A program made the position numbers and the translations under genes. From Klebsormidium nitens (Eukaryota > Plantae > Klebsormidiophyceae): a stretch of DNA of 64,000 bases. Below, in pieces: positions 1 to 64,000 of the stretch. The notes under the pieces were generated by a model, which saw only the letters and a list, made by a program, of their open reading frames with translations, was not told where the DNA came from and ran no database searches. The DNA is taken from NCBI GenBank assembly GCA_000708835.1, contig DF237296.1:25778-89777 (forward strand). The letters are read 5' to 3'. The number at the start of each line of letters is the position of its first letter. Within the stretch, counting starts at the first letter, position 1.

Positions 1-1040
1 TTCCAAGTCTACGACTGGAATCCTCTCCCCCCAAGAGGAACAAAAGCGGTGCGGTTCGACTTTCAGAGGCCACCGAAACGAGGGCAGGTCGTCATTGCCA
101 ATGTCAACAATGGCGTCATTTTCTGTCCTGTCTGCATTCTGTTTGCCAATGTTATTGAGAGTATCACTACTCTCAAGCCCAATTCTACATCCCAGGGCAC
201 CAAGAGAAAGTCGTGGGCTGTTTTTAGCAGAGCTGGTCGACACCTTCAGTGGCGTCATGTGTGGGCTGTCTACAATAGAACCACTGGTCAACCACTGGGT
301 TGTGACTTTTACGCACCCTCCCGCAGCCATGGCTGCAACAGCGGTGGTTCAATAAGTAAAACCTTGCTGATACTCTGCTTCGTCCGGAGTGCAATCTGCA
401 GTCGACCTCAGCTGCTGGTCTCAAGCGATGAGCGGGTGACTCGTTACATGGAGCTCAAGACAGTTTTACCATCAAAGATACTCGAGCTGGCAGCTTTCAG
501 AACAGCGCAGTAAGTTACAACCTTATCCCAGGCAGGGAATGTCGAGGTCACGTAAGATCAAGCCTTACAAGACAGAAGCTCAGGGTATCGCAACTGGTAT
601 ACGACATGGCAGCTGGGCCTGTATGCCACTGAACATGAGACCCAAGCATGACACCTTTTGAAGCAAACCGACTCTATCAGGCGTCTAAGTTCTTACGGTC
701 AGATAACCTATTTTGGTTATGCACAACAACGCATTTGCATGTACTGTACCCTTTGAGAACCACCAGCTACGAGTGAACACCTTACTTTGCGCCCTTATCC
801 CATGCAATGTGCAATGTGGCTGCCAGTCCAGCAGGTCTTTCGTGCATTCTCTGCTGTCGTGGAGAGAACGAGAAGCTGTTCAAGGAGAACAGAAAGTGGT
901 GAGCTGATTGAAAGCTGACTTGCCAAGATCTCGCCGCTGTTGTATCCGTGACCTTTGTATCCGTGACCTTTGCATGCGCCCATCTTTCGCAGGTACCTAA
1001 ACGCCCAGAAGTCTACCGTTCCAGCCCCCAGAATCATTAA
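1..1040 (+). CDS. 3' part of an unidentified spliced gene running in from the left edge
   Basis: Frame +1 is open from base 1 to a GTAAGT donor at 510. It continues through phase-consistent exons 835-898 (cag|...|gtgagc) and 993-1040 (cag|...TAA), reading ...ELAAFRTAQSFVHSLLSWREREAVQGEQKVVPKRPEVYRSSPQNH*. No family was recognised and the structure upstream of ~400 is uncertain. Confidence 0.4.
941..975. repeat. 15-bp tandem duplication (tgtatccgtgacctt x2) in an intron
   Basis: Read directly from the sequence. Confidence 0.85.
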
Positions 1041-1100
1041 TGGCAGCATTGCATGCAGTGCTGCACTCACTCACAGTTCCGTCTTCGTGTAAGCTCAGCT

Positions 1101-1137
1101 GGGGCCTGCTTCCTATAAGCTCAAGGAAGCAGGCCCC
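1101..1137. repeat. Perfect 13-bp GC-rich hairpin
   Basis: GGGGCCTGCTTCC (1101-1113), an 11-nt loop, then GGAAGCAGGCCCC (1125-1137). Confidence 0.85.
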
Positions 1138-2432
1138 TGGCCCAGCCGTGAGATCTAGCAAAGGAACTTCTCAGCTGCTGAGCTGGACCAGCTGAGCACT
1201 ATACTGTCGATCGCAGCTTATCCGACGGACATCAGCTCTTTAGATGACATCACAGAATCAAGCGGCATGCAGATAATCTCTCCACCCACGAGGGACCGCC
1301 GGGGGTCCGAAACATGATTGTAAAACCATTCAAATTAGATCATGATCATGACTATAGTAATAAAGTTGACTTCAGAGCACTAGCGTATGGTGACATGTTT
1401 AACTACTACCATCGATATCAAAAGCTTCACTGAAGATGATCCACCATTTGCAGCAGGCAATGTACCGTCCAACATGATTGCAGAAAAGTTTCTGAGTCCT
1501 TCCTGCGCATGGCTCTTCCAGTGCATGCGGGGAGGTCATGGTCAAGCCCCCAGCGCAAAGATCAGTGGAAGTCGACGCATTAATGTGACCGGACACTGAG
1601 CGGCTGCAAACGATCAATATCCTCAAAGTGCCAGTGGAGAGAATCTTCTAGCCGTCAATGATCAGAGTTCACACCAACCTATGGGCGCCTCTGTAAGAGT
1701 CTCTTCCATGTACGTCGAATCAAACTTGAATTGTGTGAAAGTTTGATGGGGCGGTGCGAAATCGAATGATCCCCCATAAGACGATCCTAGTACCTAAGTA
1801 TCCGAGGCAGATAAGGTGACCGTCCAACCTGGTGGACATACTATGCGTGACGGGTATATGACGACTCGCGTAGCCCAACTATGGGCCGCACATTGCATGC
1901 GAGCTCGGCTAGAGCTAGCTAGACTGTTGATCGGCATCAGTTGAATTCAAGAACCATGCAGATAAATACAGGTAGATGCCAGGGACACGTACTTATAGCG
2001 TCTTGATGCCTCGTGCCAAATGGCGACCACCAGGCAGCAGCATGAGGCATCCAATATCACAGTGAGACGGACATGCTGATGGACATCATCATGGCATCAT
2101 CCAACAATTGAGCAGAAGCCGGATACGGTAACACAATACAAGAAGCTGACTGATATATACTGAGCCACTTGCAGGCTCTCCAAGTCCATGCGAATTTGAA
2201 AGGCCGATCGCAGAACAAACAAGTGTGCAAACGACCCGATGCTGACATCCGAAATTTCATCCGCCTTGAATTACATGACATGCGACAGAGTTGCGGGCTA
2301 CATTCGTTTACATGTTGGTACTCCGAGCAGCCACTCCGTCAAAAACCATGCATATCAACGAACGAACGGCGCTGCATGGAGCAAGTAGCTTTGGAGAAAC
2401 AATATTTGTACACAGGTCTTCCGCACTTGTTC

Positions 2433-5420
2433 TTAGGTGTTGGTTGCCCGTGTGTAGATGAGCTGGGTAGCGTGCTTGCTGATGGGGCGGATGTGACCCT
2501 GCTCTTCCAACGCCCTCAGCGCCGCTCTCGCAAGGCTCCCGTTTATCTGTATGAAGAGAGTCAGCATGTCAGATCCTTTTATTCTCGTACATGGAATGCA
2601 AGTTACATCATGGCACCAACCCGTAGGCTGCCACAACATTCCTGAATGGCTGGCAAAAATCTCCCCGTAAGGTGTGAACTTGTCTAGCCAGTCCTAAGAA
2701 TGTGCCTAAACCGCACCAGGAGAAACGTATCGAATTTTCATTGAATGTCTCTGACCCATGTTTTGTAATCAATTCATATTTGGGAATGCAACCTGCTCAG
2801 AAAAGTACAGCACTCTGATGGATAACTGAAACCAGACAGATAAAGACCTTACACCCTAAGAGACTTGGACAGAAGGTCACCACTCTTCAAGCCTATACCA
2901 TGACCCCCGTACAGGGGTCCAGATTCGACAAGATAGACCAACTGACCCTTCTCGCATTCTGCTCCACTTATCCCTTTTGCTGCACTTGACTTTCCTGAGG
3001 AGCCCAGGTAAGGAACACTCTTGAGCTGCTTTCACCACCCAGTGCGTAACAATACACATGCCACAAGAACTACATGCGACGACAAACTTCCTCACTTTGA
3101 TCACTTTGCCTGTGCAACCAACCGAGTCCATGACCAAAAAAGACAACAAATACGCACCTCAAGAAGGTCAGACCCATGTTTCAATGCTTCGGTTTTGACT
3201 TAGCCTCAGAGAGCGAATCGACTTTCAGCTTGATCCAAAGTGGATCTTTGAATAACCAACGTACACATCCAAAAAAGACAACAGAGCAGATTGGATGCTT
3301 ACCCTGAGTCTGTCACTGAGGACGGACGGGGTGATCAGCTTGTACTTGGGGACTTCAGACAGCAGCTTATCGTATGACGCCTTCTCGAACAACACCTGGT
3401 TGTTGACCTGTAGCCAAGAAAGTAATCGCCAATTTAGCCAATGTTCCCCACTTTCGACCCACTTCCAGCGGCCAAGTATGGTCTTGCTTGGGACCAACTC
3501 CGAAAGTGGTCTTGTGCGAAGCGCTTCTTTCGGGTTCAAAAAATGCTAAAAACGATGAACATAATGAATGAACCTACCAGCAGCCTGATTCGAAAAAACC
3601 GAGACCCAACCACATAACTACAAGCTTCTTCAGCGTGTGCTGGCGCAACTGGTTCGCTTACGGTTGCAACTCCAGGCCCACTAATGAGAGCAAAAACCTG
3701 AAATCTTCTGGCTGGTGTCCGACCTTCAATGGGCCCGACTTTTTTCGTCCGAAACGTCAACAAGGCTTGTGTTGAGAAACAAGGACAAACAGCCAGGGAA
3801 CGGACACCCTTGACCAACACTATATGTGACTCACACACAACATTTCGCCGACTGTTCATGTCAAAATGCGCGAACAGCCTGCCCTCTCTCTGGAAGTAAC
3901 TTGATCAGTTCCAAAAACATGCCTCGTCCTGCTTCTTTCTCATTTCTTTGCTGGTGTCGATGTAAGGAAGTATGCGGAACTCTAGAAGGTCGTCTCTGGT
4001 GGTGACATCTGATACTCCGTGCAGGAAATCAGAGCGAGCCAGCAAATACGGATGCGTTTACTGGTCTTACCTTCTCCTTTTGCTTTCCCTTGGACCACTT
4101 CTTCTTCTTCTGCTTGCCGCCCCCGCTCTTGGCGGGCTTGGCAGCCTGGGTAGGCTTGGCCGCCTTGGGAGCCTGCCAAAAGAAGGGCACGCCTGGTTAC
4201 ACCATGATTTCCAGAGGTCTAACGAGGGGGGGTTCCAGACTTTTTCGGTCACCAGCCTGACTTGACTGATCCTTGAGCGGGACCGGTGTTATCTGAGTTG
4301 GTATTGGGAAATGCAACCCAGCGGGGAACCTTTGGTTGCCAATAACAGTGCAGAATCCTAGGTGCAATAGGTTGTCAGTACACCCAGCATCAAACATGAC
4401 AAAGACTGGACAAGCGAAACCGCTGTTGAGAAGTGTACTCAGGGGATGGCTGCTACCTGTGCCTCTAAACCCAGCTTCTTTCAAGGAGAACACTCAGGAA
4501 AAACCTGCGTCGATAACTGCTCGCATACCCTGTTATGATGATTTAAAGTAGCCCTTCGTAAGGCAGTCTCGTATCTCTTAGGCGATCTAGGCCATCCCCT
4601 CGTGCAAAGCAGAAACACGGATGGCGCTCTGCAGCAGACCCTTCCGAGGCTGCTGTGTTTATCCCTATCCAAGCGTAACCCTGACCCTGTTTGTTTGCAG
4701 ATTTTCACGCCCAATCTCAATAGCCTAGGGCACCTGATTGCGGGTCAACTATACAGCGAGTAACATGGTAACGGTCCTAAGCAGTGATCCAAGGCTACCG
4801 ACCGTATCCTGCGGCGGCAGCGTTTGGAACTGTCTTCTAAAGATGCAATCTTACACAAAGCTCAATTTCCAAACACGTCTAATGCATGGACCGGAACCGC
4901 AGAAACCAGGAAAAAGTTGGCCGGACCATAAGGAACCTCCGTGCGCACACAGAAGAATACAGAGACATCGCCAGCTTGGAAGGACCTGGATAACGACTGG
5001 ATACCATTACCAACTGATGACCAGCAAAGTACACAGAAATCAAGCCAACTTTCTCTGCCCCATGGCTAGGCCGGAGCGAAGGGGTTATATTGAACCTTTT
5101 AACACAATAAAGCCGGGGGCTTCAGTAGCCCTACCGTCCTAATCGCCCATCTTGCGCCCCAACCTCGACCATTATCAACTGAAAGCTGCCTTCCCTTTCT
5201 TGATCGGAGAGATATACAATAGACCAGCCGCATCCCGTGAATGATTCCTCTTGTGAGGTTTGTGACCGTGTAAGCTTCCTCTTTCTATATCCATTCGGAC
5301 CGTACATTGTTGAAGACCTCTGCCAAACACACCCCACGTTACAACCGCCCCGCAAACCAAGAAACAATTCAGATGATTGTAATGAGTACCATGAGGAGGA
5401 ACAAGCACGAGCCTCACCAT
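2433..5420 (-). CDS. RPS25: 40S ribosomal protein S25 (eS25), 4 exons, 107 aa
   Basis: Exons are 5418-5420 (ATG|gtgagg), 4071-4172, 3303-3407 and 2433-2546, all GT-AG and phase 0. Translation: [107 protein letters not shown], which matches the plant-type eS25 signature. Confidence 0.97.
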
Positions 5421-5499
5421 CTTGCAAGCAGCCCCAACGTCCCTTCCCCTGGGCGCCTCTTGACGTGCTCTGCCTACTTGGCTCGCGTGAAAGAGGGAG

Positions 5500-5672
5500 G
5501 AGGAGACGCGAGCAAGCGAGAAGAACCAAATTGGAAATCGGGTTTGAAGAGAACAGTTTCTGTTCAATCCCAGACCTGCACATTCACTCCCCGGTATCAA
5601 ATTTATAACTCTCAAGACAGATAATAGTAAGCCAAGATAATAGTAAGCTCCGACTAACACTAAAAACCCTAA
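5500..5672 (-). promoter_or_regulatory. RPS25 promoter: pyrimidine-rich leader, candidate TATA, telo-box
   Basis: Minus-strand pyrimidine tract at ~5490-5535, TATAAAT on the minus strand at 5601-5607 and AAACCCTAA at 5664-5672. The telo-box is an established motif of plant ribosomal-protein promoters. Confidence 0.5.
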
Positions 5673-5763
5673 CCTGAAATGAAGCACCCGCTCCGCACCC
5701 GTACCCACCCTAACCACCATACTAACCCTACCCGTCACAGTGCGGTTACCTTACTATTATCTG
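5618..5763. mobile_element. Small TIR-bounded (MITE-like) element containing telomere-like CCCTAA motifs
   Basis: CAGATAATAGTAAG (5618-5631, repeated at 5635-5647) and its exact reverse complement CTTACTATTATCTG (5750-5763, with a further partial copy at 5770-5778). No target-site duplication identified. Confidence 0.4.
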
Positions 5764-6833
5764 GGCTAATACTATTATTTTTCTTGAGTTTCATATCAAA
5801 TTTCCCCCGAGGACATGTTTTAGCAATTTAAGTGTCAAACAACGGATACGGAAACGCCCCGTTGAGTTGAACACTCAAATACTTGAACGGAATTGTCACA
5901 GTCTCTTCCGGGCACACCCTAAAAAGTAGTTTCCTCTAACCCCAGCGTGGAATCACAGGCTGGCCGGTCAGTCTTGACTCTTGAACCAGCAAAGTTCCCA
6001 CTCGTCTCCAAAATCTGCTAGTGTTGGTGCTAGTTACACTGAAGTCTGAATCCCACGTCTTTTCTGCCATCATCGGTGATGCTGGAGTGGTGCAATCCCT
6101 ACAATCCTGGCCATTTAGAAGCTGAACTCAAGAGCAGAAGAATCCTACATTGTGACGACCAGGTAGCTGGAGACACCGAACACAAAATGAAGCAGACTTT
6201 GACCACCTTTTAGCAGCAGCGGTAACGCTGTGGTCAACACCTTCGGCAATCAGGTAAGGAACTTTCCCTGAACTTTCCCCTTCACGTTGCTCTTCTCCAG
6301 AAGTTGCTTTAGTTGCTTTGGTTGCTATATGTCCCCAGGCTTTGAGGTTGTACCATTTGTTCATGGTTCGCAACAGCACAACTTCCGCTCCGTGTTGATC
6401 GCTCCATCGATTACAGTACATACAGACAGTCAGTACAATCCCTCAAGAATTTCAAACTCCTGAATGTTTTGAATTGCTTGTTGGGAGAATACCTTTGGTG
6501 GTGGTGGTTGCTTGAGGTTGGAAGGCCAGTATGCCCCTGTATGCTTGAAAACTGATGGTCAATGTGGTTGCCAACCGATTTTAGATCGACTCCTCCTGAA
6601 GCCAGTCTCCTCAATGCTGGTTCAAGATAAAAAGAGTCGAATTTGAACGGGGAATCTTATTGCAGTACATCTATCGAGTTGACTTGATGGAACCTTCTTT
6701 TTCCACAGAAGTCCTACTTGAAAAGATTCTAGTCAATAAAAGAGTTCTTGATATTTCTCCTATAGCTGCGGGAGAATCTCTATCATTGATAATGCCTCTC
6801 TAACACTCTCCCTTGTCTCCAGGTTTCGCAGCC

Positions 6834-9800
6834 ATGGCTCTCTGCGTCAGCCAAGCCTTTGGGCCAGTAACTGCTGGGTTAAGTGCGGGTTACGCCTCTA
6901 ACCCCAGTGACAAACGACAGCCCCTTCTGCCCCCTTCCCACTTCTGCCACCACCTGTCCTCTCTTGTTAGACGTAACCGCTGTCTAAGCCTTCAAACCCC
7001 TTCTGGGACTGGGCACAATAGGAGATGGAATCAAAGGCGCTTATACATTAGTAAAGTTCAGTGTTCTGCGCAAGATGAGGGGGGCGAGTTTGGCAGCGAA
7101 GCGGCCCCCCAAGAGGGATGGGAACGAGATGCGGCGGCCGCGCGCGTAGCAGAACTGGCGGAGAAAGCAGGGGCGGCCGGGGTGGGGCGTCGGAAGCTCA
7201 GCTTCAAAGCGGTGACTGCTGCAGCCGAGGGCGTTAAAGGGGGGGGTGGAGATGGCAGCGCTGAAGGTGCTCCGGAAACGAGGGGTGTTGGAAGGGGCGA
7301 ACGGCCCGCCGTTCGGGAGACGTCTTCTGAGGGCAGAAGTGATATTGCAGACGGAGGGTTTGGCAAGGAATCTCAGAGGGGGGGCAATGACTTTGGTGAG
7401 AGGTTGGTGCAGAGACCTAGGGCCAAAGACGAAGAGGGGTTTGGTGGGGGCTTAAGAAGACGACAGGAGCGATCGCCAGTTAGCGGCACTGGGTTGGATG
7501 CTCGCAAGGGGCCATGGGTTAGGGGAGGCGCGTCAACTGAAGAGCCTCCCAGGAGCAGTGGCGATGACTTCTTCAGGGATGTCGACAACGGAATGGAAGC
7601 TCGATCGAGGGGAGGCTATGGTGACCGAGAAAGCGACGGGTTTGCACGAGAGGGTGCGTTTAGGGAGCGCTTTGACGAACTTGGGTTTAGATCCAACCGG
7701 GATTCTAACCGAGAACGTAACTTTGAGCGTTATGAGGATCAGGACAACTTCGAGGGCAGGCGGGAGGATCGACGTTCCTTTCAGGGGGGTGCCAGAGGTG
7801 CCCGAAATAGTGGGTGGGAAGAGGAAGGTAATGATTTTGACAGGGGAGAAACGGATTACGGCTCCGAGAGTAGCCGAAATGTGTGGCGCCGTGACGTGGG
7901 GGTGGTGGATAATGGTGGAGACTTTAGGCCCCCTCCGCCAAAGCCGGTGTGGCGAAACCAAAAAGGGGGGGAAGACATTCTGGGAACCAAGGCGTTGGTT
8001 GCTCGAGAACGCGCGGAAGCGGACGGCGAATTGGGGGGGAGAAGAGCACAAGAAGACTGGGCCGATCGACCCCCCCGGAACGGAAGGGGACGCGGGGGTG
8101 ACCCGAGGGGGGCTCCGTTTAGGAGGGACCGCATGGGGGTGAGAGCTTGGAATAAGCGGGACGATGCTCCTGGATCGGAGTGGGGGGGTGCACCTTCTAG
8201 AAGCCAAGGGCGCAGGGGGGGCGGTTTTGGGGGGGGATCAGACGAGTGGGAAAATGAAGCTCGGGGGGGGGAGCTGGGAAGTGACGAAGAAGGGGGAGGG
8301 GAGATCAGCAGTTGGGGCCCGAGAGGGAACACTAAGAAGGTCGGCGTTAGAGGGAGTGTCTCAGGTGCCGCGAAGGGAAGCTTTAGCCGGGCCCCCGAGG
8401 GGCGCGTTGGGAGACGATCTGAAGAGGCGGGAGCGGGTTTCTCGCGAACTTTTAACGCTCCGGGGGGTCCGAGAAGCGGAGACAGGTTTAGACGGAGTGA
8501 GAGGGGAGACGCGGTTCCAACTAGAGACGAGTGGTCGCGGCCCGAGCCTGTCCAGAGACGGTCCGAACCCCCCCGTGGATTTTCGGACGCCTCTCGGTTT
8601 TCGTCCGAATCCCCTCTGAATCCGCCGGATTCTGGGCGGAATCCGTCCGGATCCGCTCGGGACACGGGCCGGCGACCGTCCGAAAGCGCTTGGAGGAGTC
8701 CTTTCGCGGCCAACGGCGCGGACCAAACTTTTGTCCGCAGAACGAGAGACGGGGGACGCGAGTTTGGTTATAACGACTACCCGGCTCCCGACGGAGAAGA
8801 GAGAACCTCTCTGTCCGCAGAGGAGAAGAAGGACCGCCGAAAGATGAAGCAAGTCAAGTTGGAAGGGCCTGGGTGTTACGGTTGCGGCGCGAGGCTACAA
8901 GTGAGCTACCCGGGGGGGCCAGGTTATCTGCGGCCCGATGTATACGAGCTGGTGAGGCGTTCGCTTATGAATCTTCAGTCTTCAGTTTGACTCCGAAATG
9001 GATTGGGTAATGGTTGGAAGCGCAGCGCTTTTTGGTGCTACCGCCGTGTCGAGTCTCCGTTTTAATCTGCATTTGTGGGAGACCAGGTTGTCTGCGGTCG
9101 GATGTATACGAGTTGGTGAGGCGTTCTCTTACAGCCGTCCGGATCTGATTGCCGGTTTGCTGTCCCCGACTGACCCAAATTTTGAAAAGTTTCTGAGCCG
9201 GCTGATAAGAGATTCCGTGGCTAACCGTACAAGATTGTGACGTCTGGTCAGACCATAGCTGGAATCTATCTAGATCTATGCTCTGCGAGGTTGGAACGTC
9301 CAACTTTGGTCCGACTCTGTTTGATCGATTGGTAGTGTTCAAGTCGATTGCAGAGACCTCTATAAATGCATACGATGAGAACAGCTTCGAGCGTCTAGGT
9401 TGATCGAAAACGCTGACTGATGGTCCTCGAAAGTGGGTCGGCAGAGCTCGCAACCTGAGTCCTCTTACGTAAAGTTCTGTCGTATTATGAAGCTGATGAG
9501 GAGCTTGATAATCCAGGAGCTTTTCTGTCGCTTAGTTGCTCTGGTCGTAAACGTCGAACCGAGAACGTTTTGCCAAATGGCTGGGCAGCGACTGATTGCA
9601 GTGCTCGCGCTGAGACGCTTTGATGCTATTGTTGCGTGATCGCCTCAAAAAATGAACAGACCCAGAATCACGAAGTCCTAGGAACCGTGCGCACGCGTCT
9701 ACCAATCGACACTAGCAGACTCTCAGACCAGAAATCCGTGAATATGCAGAAGCGCACGCACCGACAACTCGGAGAAACGCTCTGCGGGCGATGCACGGAG

Positions 9801-12800
9801 TTGGCGCACGGGAAGATGGTGCCAGCTGTCGGCGGCAACGGCGGGCACGGCAGCGGGGGGCAGCAAGAGGGCTACGTCATGGCGGAAGATTTGCGGGAGC
9901 AGCTGAAGCCGCTCAAGCTGAACAAGGTCTTGGTGGTCAAACTGGTGAGGTCTTGAAGTCTGGGTTTAAATTCTTAAACTTTTAGACACCTTCGCGGTTG
10001 GGGGATTGCTTAGTTTTGAAGTTAAACTTTAGACACCTTCACGGTTGGGGGGTTGCTTAGTTTTGAAGGTTATGGAAAGGTTCTCGAAACTTGCAAGAGT
10101 TCAAAATCGAGGTCAGCAGGAGAGGTACATCATGGCGGGAAATCTGCGGGAGCAATTGAAGCCGCTCGAGCTGAACAACCCGTGGTCAAACTGGTGAGAT
10201 GCACAACCCCTACTGTGATTCTCGAAAAGGTCTTGTGAGATACGTTCTTTCCTGGTTCTTAATCCTGAATTGGGGGAAGGACGACGGGTCACGTGAGAGC
10301 CCAGACACAATGGAAGCCGCTCAGGCTGAACAAAGTCCTCGTTGTCAGAGTGGTGGGTTAACGAAACCTTGATTTGAACGCTTTTCTAGACCTTAAGGTT
10401 CGAGGCTTCTAAATCCTCGATTGAAGAAAAGGAGGAGGGCTCCGTTCTGGCGAAAACGCCACGGAAAAAATGAAGTCGCTCAAACATGTAAAAGTAGGAT
10501 AACCTAATATCAAGTCTGCTAAACACTGGCACAGCTACTGGTTGGCGCAGCTACTGAATTACGTTAGTGGCTGAAACAATAGGTTAAATTTGGACATCGA
10601 AATGGCGTGTTTCCGGCGTCTGATCCTCGCATCAACCCGGATTTGAAAGGCCTCTTTTGGGCGGTACAGGTTGAAATCATGGACTTCAAGGGATGCTTCC
10701 TGTTCAACGTTGGCGACCTTGTTGGCGCTCATTCTGTTGAAAGCAGAAGTTCTGCTTGGAGAAGGCACGAAGTAATCCATCTCGAACATAGGCGTCAAAG
10801 CCGATCATAAGGCTTTGTTTGTTCGCAGTATAGGTCGACAGTGCGGGCTTAACGGGAGCTTTTTCGTCCAAGGTTCGCTCTAACCCGATCATTCTGGTGG
10901 GCTTGAATGTCAGCTTCACATAAGACCTCCAGGACTCGCATTCTTGCCCTAACTCCAGAGTCCCACTTTTGACGCCGCTTTATGATCGTTTAGGCGGACT
11001 TCATCGGGACCTTCCTGTCCAAGGGGTTGGCGCGATCTGGTTGGCGCTAACCCGATTCTTTTACACACGTAATTGACATGCTCATAAAGAGTCAAGAGGC
11101 AAGCCAAAAAGCGTAATGTCTGTGTCTAACCACCGCGTTAACCCTGATTTTCTCCACGGTGCAGGTCGACATTGCGGACTTTAATGGGAGCTTCCTTTCC
11201 AAGGTTCGCGACCTGGTTGGCTCTAACCCGATCATTTTGGTGGGCACGAAAGTCGACCTCCTTCCGGCGGACACCGACTTGGAGGCGGTCGCAGACTGGG
11301 TGTGGGAGGCGACCGTGCGAAAGAAGCTGAAGCCCATCAGCCTACATGTGGTGAGTCTGCTCTATCACAAAAACCCTTAGTCTGCAGTCCTTCAAGTGGG
11401 CATGCATCTGGAGGTTTCCCATTTAGCCGGACGTGCGAGTTGGGCCCTGCTGAGACAAACGCATGGCTTTTTGTGTTTTTCTGCTCATTAGCGTGCATTT
11501 GGTGAGTCTGTTCTGAATTTCCGTGTCGAATCTTTGAAGTCCTGGATCTCTCCTGTTACCTGGACCGTTGTTAGAACCCCTTTGGGGGTTCTTTGGACAT
11601 CGAAGGGTTACTTTTGAAAGAGAGGCACCGATCTGAAGTCGTTCTAGACTTGGTTAGGGAGGCGACCGTGCGAAAGAAGCTCAAGGCCATTACCATGCAT
11701 CTGGTAAGTATGCGAGCAAGCTTTCTTCGCTTGGAAGTTTTTACGTCCTTCATCTGTTGGTTTGAGAGGTGACGACTGGTCTGAGAGGTGACGAATGCAA
11801 TAAGCTCAGCACTTGGTAAGATTCATGCGGATGAAAGCGCTCGATACAATAGGGTCATCTGATTGCGGTCGCCCGCTTCGTGTAACCCTTCGCGTTCCGA
11901 CTTTCTTTATACTATCTTTATCATGAGCAGAGATTTGACTCTCTATTTCTCCACAGATCTCGTCTTTGACCGGCGCGGGCCTTCCATCATTGGCCGCTAA
12001 CATCCAAAGAGAACGGCAGGGCCGTGACGTGTACGTGCTCGGAGCAGCGAACGTGGGGAAGTCGGCCTTCATCAATGCGTTACTAGGTGAGCTTTCGTTC
12101 AGTTTTCCGAAGTGTTAAGTCCGTACTTCATATAAAGATGTAGATCATCAAATTCTAGTGTTCCAAGCTAAGTACACGTGCTCGGAGCAGCGAACGTGGG
12201 GAAGTCGGCCTTTATCAATGCGTTACTTGGTGAGCTCTTTCTGCCATTGAGTATGCTGCTGAAGAATCCAAGCTTTACATCGTTTTCGAATTCGGTCTGT
12301 CGTTCCTTGGAATGTATACGACCTCAGAGCGGCGAGCATGGGAAAGTCGGCCTTCATTAACGGGCTGCTTGGTAAGCTCTTTTTTTGATTTCCCATCATG
12401 CTTTTGAGGTCTCAACCTTGTCTTGGTCAGATTTCGATCGAGTCTGTCAGGTCCAGTGTTTCGCACAAATTGTACGATCTCTGGGCAGCAAACGTGGGCA
12501 GTATAGCCTTTATCAACGCGTTAACTCGGTAAGCTTTCGTTCCATGCTGCCCTTTCCCTTCTGCCGGTCGTTTTGGTGTACCCACAGTTTCTTAGGGTTC
12601 GCTTCAAAATTCTGGATTGTGAGAAGCCATAGTCTTGTCGTGCGATTCAGTGTGTGTCATGTCACTGTTTTTTTGCTCTTCCAGTATCTCAATCCTCTAC
12701 TTTCCGCTCCCATTTTCGCCTGTTGTTCTCGTGTCTCCTCTCATTCGAGGGTTCCGTTGACCCCTCCTCTTTTAAACTGCAAGAACGACGAACAAGGCGC

Positions 12801-15800
12801 CGTTGGAAGCGATCCACTGAATCGGCAACCGCCTGATCGCATGAATGAGGTCCTTCCCCACCCAAATTTCATCTCGTTTGACGTCACCCCGTTTATTTTT
12901 CCCTGCCTTTGCTATCGTTCAAATGATGATACGACACCCAACCGCTGCAGCCGCCTGATTGACTCAGCGGTGCCCCCAATTGCTTTAGAACTTCTGCTGT
13001 TAGCCCATATCAATGATTGCCGTGATCTTTCCATTTTCTTACAGCCGAACTGGCGACGCGCGATCCGGCTGCCGCTGCAGCCCGCAGAAAGCGCCCCACC
13101 GAATCGGCGATGCCCGGAACCACTTTGGGGCCTATTCCCATTAATGCGTTTTCCGGAGGGGGCGAGCTTTTCGATACACCGGGCATTCACTTGCATCACC
13201 GCCTGGCGTCTCTGCTAACCCCAGAGGAGTTGGTTATGCTCACCCCGAGAAGGCGGTTAAGGCCCGTGGCCCCGACCATTGGTACCGTTGATCAAACAAC
13301 GGCCCAAGGTAAGAAAATGAAGATCTCTTTTTTCGGGTTGATTTTGGGTGCGTTCCTCGCTGCAAATCAAAAAGGCCAATCGATAAATCCGGGCTTAGAT
13401 GGGTACGTAAAGGTGAGAAGGAGTTGGTATGCTATCCCCGAAAAGGGGTTAAGGCGTGGCCTCAGCGGTTGCTACAAATGATTGAACATCGGCCTGAGGT
13501 TAAAAGAAATTGGGGAGTCAGACTTTACGTCCAAGTCGGCGACCATTGGGTCGAATCTCTGTCTTCACGGTCGCCCGACATATTGGCCACAAAATCAAAC
13601 TTGTAACGTCACTGGGACGACTCAGGTCTCTGCCTATATCCAGTGGAAGCTACTTGGCAAGACGACTTTTCGAGAGCTTTGTACTCCTAATTTTCGAATC
13701 TAGAAGCAGCTGGATTTGAAGCCGACAACTGTGCAATGGTGGCTACTAATGTGCGCTGAAAGTTCGTGTCTCAAATTCTGGTTCCCATAACCCTGTCATA
13801 CCCTCTCCGGAATATGGAATCTCTTGCTCTCTTTATCACAGAGAATGGAGCAGCCCCCCACACCGAGATGACTGCCCCCGATTCAGAAAACGGCGCTTCC
13901 GAATCAAACGGTTCTAACCTTACCCCCGGTGACTTTGTGGTCCTTCGACCGCATCCCTCTTGCCCCCCCCAAGCCATCTTCATCGCCCAAGTTTCCGCTT
14001 CGGGGGTGTCGGAAACAGCCGGATCCGAGGGGGGTGGAACGCTTCTCGCCCGCCCCTGGATGCCGAAACCCGTTCGAAGGGGGCCGAAAATGGATCTCTG
14101 GAACGATCCGTGGGGGCGGAAATGGGTGCCGTACGAAGGGGGGATGTTCGAACTGGCGCCCGATGACGTCATCGCCAGCTGGCAGTCACGTGCCAAGGCC
14201 CCAGAGGAGGGCGTCCCGGTCCCCCCGTTGGTGGCGGCGCGCGTGGACGAACTGATCCGGGGGGGTAACTTGCCTGCTCCGGCGTACCCCCCCTGGGTGG
14301 ACGAGAGCGGAGAGATCGTGAGCGCAAAGGAATGGGGGGGTAAAGTGGGTGTTCTTGCAGGGGAGGGGTCCGCAAATATGGGCGATATTGTCCTGTCCAG
14401 GGGGGCAGTTTCGAGTGCGGAGAAGGGGGGATCGTTGCAGTCGGAGGGGATTGAGGGGACGACGTTCTTCTGGGGGGGAGTCGCGCGGGTCGACGTGCTT
14501 CAGGTGATCCTTGCTGCGTTTCCTCCCTTTTCACCGTAAATTGTGTTGCAGATTTTGGCATGCAATTTTTTTCGCAGCTGGTGTCTTATCCGGCTTGCAA
14601 AAACCCGGGCTCAACCGGCGAACGGGATGGCTCGTAACCCGATTTTAAGGTCGCCGGTTTGCCGTGACGTATTTGGGTTTGCAGCAACTCAGAAAGGGCT
14701 CAATTTGTCCACGCTTGTTTTCTGTTTCGTTTTTGAGCCAGCCTTCGCCCTTCTTTTGCCGTATCAGGTGCTGGGTAAGGGCGACCGAGACAGCGGCATT
14801 GCTGCCTTGCAAACGCCGAAAAGGTTGCTCATCGACGCCCTTTTTCAACAGCTCTTTGACCGTTTCTTGTGCAGGCACCGCCCGGCTTGCGCTTGTTCTT
14901 CTACGGCCCCCACACAGTGACGGTGCATGCCGTCGACTCCCAAGAAGCAGATGCGTTTTACGAGGTACGTCAATTCAACCCTTTGGCTCCAGAGATCCAT
15001 TACGTTTTTGCTTTTTAAAAAGTTTTGCCAATCAGACTCTGTCAATCTCAAGAAAGAACCTGGTGTGGCGATTTCAGGTGGAAATTCTGATCCCGATTTT
15101 GACGTTCTCCACACCCGTGACCTTTCCTAAGTGGGAAACGTTAACCACGGTCTTTTCGGTGCGTCCGCATCCGCAACCCACGCTTTTAATCACCACTTAA
15201 CCCCAAACATCCCTGGCCTTGTTTTCCAAGTGTCGGTCCATCGAATTGTCACACTTCATTGTAAACGTGATGGGCTGGTCTTCTGCCAACTTCGTTTTTC
15301 CGGTCTCCTGGAGAAAATCGCTGGTAGCTTCAGTCAACCAACATCCCGAAGTTGCGAAAGCTCGTATGTGCAGAAAGTTATTTGTTTATGGCTCGTATGT
15401 TTCTGTACAGGCAAATCTTTTCGAAAAGTTGACGCCTCCTTACAAGGACCGGGGGGCAAACTGGGACGGGCTCCCCTACAAGAAGGAGTGCAACCTCTAC
15501 TCCGAGGATGACGTCAGGTGAGTGACGTCGGCGAGGAGTCCCGTGACTTCACCACACTGCGCCACTCGGCGGTTGCTGATTTCAGGACTCCTTGAACGGA
15601 CGGGTCGGGGAAGAGGCCGATCCGCCAGATCAGCGCTTGAGCCTTCAACCGTGGCTGAAAACTCCGGCGACCTTTGAGCGGGAGCGCCTGCCAGAGTTTG
15701 TCAGATAGTCGCTCATGAACAAATTTGTAAGCTGGTTGAAGGGTTGAAGTCTAAGTCGGATAGACTGCGAGTAAGCGGTTTCAGTAGCAAACAACTCTTC

Positions 15801-16945
15801 AGGATGCCCTTCAACCCAAGGTTGAAAGTTGTTACAGCGAAAACAATATCTTTGATAAGGGAACTCGACACATCAACCTTGTCGCAGAAGTGAGGTTAGA
15901 TAATTGACGTGGGGAAGTGAGCGGCAAGCAACTGAGGACGAAGAACATTCAGGCTCAGATACAAGAATTCTCTTAGGGGGACTTTCTGAAGCGGCAACAG
16001 AAATGAGAACAAGAGTCTTGCTAAGACGTGCTGGCCTGATTCTCGTCACATGCTGACGGGACCGCTGACGTCACTATGTCCGCATGCTGACGTGTCTCCT
16101 TCTGCAGGCCTGCTGGTGACGTCGTGGTATCGGGTTTGGGTTGGTTCGCGGTTGGGGGGGCGCCGGGCAAGCGGGGCCGCCGGGGGGGTTCGCAATCAAG
16201 CAGCCGGGGCGAGGTACGCATTCTTCGCTTGGTTCTGAGATGCTTTTTTCCGACTTCTGAGCTTTTTGAGTGCAAGCGTTCCATTCGTGCATCTGTCCAG
16301 GTTTAGAAAACGAAGCCATGTGGGCTTTGGTGTCCTAGGTGCTGAATTCCGACCGGAGGTAAAGCAAATTTCATCTCTGCAGGACTTTTCCCGAAGATTC
16401 TGAATTTTCAGCTCGGAACAGGAAGCTCCGCAAGTTCAAGGTGTTGTTGCATCATATCTTCGTGGTTTGATAGCTCCCCTGGTTTGTCCTTGTTCACTTA
16501 GAAGCAGAGTCGGTCAAATGCTTTCTGTGAAGTGCCCCACTGAGCCAAAGCGCCTCAATCTGCAGTTGCCCGTCCGTTCGCAGCGTTGGTTGAGATTCGA
16601 CCAGACCTCTAGCTCATTCCCTGTTTTTCATTTCAGCTTCGTCTTCGATTCGTCTTGGCTCCGTCAAAAACAATCTTACAGATACTCTGGTCCAAGCCAT
16701 CAGCAAAAGCAGAATGGGACTCGACCCTTTCTTGTCTTCTGTTCTGTCAGGTTCGCCTCTTGGTTCATACACCCCGTGGGGTCGAAGTCTACCTAAGGCC
16801 TTCCATGCCGGTCACGGAGACCGGAGCGGAGTGGGCCGATCGGCCGGACCTGGACGTCGAGCTCGAAAGGCCGCCCATTTATTACCCCAGGCACGAACCA
16901 GTATCCAGGACGCAAGGAGTGCCGTCGAGACAAAGTGCTTGGTAA
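6834..16945 (+). CDS. NOA1: NOA1/RIF1 (YqeH-type circularly permuted GTPase, organellar ribosome assembly), 10 exons, ~1350 aa, with a long N-terminal extension and an internal insertion
   Basis: Exons 6834-8951, 9750-9944, 11165-11350, 11957-12086, 13045-13308, 13842-14503, 14875-14964, 15411-15517, 16108-16213 and 16751-16945 are all GT-AG and phase-consistent. Motifs: Zn ribbon CYGCG...CGRC, AVGGNGG, G4 TKVD, G1 GAANVGKS, G2 PGTT, G3 DTPG, then TFFWGG, VSGLGW and VEVYLRP. An upstream acceptor at 6822 implies a 5'UTR intron. The terminal TGGTAAG could alternatively be a splice donor. Confidence 0.93.
9083..13560 (+). repeat. Degenerate tandem copies of NOA1 exon-intron junctions inside introns 1-5
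   Basis: 9083-9126 matches the exon 1 donor at 40/44. 12176-12236 matches the exon 4 donor at 59/61. Further copies lie at ~10128-10200, 10313-10360, 10663-10735, 10832-10905, 10990-11060, 11655-11710, 12328-12378, 12480-12533 and 13410-13460. Confidence 0.9.
9974..10068. repeat. ~47-bp tandem duplication in NOA1 intron 2
   Basis: ttaaactttt-agacaccttc(g/a)cggttgggg-(a/g)ttgcttagttttgaag occurs twice. Confidence 0.85.
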
Positions 16946-18872
16946 GGAGTTGATTGATGACCATATATTCTGGCGGTCATTGAGATCGGAGAGATTTGTT
17001 TCAATCGGCGAAACCTGGATGTTATGCTCGAGAGGCCGCCCATATATTACCCCAGGCATGAATCTGTGTCCACCCCCCATGGAGTGCCGTCGAAAGCCGG
17101 TGCTTGGTAAAAGACTGGATCGCTGACATCATGATTGAAAGTAGCAAAAGTCTAATTCGCGGATTCAATGATTCGCCACTTCCACAGTCAGTTCTTGCAA
17201 GAAGGTTTATGATAACCAGCCTGCATTTAAGAGTTAATGTCATGCGGTCATGGGTCGGTGCGATTTCATGTCGGTGCACAGTCGAAGTGCCTTGATTGAA
17301 CGGCGAAAGCGAAAAACATACGTGATTACATGTCACTCATACGGCATATCATATCATCTGTGATCCCAGACATTAACGTTGAAGCGCGTTCAACGGCTTA
17401 CGCACCTTGCATGGGAAGACCATCATTGTATCGGTACACTGATCAACTCACTACTGATCAACTCACTTAAGTTAGCTACGTGTGCTGATTCGACAATTTT
17501 TGATGGGATTTCATGGACCTTGAGAATAAGCCGCCGTTTAGAGGCACGAATCCTATATATATAAGCGTTGGTAGCCTAGGAGGGGCCGGTGTGGCCAGCT
17601 CGCTAGGGTTAGCCGTATGTTGCGCGGCTCTTCTTCAAGAACAAGCTATAGTATACGCGCATATCTTCTAGCGTTCCATCCAGCTACAGATGCATGCCGG
17701 CCAGGTGCTCATCTGCCGATTGGAGTCCAGTCTCAGCTTTTACTCAGTTCCTTCTTATAGGTGCCGTGACTCCATGATCCGAGTCTATCATCACGCGGTA
17801 TAGCTAGCTAGGCTAGGTTTGCGCATGTGCACTAATGTTTGATCCCTTAAGTTGCATTGCATTATCATGAATCCAATACTATGCACAGTGCGACGTAGAA
17901 TATGCTCCAAAGTGCCAGCCAGATAGTGCATGATGGAAACACAGTGGCTTTATAGAACAAGTAAAGTTCAATATGGACGAGTGACTGATTTTCGAAGCGA
18001 TCCGAAGAGTATGGTCGATCATGGCGGCATGAAGCATGCAGTCACAGTACAAACGCTAGGCTAGCATCATGACAATCACATCGGGTCGGTCAAGAGTCAA
18101 GACCTTGAGTCACCATGCGCGCTTCCGTATCGCGCGCAACCACGGTATATGATCTGGGACGACCGCTGCCAGGTATAGCATTGTACGTTCTGCAGAATTG
18201 CGCATCTAACATTGGCCGCCGGCGCGCCTATCTGCACGCGAGCTAATAGACTCATACTGGGCTCCAAGCGGCCTGCAGATTAGACCAGCGAATTGGGTAC
18301 AACACCCAGCCGCGCCATACCATACAAACGTTTTGGATGTTCGTAGTGGCAATCGCAAGCTGAGTCAATGCCATTAGTTAAAGAAAACTTTGGCCACCAT
18401 TCTATCTCAGTATGCCTACGTGAGAAACAACATTAAATGCTGAGGTCCTACTCGAGAAAGTTTGCTTAAGGTCTTACTATATTGTCTTCTATCGAAGTCT
18501 GCGGGACTCAAATACAAACCTCAAGTAGCTCTCTCATACTTTAAACCTGGTACAATTCCAACACATGCAAGCGCAAAATCCAAACAAGGACCCTGGGTGT
18601 TCACAATCTTTCTTTGTACACGCCTGTTCGACCTGGAATGATATCATCCTAGCTTTTAGTCAAACAAACACACCCCATAACAATCACTCTCGCTTCACAG
18701 GCTCAAAACCATCATCCTCGCCAGGCTTCTTACAATCGCTCCTACTGCAAACCGATCATCATCACAAATCTTCTGGCCAGACAATCAGCATGGTCTTGCA
18801 CAGCTCGCCTATTCTTAAACCCCACCATAAGCTACAGTCAACGTTCATAGAACGTCAGACTTCTCGTGCCTC

Positions 18873-21800
18873 CTAAACCTTCCCGTTGGCGTTGTTGCCT
18901 CTGGGCAGGAGCGACTCCACCGAGTTCGCATCCGTCCCGTTGCCATACTCCGGGAATTCAAAGTTCGCGGTTTGCCCGGTGAACTCCAGGAACCAGCCCA
19001 AGATCTGCGGCCCGGGGATCTTAATCACCATGTTCTTCCCGTCGTGGAAGCTGTAGGTTGAGTCGGTGGCGGACTTGCTGCTGGAAGACTTGGAATAACT
19101 GAAGCAGAAGCAGCCGCCCCCGGACGTGCTGCTGCTCTCCAGGAAGGAGTGCGCGTCCCCGTACGTCTTTGCGTCCATCTCGATCTTGATCGTCATGTCT
19201 TTGGCGACCACGATCGCGACGGGGTAGGCCGGGAACATGGCTTTCTGAAATGAATTAAGACAAGGAGGAAGTTTTTGAGTAGAGTGAATTAAAAGAAGGT
19301 CCCGAGTTATGTAAACTGCAAGTAAGTCGACTACAAGGTATGAATGGGGATTCAAAGACTGAGTCTCCGTTTCCCGTTTCTAGAACGAGAGGCGGCAATC
19401 ATCTACAAAAAGGGTGACTGAGAATGTTCGTCGTCAGGTGACAACCTGAAAGCTTATGTGCTGCACGGACCTCGTTGCTGTCTGTGCCGCTGATCTTATA
19501 GTCGTCTAAACAAGCGTGACGTCACTTTCACGTTTTAAAAGTTCGCCTTGGTGTCTTGCCAAATGAATGATGCAACGAAGCTGTCCAATCTCGTTGAGAC
19601 GGCGTACATAGCCACTCCAGCAGAGGACGATTCAAATCGACGTTGTCCGAACACTCAATCTGTAACACCGGCTAATTGACCTAGGGCACGAACACACGTA
19701 ACCTGAGCAGACAGCACGACGAATCGATCCTACTCGGTCAAGATATTATACCTGGGCCGCTTCGAGCTGCGTCGTGTACGCCTCTTTATTGGCGTTAAAG
19801 AGGGCAAGTGCGTCGTTGTACTCCTTCTCAGGGAGACTGGCAGAGGGGCGCGTGACGCGGGTCGTGGGACCCGAGGCCGTGACGCGCGTACGGCTGTTGC
19901 GCATACTCCAGACGTCAGCATTCTCCTTGAGCGCCTGCACGGGAAGAAATTAGTCTGCGTTATGATCCGAAAAGACCATAAGTCGCAGCTTCAAGTCCGG
20001 GGGAAGTATCGGTCAGCTTCGGGTAAGGTGGCCTCGCTTGCGGAGCGCGTGAATACAAGTGTCAGGGCTTTTCTTTCTTTTTGCCTGAAAAAGTGATAAT
20101 ACGACTCACGCAGCTTAAAGTACCAATGTACCTACAATCACAGGGTCGGTGAGTTTCCGACAGAAGTTCCTCAATTACAATCAAGCGATATACTTCGTTG
20201 CGACATAGCAGCTGACAGAATCGGACGTTCTTGTTCATGCAGACGTTTTCGGCGGAAGATCGGCGGAAGATGACAGGGTTTGCGATTTTCAGGGCTTAAA
20301 AAGGCCCTCCAAAAGGCTGCAAAGTGTTGGGAAGGTGCTTGAGCGATTCGCGGAGCAGTCATGTCGCTTGCCCTAAGGATCCTACCAGAAATAACAAATG
20401 CATGGAAGGCAGATTACGTCGAGAGTCTTCCCTGTGACGAAACCCCAAGCGAGTTGAACCAGGGAAGGACCACTACTCACGGAGGGGTTGAACCAGCCGC
20501 CCCGGTTGATGGTCACTTTGGTCGCTCGGAACCCGAGGTCGAACTTGGCACGCTCGGCCTTGAAATCCTTGGCAAAGTTGCTGCTGGCGCTGTCAGACGA
20601 GCCTCCCCCGCTGCCGAAGAAGAAGCTCGTGCTCCAGCTCGTGTGCGTTGCAGAGCTCGCTGTGAGAGTGCTGGTACTCTCCCGATCGCTCTGAAAAAAC
20701 ATCTTCACGTCCATGAAGCGGCTGACGGGGCCCTCCGGCTTGGACGGCGTCAGTTCGGCGGCGCTCTCTGGGCGGAGTATCTTGAAGACTGACGTCAGCT
20801 TCTTCGCGGCCTCCGCCTTCTCCGGCTCGGTTTTCAACGCGGTGTAGTCCGGGACATCTTCAGGAGTCAAACTCGGAACTCTATCTTTCATTGCGGGGTC
20901 GGTCTCGAGCGTCTTGTTCCGCTCGTTGTTCAGCGCAGTCTTAGCGGCCTCCAGCTCCGTCGTGGCCGCGGCCTTTGCCGCCTCGCTCGCTTTGGACACC
21001 TTGTCTGCAGCGGCGTCGTACTCTTGATGAGGGGCGCGAAATCCGCTGCGCGGCTGGCGTTGATCTGCGACCTAACGAAGGCAATCTGGCGGCTGTAAAC
21101 AGACAAGACACGTTCAAAATCAGTGTTGCAATCGGTTACATTGACGCGTTCTTGCAATTTGTTCCTTGCGTTCGAGCGGTCATGAAGTAGTATCGCAGTG
21201 CTGCTGACCACGAGCTGAAAGAGCAAATTAGCTAACACTCTTTCATGACGGACGCGTGTCAGACCGGACAAAGTTTTCTTCTTGTTAGAAACTTGGACCT
21301 GGAAATGAAACTGCAGCACTTGGTCTCGTCGAGCTGAACGAACTCATTCAGGACTGTTGTCGTTGACGAGAAGAAACATCACAAGATCATACCGAGGAAA
21401 ATCCTCTCGAGTATGATGAAAACCCGGCACTATAGTGCACGTTCGAAATCAGCAGGTGTGGTTGCTGTTGCTAATCCCTTTCACAAGAGAATAAGGCTGG
21501 ACGCAATCAGAAGCTCTGGAAACCTTTGCCATGCACGATTCTACAGATTCTGTTGCCAAGCTTTTTTGAAGGCAAACAAACAAACCGAAAATAAGCAAAC
21601 ATACCGTAAACTCTGCCTGGGCCTGCAAAAGGATCGCTTCAAGTTCTCTGGAGACGGATCGGAAGTGAATCGATGGAGCGGATATGTTGCTCTAGGGACA
21701 GATAAGCTCTCAGACGAGTCTTCTGAGGACTCAATTCGCTTACTTGAGCTGGCGAATCTTGTTCTGCAGATTGGTCTTAGACGCCTCGACATTCACAACC

Positions 21801-24800
21801 TCCCCTTCCGCCTCTTGAGCCATGGAGACCGCGAGGGCACGCTGGGCTGACGTGAACTCGGCCTGAAAAGTTCAAGGATTGAAGCAGCTTGAATTCATCG
21901 ACCGCGCAAGAGGTTATGGCTTTTAATACTGTGGAAAGAGCTGCAAACCAGTGCTTTAGAAGTCCCGTGAGCAGGTAAGTATTTCCAGGAGAAGCAACGC
22001 GCAAACAAGGGTCTTCGAAGAGCAACGAGGATTGTTTGTCCAACTTGAAATGGATCGCAAACGGGAACATCCTGTCGAACAGCAGAATCTGCAGGAAGTG
22101 GCATATTCGCATATTACGCCTATTTCACCTATTGCCTGTATCAGATCGCCCATTCCTCAAGTGTTACCGGTTTTTCCGTTGAGCTTGCTTACTATTCTCG
22201 TGGCCTGGATACTTAGCACACTGTTTCCTGGCACTGCAAGGTGTAAGTGCATGCAAAGAAAAAAGTCAAACATGCCACTGGCATGTCTAACTTTTTCTGA
22301 GGCCATGCCAACTATGAAGGGACTCCGTGGCTTGCCTGCGCCTGTATCGTTTGGTTATGCAGTCCCTCCAACTGTTTGAAGTCGTCGTCACTCAGAAGGG
22401 GCTTCTTCGCACCCCCCAGCTCCTTGTTGATTGCGTCTTTGTTTAGCGGACCCTTTGAGTTCTCAGCCTGCTCTTCATCACCATCTGGACGATGGCGATT
22501 GTAGCGCTGCCGTACTGCTTGATCAGGCCGGCCTGAGCGTTGTCAGCTCTCGGGCGCGCTTTCTCGAGCTGTCAAACACGGGAAAGCGAAAAGGTTGGAC
22601 AGTGAAGCAAAACCGCGGGCTGAGAGTAGTGAGTGTCAGTATTTGATGCGGTTCTTGCTGTCGAACTTCAGAGCTCGGAACATAATCAGGATCAGAGCAC
22701 GCAAAGGTCAAAGGAAACACAAGGCGGAAGTTGTCAAGTGAGCGCCATGAGGGTTCCCTTGCAGAACGGGTGATACTGCAATCAGCACACAGATCTGCTT
22801 GAAGATTGATTGTTTAAAAGGAGATTTAAGCAAACTGCACAACGGCTGGTGGTTACTAGCAGGGCCTAAGCGGGCTTCCACAACCGCACACTGCTGTGCG
22901 TGTTTTTTCGCGAGTCACTCTTATCAGCGCGTATAACGTCTACCTTGTTTCAATTGTTTTAAGATAGCCGCTGCTTCATGTTCGCGTCTGTAGCTGCTTC
23001 TGGGAGGCAAGAGTAGCTTTGGCGATCTCACCTCCTCTTTCAGGGTTTTCAGATCCGGTTTGGCAGTCAGCTCAAACATTGCGAGCGCGTTGGTCGCGTC
23101 ATCCAAGTCTGGCTCCAGCCCGCTCAGTTTCATTCCGAGCGCCTCAGGCTGAGCGAGCAGGTCCTCCGGCTGGAAATTGCTGTCCAGCGAAACGGCCCAA
23201 TCCACCGGCGAGAAAGTGACCGGGTAGATGACGCTGCTCTCGTCGAGAGAGCTGAGGGAGCTCTGCCGCATGTTCTGCTTGGTCCGCTCCAGCAGCTCCC
23301 CTGAGCTCTCGACGTCCAGGTAGGAGAAGCCGGTCATGATCTGGAAGGGCGTGGCATAATGGGTCAATGCTTTCCACCGGAAGCGGGAACTTCCATTCAA
23401 GGGTCAGGAACAGACACTGGGTGTAATATCAAACTAGAGCCACCAGATTATACCAGGAGTGTTCTGGATGGTGGTGCGCGAGCGTGAAGACAACGAAGCA
23501 AGGCGTCAGAATGTGCGTATTGATTCCTAGATTTCAGCGTATGCTAAAGAAAGTAAAATTTCCTTGATCAATATCCTTGCGGCCAAACTGGACAAAGCAT
23601 CCTCTCCGGTCACCACTCAGCTTATAGCTTGACTCAAGTTCGATGGCAGAGTGCCGTATCTCCAGTCTCGGAGTCGTATGCAGAACAGCTTGAAATCTGA
23701 AAATTCTCTAAACTTGAGAATCTCGATTACATACCCGGCAAGGGAAAGTCTTCGACGACTTCAAGCTTCCGTTCTGTCAAGCAAATCTTTGCTTGCCAGA
23801 TAAATTGGGAATCCTAAAGTACATTATGCTCAGGCTGGTTTCTCAACGGATGCCCTAACTCTGTCAGACAAGCAGCTTAAAAGCAATGTTTGCATCGGAT
23901 GCTTGAGCATCATCCAGGCCGCTGTCAAGTTCAAAGATACAATAACTTCTTTCGTAACTTCTTTCTATGACAGGAACACACCCCTGAAGAATGCAAATAT
24001 GCTTTGCACACATTGCAGGTTAAATTGACCTCTTGGTCTGCTATTACCGTGGAGAGCAAGCTTACCTCATGCATCAGGCCCTGTGCCACAAGGTCCTGAT
24101 ACCTGGCCTGGATCTTGGCGTCACGCACTGGCGCAGTCTCTGAAACCCAATTGGCCCAGGCGTCCAGCGCGCGCTGACGAGTCCAACCTTCCTTGGCCAA
24201 GAACTCATCCCTCTTCTCGTTCTTCTCCTCCTGCCAACGTAGCTTCTCGGTAAGGTACCTACACAGTGAAAGGCCTATGTAAGCAAGTATCTCGCAAAGG
24301 GGATTGAAAGCTTCTAATCACACCTCGGCAAGTTTTATCATCAGATAGTAGGACCAATGTTCCGATCTGCAGAACGCACAAAGCTTGAGCAAATGTGGAT
24401 TAGCCATAATCAACGAGATGACTCTGTCAATCCTCGTTCATTTCTGCCACGTCGGCTACAGCCTGTTGGATGGCAGATCTAGATGTCGCTACCTGTCAAA
24501 GCAACTCAGCGCTCGAGAACCTCTCTGTACTACGACTGCGTGCAAAACCCTGGCTCGAGGAAACCCAACTATATTCAGGGGGGATCCGAAGGCCAGTCAG
24601 AATCTCAAACTCCTTCTTGAATGGATTGATGGATCAGTCATCGTTTCAAGGGGTGCAGAAAGTACTAGCGACAGCAAGATGCTTCAGTGACAGTTGACGG
24701 GGACACTTTGAGCTGTTCAGATCAAAATGGACAGCCGGAACATTCACGCAGCTTTTAAGAAGTCAGGTACTGAGTCAGGTAACGCGACATCAGATGTTTG

Positions 24801-26905
24801 TAAAGGAGCAAAGATGAAAACTCTAAAAAGGCTAATTGCAAGCATACCTGTCGTTCAGAAGGACATAAAGTTCCATGCGTGTCAAGGTGAGGGGTTGGGC
24901 CACAACATCTCCCGTCTTTGAATTAATGGTGATAATTTGCGTTGAGACCTTCTCGAGCAGCCAGCTTCGGATAGCCTTCTTGTCCTGCAGCAGGATGGCA
25001 GGGACGAGGAAATTGATGTTGCCATTTGAGAGCAATCCAATATCAGAGGCAATCTCGCAAGTTTCAAGTCCTCACCATGGAAAGAGCATCGAAAGGTCTT
25101 CCGTTATTGAGCAGCCAATTGAAATGCAAAGTGGTGGCCTCCACAGCATCTGCATGAACGCCATTGAACACCACAATTTTGTTACAAGAAAGACCTGCCG
25201 TGACAAGGTGTGACAAGGTGACCTTCTTGATCCACTGTTACCTGCTGAAACCTCGCGTTGTTCTTTCCAAAGGCTGGCATCAGCGTGTTGAGCGCCTGCT
25301 CATAAACTTCGGATACTTTGCTGCCATTTGGGCCACCCACGACCTCAGCGACGTCCAGCATGCCGTCCGACAGGGCGAACTCAGCCTCCAGCACCTGCAG
25401 AAGATTCATAGGTTTCCAGAAGAAGTCAGATTCTTGCCGACTTCACCGTACAATTGGAATCAGGCAGACATGCATTGGGTGAGGTTAGGCCTTGATACGA
25501 AAGTATTGAGTACTCACGTGGTGCTGTGACCTGCTCTGCTGTGTCTTGCACTCCAAAAACCAACAGCAGACTCGAGCAACAACTCCGTGATTTGGCAACC
25601 TTTGCAGCTTAACATTCAGAATGGGCCACCTTTTCCCAACTTTGGATTGCAAAATAGGTGCACTAAGCAGAAGGGGCATCCGTACTGAACTGCTTGTAAG
25701 GAGGAAAGCTCATTTGATTGATTCTCACCGGCTGTGGCTTCTCCATGTCGGCATATGCGTCCTCCACAGCAAACTTGTAGGTCGTTTCATCAAGGATCCT
25801 TCCCGGGAACTCGAGAGCAAAAAGTTGGCTTGAATTTCCACCACCAAAGAGCTCTTGCAGCTTTCCATAAAGCTGATCCACAGCATTTTGCCGTTTTGAA
25901 TCCGCCATGGCTCCTGCAAATGTACCTAGCAGCTCTTGATCTCTACTATGAACAAGAGGGGCTAACTCAGAGTCCGCTGTTGCTGACGTCACCAAGTTGG
26001 AAACCCCAATACCAGGAGGTGCTGGCAATTCGACAGATGGTGAATGTGGCAGCACAAAGAGTGCGGGTTCAATTGGTAAGTCTAAAAGACTAACAGGGTT
26101 TTCGGAATCAGCGGAGCTTGGTACTGGGGGAAGGGGGCCCCTTCTTGACTGAACAGCTGAAGGCTCAAACGTCGTCAGAACCTGCAAATGTAGACACGTG
26201 GCTCTTAGCTTTTGTAACTATGAGGTTCATCATAATTAGTAAGTGTTTCTGAATGCGCAGAGGGCCGCAGATGCTTGCTTGCTGCTGCACATGGTGTCAC
26301 TCTATATCCTGCTCATTGAATAGCCACACTGCATATATGGCCTGCCACATTCAGCAGACTCAAATCCAAGGGGAATCTATGCTCTGCATTTCTGAGCGGG
26401 CCACGTGGCAGAAAGTTCACATGCTTCATTTAGCAGCTCCGCTACAACCTAGTCCCCATCGTACCTCTGGTTCCACTCAACCACACATCTGCCAGAGAGC
26501 CTAGTACCTTACTGAATCGCATGCGAAAAAAGCAGCTGGCCTTAGGGAAGCCACACGTATCTATTTTATGAGTTCTTCCCTTACCACGTCTTCAACAATA
26601 CTTCCGGTGAGCTGGACTCCGTCCACCAAGCTGCTCTTTCCCGCCGGTAGCACGGAGGACCTGGCTCGCAGCTCCCTGTTGCCTGTGATGCTGATGGTGT
26701 GCACTTCACGTCCAAGGGCAGAAGTGATGGCAGGTTCCGTAGCACCCTGTAGACGTTGAAGGCCTTCTGGCAGCTGGTCGTGTAGTAATGTCTCTTCGTC
26801 CACCTGGAGAATCGTGTGCTTTGAAATGTCCAAGTTGGCGGTATCAAGCGGTTGGTCTGCGGGGGTGCGCACGAAACAGGAGAAGCATTTGCTGAGAACG
26901 GGCAT
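18873..26905 (-). CDS. Uncharacterised ~1030-aa protein, 11 exons, with a coiled-coil middle and two Ser/Gly-rich C-terminal segments; two 1-bp frameshifts as assembled (pseudogene or assembly error)
   Basis: Exons 26585-26905, 25729-26181, 25242-25394, 24848-24984, 24066-24258, 23032-23340, 22336-22568, 21744-21862, 20481-21092, 19752-19934 and 18873-19244. All join in phase except exons 7 and 9, each of which is one base short. Intron 7 has a GC donor (CAG|GCAAGC). Conserved-looking blocks: QLFALEFPGRIL, EAEFALSDGMLDVAEVVGGPNG, YPVTFSPVDW, KVTINRGGWFNPS, FPAYPVAIVVAKD and IKIPGPQILGW. The start codon is uncertain. Confidence 0.75.
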
Positions 26906-29628
26906 GGGATTCTGGTTGGGAACCGTGAGTTGAAGTGCTTTGAATACGCAGGAACTTTGACAACTATATATTAGTGGAGCTGGAGGCGTGAAGTAACGAA
27001 CTGGCTTAGCTCCTAGCTGTATTTTGAAATATGCGAAGTCTTTTGAGACGGGAATGGCTCCTTGGGAAACTCCCTTTCCAGCCGTCAAGACTGATCAAGA
27101 CTCAGTGCGTGCTCTCCGTCACAAGATGGTATTCATCATGCATATTAAATGCTTCCGAAAAACAGCGATGACAACATTGCAGTACTAGCAGCGCCTCAAT
27201 ACTGGCACTAGTGCTGCCATATCCTTCCCGGCCGCTCAGTTTCTGGGATCGTTGGTGGCTGCTGGCAGCTGGCTGCTGGACTCCTTAGTATAATCTTGTT
27301 TGTTAACTTGTGACCTTCCTTAGACCTTTCTTAGACCTTTAATGGGCCTTTAATCTTAGACCCTGGCTCGTTCAACGGCAATGGGTCACGTGACACGCCC
27401 ATCATACGTTGGCGCCGGCTATTCTAGCTCTTCTTTCGAAATCGCTGTGCATAATGTCCGTGCCCCGAGTCGCTGCTGGCGGCTGAAGCAGTGCTTATGC
27501 TAAACTGACCCCTTGCCGAGCTTCTTTGTGGAAAACACGTGGAAGCTGCTTTTCAGGCACATCATGCACATTAAATGCTCCGGCTCTCTGAGACAGCAGT
27601 GCACACTGCTTAGTAACAGCGGCAGGACCCGTTTCAGTACGTTCACATACGATATACCAGTACGTTGTACCTACCTATATCAGAACGTTCCACGTGCACA
27701 TTGCCACACAACTAAAAGATGCAAGCGCCAACGACCAAATGGCACATCATGCGAATTGAATGCTCTGGCTCCTCCGAAACAGCCCTGCATAATGCCAAGC
27801 CTATGAGCCTTGCGTGTTGCACTCCAGAGTCCAGACTCCAGAGGCCCGCTTCTCAATCTGCATAATGCACCTGCTGGTGTACCGTAGCATTAAGTGCGTT
27901 TCGTGAGTCAGTGAGTCGTGCTTTTGCATGTTTTGGATTTTGAGCCCTGTGGTCCTGATCCGACGGCGCAAGACACTATTCTATGAGCATCCGACGGTTC
28001 TAAACAATAGACTTGCTATCGATATCCCAACAATCTTGTACCATCGGTGCCTGAATCCTGACTCCTGACAGTGACATACCGGTAGGTACTGCCTGGCTGT
28101 AGGTACTAGGACCTATGGCTGGACTCACGCTCATCATGCACGCCGCACCCTGAGCCACGCTCGGTGAGACCGGGATTCAATGAGTTGGCCCTGCAGCTTT
28201 GCAGCTTGCTATGGCTGCATTGGGCATGTCCAATATCGGATAATTCCTTAGGTCTACGGCATACAGGGCACCCAAACATATTGCTTGAAGGATGAAATTT
28301 ATCGGACTAGCGTGCACTTTGACTGTGGAGACCTAACACGACGGATAGTTGGATCCTGTTTGATGAATGCATGATGGTTATGATACTTGCCACTGGCAGC
28401 CAAGCCATGAAACACATGTGACATGGTGAATCATCATGAATAGTACCACATGTACTTGCGTTGGTGACATCAAATGAACGTACCAATGCTCATCATTGCC
28501 ACACCATACTGACATGATGCATTCGCTTAATGCTACCCAGTTCGCTTTGAATCTGTAGGCCGCGCTTGGAGCTCATGGTATGATCGATCTTTTATAGCTC
28601 GTTCATATGGGCGCCGGCAGCCAACATTAGATTGTGCAATTGTGCATAACGCATACATTCGTTGATGATGCATGATATGCCTGGCAACGTGCCTGTGAGT
28701 CCGGGCGGCCCACTGAGATCCTATCATGGTTGCAAGATACAGAACTTGAAGCGCACAAGTTGGAGGTCTGGACGGTCTTGACCCGATATGCATGTGATTG
28801 ACGGCGGCGGTCATGGTATGCTAGCTAGGCCCATCGAGTCGGACCGCGTCCATCTTCAGCGCTCTAGCGCGCGGCGACCACCGACCCAGCGGCACATACT
28901 GGCGAGCTATATTAGTCAATCTAATGTGCAACGGAGTCCAGAATCCGGTGCGCCAATGCATGAAATATAGCAATTATGATGGGCGCGACGGTAGGCGGCA
29001 AGGTTCCGACGAGCGCGCTCGGTTGAAATGCGCCGATTGGACGGCTAATTTCCTCGATTCACTTCAGGGCTGTCGGCCGGAAGGACTTCGATGACCGACG
29101 CCTCGGAATTGGTCCGACAATCACATGACGTCATATTGATGCAAGTCGTTGTAAGCCCGTCCACAATGGACTCATCATGATCTTGCCTGGGCCAGTGGCT
29201 GGGCCACCGAGCTAGCCTTGCAATGTATCATTCAATATCAAGGAAGTCAGGTCATGTTAACCACTAGCTGTGCGGATTTATATAATGCACAACCTGCACA
29301 TTAGGCCTGGGCCTTTCACTCCCTTGTAATAAGAACGACTGGACAACTGTTTTTCGAACTAAGCTCCAAACGATTGTCGGAAACTCGATGAGGCCACCAC
29401 CTTATTACCCACAACATATTTCAAGTAAGATCGTGAGGATTGGCAGGCTCGCTGGAGGACGACTCGGTTAGCAGTGACACATTTGTCGGTGGAGTTTGCC
29501 CATGACCATTGGTCAGTGGCATGCCCATAATCTACCTTGCTTGGCTGCTGTCATGTAGCTATTGGTGACAGTGTTCCGCACAGCAACGAAAGACCCGAAC
29601 TCCCGGATCGCGTTGCCTCCTTTATCGA

Positions 29629-32600
29629 CTATAGGTTCAAGTCCGCAACCGACTCACGTCTGGACGCTTCTTTCGAACATGTCCCCGATTGAGACCCCCC
29701 GAAGCTGCTTACAATATCACTATCCGAACCCCTTGCGCTCCTAAACCCTTCCCCTTCCCCGCCATCCCCAGTATCAGCAACCCGTCTACCCCCCGACTCG
29801 CCACTTTTTCGTCTCGGCAGCGGCCCCCCTTCCACTGGCGCCCCAGTAAACGTTACGCTATCCTTGGGCCTCTCCCCCGGGTCAATCGCAGCCCTGGTTC
29901 CTTCGTAACCCGGTCTAAAACCTGGCCCGTAACCGCTAACCCGAATGTCGTCGCTCGTGTGGGCCCGTGACATAGGACCTTCCGGCAGTTGGACTTCCGG
30001 TCTGTAATTGTTACCCTTATCTTGGCCGGCCGGTTTTTGGCCCAAGGGGTTTAGAATTTGCTGGGGGGGGGACCGAGGGGGCCTGCATCGCAGGAGAGAC
30101 AGGAACGACCATCAAAGGGGGAGAATAATAGTCAAATATTGCGTTGATTTGTGCAGATTGAGAACCGAAATCTGGCTAAAGGTGGCACGTTCTAGCTCTT
30201 GCTACTTGGACTCCTGGGCCACACGGATCCCAACGAAATTGTTGCAAGTGACACACAACGAGCTCAAAGAACACCGGCTCACCCAAGCCAACCACGATAA
30301 AGCAGCAGTCGTCAGATAGAACTCCGACTCACGGCCGTCAGTGGACAACATAATGCTGTCATTGATACCACTCAATGTCTCACAAACCCAACTGCCCTGT
30401 CTTGATATGACTCTAACATGTATTAACAAACTTCTTACCTCAGGTGCTATTATTCAGCCTACCAATGCAAAGTTCCAGGATCAGAGATGAAGCTACTCGC
30501 AAAAGCTGCGCAAAACGAAAGCAGCCAGAAGCCAGAGCACACCCCTCCGCTTCATCTTGTGGTTTCTCTGCTCAAAACCAGATTTCAATTCCAGGAAAGA
30601 CGCCCGTGAGCGCGAAACTCAACTTCAGCGCCTCTCACGGTGTTGCGTTTGAGGCCAAACACAAATTTGCAGAATCCAAATGTCGAACTAAACGCCTCTG
30701 ACCCGGTTTGCAACACCCCGACCAGAAAGCGATAATCTGCAATGGGAAGGAAAAACCCCTCACCCTAGTTGTGGCGCCTCGGCCCGGAAGTTGTTCCGGC
30801 TCTTGGGGGTCCTGGTAAATAGGACCTCGGCCCAGTTTCCGAGGCAGCCTCGGTTATACGGATTCTGCTTGCTGTCGTAGCGGTACCGGAAATTCTCATA
30901 AGTGGTCTGCACAGACGAGAGCTTATGTTGTAAGCTCGATTCTTATGAGTCCTGGTTATACAGGTTCTGCTTGCTATTGTGGCAGTACCGGAAGATCTCA
31001 TATGTAATCTGCACAGACGAGAGTTTACGCTGTCAGCTCTTGAGATGCTTATGCAAGTTTAACAGCCCCGGTTATACGAGTTCTGCTTGCCTTCATAGCA
31101 ATACCGGGAATCCTCTTAAGTGGTCTGCACAGACGAGAGCATATGCTGTCAGCTCTTGAGATGCTATCGCAAGTTCAGCCCGCCCCAGTTGTACGAAGTC
31201 TGCTGCATATGACATCGAAACCAGATACTTCATCAGTGGTCTGCACGAGCGAGAGTTATACTGTCAGCGTTTAGCTTCTGCTTGAAAGCGTTGACCGAGC
31301 TGAGCCAATGCTTCCGAGCAGAAGTGAGCTGATAATCTCTGGATCAGCTCATACAGCCAGGCATCTCCGGTTGAGCGGCTTATGCTAGCCTGTGATCATA
31401 ACATCGATAAAAGTTCCCCTTATCTCGTCTGCATGAAATGACAGCCAATGTTTGCTTTATCAAGTTCTAGGTCACTTTCTTTCTGTCGGCTCGTGAGTAC
31501 TTCGTCAACAGTGCCCGAATTCGTAGGAGCGCATGACTTTGGGTCGTCCAGAAAGTCTCGTATTAGCTTGAGTGATTGAAAGACACGAGGGCTGATCAGC
31601 TGAAAGCCGCTTCCTCGTGAGCGACTATCTCGCCGGAAAATACGCGTTATGTTTGCAGCTACGTTGCTTTTTTGATGATAACCGTCCAGACTTCAACACG
31701 TCATCCATCTTACCTGGTTCTTTGTGATGAACACCGTATGCAGCACGGACAGCCCCCCCGTAAAGAAGAGGGCGAGAAACGTGTACGCCATAAGTAGGAC
31801 GGAGACGGGAGACGCGCCCATAGCTTTTGGGACCGTCGCGCTCTTGCCCTCCCTTTGCCGCTCGTCCATGATCAGCTTGATGTTTACGGCAGAAAAGGAG
31901 AAGACGTAGATGCAGAGGAGAGTCGTGGAGACGACGAACAAGAAGAAGAAGCGGTAGTTTCGCTGCAAAAGAAAGGGGCGCAAGTTTCGAGTAGATTCTT
32001 CGCGGTTGTGTGCGTAGGGCGGAGATTTTCTGAGAGGGCCACAAGCAACTCTGATTTCGGCGGGAAGGCGAAGGTGCAAACGCAGGGGAGAAAGGTGGAG
32101 ACATCGAAGAAGAAGGAAAAGCGATGGTTTGGCTGCAAAGGGAAGGGGCAGGTGCTCTTACAGCGACAGCAAGCAAACAGTCGTTTGAAGGGACACAAGC
32201 GAGTTCTCTTGCAGGAGCGCCGACATGGAGGAGAAGGGTATACACAACACAAGCCAAGGGAGGAAGGTAGATTTACGACATAGTTGAGTTCAGAGACGGC
32301 GTCTTTTTGTCATTTGCAATAACAGGCATGAAGAGACCACTCTTCTGCTTGGAAAAAGTTGGAAGAAAACGAAGCGGCGCAGGACAGGCGAAACGACAGA
32401 GGAAAGGGAAGGTCTGTTTGAAATTGCGCAAGAGTTCAGCGACGCGATGCTGATGATGCATATCCGATCGTCCCAGGAGAGACAGGAGTCGCTGCATAAG
32501 TCTCGGAGACACAAAGCGATGCAGAGCCGCACGATGCAATGTCCCATTTGAGGCCAATAGCGAAGTGACATTTCTGGCAGCGACGAAATCTAGAATCGCA

Positions 32601-35600
32601 TATCAGTCTGTCAATCTCCAACAGTGAAAGGACCATGAAGAAGCTACTGGGTAGATGTCTCTAAAGAATGCCCGACCCAAGAGAGTTGCGGTCCACCTCA
32701 TTCACCTACTCCTCCCGTCAACAGAGCTCTTACCAAGGAAACCTAGTATGTTTCCGATGTGAAGTACGAGAGAAGCGATTGGACAGGAAACTGCTCACCG
32801 TGGCTAAACATTGCCCCACCCAGGGGCGTGGTGATCAAACTTTTCTACCCAGTTGTTGCAGATACAAGCTCTTAGTCTGGCAGTATCAGTTGGAAAAGAA
32901 GGAGAATAAGAGAAAGAATCCAGCTAAACACCCTGTGAAATAGAAGACTGCTCACCCTGCCTATACATTGCCCCACCCAGGGGCAGTGATGGTCAAACTT
33001 TTCTACGCAGTTGTTGCAGATGCTGCAGTGGCTCGTGCGCGGGGGGCGGTACAGCATGCACGTGTCGCAGTACTTGACCTTGACCGTGTGGCCATTAACC
33101 ACGACGTCTTTCGTCCGCGGCAACCTGCGGACACCGCCATTGTTTGGATTAGTTTGCTGGTCGACGTGCTGATCAGTTTCGTACACTTAGGTGGTGAAGT
33201 AAATCTGCATGAACCTAGGCGCCTGATTGAGCGTTGCAGCAGTACTGGACTTTCACCGTGTAGCCGTTAAACACAATGTCCCTCGGCCGCGGCAACCTGC
33301 GGTTAATACAATCGGTTAGAGCTGGTTGGGGAGTGATGCAACGAGTGGGTTACCAAAGTTGCTGAAAACGGGACTCCGAATGGGACACTGTACCAGTCCT
33401 TTATGTTCGACTGTGGCTGATAAGTATTCTGGCTTGAAAGAATGGTCGAGACAGTTGATCAGACATTTCCAGAACGTCTGGCCGTTAAAAATGACGCCTT
33501 TTATTCGAAGCAACCTGACGTTAGAAAGGCGGATTGAAACGTTCACGACAGCCCACAACGGCCTGCACTGATTGCCTTTTCACTCCAACTGCTATGTCCA
33601 AACAAACTTGAGGCTCAGATGAAGGAATGGTTTCAAAGACATGCAGAAGTTCTTCGTCGCTAGATTTGCCACCCAATCGGTCAAAGGATTGGCAGAAAGC
33701 GGCAAAGCAGACAGTCTCCACCCGACAGGCCGCAATCAATGGTTGCAGACGAGACATGCATTGATCACTGCGCAGGTAAGAAAGTAACGCAATGCGCGAG
33801 TGTTGATTGGGTCTGAAGAATTAACTGGGTCTGGTATAATAAGTAAGAAAAGAGGGCGGCTTTACCTCGGCCGTTGCCCGATCTCATACTGCGGGGGAGG
33901 ATTCTCCGGGTCCTCCTCAGGGTCAGGGGGCTGCAGATTCCTCGGGATGATGCCCGGGTCGCGGGATGACGTCAGCAGCAGCAGGCCGATGTCCCACACA
34001 ATGATGACGATCCCGCAAACTAGAGGAGCGGCGTTGAGGCGGTCGATGAGTTCCCGGCCCGGGAATACGATGAACAGGACAGCGGGGCTGATGATGAGGA
34101 AGAGGGAGAGGCAGAGGGACTTCCAGTCGGGGCCGAAGATGAGGCGTCCGCCGAGAACGAACCTCTGCAGGTGTGAGTAGGAGGATTTCAGGAATGTTAT
34201 CTCTGGGGTGCAGAGTTGACAGTAAAATCAGACTTTGAGAAGAGCCGAAGAAATTTGGTGTGGGGTTGAAGACGAGACGGCCACCGAAGAGGAAGCTTCG
34301 GAGGTGTGAATAAGGGGCTTCCAGATTCAAAGCTCAAAAACTTGGAAAAGTACGAAGAAGGACAGTGCTCAAAGATGAGCGGGTTTATGCTCGCGTCTTT
34401 AATGAAGATGCAATTTCAATTATCGGTCAAGCATAACCTGAACGAAGAGTGACCGGCAGCCGATCCCTCTTGGACGACGCTGATTGCAATGTCACAAAAG
34501 TCAAGATTGTTACTCAAATGAACATGGTGATGCTGCAATTCTCAGGTACATTCAGGTCAACTACATCAGATAAACACAATTGTCGCAGGCGAACTTTGCA
34601 GATGGAGTGATTTAGAACTCCACTGTTTCTCTTTTTTTTGGAAAGCGACGAGAATCTGACATGAACACCACCATACCGCATAAGACGAGTTTTGCATTGC
34701 ATTGGAATTACGGTGTGCAGGCCAGAGCAATCGCCGAAGAAAAAACCGAGTAAACCTCAGAACGCAATGAGGCTCGTGAGAACATTGTCAGACAGGTCTT
34801 TCTTCAAACTGTAAGCAGAGCTGCAAGCTCACGAATGACATTGTACAAGCATGTAGAGCCCTCCGAATAGGATCTGCAAGGGGCAGACTTAAACAAGGGG
34901 CAGACTTAATCTGATACATGAAACCGGATAGGAAATGAGTGCCATCTCCATACCAACACCTGCCTGCCAAAGTTTGTCTACCATCATCAAGAAAGGGCAA
35001 CCGACGCAAGCATCAGACAGCTCTTCCTCTTAAGAGGCTGTTGGTGCACAATTCTGCTGCTGAAAGTTATTCAAAAGTAAATGCTTATTTTGGTGAAGAA
35101 TTCTTACATTGAGAAGGGCAATTGGCCCAGGTGAGCACGGGTACAAACACGAGAAAAAGACGACAAACAGAAGAAGGTTTATCTTCAAAGATTTTCTGAA
35201 GTTCGAGAAGCGCTTAAACACTGGGCCACCGGCACCATTTTGGGAAACACAGATCAAGACGCAACATTTGAGTCGGTTCGCATCGGTCAGTCTTCGTACG
35301 GACAATCTGAAGTAGACAACTGCCAGCCAAAGCGGGTCCAGGCACAACAGAGATTGCAACAGAGTTTTGCCAACAGCTCAGGTTTGAAAGGAACGCAAAA
35401 GAATGCAGAAATTTCTGTGGCTTGAGTTACAAGGACTTCTGTAGCTTGCGGAATATTCGAAGCAGATTTTTGCCCTCAAGCAGGCGATCACCAAGTAAAG
35501 GATCACTGCAGCTCCACGGCGAACAAGCGGCTCAACCCTAAGAATCTGGTCGTTTGAGCATGCTCATAAGCACATCGGGAAGGACTCCAGCAATAAAGTC

Positions 35601-35987
35601 CCAAAAGAGTTCTTTTCTGCTTGAAGCAAACTCAGCTTGCAAAGAGCTGTATCTGACAAACCTTTGTTGCATCACTGAGCCAAAGATCTCCACCACTCTT
35701 GATAATGAGGAGCCGCAATTGTAAGTCACTTGTATCTACCAAAACGACACGCACACATCCTGTACACTACCCATTGAACCAAGGGCACTGTTCTGGTACT
35801 CAAAATCTCGACGCATATTCTTGGACATGCATTACCAAATGATTGATTGCTCAAGGCAATGTAACCAGATGTAGTGCTACTAAAGAAGAAAAGAAGGCAA
35901 TCGAAAGCGAACCAGAGGAAGATAAACATTGACTCAAGAAACACAACTCACATTGTTGCCTTTCCAGACTTGATACACCTTGGCCAT
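29629..35987 (-). CDS. DHHC-type protein S-acyltransferase (plant PAT family), 6 exons, ~449 aa
   Basis: Exons 35952-35987 ([12 protein letters not shown]), 33866-34164, 32956-33124, 31714-31962, 30764-30906 and 29629-30082 are phase-consistent GT-AG. Motifs: [66 protein letters not shown] and TTYENFRY...NPYNRG. Confidence 0.95.
30907..31260 (-). repeat. Three degenerate tandem copies of the DHHC exon 5 acceptor junction
   Basis: The anchor ctgcac(a)gacgagag recurs at 30907, 31009, 31125 and 31241 (periods 102, 116 and 116 bp). Each copy carries a decayed version of the [18 protein letters not shown] codons. Confidence 0.9.
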
Positions 35988-38847
35988 CAGCCCCGTCAAC
36001 CAACATCCAACCTCCTGTTAGTTCACTCCCTCAGCAGGTGCTCAATCTGCTGCACTCTCAGAGAGAGTGTCTCGTCCACTTTTACCAGCAAGCAGCTGAT
36101 CTCTTGCTTCACTGCCTGCTCTACTTCTGCTGACTTCAGCAATCTGCTGACTTGAGTAAGTAACCAATCTTTCCTAAGCAGAGTGTGCGCATACTACAGT
36201 AGTGCTACTTCATGCTGATCTTCAGGACATCTCAAAGCTTTCCATCGCTTTATTTCTGCCATGTTTGCACCATCATCCTATCCTACTTTACTAACGCCTC
36301 AAGTCAAGCAAGAGCATCCACAGGGCTAACACTAATAGAGGAAGTTGAAATAAGGCGAATTCCTCGGAGACTCTCAATCACCGAACATGCCAAATTTAAG
36401 CCCTTTCAGCACCCAAGACGCCCTTGATTGCACTCCATATGATCCTGGATGGGAAACCAGCTACTAGTTTTAAAGCGACGCCGGTACGAATTCAGAGAGC
36501 GCCCACTATTGAAAATTTCTCCAAGTTCGAAAACGACCACCCCGAGCGCTTACTAGCCGCAGGCCCAGAGACATCTTTCCTCCTTCGAACCCCCTCTGAT
36601 TTGGAAGATCCCAACCACTTTACAGAAAGCTGCTTGCACAATCCCAAACTTGAAGAAGGAAATGAGAACCTCGCTTTGGCAGTAGGAAGGCAGCCTGGAA
36701 GCCGCCCCGCTGCGCCCCAATTGGCCTGCTGACTGATTAGCGCACTGCTGACGTTTGAAACTTAATCCAGGCTAAACCATGGAAACACACTAACCTTGTT
36801 GGCTTAACCCAACAAAAGTGCTAACAATATACCGTACATAGTGGAGCCCAGGCCTTGCCAAAGCCCTTTCGAGAAGAAAGACTGCCGCGCCTTCAGCAGC
36901 GGCGCGCGCGGCGCTTTTGTCTCTACTGCCAACGGAAACCAGCGGCGGCGCTGGAGCCTGGAGGTCAAGACTCAAGGTGCAGACGCTCATTGAAGTCATT
37001 GGCAAGTCTGTCTGCAATGTGCTGTGAGGTGAGTTGCTCCATCCCTTCATCCCACCCCTTTTCAAAAAGAATGTGGCAGTCCCGATGCTCCACCTGATGA
37101 GCTCGGTGTGCTCAAAGTATGCCACCAAAGAAGAAAACTCACCCTGAAGAACACCTTTAAGGCACCCAAATTCCATGAGGCACCCAAAACTATGTCAGCC
37201 CCAGCTACTGCAGACAGTAAGGGAGCACAGGTGCAGGAGATAAGAGCCATTGGCCTTTCGTGAACTTGCGGTCCTCAGAAGATTCAAAATTTGAGGGCTG
37301 GTTGTCAAAAAAGCTGTGATCGAATGTTAGTCTGCGAGTTGCTGCACCAATGTAGTAACCCCTCTGAGCTTTGATTATAAGAACAACCATCAAGGCCATC
37401 CTCATGTATGCAGTCAAACCTTTGCTGCTTGAAAGTCAAATATATGATTCTGCGGAAAAGTGCGCAGCTGGAAGCAGATCAAGTATCTTGAATACCACTG
37501 AGCCGCTTGCCTTATGCGAAGTGGCAGGCACCAGACTGGCTTGCGTTGACAAAATATGCACGGACTACCCCTCTTCAATCTGACGCTCGCAATCCCCCCT
37601 CGCATGAGCTCACCGCAGAATTGCACACAGAATACAACTCTGAGACAGTATTCGCTCCTACTATCTCAGAGGGCCTTGCAGCTGCCCCAAGCCCCAGACA
37701 AGCATTCTGGGCCAGCTTGAAGCAGCTTGAAGCAGGGAAAGCTCAGTGAGCCGCCAAGCACGGAGGTGAGGCTGGCAGTTCCATCTCAAGTACAAGTACC
37801 TTATGATCCTCATCTTTTTTACAGCAGAGGCAATCTGAGGTTACGTCCTGTCTTTGTTCCGGCACAGCTGTTTGCATGAGACTACGTTTTGAGCTGAGCG
37901 TTACGCACAACTTGAAGATAATCTGTTTGAGGTCGAGCACAAAGTTCTGAAAACTTGGTTCAAGTGAAAACAATCGAAAGACTTCTGATTGTTGGACATT
38001 AGGCATTAGGACAAGGTTGCGCCATGCCTTTCGGTCAGGAACTGCACGTCTATGGGATTTAATTTCGTTGGATCTTTGACTGTCCTTGTTCATACCAACT
38101 ACTCTCGCCCATTACATATGAAGCCTTGTCGAGTCTCTTACTGCATCAAGAACATATGTGCTCAGCAAAGCTAAGGGTTCCTCCTGCATCCTTCATAAAC
38201 CCTCTTTGCTGCCTCCTAAACGACGAGAGTTCGTCCTCTTTCCCATCTTGACTACTACCTTCGTCCCTTGTCTTCTTGGTTCCCTTCTCCCAATGCGGTC
38301 CACTTACTTTCATCTGTTTCCTCTACCTCCCATCCCGTCTTTCCTCCCCTCTTCTTGTTCCTCTTCTTCGTCCTTGTTATGTTGTTCAAGCTTCGTTTCT
38401 CTGATCAACTGAAAAGTTGCTTTGAGAGCCCTGAATTTACTTTAAGCTGAGGCAGATTTGGTCACTACCTGCTTTGAGCAGTTGCACGAACAAAGAATCT
38501 GAAGTAAGAGTACATTCTACACTTATGTGTGCGAACGGAGTCGATGAGCGGTTGAGTTACTGATTGGGCTGCTTATTTTTTGTTGCAGCTCCTCAATAGT
38601 CCTCCATTCTGGACTTGAAGTACGTTGGTCGTTACCGTTCATATCCAATGCAGTAGATCTCCTTAGCTAAAATAGCCTCTGCTTGATAGCCGATTAGAGG
38701 GCGTGTTGTAAGGCGGCGAGGCATGCACAGGAAAGAATTCGATTAGGCATCCCTTCAAACGACCCAGACTACTTGACAAGAGCCCCAATCGTCCCCTTTT
38801 AGACCAAGCACAGAGTGAGCGAGATGCGCTGCTCCCGAGAATAGCTC

Positions 38848-41800
38848 ATGGCTGGCAAGCGCTCGCTTCCGCTTTCTTTAGCGGCTCTCTTTACTCTGAC
38901 CGTAGCTTGGTCAGCATGGAGGGGGTTGACAGACTTAAACAGTCGCCCAGAAGGTTGCACGATGACGTACATGTACCCAAACTACGTCCCGATCAACATG
39001 ACGTCAGGCAACATGCTCGAGCCAGGGGTCGCAAGCAAGGGGAAGTACGGGCTGTTCCTGTATGCGGAGGTAGGCATTCATTTTCTCGGTTTGGTCCCTT
39101 GGAAAACTTCCAGAGTGTGCGACTCAGTTCGGACGTCACGTTTGAGTTGTCCCAACATGAGGGGGTAAGGTGTCAAAAACCAGGCCGTTTGCAGTCAGGT
39201 CTGTTTTAACGAAGAGTTGACTCGTGCAATTGCGTTCATGAGCCCCTGTGTCCGCCGCAAGCAGGACAGAAGCTGTTGCGAAAATAGTCTTTCCACACCA
39301 CAGTTCACCACCTCTACGTGCTTCAAACTTGATTGTCACATTCTTGAGATGATGTGCGGTCTTCATCAACCTTCAAGTGCCGGATGGGAGGCTGGAACAA
39401 AACGAAGGACGAAGATATACACTACCGACGTCCTATCAAGTTTGAATTTTAATGCCGCCCTGCAGGGTTGGAGAAATGTCGATTTTCGGGAAAGTCTCAG
39501 GCGCCTGTCCGGGGTACCTGTTCTGTTTATCCCTGGCAACGCCGGCAGCTACAAACAGGTAACAGCCTTTCTGACGCCTTTTCTGCCCTTCTTCTTGTTC
39601 AACAGTGACGAATTCTGTCTCCTGTCGTAAGTGGAGTCCTTCTTGATCTTTCTGCGCAACTTCGGATTTGGACGATGTTGATCTGATTGTGATTCTTGTC
39701 CTATCTTCCAAAGAAAGGCGATCCCCGCGCTTTGCTTCTGGTCAGTAGCACGCTCTGGCGGCAGATTACGCTCCATGAGGGCCGATTTCGAGTTGTCAAG
39801 TCAGCGCCGTTCGATAGGGTTTGGTTGTCGCAGCTCTCTGTCGAAACCCTTCTGTAAGAGTTGTGAAGCCAGAAACAGAGGGAACGCTGTTGCTGGCGAA
39901 GATTCTCACGACATGATAGGACACGTGGCTAGATTTGGTTTCAGAGTCATTTGATTGCATGGCAACGTGTCGTACTGACGATGAAGGACACGAAGCTTGT
40001 GCGCAGTCGATCGAAATGCTGGAAGCTTCGCCCACGCTTATCTGGAAGATCCCGAGTTGGGATTTAGAAGCAATTGTTGACACAGTTTAGCCACGTGTCG
40101 TATCATGTCAGCAACACCGGTCCCATTGATCCAGGCTTCACAACTCGGACAGAACTCTGTAACAGAGGTTTTTTAACCAAAGTCATGTCAACGGCGCTGA
40201 AAGGCAGTTGAAACCTGTCCTGAAGGACCAGTACCGCAATCTGCATCCGGAACGGGCTACCGACGGGAAGCAAAGCGCGTGAAAAGTAACCGTTATAGAT
40301 ATGCCTGGCTTTGAAACCTGTTCCATCTCGGTTCGGATCATCTGAGACGGGATCTGTCATTCAGGTGTTCCATCGGCGACTATGGAAGCAGAGCCAAGTC
40401 CGTGTAAGACTGTTGGAATTTCGGATGCCGCCCTTATTTGAGCAATTGCAAGCACTTCCAGAACCAGATCCTTGTTGACGTCACTGAGGAAGTGACGCAG
40501 GTCAACTGACTGCTGACGTGTCTCCCGTCTTCCAGGTCCGCTCGATGGCCTCCGAGTCCACCCGCCAGTTCGAGAGCGGCTTCACACCGGCAGCCGCGCC
40601 TGTTCCCACCACTATTCCCCGGGCCATGCTCGAGGGCGCCCACAAGTGCTCGAAGGAAAGGTGTCAATACGCCAGCCGCCTCGACTGGTTCGCGGTGGAC
40701 TTTCTCGAGGAGTATTCCGCTCTCGACAGCCGGATCTTGCAAGACCAGACGGAGTTTGTCGTGAAGGCGATCGAGAAGGTAAGGGGACTAAGTTTGTGGC
40801 ACTCTTTCAAGCAGCGCAGTCCCATCTGCCTTCTAGGCAAAGTCTTGGTCTCGATAGATGCGGGACGAAATTGGGCAAGTGATTTGGATACATATTTTGA
40901 TGTGCCTGGCTGGGAGACGTAGAACAGCGATAGGGGAACAGGAACCAGAGCCAATAGCGGATTTGGACGATTCAGAAGCATGCGCATGCTGTAGATCCTC
41001 ATTGAGTATCCAACTCTTGCCTACGAACTGGATTGTTATGGTGGATAGCTGAGTCAGGAGACAGGATGTCAATCCTGCCGCTCCGTTAAACGGCTCGTTC
41101 TGACAAGCTAGCGGCGCCGTAACGGCGCATAAGTCGAGGGAAACGATGCACCCGCAGACTCTCACAATCGCCAGTTCCTTCAACCACCTATTTTGGACGT
41201 TAAGTCTAGAGAGTATTCTCAGGCCCATAAGCTGGTCTATTGTTCCCGACTTCATAACATTAGACGCTTCGATATTTGGGTTTGTCTTGCAGGGGGACCA
41301 CTTCCGGCGGATCGAGCAAGGGAAAACCGCTTGCAAAACCTTTCCAACGGATTCAACTAAGAAAGAAGAGTTTACAACGTGTTCCAATGGTGCCATTTTT
41401 GACATCTCCATTTGGACAGCGGATCTGCACCAGTTATAAACGCGATGCTGAAATGAGTTACTAAAGCTTCTTGTGAAATTCTAATTGCAGATTCTGGATC
41501 TGTACAAGCAAGCGGCCCGGTTCCGGCGGATCAAACGAGGGCGGAAGCGCACGCGCCAACTTCCTACAAACGTCATCTTGTTTGGGCACTCGATGGGAGG
41601 CGTGGCTGCGAGGGCCGCTCTGTTCCACCCCGCGTTTCGGGAGGGGAGCGTCAAAACCATCGTTACGGTCGCGACGCCGCACAGGTAACGCTTTGCGTTT
41701 TGGCAGAGGCTTTGAACCATGGTTTGTTCTTTCGTCGAACCTTTCCGATCAATATTTTTGTCGAAGACTGATCTACATGATTGTTCTGGCGTGGCCTTGC

Positions 41801-44800
41801 TCTTGAGAGGCGCTCAGCGAAAGAGTCGGTTGTCGGCTTCCGCGCACGGAAGGTCTTGCGTTGACCTTTAGAAGGCTCGTCTGCTGCCCTGAACACACTA
41901 GAATTGCTTCAATTGTTCCGTGGTCTAAAAAGATACTGCTGGTGAGTCGGTAACTTCAGTCATTCCGAGCGGTTGTACACCTGGGCATACTTGATACGCA
42001 AAAATGAAAGGGTTGTGACACGACCCGTCCTTTAAGCCAAGAAAGTTGCACAAGAAAGTTTGCAGCTTTGGTCCGGTCTTTACGTCTCTTTGAGCGCTCA
42101 GTACCACTTTCAACTCGATTTCCGTGACCCTTTCTTGCAGGTCTCCCCCAGTTCCCCTGCAATTGAGCGGCTCCCTTTTCTACTCCAACTTCAACCGTAA
42201 ATGGCGCCAAGGCTTCGCCGATACCGGGCCCCTGCGTGACGTCATCGTCGTTTCCATCAGCGGGGGGTCCCGCGACACCCAGGTCCGGACCCCCCTGATG
42301 CGGCTAGACGGGATCGTACCCCCCCGGAACGGCTTCAGCGTCAGTGCCTCGGCGGTTCCGGACGTGTGGTTGGAGACAGACCACCAGGTCATCGTATGGT
42401 GCAACCAGCTCGTTGTCAAGGTCAGTCAACTTTTACCCTGTTTGTTTCGTGCTGTTCATTTTTGTTCCTCCTGTTGTGGCTGAAGACAAGAGTCCTTCTC
42501 TCTCCGCGATTAATTCTGCTGTTTTGCTTCCCTGTTTTACATGTTCCTGGGTTGACGAGTGCAATGCACAAAGGTGTGTGTAGCAGCGGTTGTTGAGGTA
42601 GAACTTGCTTCAGTTGTTTCGGAAGTTTCACTCTCTCTACAAATTGAAGGCCAGTAACCTGATCAACGAACACACCATGCGGTTCCTTGGACACAACATA
42701 CACTGTCCTCTCTTTCCTGCGTCATTAGTGCCTTACTCAAGCATCTTCTCGGTACCGCTTTCTGTGTCGGCAGACGTTTTTTCTTGGCGACCCTGCGATG
42801 CATCAAATCCTGCTGAAGTCGGTGTTCTTACTCTTGCAGCTGTCCAAGGCTCTGCTCCTTCTATCCGATCCCGCCACCCGCCAACCCCACGACTCCCGAG
42901 TCGTCCGCCGGGAGATCCTGGCCGCTAATCTAAGGAGCGCCCTCCCGGAGGCGCTCGGATGGCTGCCACGTGGCAGCTGGACGGGCGATTTAGACTCGGA
43001 AGATCTGGCGGAAATCCAGTCGCTTCTGCCACCGGGAAAAGGTCTTCAAAAAGCTGGAGAAGGTGTAAATGATGGACAAGGAGACGCGACGACCAAAGAG
43101 GCATCGGACGGTGCAGAAGGGTTCGAACCGGAGCTTGAAAGAGAGGTTACAAGTGAAGAGTCGTCAAAAAGCGGTATTGCTTCGGGGCCGGGGTATCGTT
43201 CGCTTCCAGAAAAGGAGCCGACGTCACAAACGTTGCGGGCTAAAGCCGACGGAAGAGACTCTGAACGAGAAACGAGTCGGGAGGAAACTGTGAGCGCAAA
43301 GAGGGCGGAAAGAGGGCGGAACGACCAGAAAGCAGAAAGAAAACGGACTGACGAGGCGGATAGCGAACGGACACACGCGAAACGGTACGGAAGAGCCTGT
43401 CCCAGCGCGTCAGAGCTCGACGGAACAGCAGAAAGGGAGGTTGTGAGTGGCTCTTTTTTGGCGCTGGAGAACGCGGACGCGAGGCAACGGTGGTTTGACG
43501 TGAGAGCCGGACGACAGGGTTTGACAAAACCTCCGGTTCTGGTGACGTCACGGGGTTTTGTGGTCCTTTTCAATTTGGAACCGTGCACCGAGGTTCGAAT
43601 GTGGATGGTTCGAGGAAGCACGTCAGCGGAGCCAGTTAGCCGCAAGGAGGGAAACAGTTCCGGGCGGACGGAACCGGAACAGCAAGCGGCAGACGCGGAA
43701 CGAGAAGAGGCGAAACAACAAGGGCGGGGCAAGGGATTGGATTCCAAAGGGGCGGGAGTGGAACGGCCGAGTGCTGAATCGGAGCAGCGAGGGGCGGAAC
43801 AACGAGGGGCGGAACCGGAACGGCGAGGGCCGGAAGCAGATCGGCGGAATGCTGCCGAGGGGGTGACGTCCATACCGGGTGCTGCGAAAAGATCGAACGA
43901 GAGTCTGGAGGAAGAGCGGGCCTCTGGCGTGGACGGAACGGAACGGGTGCGGAACGAGGCCTTGGACCGAGCGGAACAGAAGCGGAACGCGGGAAGAGCG
44001 GTCAGCGAGGTGACGCTGCAAGCGGGGCGTCTTCCTGCAGGTGAGCAGACGCTTTCCCGAGGCTTCAATTCCAGTCATAGGCTTCTGCTTTTTCCGCTAT
44101 ACTTTGATTGCAAAAAAGAAAGTCAATCAAAATGGTGAGCAAAGCCTCGGAACTTGCGTTCAATTGCCGGCTTCAAATACGCGCTAAGTACCTTGAAATT
44201 TCAGTAAAAATGATCCACAAAAAAGAAGCAGGACATTCTGTTCCGCTTTGCTGAGAGGGTGTCTCACCCCGGTCTAGACGGTGCAGCGTCAACAAGCTGA
44301 GTCGCTATCCCCTCTATGCACAAAGGCCCCAAAGGAAAACAACGTACTTCGCTCCTCAACTAGAACGGGGCGGAGTTGTGCGTGATCATTTGAAACCGGA
44401 CGGTGCACGTTCCAGAGTACCGTCCAAATCGAACGTCCAAGTTGAACGTCAGAAAATTGACGTCGCCGTCGTTTTAAAGGTGACGCCCTGTAGAGTCCCG
44501 ACGCCCACTTTGAGCTTTCGGCAAATACCCTCTCGCTTTCCGTAGGTACGTACCTCCACTTCCAAGCGAACCGTTTCACCTGTTGTAAGAGTCAGACTGC
44601 CGCGTGAAAGTACTCGACCGAGTTTTGCCGTGTTTCGCAGGTAGCCTTCTGAGCCAATCGGGCAGCGACCGACCCACGTGGATCCTGAGACTGCTCCCCG
44701 AGGAACTTGCTGACGTGGACTGGGTCGTCATCGAAACGTCCCGGGCGGACGAGAGTCCGCCGGCCGCTGAACCCGTTCTGTTTGCCCAATTGATCCAGCC

Positions 44801-47205
44801 AGGGGAGGGGACCTTGCAACTAGGGTGGCGGGACCTGTTGGCGACCTCCATTTTCCCTCGGGTGTGTGGCTTTTCGCAAACCATTCTCTGGAGCGCAAAC
44901 CTATTGTCGGACAATATCGCACCGTGGGGCTCAGTAGAATTTCCGTGTTTGTTGAAGCAGACCTTCCGCGACTTGTGAGCACAGTGGATCAGCATCGCTT
45001 ATGGACGAGGTGTAGCAGACCCGGTCCTCTTATTTTGTGGCCTCTCGGAAAGCCCATAGCTGATGGCAAATCACGTGTTAGCGCGCCTGCTTGATCGCAT
45101 CTTCTCTTCCGCTGCTCAGGTTCTCACGCTCCCGGAGGGGCATAGCTTGTGGACTGAGGTCACGGCCCCGCTGCCCTTATCGCTTCTCCCGATGACGCTT
45201 CGGTTCACTCAGCGCGACTGCCCGGCGGTTCAGAAGGGGGACCCAAAATTGGATACAGGTGAGCTGATAGGGTGGTCACATCTGTTTTCCTTTCAAATCG
45301 GCACACCGGCCCTAAGGGTGCGCACCGACCCTAGAAACTCACTTTGGGCGCACTTCGCATTTGTGAGGTCACCCGGACAGACGGCTTGAACGCTCCGCTT
45401 TTCGCGGCCCAGAGTCTCGCTTGTATACTGCGCGCACCGACCCTAGAGACTTTTTCCGAGGTCCGAGTGCGGTCGCCCCCACCCTAGAAAGGTTGCGACT
45501 TTTAGCTTTGGGGTGGAGATCCCGCCCCGAGGGTTGGATATTCCGGCCTCAAGGGTCGGCGACACCTCAAATGTGACCATCCTATCAGCTGGGGATTCGA
45601 TGTTTGGTCGCAACTTTGCAAATAGGGAAGCGTGCTTCTCGGGTCAAGGGGCCTGCTGGTAACAGATCCGTACAACCCTCGATTGCATCGTTTGCAAGTC
45701 GGTGGCGGAGGGTGAGAAGTAATCTGACGTTCAGGTGAAAATCTCTGGAGCAACCGCGAGAGGAACGATATCGGGGCAAAAGCTGACTGAGAAAGCCGAT
45801 TTTGATCGAAGGTCCGCCTTTCAAACATTGACCGACTCTCCGCTTTTCTGCAGGGACGTGCTCGGCTCCATGCTCGCCGCCTCTAGTTCTCGCCTGGGAC
45901 CCGTCCATCGAACAGGAGCGCATTTGGACGGTCACAAACGCGACTACCCTCCAAACGGACGGCTCGCCCGGGGGGGGCGCGTCTAAAGGGGGAACGAACC
46001 CCCCCTCCGTGATCCTTTCCGATCCACGCTGCGGTTATCGCGTCTCGGTTACGATAGCGCCCCACCTGGCCTGCTTCCGTTTTCTGGCGACAAACGCGCC
46101 CCGGATCGTCAGCTTCGCGGTCGCCCTCGTCCTGTTCATTCTCGCAGTCCAGTCACACCCTCGGAAACCGGGGAAGCAGACACCGAACCCAGTAGCCGCT
46201 CTTTGCCAGCTGTTAACCCTCCAAACCACGCCGTTAACCCTCCGAAGTTTGCTGTTAGGCCTCCAAACCCCCCTCCGAACCCGTCTGCCCGTGTCGCTCG
46301 TAGTCGTAGCATTAGCTGCAGCCCTGATCCCCATCAGCCGCTCCCTAGAAGCTGCCCGGGCAATTCGAGTGACGTCAGCCGACGTCTACCTGCTGACGTC
46401 ATCCGCCTTGGCGATGACTTTTGCTGTCGGGTTAGTAGCGCTCCTCGCGGCAGCGCAGGCGACTTTGCTTCGCTTGGTTTTCTGGAGCTTGCAAAGGTTT
46501 CGTAGCACTCAGAAAACGTCGTGTACCGCGCCCGAGTGGAAACATGATTGGCGCCTGACGGGAACGACGCGCGTCTTCGTGGGCTGCTTTAGCGTCGCCG
46601 CTTGCCTGTTGATCCATCCGGCGATTGCTCTACTGGTAATTTTAGTCGTCCGCACGTTAGACACAGTAACGGAAAGCTGCCGGAGTCGAGATCACGACGA
46701 GCGTAGGACTCTCGTCAAAGAGCCCAGTGCCGACACTAGCACCGACGGTCGAAGCGTTGTAGCTAACGGGGAACAAACAGGAAAGGCGGGCGTGGCTACA
46801 GCAGTGCCACGTGGCAGCACGGGGTACGGACACGTGTCCACAAAGGACCAGTGCGGGGCGGCCTTGCAGCGGCAAAGCGGTTGCCTCCTGCTCGCCTTCC
46901 TGAACTTCGTAGTAACCGCCCCCTCCGGGTTTGCATCGTTGCCGTGCGTTTTACGACGCTGGCGAGCCCCCTCGGCATTAAACTCGTTGCTCGTGATTGC
47001 CCCCATTGTAGAAGCTCTGCTTTCACCACATGATCGCTTGCAAGGTGGACGGAATAGGATCGGCTGCTCAATCAACCAGACTGTCAGGTCGTGTTTGTAC
47101 GTGCTGTTGGGTGCTTATGCGTGCTATGAAGGGTTGGTCGAGAGTCCGCTAGGTGCCGCACCTGTGTTTACGTTTGCGGCACTTGTAGGGCTGTTTTTCT
47201 CCTAG
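38848..47205 (+). CDS. PGAP1: GPI inositol-deacylase (PGAP1/Bst1-like), 9 exons, ~1314 aa
   Basis: Exons 38848-39069, 39466-39558, 40536-40778, 41491-41684, 42141-42420, 42840-44040, 44641-44861, 45120-45258 and 45854-47205 are phase-consistent. Features: N-terminal TM plus CTMTYMYPNY, GVPVLFIPGNAGSYKQVRS, DWFAVDF.EE, catalytic GHSMGG, ATPH, SISGG.RD.QV, DHQVIVWCNQLV and a multi-TM C-terminus. Confidence 0.92.
45268..45584. mobile_element. hAT-type MITE (317 bp) at the start of PGAP1 intron 8
   Basis: TIRs TAGGGTGGTCACATCTG / CAAATGTGACCATCCTA match at 15/17. The 8-bp flanks tgagctga / tcagctgg match at 6/8, consistent with a decayed TSD. Internal subterminal repeats accg(a/g)cccta. An 8-bp TSD is characteristic of hAT elements. 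Confidence 0.65.
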
Positions 47206-48117
47206 AGGATGGAGTTCGTGGATCTGAGGTGACTTAGGCTTAGGAACAGTAAGGTTGAGGTCCAATCCCCATCATTGGAAAGCTTTTGATGCTTAGATCG
47301 GATTGCACGCTTCACAATCCGCGAAATCTAGAGCAACTCAACGAGAACATCTGAGAAATGCTTCGATCTAGTAGGCTAGTGCACCGAGATTAACAACATG
47401 AAATGATGACGGCTATCGTACCGTAGTACCACTGCCAATCCGCCGCACCGCCCGCAGTGGCACTTCCGTGAGTTTTGAAACGCATGAGGGGGCCGACTCG
47501 GCGACGGTTGCGGCCGCGGCGGCCCATGCGCTATAGGAGTGAGTCCGGCTGCCATCATCGCATAGCCCTTGACTCATATGTCGGACATGTCCGCCATGAG
47601 TCAACGAGCTGATTCAATGATTAATGTGTTGATCGAGTCCAAACTATCGTCATATGCATGACGGTATTAAGAATCAAAGCTAGGTAGTAACTTGCCAGAC
47701 GTATAGTAAAAGACGAGAAGTACTTATGTGATTTGACTATCATTCCAAGCTAGAAATCTCAAGCATCTGATGCCCTTCGAGGCCCTCGCAATGCGAAGTC
47801 ACGTGTCGGCCAGGTTTGTTTTCCACAAACAAGTACCCCCCCGGTGTCACTCGTTTGTGCATGATGGAAGTGCCATTAACATCTGCATAAAGCTTCAACG
47901 TTTGGCAAGCAATCATTTGATTAGTTTCCCAAGCATGAGTACTTTTTAAGTTTGCCATGAGTCCTGCTTGTACTCCTGGCTAGGAAAAGCTAGCTTCACG
48001 CTTTGTTACAGGTCATGTATAGTACACACCGTCCATTATCCAGTGAGAAGGTTTTTTCGCGGCCCTGCACTCAGGGCCTAGAGGCTTACACTGGTCGCTC
48101 CCTATAAAATTGAACCT

Positions 48118-50446
48118 TTAAACCTTGCTTGCAGTGCTCACGAAGTCCTCCATCGCTCGCAGAATCCCTGGGTACTGACATAGTTGAAACCGCAGCGCAA
48201 GAGTAACCCCCATTTTGCCTATTGCATATACCACTCTCTCCTTCGCATACGCATTCTCACCCCTCATCACGCCAACGAACCTAGACAGGCATCTTGGAGT
48301 TGCGAAGACCCGCCTCGCGTTTGCCGAGCAGATTGACAGGTTCTGCAGCGCCCTCGACGCAGCCATCTGAACCTCGGCGCTCTCCCTACCCAGCAGGCTG
48401 ACCACCTTGTCGGCGAACCCTGGGAAATCAGCGAGCGGTCCCCCATCTTCTTCGTTCGCCAGCAGATTGGCCAGCGTGGCTGTGGCCCCCTCCGCAATAC
48501 CCGCGCTCTCGTCATCCATGAGGCTAACCAGAGACTGCAATGACCCTGGCAAAGTTGCGATGTGCTTGGCAGCCCCCTCGTGCACCGACAGGTTCTGCAG
48601 CGCCTCCAAGGCTGCCTCCCTCGTCGATGCCTCCTCGCTCTTTAGAAAGTTCACTAGCCGCTCCGCAACGTTGGGTAATTCTACGACGCCAATGCGGGTA
48701 TCGTCTTCGTAAGCAAGGAGAGCCAACGCTCGCGCAGCGCACCCCTGCGCTTTGCAACTAGAGCCGGGCTGCAGCAGGGACGCGAGGCCTTGCAAGCAGA
48801 GGCGGTCGACGCCTAGGACTGTCCTGTGCTCGTCGTCCGCCACAAAGTACTCCATTATCTCGGCCCCAGCCTCTCGAACCTCCCCGTCCTCCGCGCTCAG
48901 AAGCCCGATCAACCGCCTGAGCGTCAACCGCACCTTCGCTACGCTCTTCCGCACGTCGTAGTCGGACATTACGGAGGTCAGCACCTTGGCGGCCCCGGCG
49001 TTGCCGCTTGCGTTCTCCAGGAGCTTCCGGTGACACCCTGCCGTGTGGAACATCGCTCTCCTCGTCCTGAGCTCCACCATGAGCAGATCCAGAAGGTTTC
49101 CCACTGAATCTTGCACCCTGGGATTTTTGCCACATAGCAGCTGCACTGATCGCTTGAGGAGACCAGAAACGGTATCCACTATAAGCACTCGTGTCTCGGA
49201 GCCTCCGAGACTGACCCTGAGCAGCGCCCTAGCCGCTCGCTCTTGGCAGGCGCTGTTTCTACTGTGCAAAAGGCCGCCCAACCCGCGCAGAAGCCCCCAC
49301 GTTTTAGCCATGGCTTGCTGATCCTCTTTGCTGTCCGCCAGCAGCCAGATGAGCTCCGCCGCCCTTTCCTGGACACCGCTGCATCCGGATTGCAAACAGG
49401 AAACCAACGTTCGCAAAGAACCCCTGGCAGCAAGCACACGCTTCTTGATTCCGCCGTCCCGGGCCAAGGAGACCAGGAGGTCTCCTGCCGCTTTCTTCAA
49501 CTTTCCCTCGCTAGTGCTGTCAAAGAGGAAGAACAGGCTTTCGATGCTCCCTGGGACTTGTGCTATTGCTGCTGCGCAACCAGCGTACCGCAGTTCTCCC
49601 AACAGGTCCACCGCTACGAGAGTGGCCGCAGGACTGCGGCTCATCAACAGAGCCACAAAGCTGTCAAGACTCCTTGGCACAGCCATCTTTGCTGGATCGC
49701 TCCTGTCAGCAACTCCTGATTTCCCCCCGCGGCCCCAGAGGAAGAGTTTGCCAGGCCACATTGCTCGACAGCTGTCATAGTCGCCCCCTAAGTGCTGGTG
49801 CATCTCTAAACTTTCGAGCGCCGGGAAAAGCTGCAGGAAGGCACCAAATTCTGGAGCCGGGATTACCAATCCCATACAGCGTCAAGGACTGCAGCCGGGG
49901 AAAGGGCTTTTGTAATTCATCTAAGTTCAGATCAACAGCGGGAATGTACCATGAACGCCCAAACCCCAGCTCCCAAAGAACGATGTCCAGGATGACCAAG
50001 TTCTGGCACCCCTGAAACAGTGAGAAGACACCACTCCAGTCCTCATAGCGCACTTTGACGCTGATGAACAGGTGGAACTCCTGTAGACTGTTCCGATATT
50101 GGACAGCTATCAGCTCAAGAATGCTGCTGAGGCTGTAGACGTTGCTAGGATCGCCAATCACTTCAAGCGCAACCTTTTTCAGCGGCCCCAAGCGATTGCT
50201 CTCTAGGTAGCGTCTGAGGACATCAGCATTCCCAGGGGCGACCAGATCCCATGCTAAGGAGTCCAGCAGTGGAACCAACTTTTGAAACCTCTTGCATGTG
50301 GCCTCCAAACTGACGCGATCTCGGGCTTTCCACTGGGTGAACCTTTCCGAGGGCCGCGCCCAGAGCGCTTTCTGGAACACGATTTCGAGCAGGTCATTGC
50401 TCAATCGCTCGAAGTGATTCTGGCCAGGGGCCATTCTGTACTCCAT
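48118..50446 (-). CDS. Intronless F-box-like/LRR + Armadillo-repeat protein, ~775 aa, with one +1 frameshift at 49871-49873 as assembled
   Basis: ORF 49775-50446 carries an F-box-like start (FERLSNDLLEIVF...LEATCKRFQKL) and LRR-like strands (LVILDI, FPRLQSLTL). ORF 48118-49875 carries a further LRR (FPALESLEM) followed by multiple ARM repeats (VQERAAELIWLLA, CQERAARALLRVS, TREAALEALQNLS, VQMAASRALQNLS). Removing one G from TATGGGATTG fuses the two ORFs in frame. Confidence 0.75.
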
Positions 50447-51572
50447 TTAGACGCCAGCACCCCAAAAATGCCTGTCTGACGCGTCTCCAGAACATGCGGT
50501 GTTGAAGTTGAAGCAACAAGTCTCCTCATGGGCTCAGGGCCCTGGAGGTTCAAGATTGAAGATTTTGATTTGAAAAGTTTCAAATTTGGAGGACATGGCG
50601 GGAAGCTTTGCTGTGCACTAGTGTGGCGGCACTTTCTTACAGCTTGCGGTAATAGAAAGAGTCGTCACGGTCTCAAACACCTCGTAACCATTATCACATT
50701 GCAGTCACTGCAGTTCCGATTCGCGTCGAAGACACTCATGTGCCATACAGCTCTGAGATATTTTCGACAAAGTCAAGCTGTGCGCGAGCATCTTTAGGGC
50801 GGAAGCCGTTGCAAGGGCTGGACCAGCTGTTGTGAGTCAGTGTTGAGCAGGCTGGGGCGTGCAATTGGATTTGAAGCCAAACCGGAAGAAAGCCACGCTT
50901 GTATGGTCCTTCTGGTGATCCTCTTTCAGTTCTATTATTCAGTTGGATGGTTTGACGTGGTTCTGTCTCCAGCTGCTGCCTCCTAATATTAGCTAGATGC
51001 TTGGAGAGGCTTGGTCCCAGCTTCTGGTGGTTACCGCCACGTTGCCGCCCTTGCGCTCGTCAAATCTGCATTTGGGCAAGCTCAGTTTGGTAGCTAGTCT
51101 TATATTTTTCTGAGCAACAAGGCATGCAACCGTTTATTCTACTTGTCATCGGATCCGACAGATTTTGATTGCTCTCTACTTGGTAGATTAGGTTATTGGC
51201 CTGATTGGCTTTTGGTTTTGCTGAGCATTTGGAGCGGCACTCACTTGCAACAACCGGAGGAAGCTCGGATAAACAGCTAGCAGTTCTTCCTCATTTCAGC
51301 GGCAGGTTACAGTTGCCTTCTTTCATAGCTGCTAACCTGGTTCCTGACACTGCACCCCGACATGATACTGCCGTCATGCTACCAGAACTTGAGCAGTTTC
51401 ATCACGTAGAAAGTTTGCAGCCAACCATTCGGAAGGGTGCTTTACAAGGCACAGCAGCGCGGAGACGCAATAAGCATGCTGCTTCGTAACGTCCCACCTC
51501 CTTTGCTACCAGGAGAACAGTTATACGAGCTCTAAGGTGCCAAATTGAGAAGGGACACAGTATCTGTATGAG

Positions 51573-54500
51573 ATGGAAGGACCAATCAGCGGAATGAGGT
51601 CATCTTGGCCGGCGGGACGGCCACAGGAAGCCCCAGCTACTAGCCGCTCTTTCAAGCTCAGAAAATTGCTGTTGAGATACTACCCCCCTGGAATCATTTT
51701 GGAGTATGAGGATCAAGCGGGAGCAGTTCAGCAAAGCAGCCTGGATCTGCTGAATTTGGATGCAGACACGGATGTCGAGGTAAGGAAACCCTTCTCTAAA
51801 CCCATTTTTGCTTTTGAAATGATTGAAACCTGACATCAGCGGAGAGCAAAGTGGACCTGCTGGACGTAGACACTGATGTGGAAGGTGAGGAAACCGTTTT
51901 CTTAACCAACTTATGATTCGGCAAAGAGTTGATCCTTTTCGCGAGAAAAAATCAACTGCACAGCAGACTAACCTGCTGATCTTGCATATAGACTCGGATG
52001 CTGAGGTGAGGAAACCCTTTCCTTAACAATTGAAGCCTTTAAGTGACTGCTGATCTTGGGGACGAAACTTGGCAGGGAACCTTTCCTCAAAGCTGAAGTT
52101 CACTATAACCTTGACTGGTTACCCTGTGGTTACTCCAATCCAGTACTTCCACAGGATGTGGGCGCCAATAGAGTAAGTGCATGTGAATTTACACTCGGGC
52201 GCGAAATGGCTTTCCATTTCTCCTTTTTAGAGCACCTATATCGGAAGAGCATTTGATCAGCATGCTGCATGCACATGAAACGGTTTGGCAAGACAACTGG
52301 TTGGGTTTCCAAGGAACTTGTGTACCTCTTGGCTATGTTAGGACCCCCCTCATAGCACCTGCTATTCTGCAAAGGCAGAGCTTCAGCTTGTTACCTAGCA
52401 GTCCTTTTGATTGAACGCAGGAGCGCCTGTTCAGCACGGGAAAGTTTGAAAACAACGCTCAAGATTGGCGGGGCATCTGTATCTTAGAACCAAGGCATGC
52501 TGCGGGCAGGCAATGGATGCACCCCCAAACCATCTGAAATTTACGACAGCTGCCATTCTGGACTTTTCAGACCCTTAAACCATCATCTGATCAATTCCTG
52601 AGGCAATGCAGCGTGGAGGGCCTTCTTCCCACTATTGGCATGATAATGTTCCTTTCTGAGAAGATTAGATATCATATCAATCAGCCTGGGTGCTTTTGGC
52701 AGGCGGTGTGCAGCGAGATCATCGCGCAGGAGGGCCTGGTCGGCGAGAGCCGGCGCGGCACGCTGCGCAAGATGGTCGAGAAGCTGCAGAAGAAGATGCG
52801 CACGGACGCAGGGGCGCACCAGGAGTTCCGGACGCACAAGGTCAGCAGAGGCGCAACCGCTGACGTCATCGCCTTCACTTTGTTTTTCTAGCTGCTACTT
52901 CAGGTTATCTTTGGGCTTAGGGTTTGTTTGGACTTTTGCGAGCCCTGACGGGGTCGAGAAGCTGCAGAAAAAGATGCCCGCGGACGCAGAAGCCCACATC
53001 GGACGCACAAGGTCAGCGGATGCGCGGCCACCTGACGTCATCATGTCCACTTTCTTCTTTCCGGGCGGTGCGTGTTGTTTTTAGAACCCGCGTTTCTGTC
53101 AAAACTTTTGAGAACCACAAAGATGGTCCAGAAGCTGCAGAAGAAGGTGTGCAGGGACTGGGGCCGCACCCGGAGTTTGGGACGCACAAGATTTCCTGTG
53201 GGGCCACCGCTGACGTCATCGGTTTCGCTTTGATTTATCAGCTTCTGGATTTTGTTATCTTTGGATTTTCTTCGGGTCGGTCACGAGCCCTGAACACGCT
53301 TGAGAAGCTGCAGAAGAAGATGCGCTCGGACGCAGGGGCGCACCAGGAGTTCCGAACGCATAAGGTCAGCAGATGCGTGCCGCTGACATCATTGCGTTCA
53401 GTCTTTTTGACCAATGTGGTCGAGGGTATCTCGCTGGACTCTGGGGTTCCGGACAGAAATGTCGTGAGCCCTGAAGGTGGTCAATAGGCCGCAGAAGAAA
53501 ATGCGCGCAAGGAGGGTCGGACCGCTGTCAGCAGGAGTAACAACTGCTGACGTCATCGTGTCCTCTTCAACCAATGCGTTTGAGTTCGTTGTTAGACTCT
53601 GGTTCCGTTCAGCACTCTTGGGAGCCCAAATGGTGGTCAAGAAAGTCTTGCAATGTGGATGCTTGCGGCCACAAGGGCGCAAGAGCTGACCAGTATTCAC
53701 AAGTATGACCGGGAAATGAGAAGGATTGAGTCCGTCAAGGCTGACGTCATCATTCATATCCTACCAAGCACCGTCGTGTACTCGGGAGGGTGGTTGAAAG
53801 TATGCAGAAGACGATGCATGCTGTCGTGGGGTGAAGCAGGAACTCCATGGCTCAGGGAGAAGAAGGAGAAAGCTTTTGACAAGCATCACTTCCTCGTCAT
53901 TCTGGATTCTAGGGGTTCCTGGTCTCTATGCATCGGCTTTTCGGCAAGCAGGTTGGGGTTCTCAAGATGCCATGTGAACCCTTCTGGATGTTCTCCAAGC
54001 CCGGGTCTTGGAAGGTCGCATCTAGTGCTTGCAAGATCCCGAGAGAGCGCTTGACGTTTGATCCTTCACTAGACGCTGTCTGTTTCTATACCCACATTCA
54101 GGTTAGCGCCTCCACGATACCCATGAAAAGACTTCTGAAGCTCAGCTTCCTCTTGAAGCTCCTCGAACAATCAGCCTTTCTCTTTAAGGTCCTCAGAATA
54201 GTCAATTAAAAGTCCTCAAGTCAACCTTTTCTTAGATTTACCCTTTCTTGCAGAGGTCTTCAGATTAACCCTTCTCCATGACAGGTGTTGAAAGCCCACA
54301 TGCTGCCGTTAACCAACTGTGCCTTCAATAAGTCGGGGGACCGCTTCATTACTGGCAGCTATGACCGCACCTGCAAGGTAAGGCTTTCTGAATCCGAAGC
54401 ATCCCACTCCTCCACTTTCTGCCTCTGTCTAGTTGCTTCTGCTGGGTCTGCACATGCACCTTTGTCTCCGCTCCGCCGTTTTGCATACCGGGATATTTTT

Positions 54501-57500
54501 TGGTGTGAGACTCTTTGACACTGCTTTCAGCAACACGAAGGATTAAGATTCGACACCGGGTGGAGTGCTTTACAGAAGACTATTTTTTAGCCGGTGCCTC
54601 TGTGCTGTCGAAAAGAACGTAGCCCGCCTTCAAGCACCCCACTGTCACTTGAAACCCCAGTTGTCTCTTTGACCGCACATTGGCATTTGTTCCAGCTTTG
54701 CTGGATGTAACGTCTGGTTGAAGAACCCCGGATTTCTTGCTGAAGCATCCACGATCCTTGCTCCTGTTGAACGATCCACGGTTTTCACTCTTATGGCATG
54801 GAAGCGGAAAAGTAGACGTTGAGTGTTGAGATAAATGAGAAGACCTTGACGACGTCACCGCTTCTTTGACGGCCGACCATACGCTATGCGCCTCTGCAGG
54901 TCTGGGACACGTACTCTGGGGCTGAGATCCACTCGTTGGAGGGGCATAAGAACGTGGTGTACGCCATAGCGTATAACAACCCGTTCGGCGACAAGATCGT
55001 TACGGGGTCCTTTGACAAGACCTGCAAGCTATGGCACGCAGAAACGGGGGAACTGGTGAGGGCCTCTTGACATCGTCTACAGTGTCCTTCGAAGTTATGT
55101 CCTCTGCGGTTAGACCTGATTTCAGTGCTTCCATTTTCAACGATAAAAAGAACGGCGTCCCGCTCAGTTTGGCGCTAGTCCCCTTGGCTCTCAGTAGCGT
55201 AAGTCACAAACTTTTCTGTCGTTGGGCGCTCGTATCTGCCCACGTAGATCGCTTATCACTTCTGTAGCAAGATCCAATCAGTGACACAAAAAATCTGGGA
55301 TCCCGGTTGCTAATATAAACGTCGCCAAAGACATCCTCATTTCCGGGACCTTCGCTTTGCTGCCTCTTTCTTTCGTTTGCTAGACCCCTCCTCGCACTTT
55401 TAAGTAGCTTTCCGCTTGACGAGTTCTGCCCAGCTGCTGTTTAACCGTCTTCTTTTCCGCATCCAAATCGATTTTCACGTCGGTAGATCTCTCGAGCCCC
55501 CAGCGTACAGCCAATTTCTCACACTCCAGGATCTGAATGCCCAGACGATCGCCAGACTTCTCCTCAAGACAGAAACCCAGATTGAGCTAATAGGTTCTGA
55601 CGAAGAGGACCCGAGAGGAGGGGGGTTTGAAGTTAGCAGGAGTATCCGCCGGTGCGGACTGTATTCCGCTCTTCCAGTCCGCTGCAGCAGATCTTACAAA
55701 TACGAAAAGCTTGGATAGCGTCATCTTCCGCGCAGGTACACGCGTACGCTTCAAGACCACCGGACAGAGATCGCATGCCTCTCCTTTAACTGCAATCAAC
55801 GATTTCTTCATCCGCAGCTTTAAAACGATTCCGCTGTTCCGGCCGCTACAACCGGATCCAAGAAATATGAAACTCTTCTCCCCTCGCAGTTGCACACGCT
55901 ACGAGGCCACCAAACGGAGATCGTGTGCCTTTCCTTCAACCCGCAATCAACAGTCATCGCGGCCGGGTCGATGGATAGCACCGCGAAACTGTGGGACGTC
56001 GAAACGGGAACCGAATTGTGTTCGTTATGGGGCCACAATGCGGAGATTGTCAGCCTCAGTTTCAATACCGAGGGCGGGTTAGCCGTAACCGGCTCCTTTG
56101 ACCACACGGCCAAGATCTGGGACGCCAAGAGCGGGCGGTGTATACACACTCTGGCGGGGCATCGAGCTGAGGTGGGTTAGTCGAACCCGGTTATCTTAAC
56201 GAAGCTATCGCTTTTCACAGGTTTGGGTGATCATACCCGCTGGCTGGCACCTTGTCGAGGTGGGTTAGGGCCTTGACCGGCTGCACAGGGTTAGCCCTTA
56301 AGCTAGCCTTCGAGTTGGAGTTTGTAGGGTACTCTACAGACTGGCGGCGGACCTAAGGGTGGGTCATCTGAATGGAGAAGGTTTAGATGGAGCCCGCTGA
56401 ACATTACGGGTTTCCGCTAACCCGAAAATCATCATTTATATATGAGATTCTGTTGATCCTCTCAAACCTACTACGCGATCGGGCGGCGTCATGTGTTGAA
56501 AAGCCTCACTGATTCCTCTTCCGTTGTTCCGCAGGTTTCGGCGACCCAGTTCGACTTCGTGGGCGGAATCGTGTTGAGCGGATCAATAGACAGGACGTGC
56601 CGGTTATGGGACGTAGGTTCGGGGCGCTGCATCCAGGTCAAGCAGGTAACCAAGCTTTCTCCTTAAGCATCTCAACTTTGGGTTCCATCCGCAGACCAAT
56701 TTTGCCAACACGGTTTGAGGATCTCAACCCAAGGTTGATTTGGAAGGGGGGCTCGGGCTGCTGCATCCAGGTTTTCCTAGACCATCATCTGAGAACCTGA
56801 GTCGAACTCACAGCCTCGTTCTTGACCGGGATTTAAAAGGACCACGCGCGCACAGTCGCAACTAGTTTACTGACTACTCGTTTTGAGGTCTATACTGGAA
56901 AGTGTATCAGAACTTTAGGGCTCTCACAGATTGAGCAGGAGGAGGGCGCAGACTCCCGGCTGAAATAGGAACTTACAGGTCACGAAGGAGAGGGTTGCGG
57001 TATGTTTTCCACTTCTAGCTCTTCTCGAAGGCTGAGTCACGAGGACTTGATTCCGCAACAAGTTCGCGAAACAAGAAGACGCCCAGTGTAGGCCGTAACT
57101 ACTGTGATATCCATTTCTAACTCTGTTTTCAGGGTCACGAAGACGAGGTTTTGGACGTTGCTTTCGACACCACGGGCAACAAGTTCGTGTCCGCGAGCGC
57201 CGACGCCACCGCGCGCATTTACAGCACGGCCTCCGGGGAGTGTCTGCACGAACTGGGGGGGCACGAGCTCGAGGTGTCCAAAGTGGCGTTCAACCCCCCC
57301 GGAACGAAAGTGATCACCGCCAGCAGCGACAAGACGTGCCGGCTGTGGGACGCGCGCACCGGCGAGTGTTTACAGGTGGGTGTGAACGGGCTCCGTTCTT
57401 CTGGTTTGAAACGCGCATGGGTGAGTGTTTGCAGGTGTGTGTGAACTTGCTCCGTCATTTGATAAGAAACGGCTTCCTTCTTGCTTTAGAATAGCTCCCG

Positions 57501-58447
57501 CTCTGAGTGTCTTTTCGCTTGGGGGAGCGGGGAGTGTTTACAGATGGGTGTGAAAGAACTCGTCCTCCGGTGTGAAATGGCTTCCGGATTGTTGTGTGAA
57601 GGGCCCGGCCCCTCTGCAAACGTGTCAGATTTCGTGTGGCGGATTGGGGGAGTGCTCATAGGTGGGTGCGAAAAGGCTCGATCCGGTCAGTGTGAAACGG
57701 CGTCTCTCCAGTAAACCTGGTTAAGCTGTTCTGTCAGACTAATATTCCGTCCTTTTGGGGGGCTGATCGCATCATGTGACTACAATGGAATTCGCCGAGA
57801 TCGTTTGGTTGTTGGTGGCGGCAGTAATGTTGGGAAAATCTGCTCTTCGACGTTTTTTTCCAATCAAACATGGGCGAGAATATCAGTTCTCTGGCGGAGG
57901 CCTCTCAAGCCAGGCGCTTTCTCATTATAAGATCCTGGTCGTAGGCCACGCTGCCACGTGTCGGCCTGATCTCTATCCGAGAAAGTTTTGCTTGAGCCTC
58001 CGAAGCTCTAAACAAAGCTGTGTATAGGCTTGAGAAGAGAACGGCTGTAGAAGGCTGTACGGAGGGGTAAAGCCGTTGAAGTTTGATAGTCGGGAACGCG
58101 GTCAGACCATTGGCAGATTCCATGCAGACTGCCCTGACCCGCAACCCGTCTCTGGCCCACATATTTTCAGAAGGGCTTGCCGACAGGATTTCACTTCTAG
58201 GATTACAGCTTCTTCAAGCCTAGTTGGACGGGCAAGTTGAACGTTACACTCAACCTCCAAAGTCTACACGGTCAAAAGCTCACGCGGTCAGAGCTCGCCC
58301 GGATCCGCTATGATCAATCTGCCCTCTTTCGTCCCGCAGGTTTTGGAAGGGCACACGGACGAGATCTTCAGCTGCGCGTTCAACTACGAGGGCGACTTTA
58401 TCATCACCGGGTCAAAGGACAACACGTGTCGCATCTGGAGGGCGTGA
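51573..58447 (+). CDS. DAW1: Dynein assembly factor with WD40 repeats (ODA16/WDR69), 8 exons, ~445 aa
   Basis: Exons 51573-51779, 52703-52840, 54285-54377, 54900-55055, 55890-56171, 56535-56645, 57133-57375 and 58340-58447 are all phase 0 GT-AG. The diagnostic N-terminus [18 protein letters not shown] is followed by [36 protein letters not shown] and the C-terminal [30 protein letters not shown]. Confidence 0.96.
52841..53760 (+). repeat. Four to five degenerate tandem copies of the DAW1 exon 2 donor junction
   Basis: The unit gagaagctgcagaagaagatg...gacgcacaag|gtcagc...ctgacgtcatc recurs at ~52955, 53118, 53303, 53490 and (decayed) ~53660, with a period of ~170-190 bp. Confidence 0.9.
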
Positions 58448-60034
58448 CACGTGTCGCATTTACCGAAAGGCTTCATGGGAGTCGACTTGACGTACACGTA
58501 CAATTTCAGTTCCCCAGTTCTAGTTCCTAACAAAGAGTCAGGGTTGCGACCGAGTCAGAAACGGGCACGGTTAGTAAACGGGTTAGTGGGCTGTCCTGCT
58601 TGGACAAAGGTGATGCGAGGGTGAGGTTATCTACACCTAGGGGCGGGCTGCATGCGCATTGCGTGCGTTCCGCTGTGGTGGGGGCAATTGGTGTGTTAGC
58701 TTTGAAGCGAAACGGAATCCACCGGGCTAGTCTCGTCGTTGTGCTAGGCACAAGGAACTTAGTGGCAGGGTTTCAATTGCTCGTCGGTAGCTGAAATAAG
58801 CCGAGATGTCGACTGGCAAGCGGCCCGAACCAAAGGACAGCATTAAGAACAGCGAAGCTCGCGCACGTATTTTCGACGAGCAGAAACATAAGGATGACTT
58901 TACTGAGCAAGGGGGCGGATGATTTATATACCGGGGTACAAGTTGAGCTTGTACATATGCATCTTGGCCTGTACAAAGTGAAGCGGCGGTTCTAGGAAGT
59001 ACAATATGCACGCATAATCACCGTACTAATCTGACTGATCTTCAATGATCGGTCTGGCCTTTTCACGCTTGGAATTCTTCCCAATGTGTTTTAACTTTTG
59101 TTAGACGTTGCTCAGACTCGGAGGCTAGCGTTGATTCACTTACGACTCGATGGCAGCGCGAAGTAGCTCAATTCAGGCTGAGAGTTTGCCATGCATACAC
59201 AAGCCTTTGCAAGTACAGCAGTCGGAACGGACCTATGAACTTGAGTGAAAGCATTCGACACCGGCCTTGCAGTTCTTCATGTTTTTAACGCACTACTAAT
59301 TTCAAGTTTTCTAGCTTATCGAAGGGTGTTTTGATAGCTGTATACTTGTTTTAAGTTTGTATAAGTGTAAAATTGAGCAGGCAATATATATTTGCGTGAT
59401 ATCGACAAAGATTGGATGTGAAGTTGAATGTTTTCATCGTTGTATTTAGATGTTAGTCATCAAGGATATGGGTGAGTGAGACAACTGAGTATGAATTAGA
59501 CATATAAGTATGGATGTGTAAGTATGTGTAAAAGATCGTTTGTTCCTTTCCAAGCGCATTGATAGCTGATTGATGAGTGGCACTGTTTGAAATTATGTCA
59601 AGAGATGTGTTATACGGAGCAATAAGAAGTGTTGTGATTGGTAAAAGTATCGGAGGTTACTGGTGATTACATCTATAAGTTGATTTATAAGGTGGTGGAA
59701 ATTATGTGCAAAATGGAAGGTGTCTTTGCGAGGGAAAGAAAGCGAGACAATTTTTGTGAGTTGAATGAGCGAGAATACTGTGTGAGTCAAAAAAGCCCTA
59801 CCAGTTTATAAATAGGTCCAGACGACAGTCAACGTGATCAATGTTTTGTTACCTACGCGTGCTTCCCTAAACTCTTGGGCAATTTGCGGTGCAATAAACA
59901 TAGTTCATCTAGAAAACGAACGTATCTACACTTCCTCTCCGTTTTGTTACAAACGAATCTGCACAAGTTTTTTACCAACCACCAAATTACCAACGTTCAT
60001 ACACCAGTCGCTACAGCGCTATCATTCCTTCCAT

Positions 60035-62516
60035 TTAATGGTGGCCGGGCATCAGCTTGTCTTCAATCTTCTGGAGCAGGCTCTTCTTCTTGGGGACGGC
60101 GGCCGTGGTTCCGGTGTGAGTTCCAGCCAACCCAGTTCCGGTGGTGTGAGTTCCGGTCATTCCAGTTCCGGTGGTGTGGTGGGCACCTGTCAGACCGGTT
60201 CCGGTGGTGTGAGTTCCGGTCAAACCAGTTCTCTTGGTCGTCTTCTCATCGTCAGATGAGCTGTAACCGCTGCTGGAGCTAGACCCACCCCGGGCAAGCT
60301 TACCAGCTCCAAGACCGGTTCCGGCCGCAATTCCGGTCCCGGTGGCGGTGCTGGTGTGTGCGCCCAAATCCTTGTTCAGCACGTTGGGGTGGTGGCCGAG
60401 CTTCTCCCCGTGGAGACCGGTGGGCAAGCCCTTGCCAGCGTGGTGGAACTCGTTGACGGGATTCTCGCAGTAGCTGCGAAAGCCAAAAAAAGGTCGTCAG
60501 TAACGGAAGTGAAAGATTCAATAAGTCAAAGTGTCATGTAGAAGAAAGCGGTAGCCAAATTTCTCGTCCATTGTCTGTTTGTCCAATCGTCACTTGTCTG
60601 ACTGACGATTTTCTCCTGTCAGCTAAGGGTGGTTATATTTCTTATCAAAGCTATCTTGTTCACAATTCAGAATGTACATGTTCAGCCGGTAAAGAATACT
60701 GATGAAAAAATTCAGAATGTACATGTTCAGCCGGTAAAGAATACTGATGAAAAAAGTGCTGTAGATTGTCTGATACCAATACACTTGGTAAAATTTGCTG
60801 AAAGTGGGGTAGCTTGTCAGCTGGTAAGTTTTAAAGGGTGGCTGGTAACACATTTCAGACGAAATTTGGTCGAAAAGATACTTCGAGAGTTGTCAGCACG
60901 ACCGTGCAAGTATGGACACATCTTCCAATACACATCCTACTCTCCTGCTACAATTTGAGAGACGCATGCGAGCAGCATCAAAAGCTCACGAAACGTGTCA
61001 CAGAGAGTACCAACGGAGCGAAGTGGAGCTGATGTTACTCACTTGCCGGTGGGCACCTCGACCTTGCGGGTCACGGGCACCTCCTTGACGATGGGGACGG
61101 TGACAGTGGTCTCGACCTGCTCAGTGACCACGCGGGGGACAGTCTCCTTGCGTGGGACGGGCACATTGACAACAACTTTCTCAGTGTAGGGAACCTGCAC
61201 CTGCTCCTCAACAACCCTGGAAAGAAAACGAGAAAGAAGTGTCAACAACCATGACAATTGTCCTTTCACTTTACAGGCAAATTGTAAAATGATAAGTGTA
61301 TCTAACACTTCATGAACCGGAACAATTGTGCAAACTCCTGCATTCTGCTGGTAACACGTTCCATGGCTGCCACTGAAGCAATAAGTGCTTAGTTCTAAAA
61401 GTATATTCAAGAATCCTGAAACAAATGCTTAAAACAACTCGCATTTCTTCAAAGCAGATGGCAGCAGTTATTTGCAACCATTTCAACAAAAATGAACACC
61501 TCATGATGAGGAGCAACCCTGGTTAACTGTAAGGTGACCCACCTGTGCCTGGTCTCAGTGCGGGTCTTAGGGATCTCCTTGACGTGGGGAACCATGTCCA
61601 CACGCTCAACCTCCTCCATAACCACCTTGGTCTTGGGGACCAGGACAGTCTCGGTGCGCTCATCCAGGCGCTTAACATAGTCGGTCTTGGTGACGGTCTT
61701 CATCTCAGGCACCTTCTCAATGACCTGGACCCGGGTCTCGAACTCCTTAGGCTGCAGAGGGAAAAGAGGAAATGCTGTCAGACCTTCCATTCCAAGGCCC
61801 AACCCATTTCTATCTCCACCCTCAAGACAGCTCTTACAGCTAAGGCCTCTTCTACTGACATGTACATGCAGCTCAAAAGCCAACTGTCCCCAAGTGCAAA
61901 CCCAGGAGCATTTTGCTACGCGCGTTCTTAAGTGTGCTCATGTACCTTGTCAATCTTAGGGCACCAGAGTGGTAAACAGCTACAAAACCTCCTGACACCT
62001 GTGCAACTGTGCGACTCTGACAACCCTAGGCGACGACCATGAAATTAGCAGTGCCACCTCTGAGGACCGCCAGCTGGAACACTAGACTTGCAAACTATGC
62101 CACAAAGCCAAGTTTCTGGTCAAGAGCTGCCTGCCATGTTTGCTCACCAGGGTCGAGTCGTTAGGGTTGGGGCAGTACGCAGGGCCCTGTCCGGTGGTCT
62201 CGGAGCGGATCCCAGTCACACCCTGCAGTGCCTCCCGGTCATACTGCTCATCGCGCATCATCCGGCCGGCGCCGGCAGCGACACCGGTGCCCATGTGGTG
62301 CTGCCCGGTGAGCCCAGTTCCGGTCATGCCGGTGGCGCGAGTGCCAGTGAGCCCGGCAGCGGTCCCGGTGGATCCGTGCTTCATCTCCTCGCGGTCAGCA
62401 AAGTTGCCGGCAGCGCGACCGACAGCAGAGGTGGGGCCAGTGCGGTTCTCAATGGCCTCGGCGGCGCGGCCAGCGGCGCTGTTGGGAGCTCCTGCGCGGT
62501 TCTGGTTGAAAGCCAT
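60035..62516 (-). CDS. Dehydrin-like (S-, Phi-, K-segment) protein with a central Val/Pro/charged articulin-like repeat domain, 4 exons, 396 aa
   Basis: Exons 62148-62516, 61543-61751, 61043-61216 and 60035-60473 are phase-consistent GT-AG, and the ATG has A at -3. The C-terminus reads LARGGSSSSSGYSSSDDE (S-segment), then TGTGLTG(A/T)H repeats, then KKKSLLQKIEDKLMPGHH* (K-segment-like). The middle reads ...EKVVVNVPVPRKETVPRVVTEQVETTVTVPIVKEVPVTRKVEVP... Confidence 0.88.
60664..60755. repeat. Exact 45-bp tandem duplication in intron 3 of the dehydrin-like gene
   Basis: aattcagaatgtacatgttcagccggtaaagaatactgatgaaaa starts at 60664 and again at 60709. Confidence 0.92.
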
Positions 62517-62732
62517 AGTTTTCGCTTGGTGGGCTGTTTCGATACGAGTTTCTGGGGGCAAAGAGTGTACTTTTTTGAAAGTGAGCAACTCTGTTTCTGA
62601 GGATTGTTGTTGGGGCTTGCTTGTGATTGTGATGAGCAATTGCTGTGGGGCCTGCTTCTTATCATACGGAACGCAGCTTTTGCAATTGCTCAAACAGACT
62701 GGGACTTCGCGATACGCAGGCCTAGCCGCCCT

Positions 62733-63170
62733 GACACGTCACAGAGGGCAATCTGCATGCAGGTCTGGAAACTGCTTGTCTGGCAGATTGTGGCGCAAGT
62801 TCTGCGCCATTTTCCAGACACGTGGTCGCCGCCAAGATTGCGTACATCGACACGTATGTGCCAACCTGCTTGCGGAGGTGCATGCAGTAACATGCAGCTG
62901 ACACGAAGCACAAGGTGGGCGAGTAAGAGACTGACAGCTCACTGCGGTGGTTTTCCCAATGTGCTGATTTGGAAGGGGCGACCCTGCAAGACTGGCGGCA
63001 ACCTTCGCTTTCGCAATCTCGTCGGGATTCGGCTGCAACAAGTGGGTCACTTCAGTAGGAGTTCCGAGTCAGGACCGTGACAGTCACGTGAAAGGAGTCA
63101 AGCCTTTCAATAGGTAGGTAGGTACCTACCTAGGACACTTGGATAGATGTTTGTATTCCTGCATGCAGAG
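62733..63170 (-). promoter_or_regulatory. ABRE (ACGTGTC x3) and RY-like (CATGCA x4) cluster upstream of the dehydrin-like gene
   Basis: GACACGT on the + strand at 62733, 62817 and 62849, a CACGTG G-box at ~63085, and CATGCA at ~62756, 62881, 62892 and 63162. All lie 0.2-0.65 kb upstream of the ATG at 62516. Confidence 0.55.
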
Positions 63171-63561
63171 GGCAGCAAGTGCAATAGGTTTTCTGTGTAC
63201 AGGTGAGTGTGCACACTGCACAGAAGGTACACCCAAAACAAAATCTTTTCTGGCCGCGGCTTCAATTATTATCAGTATTGATGGGACCCCGGGGACTATT
63301 TACTTCTCAGGCTAGCTGACGCAACCACTCCCACCTATTGCCCCAAGTGGCAGTACGTCATTGTACGCCAAGTTCCAACCCAGGTTGTAACAAATGGAAA
63401 AGTGCCACCTGGAAGCGTAGGAATAGACGGTACCCCAATTTTGGCAGTCAGGACGGTACGTACTACGTACTACTGTCAGGCTCGAAGAGTCGAACGTAGC
63501 ACTTGAGAAATTACGTCCCGCTCTAGTTTGCTTTCTAAAATATCTAAGCCCGGGGCCGCGG

Positions 63562-64000
63562 CAGTGTTTGCCACGAACCGGTGTTATGTGTGGACCTAGC
63601 CGGCTGGAGCGAGGGTCCAACCGGTGCCGAAAGCACTCAGCCGGCTAGGCTCCGGTTATAAACCGGCGCAAGCCACCAGGTACCGGCTGAGTTTGGCTGA
63701 GATACTCATACTGTCGAAAACCCGGTGAAAAGGATCCGGGAAATTCGGACAGACCGGTAGAAAGTTTGCTCTCGAAGCCGGCAGAAACAAAGGGTGGCCG
63801 GTAGAATGCCGTGGCACCGGCCAAACTTGGCCCGGGTGGCAAATTGCAATCGCTGGGCCGTGGGCGTCCCGGACCGCGGCACCGTGACCGGACTCGGAGT
63901 CCGCATAGATCGGCGGTAAAGCCGGCCGCGCCCCGCAGATCCCGACGGTTGCAGTGGGCGGCCGGCCGCCCCCGCGATCGCCGGCGCCGGCCGCCACTCA
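63562..64000. mobile_element. Possible left end of a hAT-like DNA transposon (CCGG-rich subterminal region), running off the window
   Basis: Begins CAGTGTTTGCCAC, which resembles hAT termini, and is followed by ~20 CCGG motifs in ~440 bp. The other end is not visible. Confidence 0.3.

Follow-up and report, generated by a model that had tools for sequence, protein, structure and literature searches.

An iterated palindromic octamer in gene bodies of Klebsormidium nitens, a possible site for a dimeric bZIP-type reader

Introduction

The closest described relative of the pattern reported here is HIP1 (GCGATCGC), a cyanobacterial word that occurs at 15-300-fold excess, often more than once per gene, both within and between reading frames, and that is conserved between genomes above expectation, its function being unsolved (PMC5861425). 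The word studied here, TGACGTCA, resembles HIP1 in statistical terms, as a palindromic octamer in large excess, coding DNA included, and conserved above control words; it differs in its letters and in its setting, the nuclear genome of an intron-bearing eukaryote rather than a bacterium. HIP1 also has a 10-90 kb periodicity; over the 64-kb stretch of K. nitens DNA analyzed here (the window), TGACGTCA is spread non-uniformly. Unlike HIP1, TGACGTCA is a known transcription-factor site. The core of the analogy is the recognition of HIP1 by two DNA methylases (PMC13756078), and here the likeness is a statistical one. The proposal of an earlier note on this DNA, that the word may be a eukaryotic HIP1 analogue, is partly supported: the iterated palindromic octamer is real, it occurs in coding DNA, its excess is 10-25-fold, and its sites are conserved.

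In its letters, TGACGTCA is identical to the CRE/C-box/as-1-type sites (CREB/ATF, GCN4, plant TGA group D; compare the wheat histone hexamer ACGTCA). As a CRE-like element it is strongly preferred by Arabidopsis group D (TGA) bZIPs, GCN4 recognizes the same element, and its equality with the consensus dyad bears out the earlier identification of the word as a CRE/C-box bZIP site (PMC10163045). It shares with such sites a local turnover and, at 16040-16125, a clustering of TGACG words; however, classical CRE-type sites are few, degenerate and promoter-near, whereas TGACGTCA is perfect, occurs about once per 3-4 kb and is mostly exonic and deep within genes.

At the M26/CRE hotspots of fission yeast, ATGACGT is bound by Atf1-Pcr1; M26 shares the core word and acts in coding DNA via a bZIP dimer and chromatin opening. 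The same seven letters are present in five TGACGTCA copies (14164, 15509, 29126, 33967 and 38999), although recombination hotspot motifs tend toward loss by gene conversion, not accumulation. Codons that double as factor sites and enhancing DNA signals in plant transcribed regions are also known; as TGACGTCA would, these signals constrain codons and work in exon or intron, but they are degenerate, and the plant enhancing signals favor the first kilobase, while copies of TGACGTCA span a whole 8-kb gene. Bacterial Chi and DNA uptake sequences are sharp 8-12-mers with a high excess in coding DNA, and they label a genome's own DNA for a dedicated protein machine; they differ in being non-palindromic and orientation-dependent, and they serve RecBCD or competence machinery, which to our knowledge is not known in algae. 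A literature search returned no paper linking TGACGTCA with Klebsormidium and no eukaryotic iterated palindrome.

Abundance and distribution

An exact word scan finds 20 copies of TGACGTCA in the window, each at the start given in the earlier note, where 0.7-1.2 are expected: dinucleotide shuffles yield a mean of 0.70 (maximum 4), and Markov models of orders 1-2 predict 1.0-1.2. Orders 3-4 predict 2-3, an expectation that merely re-uses sub-words of TGACGTCA itself. No octamer is more frequent in the window, and in over-representation the word leads all others by a wide margin (P ~1e-25 against order 3); in K. nitens and two relatives its excess is 10-25-fold, and the excess of at least ~10-fold over composition and Markov nulls that marks a HIP1-type word is present. 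Because the five copies at 52861-53749 form one tandem array, the independent copies number 16 (15 single plus one array), in agreement with the earlier count of ~16. The 15 single copies share no flanking sequence, and common descent, as from a dispersed repeat or transposon, is seen only in the 52.8-53.8 kb array; the enrichment is not confined to one repeat family, which the earlier note had named as grounds for rejecting its proposal. Outside the PGAP1-like gene described below, the copies are placed as follows.

12879-12886, no strand: copy, probably intronic in a plus-strand gene at ~11.2-17.1 kb
14164-14171, plus strand: exonic copy (P-D-D-V-I), embedded in CGATGACGTCATCG, a perfect palindrome of 14 nt
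15509-15516, plus strand: exonic copy at an exon end (GAT GAC GTC AG/GTGAGT, the slash marking the exon end)
16066-16073, plus strand: intronic copy, 37 nt upstream of a putative 3' splice site
19517-19524, no strand: copy flanked on both sides by coding segments of one minus-strand gene, probably intronic
20790-20797, minus strand: exonic copy (K-L-T-S-V) in a minus-strand gene; coding score 53
25984-25991, no strand: copy that may lie at the 5' end of a minus-strand gene
29126-29133, no strand: non-coding copy beside the minus-strand gene at 29.3-34.2 kb
33967-33974, minus strand: exonic copy in a minus-strand gene, conserved in the close relative
52771-53826, plus strand: six-unit tandem array, ~175 nt per unit, with a WD40 gene downstream

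The density is ~1 per 3-4 kb, dispersed over the bodies of many, though not all, genes: 29.6 kb of the window lack any copy, and the spread among genes is uneven (P=6e-4). Exons have the highest density, with 9 of the 15 single copies in coding exons rather than at the promoter or near the transcription start as expected of a bZIP cis-element; the six single copies outside exons, against ~0.7-0.85 expected, also represent an ~8-fold enrichment. The claim that about half the copies lie in exons of five genes holds as to exons, whereas the genes number about four, five of the copies sharing one PGAP1-like gene. Rfam has no family in the window, and an exact look-up of the 584-aa ARM open reading frame in the window returned no record.

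The excess concerns the complete eight-letter dyad, neither half-sites nor near-matches. With at most one mismatch to TGACGTCA, 49 matches occur against 24.95 expected; after subtraction of the exact copies, 29 remain against ~24, and the 'many one-mismatch variants' of the earlier note fall because these words are at chance in the window. Half-sites outside full sites number 140 against ~125 expected; a rise to ~2-fold is confined to the 60-100 nt next to full sites. An enrichment of variants and half-sites, such as would characterize a bZIP cis-element, is absent from these counts. The CpG-decay variant TGACATCA is the commonest one-mismatch neighbor (5 copies) and is not depleted; a methylation-decay signature was rejected, TGACGTCA-rich genes not being CpG-depleted. 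Two further candidates were set aside: an extended palindrome (no further flank consensus, save that T is avoided at -1, 2/32 half-sites, P=0.008) and a partner motif, TGTCCAAG, which occurs at chance frequency in the window with no tie to the palindrome.

Coding sequence and the PGAP1-like gene

RNA-verified or high-scoring coding DNA, 9.8 kb in all, contains six copies of TGACGTCA, compared with a mean of 0.24 and a maximum of 3 in 1000 synonymous-codon shuffles. A codon-aware null, which the earlier note had singled out as able to overturn its proposal, does not predict the count (6 vs 0.24), and together with the copies outside exons (6 vs ~0.7-0.85) these data place the word within and between reading frames, as for HIP1, independently of codon usage. 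ACG TCA encodes 6 of the 21 Thr-Ser pairs, though TCA makes up 9% of Ser codons. Both usable frames, x-D-V-x and [L/M/V]-T-S, are found among the exonic copies, as had been reported. TGACGTCA overrides synonymous codon choice, and at 46370 it coincides with an amino-acid difference.

Five exonic copies (38999, 42237, 43543, 46370 and 46394) and one intronic copy lie in a single gene, delineated by RNA contigs and homology.

38845-47202, plus strand: PGAP1-like gene, six copies (five exonic, one intronic)
40533-40776, 41489-41681, 42138-42418, 42838-44036, 44637-44860, 45119-45255, 45851 onward, plus strand: PGAP1-like exons from RNA contigs (the first one listed, and where the last one ends, are inferred)
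38999-39006, plus strand: exonic copy (I-N-M-T-S-G) in a coding exon that lies early in the gene and was located by homology
40476-40483, plus strand: intronic copy, 57 nt upstream of the exon starting at 40533 (RNA contigs)
42237-42244, plus strand: exonic copy (L-R-D-V-I) within the PGAP1 lipase domain (RNA contigs)
43543-43550, plus strand: exonic copy (L-V-T-S-R) in a 1.2-kb exon (RNA contigs)
46370-46377, plus strand: exonic copy (R-V-T-S-A; RNA contigs)
46394-46401, plus strand: exonic copy (L-L-T-S-S; RNA contigs), kept in the close relative

Protein searches were run exon by exon; word-based ones returned one or two relatives per exon, a profile-free search gave three, and metagenome scans for PGAP1 relatives found none. 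In the RNA contig of this one gene, the copies at 42237, 43543, 46370 and 46394 fall at about 1-3.6 kb, far from its start; a start-site or promoter element was rejected, most copies in the gene being deep in its body, and the earlier view that promoter function does not explain the copies is upheld by the RNA contigs. A branch-point role was also rejected: a CTGAC word 27-57 nt before the acceptor is overlapped by some of the intronic copies, but no such rule holds in the six verified introns, and most copies are exonic.

Conservation and turnover in relatives

We compared the window with 31 kb of a close relative (loci L007 and L008) and 77 kb of a distant one (L009). TGACGTCA is the top over-represented octamer in both, with 8 and 10 copies, respectively; confinement to this window, the other ground for rejection that the earlier note had named, does not apply. 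In a small sample of 10 sites and one close relative, six K. nitens sites are kept, compared with 2.7 expected from control octamers in the same aligned blocks (P=0.023), a conservation above control words that is shared with HIP1.

The 33967 copy has its counterpart at position 13725 of L007, in a block that is 92% identical; 38999 is kept in L007, while the distant relative has INLTAAS there; and 43543 forms a 13-nt conserved island amid poor conservation, just 8% of the octamers in its block being conserved. The 16066 copy lies within a cluster of four TGACG words (16040-16125), and copy and cluster are both conserved in L008. Other sites differ: 14164 reads TGACGGCA in the close relative and TGACGTTA in the distant one, 42237 reads TGACGTCG or TGACGTTG in the distant relative, and 46370 reads TGGCGCCA (V-A-P) in the close one, two amino acids different. 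The intronic copy at 40476 is not kept in the close relative. The 12879 copy, which lies between L008-conserved blocks where the local coding score is negative, has no L008 counterpart, and the 29126 region allows no alignment with the end of L007.

The exonic site at 15509 is kept in L009 and lost in L008, which reads TGACGTTA there; L008 has gained a perfect TGACGTCA 35 nt downstream in the intron, where K. nitens reads TGACTTCA (15544). This loss with a nearby gain resembles the turnover of transcription-factor sites, and it suggests that the word functions at the level of DNA or pre-mRNA rather than of protein or mature mRNA.

Discussion

We propose, with a probability of roughly 40%, that TGACGTCA is maintained by selection common to the three lineages and is a selected double-stranded DNA site for a putative dimeric bZIP-type reader acting in gene bodies. 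Palindromes make up 1/256 of octamers, and palindromy suggests that duplex DNA is read by a protein with two-fold symmetry, which would be a DNA-binding dimer of the bZIP kind; candidates are factors of the TGA (group D) or CREB/ATF class, of which TGACGTCA is the optimal dyad site. Klebsormidium possesses TGA factors (PMC6508501). The TGACG cluster around the conserved 16066 site recalls as-1-type TGA-factor sites. Occupied intragenic sites might each give a small benefit, for example by opening gene bodies or by boosting or insulating transcription, and weak selection in a large microbial population could uphold it. On the other hand, transcription-factor sites are usually degenerate and promoter-proximal, and a density of ~1 per 3-4 kb with an exon preference is unusual for regulator sites; both count against a bZIP reader. 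Binding of the CREB type is blocked by methylation of the central CG. Since active gene bodies in K. nitens carry CG methylation (PMC5890265), either the sites stay free of it or the reader can bind them in the methylated state.

A bolder form of this proposal, which we consider doubtful, is that one perfect palindrome serves as a genome-wide gene-body mark, with a putative dimeric reader, possibly methylation-sensitive, labelling or organizing a gene class; it jointly supposes intragenic sites in the tens of thousands, most of them in exons, and a selection strong enough to bend codon and even amino-acid choice. Such a mark would do in a nuclear genome what HIP1, Chi or uptake sequences stand for in bacteria; we know of no system of this kind.

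Alternatively, TGACGTCA may be tied to the CG-methylation system, as target, seed or boundary for gene-body methylation or demethylation, or through a reader that needs a methylated central CG; such a reader could be a bZIP, so this explanation partly overlaps the one above. In its favor are the central CG, the gene-body and exon bias of the copies, their uneven spread over the genes (P=6e-4, with 29.6 kb free of copies) and the recognition of HIP1 by two DNA methylases (PMC13756078, PMC4390886). However, CpG observed/expected, with exon pieces pooled for base counts, is ~1.0 in TGACGTCA-rich genes and 0.7-0.8 in the copy-free ARM and dehydrin genes, the opposite of heavy germline methylation of the rich genes, which counts against this explanation. 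We know of no octamer specificity among eukaryotic DNA methyltransferases, and we regard the explanation as unlikely.

A neutral mutational or repair bias, for instance one like bacterial very-short-patch repair, could keep creating functionless copies; the non-exonic enrichment (6 single copies vs ~0.7-0.85) is compatible with it, codon choice would bend equally, and a similar process has long been debated for HIP1 (PMC5861425). Yet the copies are densest in exons, the most constrained DNA (9/15 single copies), sites are conserved above control octamers, neighbors are not depleted (29 vs ~24, with TGACATCA the commonest at 5 copies), and a genome-wide bias would not spare a 29.6-kb copy-free stretch. 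The mutational or repair sink suggested by the earlier note fits poorly, and we hold it to be very unlikely.

The exon preference, and several intronic copies 27-57 nt before a 3' splice site that overlap a branch-point-like CTGAC, could reflect an RNA-level signal, such as an exonic splicing enhancer, another mRNA element or a self-complementary 8-mer that pairs transcripts; a protein-RNA site needs no perfect palindrome, one site shifted from exon to intron between species, and Rfam lists no family in the window, all of which makes such a signal highly improbable. That the excess is an artefact, whether of chance, of base composition, of codon usage or of a single family of repeats or transposons, is already refuted, for although 5/20 copies share descent in one tandem array, the flanks of the other 15 are unrelated, composition, Markov and codon nulls all fail, and the word is the top octamer in the relatives too.

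If a protein does read TGACGTCA in gene bodies, coding sequence would carry a second, DNA-level message, dense enough to shape codons and amino acids in a large fraction of the genes. Klebsormidium would then be a tractable eukaryote in which to study the purpose of highly iterated palindromes like HIP1, a puzzle 30 years old, and would offer a hint of an early streptophyte bZIP/TGA role before the land-plant roles in defence and development. Gene design, codon optimization and motif-based promoter analysis in Klebsormidium should allow for TGACGTCA.

The tandem array precedes a gene that encodes a WD40 protein, and in each of its units an exon-like part leads into one that resembles a mini-intron. 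Five units carry TGACGTCA (52861, 53033, 53211, 53548 and 53742), and in the sixth it has decayed to TGACATCA at 53384; CTGAC[G/A]TCAT is the sole invariant run among the six aligned units, whose mean column identity is 53%.

Abundance and Sharpness of the Octamer

The palindromic octamer TGACGTCA, a CRE/C-box bZIP site, occurs exactly 20 times in the window (G+C 51.6%, with GT..AG spliceosomal introns), at the coordinates of the earlier note, whose figure of 16 independent copies likewise holds when the five in a tandem array are counted once. It ranks first among window octamers in both count and over-representation (P ~1e-25 against an order-3 Markov model). Dinucleotide shuffles of the window give an expectation of 0.70 and a maximum of 4, and Markov models predict 1.0-1.2 copies (orders 1-2) or 2-3 (orders 3-4); the 8-16 predicted at orders above 4 arise because these models contain the sub-words of TGACGTCA itself. 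No other NNACGTNN palindrome in the window exceeds 4 copies, and flanking sequence is unrelated among copies except at 52861-53749.

We compared coding copies with 1000 synonymous-codon shuffles of 9.8 kb of coding sequence that was either verified or high-scoring. The shuffles yield a mean of 0.24 and at most 3 copies against 6 observed, and ACG TCA encodes 6 of 21 Thr-Ser pairs (4 of these 6 preceded by TG), even though TCA makes up only 9% of Ser codons; codon usage, which the earlier note had named as a possible way of accounting for the count, is therefore not the cause.

Matches with at most one mismatch number 49 in the window against 24.95 expected, and the 29 with exactly one mismatch (~24 expected) show no excess, contrary to an earlier impression of many such variants. 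TGACG half-sites outside full sites number 140 versus ~125 expected, with enrichment rising to ~2-fold only at distances of up to 60-100 nt from a full site, while GACGTC outside full sites matches expectation. Because variants show no excess and half-sites and GACGTC lie near expectation, what is enriched is the eight-letter dyad as a whole. The commonest near-match, TGACATCA (5 copies), is the CpG-transition product of TGACGTCA.

Placement in Genes

RNA contigs from four RNA-like runs of four studies, which inform on exon structure and not on transcript starts, ends or levels, cover 40420-46419 and define a single + strand transcript spliced at six GT..AG introns, identified as PGAP1-like by Pfam; gene models outside 40.4-46.4 kb are predictions. 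Copies were classed using a codon-usage map trained on verified exons, together with splice-site context.

Placement of TGACGTCA copies (window coordinates)
42237, 43543, 46370, 46394; + strand; exonic, PGAP1-like gene, by RNA contigs
40476; + strand; intronic, 57 nt upstream of an exon, by RNA contigs
38999; + strand; exonic, upstream coding exon of the PGAP1-like gene (YMYPNYVPINMTSGNMLEPG), by homology
14164, 15509, 20790, 33967, 38999, 42237, 43543, 46370, 46394; exonic single copies (9 of 15)
40476 (verified), 12879, 16066, 19517 (predicted); intronic single copies (4 of 15)
25984, 29126; single copies of unclear class (2 of 15)

The five exonic copies of the PGAP1-like gene span 8 kb and for the most part lie far from the gene start, which rules out a start-site element. 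Since these five share a single gene, the exonic copies do fall in several genes, as had been proposed, but in about four rather than five. Exons are preferred (P = 0.002-0.04 for coding fractions of 22-35%), and DNA outside exons is itself ~8-fold enriched (6 copies versus 0.7-0.85 expected, P ~1e-4). The spread is uneven: ~29.6 kb of the window carries no copy (P = 6e-4), including a 1.75-kb ARM-repeat ORF, a 725-codon ORF, the WD40 exons and the dehydrin gene. At 14161-14174 a perfect 14-nt palindrome, CGATGACGTCATCG, encloses the exonic copy 14164.

Abundance, Conservation and Turnover in Relatives

Exon-by-exon protein searches and contig look-ups yielded two relatives, so that the analysis spans one window and ~108 kb of related DNA.

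Relatives compared
Close relative; Logan assembly of run SRR23617307; loci L007, L004, L008; 31.3 kb
Distant relative; JGI metagenome 3300060284; contig rebuilt from L003, L005, L006, plus L002 and L009; 76.7 kb

Identity to the window at 4-fold sites is ~0.73 for the close relative, of which L007 is syntenic with window 29.3-44.0 kb, and ~0.43 for the distant one. The former contains 8 copies (0.5-0.9 expected in 31.3 kb) and the latter 10, 9 of them independent (1.0-1.5 expected in 76.7 kb). As the earlier note had supposed, the enrichment reaches beyond the window: TGACGTCA is the most over-represented octamer in both relatives, so its excess is old rather than specific to the window.

Six of ten comparable sites are kept in the close relative (exonic 33967, 38999, 42237, 43543 and 46394; intronic 16066) versus 2.7 expected from control octamers (Poisson-binomial P = 0.023), in aligned blocks that share only 8-58% of their octamers. 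The close relative reads TGACGGCA at 14164, TGACGTTA at 15509 and TGGCGCCA at 46370 (V-A-P replacing V-T-S), and also lacks intronic copy 40476. The copy at 43543 lies in a 13-nt conserved island, TGGTGACGTCACG, within diverged surroundings. Copy 15509 is also present in the distant relative, so the site is old; in the close relative it is destroyed by a synonymous C-to-T change, and a new perfect copy stands in the intron 35 nt downstream, where K. nitens has TGACTTCA. A binding site on which stabilising selection acts would be expected to turn over in this way, one copy being lost and another arising close by, and the passage from coding to intronic sequence speaks against a function at the level of protein or mature mRNA.

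Four TGACG words form a conserved cluster of 80 nt that takes in the intronic copy at 16066. The array at 52771-53826, six diverged units upstream of the WD40 gene, carries five copies (52861-53749), and the remaining unit has the decayed form TGACATCA, at 53384. Its tandem units of ~175 nt each comprise an exon-like piece followed by GTCAGC...gcTGACGTCAtc...TTTTTCTAG, with a 51-nt mini-intron-like part, and the whole may be an exon-duplication array. Across the six units CTGAC[G/A]TCAT is the sole invariant run, at a mean column identity of 53%; both this run and the cluster at 16066 are compatible with selection.

Candidate Reader and Alternative Explanations

An octamer has a 1/256 chance of being a perfect palindrome, and palindromy combined with selection in duplex DNA regardless of frame, strand, or exon or intron points to a DNA-binding dimer with two-fold symmetry. 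In Arabidopsis, bZIPs of group D (TGA) prefer the CRE-like TGACGTCA, which GCN4 also recognises (PMC10163045), and Klebsormidium has TGA factors (PMC6508501); together with palindromy, these data favour a bZIP-type reader. We tentatively propose, with a probability of roughly 0.4, that a putative dimer of this type reads TGACGTCA in duplex DNA and would occupy the intragenic sites, which weak selection may maintain. The sharpness, density and gene-body position of TGACGTCA speak against this proposal, being unlike those of ordinary cis-elements: the word has the sequence of a bZIP element but neither the promoter location nor the degeneracy usual for one. Active gene bodies of K. nitens, moreover, carry CG methylation (PMC5890265; MethylC-seq data GSE104474). 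Such methylation should impede CREB-type binding, unless the sites are unmethylated or the reader tolerates methyl-CG.

A role tied to methylation itself, which overlaps with the bZIP-type reading, is possible though doubtful: CpG observed/expected, at ~1.0 in TGACGTCA-rich genes as against 0.7-0.8 in the ARM and dehydrin genes, which have no copy, lends it no support. It is unlikely that neutral repair or mutation bias generates the word, a process hard to reconcile with the exon preference, the site conservation, the undepleted one-mismatch neighbours and the copy-free stretches. Slightly less probable still is action at the RNA level, which would leave both palindromy and exon-to-intron turnover unexplained. 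A repeat or chance artefact is excluded by the unrelated flanks, the failed nulls and the top rank in both relatives.

The earlier note had likened TGACGTCA to HIP1, the iterated palindromic octamer of cyanobacteria. The two agree statistically in excess, presence in coding DNA and conservation (PMC5861425), and the likeness drawn here is one of statistics; current ideas of HIP1 are defined by a methyltransferase link and long-range periodicity. Our literature search found no paper on TGACGTCA in Klebsormidium and no report of a highly iterated palindrome in any eukaryotic nuclear genome. New here are the RNA-verified gene-body placement, the sharpness test, the control-octamer conservation, the exon-to-intron turnover and the uneven spread among genes.

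Other Local Features

In the close relative, a gene for a 569-aa HEAT-repeat protein (L007 6100-10919) separates the PGAP1 gene from the next gene upstream and carries one TGACGTCA; ~2 kb at window 36771-38807 takes its place, a presence/absence difference in otherwise syntenic DNA. At L008 5750-5830 an intron end and exon start are locally duplicated (GCTGACGT..TGCAG/GCCTGCGGGTGACGTCGTGGTGTCC) directly upstream of a conserved copy. Tandem repeats of 102-116 nt at window 30852-31268, inside or beside a - strand gene, are the origin of the frequent word AATCTGCA; the region (30758-31174) is 72-84% identical to the close relative. In the distant relative, a ~180-nt duplication (L009 11600-11980) has TGACGTCA in each unit (11656, 11835), with further copies at 11306 and 11423, within 350 nt upstream. 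Its rebuilt contig bears a reverse-transcriptase (RVT_1) ORF (L006 17863-19632), and telomere-like AACCCTAA occurs 12 times versus 1.8 expected in its pooled loci.

A second ACGT-core word, ACGTGTC (the core of an ABRE/G-box-like element), is present in 22 copies versus 5.8 expected in the window, for example at 46829-46838, 57955-58455 and 62733-62855. CACGTGTC occurs 12 times versus 1.7 expected, two of these being GACACGTGTC palindromes. Between the WD40 and dehydrin genes several copies stand close together, at 57.9-58.5 kb. Two unrelated introns share, near their ends and 15-20 nt before the acceptor, the 14-nt GCTGACGTGTCTCC (16088-16102 and 40514-40528), in which a branch-point-like CTGAC is joined with ACGTGTC.

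Follow-up and report, generated by a model that had tools for sequence, protein, structure and literature searches.

A dehydrin-type protein of Klebsormidium nitens carrying a conserved 129-residue repeat core found also in mosses and liverworts

Gene structure, transcription and domain layout

The window (the whole stretch of Klebsormidium nitens DNA that was analysed, 64,000 nucleotides) contains a four-exon gene on the minus strand. Its exons (Table 1) join to 1191 nt encoding 396 amino acids and a stop codon, and all three introns have GT..AG borders. Two RNA contigs from separate studies, X6 record 19 (1826 nt) and X12 record 9 (1927 nt), each cover all four exons with exactly the predicted junctions, and the contigs from X1 and X2 have joints identical to those of the gene model. 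RNA depth was 10-100-fold higher over the exons than over the introns. Thus, the gene model and 396-aa product proposed in an earlier note proved correct, since all three junctions are matched by RNA contigs and every motif quoted there is present in the spliced translation. The same note had considered that exons 2-3 and exon 4 might belong to separate genes; the transcript runs from ~59742-59789 to ~63006-63024 and single contigs span all exons, which demonstrates that they form one gene. ABRE-like and RY motifs occur at 62739-62891, inside the 5' UTR, and no tandem paralog was found within the 64-kb window. The gene is real and highly expressed.

Table 1. Features of the gene and its product (aa, residues of the 396-aa protein).
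Feature	Position in window	Strand	Evidence
5' UTR, ~490-510 nt	62517..63024	-	RNA contig ends: X12, X2 and X1 reach 6-24 nt past 63000; X6 stops at 62902
Exon 1: start codon and aa 1-123; variable Gly/Thr/Ala-rich N-terminal region with AYCPNPN (62160-62180) at its end	62148..62516	-	Translation, RNA contigs
Exon 2: aa 124-193; predicted beta-hairpin arm 1 (repeats 1, 2 and half of 3)	61543..61751	-	RNA junctions; AF2 strand P0055 129-191, pLDDT ~91
Exon 3: aa 193-251; predicted beta-hairpin arm 2 (remainder of repeat 3, repeats 4 and 5)	61043..61216	-	RNA junctions, translation, AF2
Exon 4: aa 251-396 and stop; dehydrin-type tail	60035..60473	-	PF00257 match; mostly pLDDT <50
Core: aa 125-253 (KEFET...TGNYC), 129 aa; introns 2 and 3 inside span	60467..61748	-	Family alignment
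S-segment: aa 310-327; serine run, then DDE	60245..60298	-	Translation
Phi-segment-like TGTG repeats, Thr/Gly/His-rich: aa 333-374	60104..60229	-	Translation
C-terminal K-segment variant: aa 379-396	60038..60091	-	Match to canonical K-segment, AF2 helix
Candidate exitron, 117 nt in frame, inside exon 4; takes out 39 aa including the entire S-segment	60187..60303	-	RNA joint
3' UTR	59742..60034	-	RNA contig ends 59742-59789

The three-module layout described earlier for the product is borne out by composition: an N-terminal region (110 aa; G 20, T 14), a core (129 aa; V 33, T 18, P 12, K+R 23, D+E 22) and a tail (134 aa; G 28, T 27, H 11). The search of the protein for a signal peptide or a hydrophobic stretch found none. 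The N-terminal region is gap-rich and poorly conserved in a 58-sequence alignment except for its last ~20 residues, and AF2 gave it a pLDDT of <50. The core aligned without gaps in the same alignment. The dN/dS values were 0.042 for the core, 0.20 for the N-terminal part and 0.08 for the tail.

The core and its family in streptophytes

In the core, a 28-residue unit rich in Val, Pro, Thr and charged residues is repeated ~4.6 times. When its profile was compared with itself, the z value was 6.2 at offset 28, 0.7 at offset 12 and -1.5 at offset 7; the null was made by parity-preserving column shuffles, so the core is repetitive beyond chance. Of 92 family members, 85 have a core of exactly 129 aa, and the remaining seven one of 185 aa. 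No Pfam family matched the core. The earlier note had compared it with articulins and alveolins, which are defined by tandem repeats of 12 residues or by EKIVEVP-type heptads (PMC4303705), but kinship with them is not upheld: the period is 28 rather than 12 or 7, and IMCp (PF12314) gave no match at E<=10 with exon 2, exon 3 or the whole core of the relative P0002, nor at E<=1 with eight full-length members.

About 100 relatives were collected, the named ones from K. nitens, Ceratodon, Physcomitrium, Marchantia paleacea and Riccia. Their tree comprises mosses, liverworts and a Klebsormidium-type clade (support 100/99) in which the protein nests, which shows that the gene is algal and not a land-plant contaminant. 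The core is 97% identical to the cores of P0008 and P0009, and the identity between alga and bryophytes is 55-66%, without gaps. In the 85 proteins with a 129-aa core its length has stayed invariant since the alga-bryophyte split. All hallmarks of the family are present in the protein: the 129-aa domain from KEFET to TGNYC, the flanking YCPNPN, then a serine run and a basic C-terminal LL-x-x-I. Furthermore, the introns before PKEFET and between PTG and YCE occupy identical positions in the four genes compared (this gene, K. nitens KFL_002550070, P. patens A9TQL6 and M. paleacea Mapa_000695). Since the alignable domain and its bounding introns are common to Klebsormidium, mosses and liverworts, the architecture predates land plants; the earlier notion of a fusion peculiar to this alga finds no support, as mosses and liverworts have the same architecture, domain length and bounding intron positions. 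A profile search with the full-length alignment was dominated by low-complexity candidates and added no new named lineage among the matches listed. The gene belongs to an old streptophyte family that we have not found described as such.

The dehydrin-type tail

The last exon had been called a dehydrin in the earlier note. The tail is indeed dehydrin-type: it has a canonical S-segment, a variant C-terminal K-segment and a match of exon 4 to the Pfam Dehydrin profile PF00257 (E 7.8e-6, profile positions 22-154), but the score of 26.9 bits falls below the gathering cut-off of 30.6 bits. The K. nitens paralog KFL_002550070 (P0013) scored 36.5 bits, above the cut-off, while P0055, a full-length ortholog 95% identical to the protein, had no PF00257 match, and moss relatives scored 26.6 bits, 17.7 bits or not at all. 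A phmmer search with the tail against 1.84 billion representatives returned no land-plant dehydrin; its only hits were two members of the family and a spurious bacterial protein rich in Thr and Gly.

The protein resembles SKn dehydrins (LEA group 2) in its serine-run S-segment with acidic residues, its Gly/Thr/His-rich filler, its hydrophilic character without a signal peptide, and its Lys-rich, helix-prone C-terminal segment with a PGHH end. The S-segment is of the SKn type, and bryophyte relatives carry a canonical LHR-x-SSSSSSS-DDE S-segment at the matching place; the TGTG-repeat region differs widely in length among relatives. Compared by hand, rather than by the Dhn Decoder threshold of PMC11763121, the C-terminal segment is a EKKGIMDKIKEKLPG-like K-segment that can form an amphipathic helix: it agrees with the canonical one at 8 of 15 positions, several of its changes are conservative, and it contains one inserted Met. 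AF2 predicted a helix at residues 382-390 of P0055 (block pLDDT 82), and the helical hydrophobic moment was 0.38, compared with 0.29 for the canonical K-segment. Unlike in SKn dehydrins, the K-segment has the inserted Met, and in moss relatives it is reduced to KKKxLLxRIxHH; furthermore, a conserved and probably ordered domain outside the Pfam model makes up one-third of the protein. Dehydrins are described as disordered throughout, lacking Cys and Trp, and cryoprotective (PMC10358736), whereas this protein has two conserved Cys, unusual for dehydrins, and 129 gapless residues predicted to be ordered (pLDDT ~90). An obligatory disulfide clasp between the two Cys was rejected, as the first is replaced by Ala in several mosses and falls outside the confidently modelled region.

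The candidate exitron has the borders GTAAGC...ACAG on the gene strand and keeps the reading frame; its joint was found only in run X1, in one contig (depth 2550, side 27). The S-less relatives P0002, P0004 and P0005 were considered as splice isoforms of S-bearing ones and set aside because their sequences differ elsewhere too.

The architecture had been thought undescribed, which is only partly the case. Algal dehydrins were disputed until a motif survey of 2025 (PMC11763121), which lists SK1 and SK2 dehydrins of K. nitens including GAQ85800.1, and the K-segment quoted there for GAQ85800.1 is the C-terminus of P0013; the supplement of that paper contains no Klebsormidium accession. The survey reports no sequence link between algal and bryophyte dehydrins, and it mentions neither the core nor the bryophyte connection.

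Predicted structure of the core and what it may do

In the AF2 model the core is a single giant beta-hairpin of two strands (pLDDT ~91-93), with block pLDDT of 85-93 over the strands 129-191 and 195-260 of P0055; the alignment behind the model is shallow (Neff ~10). The core is most likely one long two-stranded antiparallel beta-ribbon of ~63 residues per arm and ~20 nm. The middle intron of the Klebsormidium genes coincides with the modelled turn, the exon 2/3 junction interrupting codon 193, its first residue, and a near-invariant RVVEE lies at the same place. In 71 unique cores, prolines occupy 15 alignment positions, all odd, equal to 10 of 10 distinct within-repeat positions, from which we infer that they probably lie on the outer edges of the ribbon; the pairing of the strands may be stabilised by beta-branched residues and by opposite charges. 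The best register by charge complementarity was the AF2 register in both length classes, at P values of 0.2 and 0.8 against a max-over-registers null, which are not significant. The top mutual-information pairs had a modal i+j of 388, an unreliable signal that is dominated by phylogeny owing to the Neff of ~10, and a hydrophobicity-register correlation on the core did not distinguish the registers.

Structure and sequence comparisons with the core gave no firm relative. The best Foldseek hit against the PDB had an E of 0.022, at noise level; the Atlas shape search, the wide VIA-align search and the PDB sequence search gave no meaningful match; and the best score of the ESM Atlas feature search (0.77) was within noise. 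The weak structural neighbours (best Z 3.2, noise level) were pore-toxin hairpins, phage tail knobs and HU/IHF arms. These are likewise two-stranded antiparallel ribbons, but they have no sequence relation to the core and are stabilised in oligomeric barrels or on DNA. With alveolins, articulins and plateins the core shares a Val/Pro/charged composition, VPV-type motifs and a beta-ribbon in AlphaFold models, here predicted by AF2, and an IMCp cluster ranked 19th (score 0.71) in a weak language-model resemblance. In contrast, alveolins and articulins have expandable arrays of 12-residue units or EKIVEVP heptads, whereas the core is a single domain of fixed length with a period of 28, its ribbon closes in one chain in the model, it belongs to the streptophyte lineage and it has dehydrin tails attached. 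We take the likeness to concern how the core might work, and not as evidence of kinship.

Our preferred reading, to which we give a probability of roughly 0.58, is that the protein is a member of an old streptophyte family with a disordered N-terminal region, a conserved ribbon rod and a dehydrin-type tail, and has a dehydrin-like stress role. It would act under water or cold stress. The K-helix would attach to membranes, and the S-segment would serve as a switch that works through phosphorylation and ion binding and that alternative splicing might take out. A stiff, highly charged rod of constant length, and not a fully flexible chain, would carry the protective arms and would set spacing or permit ordered self-association.

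Self-assembly could be the chief business of the core, though we consider this unlikely. The repeats would then pair between molecules, as an in-register antiparallel dimer or with a 28-residue stagger, and build filaments, sheets or a gel, the stress-induced scaffold put forward in the earlier note and supposed for alveolins and articulins. A symmetric antiparallel dimer has residue pairs identical to those of the hairpin, so neither the AF2 result nor the charge-register result separates the two. In the 185-aa variant, which has two extra repeats, the hairpin became proportionally longer (strands 81-170 and 176-268); the 56-aa insertion sits within the second arm, and AF2 re-centred the turn. 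Pairing is thus not bound to specific repeats, and the modelled fold-back could stand in for pairing between molecules. Also in line with assembly, i+j = 360 (a shift of 28) tied with 372 in an unweighted charge scan, next after the 386/388 peak; AlphaFold-Multimer models of alveolin domains show a twisted beta-ribbon that is made together with a partner (PMC12465100); and among the weak neighbours are long hairpins inside oligomers (lysenin, aerolysin, anthrax pores and phage tail knobs). Against it, single-parity prolines, if they point outward, would block lateral sheet growth, the fixed domain length and the RVVEE at the turn fit a defined monomeric fold, and no homology to IMCp was found.

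Even less probable is an unfolded core, a PEVK-like elastic or polyproline-II/coil spacer with the hairpin as an artefact of the Val-rich alternating repeat. In composition and repeat length the core recalls titin PEVK modules, which are ~28-residue repeats rich in Pro, Glu, Val and Lys; the charge-register peak is not significant, the mutual-information signal is unreliable, and AF2 centres the turn regardless of how many repeats there are. However, titin PEVK is an extensible coil of variable length, and disordered spacers normally gain and lose residues, whereas the core is of invariant length in nearly all members, gapless and strongly conserved. In addition, prolines of a single parity suit a continuous strand, and pLDDT values above 90 across 130 residues would be unusual for low-complexity coil. 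That the ribbon instead presents a flat ice- or surface-binding face of Thr and Val arrays, acting in antifreeze or recrystallisation inhibition rather than in spacing or scaffolding, seems very improbable: one face is 15% Thr with local T-x-T (TVTKT, TVTVP), the family occurs in Klebsormidium and mosses, which are freezing-tolerant, and the cryoprotective action cited for dehydrins would suit it, but the Thr positions are neither strictly periodic nor invariant, both faces are heavily charged, and neither Foldseek against the PDB nor VIA-align matched a known ice-binding fold.

A bolder reading, which we regard as speculative and rather improbable, treats the 28-residue-repeat domain as a novel kind of protein rod or building block for assemblies, convergent with alveolins. 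As water is lost, ribbons of separate molecules would pair, either in register or offset by one repeat, and so convert a soluble dehydrin-type protein into an ordered filament or gel that braces membranes; this would be an ancestral streptophyte desiccation device, kept in Klebsormidium, mosses and liverworts and lost or unrecognisable in vascular plants.

Dehydrins are textbook examples of fully disordered proteins, and an ordered part of dehydrin-type proteins seems to have gone undescribed so far. The 129-residue domain with its conserved bounding introns links dehydrin-type proteins of Klebsormidium to uncharacterised proteins of mosses and liverworts. If confirmed, a rod of ~20 nm that lengthens in proportion to the number of repeats would bring a structured element into dehydrin biology. 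As the domain can be produced recombinantly and genes can be knocked out in Physcomitrium and Marchantia, the family would offer a testable handle on cell protection in early land-adapted algae and bryophytes.

Gene structure and transcript

The window gene has four minus-strand exons separated by GT..AG introns, which join to 1191 nt encoding 396 aa and a stop codon, and all the motifs quoted in the earlier note were found in this translation. The four-exon model proposed there was confirmed by public RNA contigs spanning every junction. Contigs from two separate studies, X6 record 19 (1826 nt) and X12 record 9 (1927 nt), each carried all three junctions at the exact positions, and contigs of X1 and X2 had identical splice joints. 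RNA depth in exons was 10-100 times that in introns. Contig ends placed the 3' end of the transcript at ~59742-59789 and its 5' end at ~63006-63024, giving a 5' UTR of ~500 nt. Word depth over the gene reached 6000-15000 in run X1; thus, its expression can be very high. X12 also held a 1829-nt contig, probably a paralog transcript, that matched the window gene in short patches only.

Exons and other features of the window gene
Feature	Position	Strand	Evidence
Exon 1	62148-62516	-	splicing, RNA contigs
Exon 2	61543-61751	-	splicing, RNA contigs
Exon 3	61043-61216	-	splicing, RNA contigs
Exon 4	60035-60473	-	splicing, RNA contigs
Candidate exitron	60187-60303	-	117-nt in-frame joint, GTAAGC...ACAG boundaries; one X1 contig, depth 2550
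Intron 3 duplication	60665-60754		45-bp unit, perfect tandem duplication

The candidate exitron takes out exactly 39 aa, including the whole S-segment, and would toggle the protein between forms with and without this segment. Both forms occur as separate genes among close relatives.

A conserved core of 28-residue repeats

The tail phmmer matches included P0002, a 372-aa protein of the same architecture, and using P0002 and then the core of a Physcomitrium member as queries yielded about 100 relatives. The named alga among them is K. nitens, the named mosses are Ceratodon purpureus and Physcomitrium patens (A9TQL6 / XP_024372992, annotated "uncharacterized"), and the named liverworts are Marchantia paleacea, Riccia fluitans and Riccia sorocarpa. 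The searches turned up no vascular plant, an absence that is not proof because they need shared 5-residue words. Of 92 proteins, 85 had a core (KEFET to TGNYC) of exactly 129 aa and the other 7 one of 185 aa (129 + 56). In a 58-sequence alignment the core was gap-free between gap-rich flanks, and the commonest residue's share was 0.6-0.88 per 10-residue block; core identity between the alga and bryophytes was 55-66%. The dN/dS ratio, computed against the mRNA of the closest ortholog (dS about 0.3), was 0.042 for the core, 0.081 for the tail and 0.20 for the N-terminal part. The core is under strong purifying selection.

The core matched no Pfam family and had no relative by sequence among solved structures, and we found no description of it in the literature. 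Profile self-comparison against parity-preserving shuffles gave z-scores of 6.2 at offset 28 and 3.3 at offset 56, and the 56-aa insertion of the 185-aa variant consists of two more copies of the 28-residue repeat. The articulin/alveolin-like character first ascribed to the core was not upheld: the alveolin/articulin profile IMCp gave no match even at E up to 10, the self-comparison detected no 12- or 7-residue period, and only composition and a predicted ribbon are common to both.

AlphaFold2, run on the family alignment (Neff about 10), modelled the core of P0055, the 95%-identical ortholog, as two strands (129-191 and 195-260, block pLDDT 85-93) between disordered flanks. For the 185-aa variant the hairpin was proportionally longer (strands 81-170 and 176-268) and its turn had moved by about 28 residues. 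Across 71 unique cores, prolines occurred at 15 alignment positions, all odd (10/10 distinct within-repeat positions, chance about 0.002). Such a single parity is expected of an uninterrupted strand whose prolines sit in equivalent positions, and the prolines may point outward and prevent the sheet from growing sideways. Opposite-charge cross-strand pairs peaked at the AlphaFold2 register in both the 129-aa class (i+j = 388, and 386) and the 185-aa class (348, and 346), neither peak being significant against a max-over-registers null; covariation was uninformative at this Neff. Fold searches returned nothing significant, the weak neighbours being long ribbons throughout (pore-toxin stems, phage tail knobs and HU/IHF arms). 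Each hairpin arm corresponds to one exon in the two Klebsormidium genes, whose middle intron lies at the modelled turn.

Since a symmetric antiparallel dimer shares the hairpin's residue pairs, intrachain and interchain pairing are indistinguishable. The main rival to a stiff rod is pairing of core repeats across different molecules, which would build filaments or a gel, a model close to the earlier note's idea and to an AlphaFold-Multimer suggestion for alveolins (PMC12465100).

The dehydrin-type tail

Exon 4 alone matched positions 22-154 of 154 of the Pfam Dehydrin profile PF00257 (E 7.8e-6) at 26.9 bits, below the 30.6-bit cut-off, and P0055 searched as a whole protein gave no match. Recognisable in the tail are an S-segment (a serine run, then DDE), Thr/Gly/His-rich filler and a terminal K-segment variant, which is helical in the AlphaFold2 model with a helical hydrophobic moment no lower than the canonical segment's. 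The proposed dehydrin-like tail is borne out. A phmmer search with the tail against 1.84 billion representatives returned no land-plant dehydrin, so this character rests on motifs and profile, not on pairwise similarity. Compared with dehydrins, the window gene has the expected motifs but scores below the Pfam cut-off and departs from the "fully disordered, Cys-free" description.

KFL_002550070 (P0013), the K. nitens paralog with two K-segments, scored 36.5 bits, above the cut-off. Its C-terminus is the K-segment quoted for GAQ85800.1, classed as an SK2 dehydrin in a 2025 survey that calls its algal-dehydrin report the first and found by BLAST no strong link between algal and bryophyte dehydrins (PMC11763121). 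In earlier reviews, algal dehydrin data were contradictory or negative.

Ancestry, regulation and function

A maximum-likelihood tree of 81 cores gave four groups, one of mosses with several lines of paralogs and three clades, namely liverworts, 185-aa variants from metatranscriptomes, and a Klebsormidium-type clade (support 100/99). The last unites the window protein with relatives 92-95% identical to it and with the paralog, which rules out a land-plant contaminant. The window gene, KFL_002550070, P. patens and M. paleacea share exactly the positions of the introns that precede PKEFET and YCE; among these four, the middle core intron is confined to Klebsormidium. On the core tree and the common intron positions, the architecture is ancestral to Klebsormidium and bryophytes, and the fusion is not peculiar to this alga.

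The paralog (L006:1501-4545, DF237204.1) matches the window gene in its layout of four exons, and here too an intron lies at the modelled turn. The 185-aa sister clade (P0046, P0048-P0052, P0109, P0110; L001-L003, JGI metatranscriptomes 3300034396/97/62), with two extra 28-aa repeats, lacks a serine run, ends in a short C-terminus, RRGLLGRLIG, and is predicted to carry an N-terminal helix (residues 9-33 in P0048). P0054 and P0108 form a long-branch pair nested within moss sequences, with Cys at many core Val/Thr positions and, in P0054, His-rich flanks; they may represent an offshoot with metal or redox adaptation.

G-box and RY motifs, by consensus match only, lie near the transcription start. 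Region 62730-63170, mostly within the 5' UTR, holds three ABRE-like ACGTG[GT]C sites and RY CATGCA in four places, RY counts that equal the maximum among same-size window chunks; a CACGTG (63085) and an RY (63162) follow shortly upstream of where the contigs end. RY motifs have been linked to KnRAV and auxin-induced genes, and the paralog kfl00255_0070 is an auxin-induced KnRAV target (PMC10272232). In Syntrichia, no transcript responds more strongly to UV than that of the LOC112281062 homolog, which is called uncharacterised (PMC8581813).

The best reading is that the window protein would act as a dehydrin-type protector, with a membrane-binding helix and a phospho-switch borne on a predicted stiff charged rod. 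We class the gene in a dehydrin-type family whose 28-residue-repeat domain is undescribed, conserved and probably ordered.
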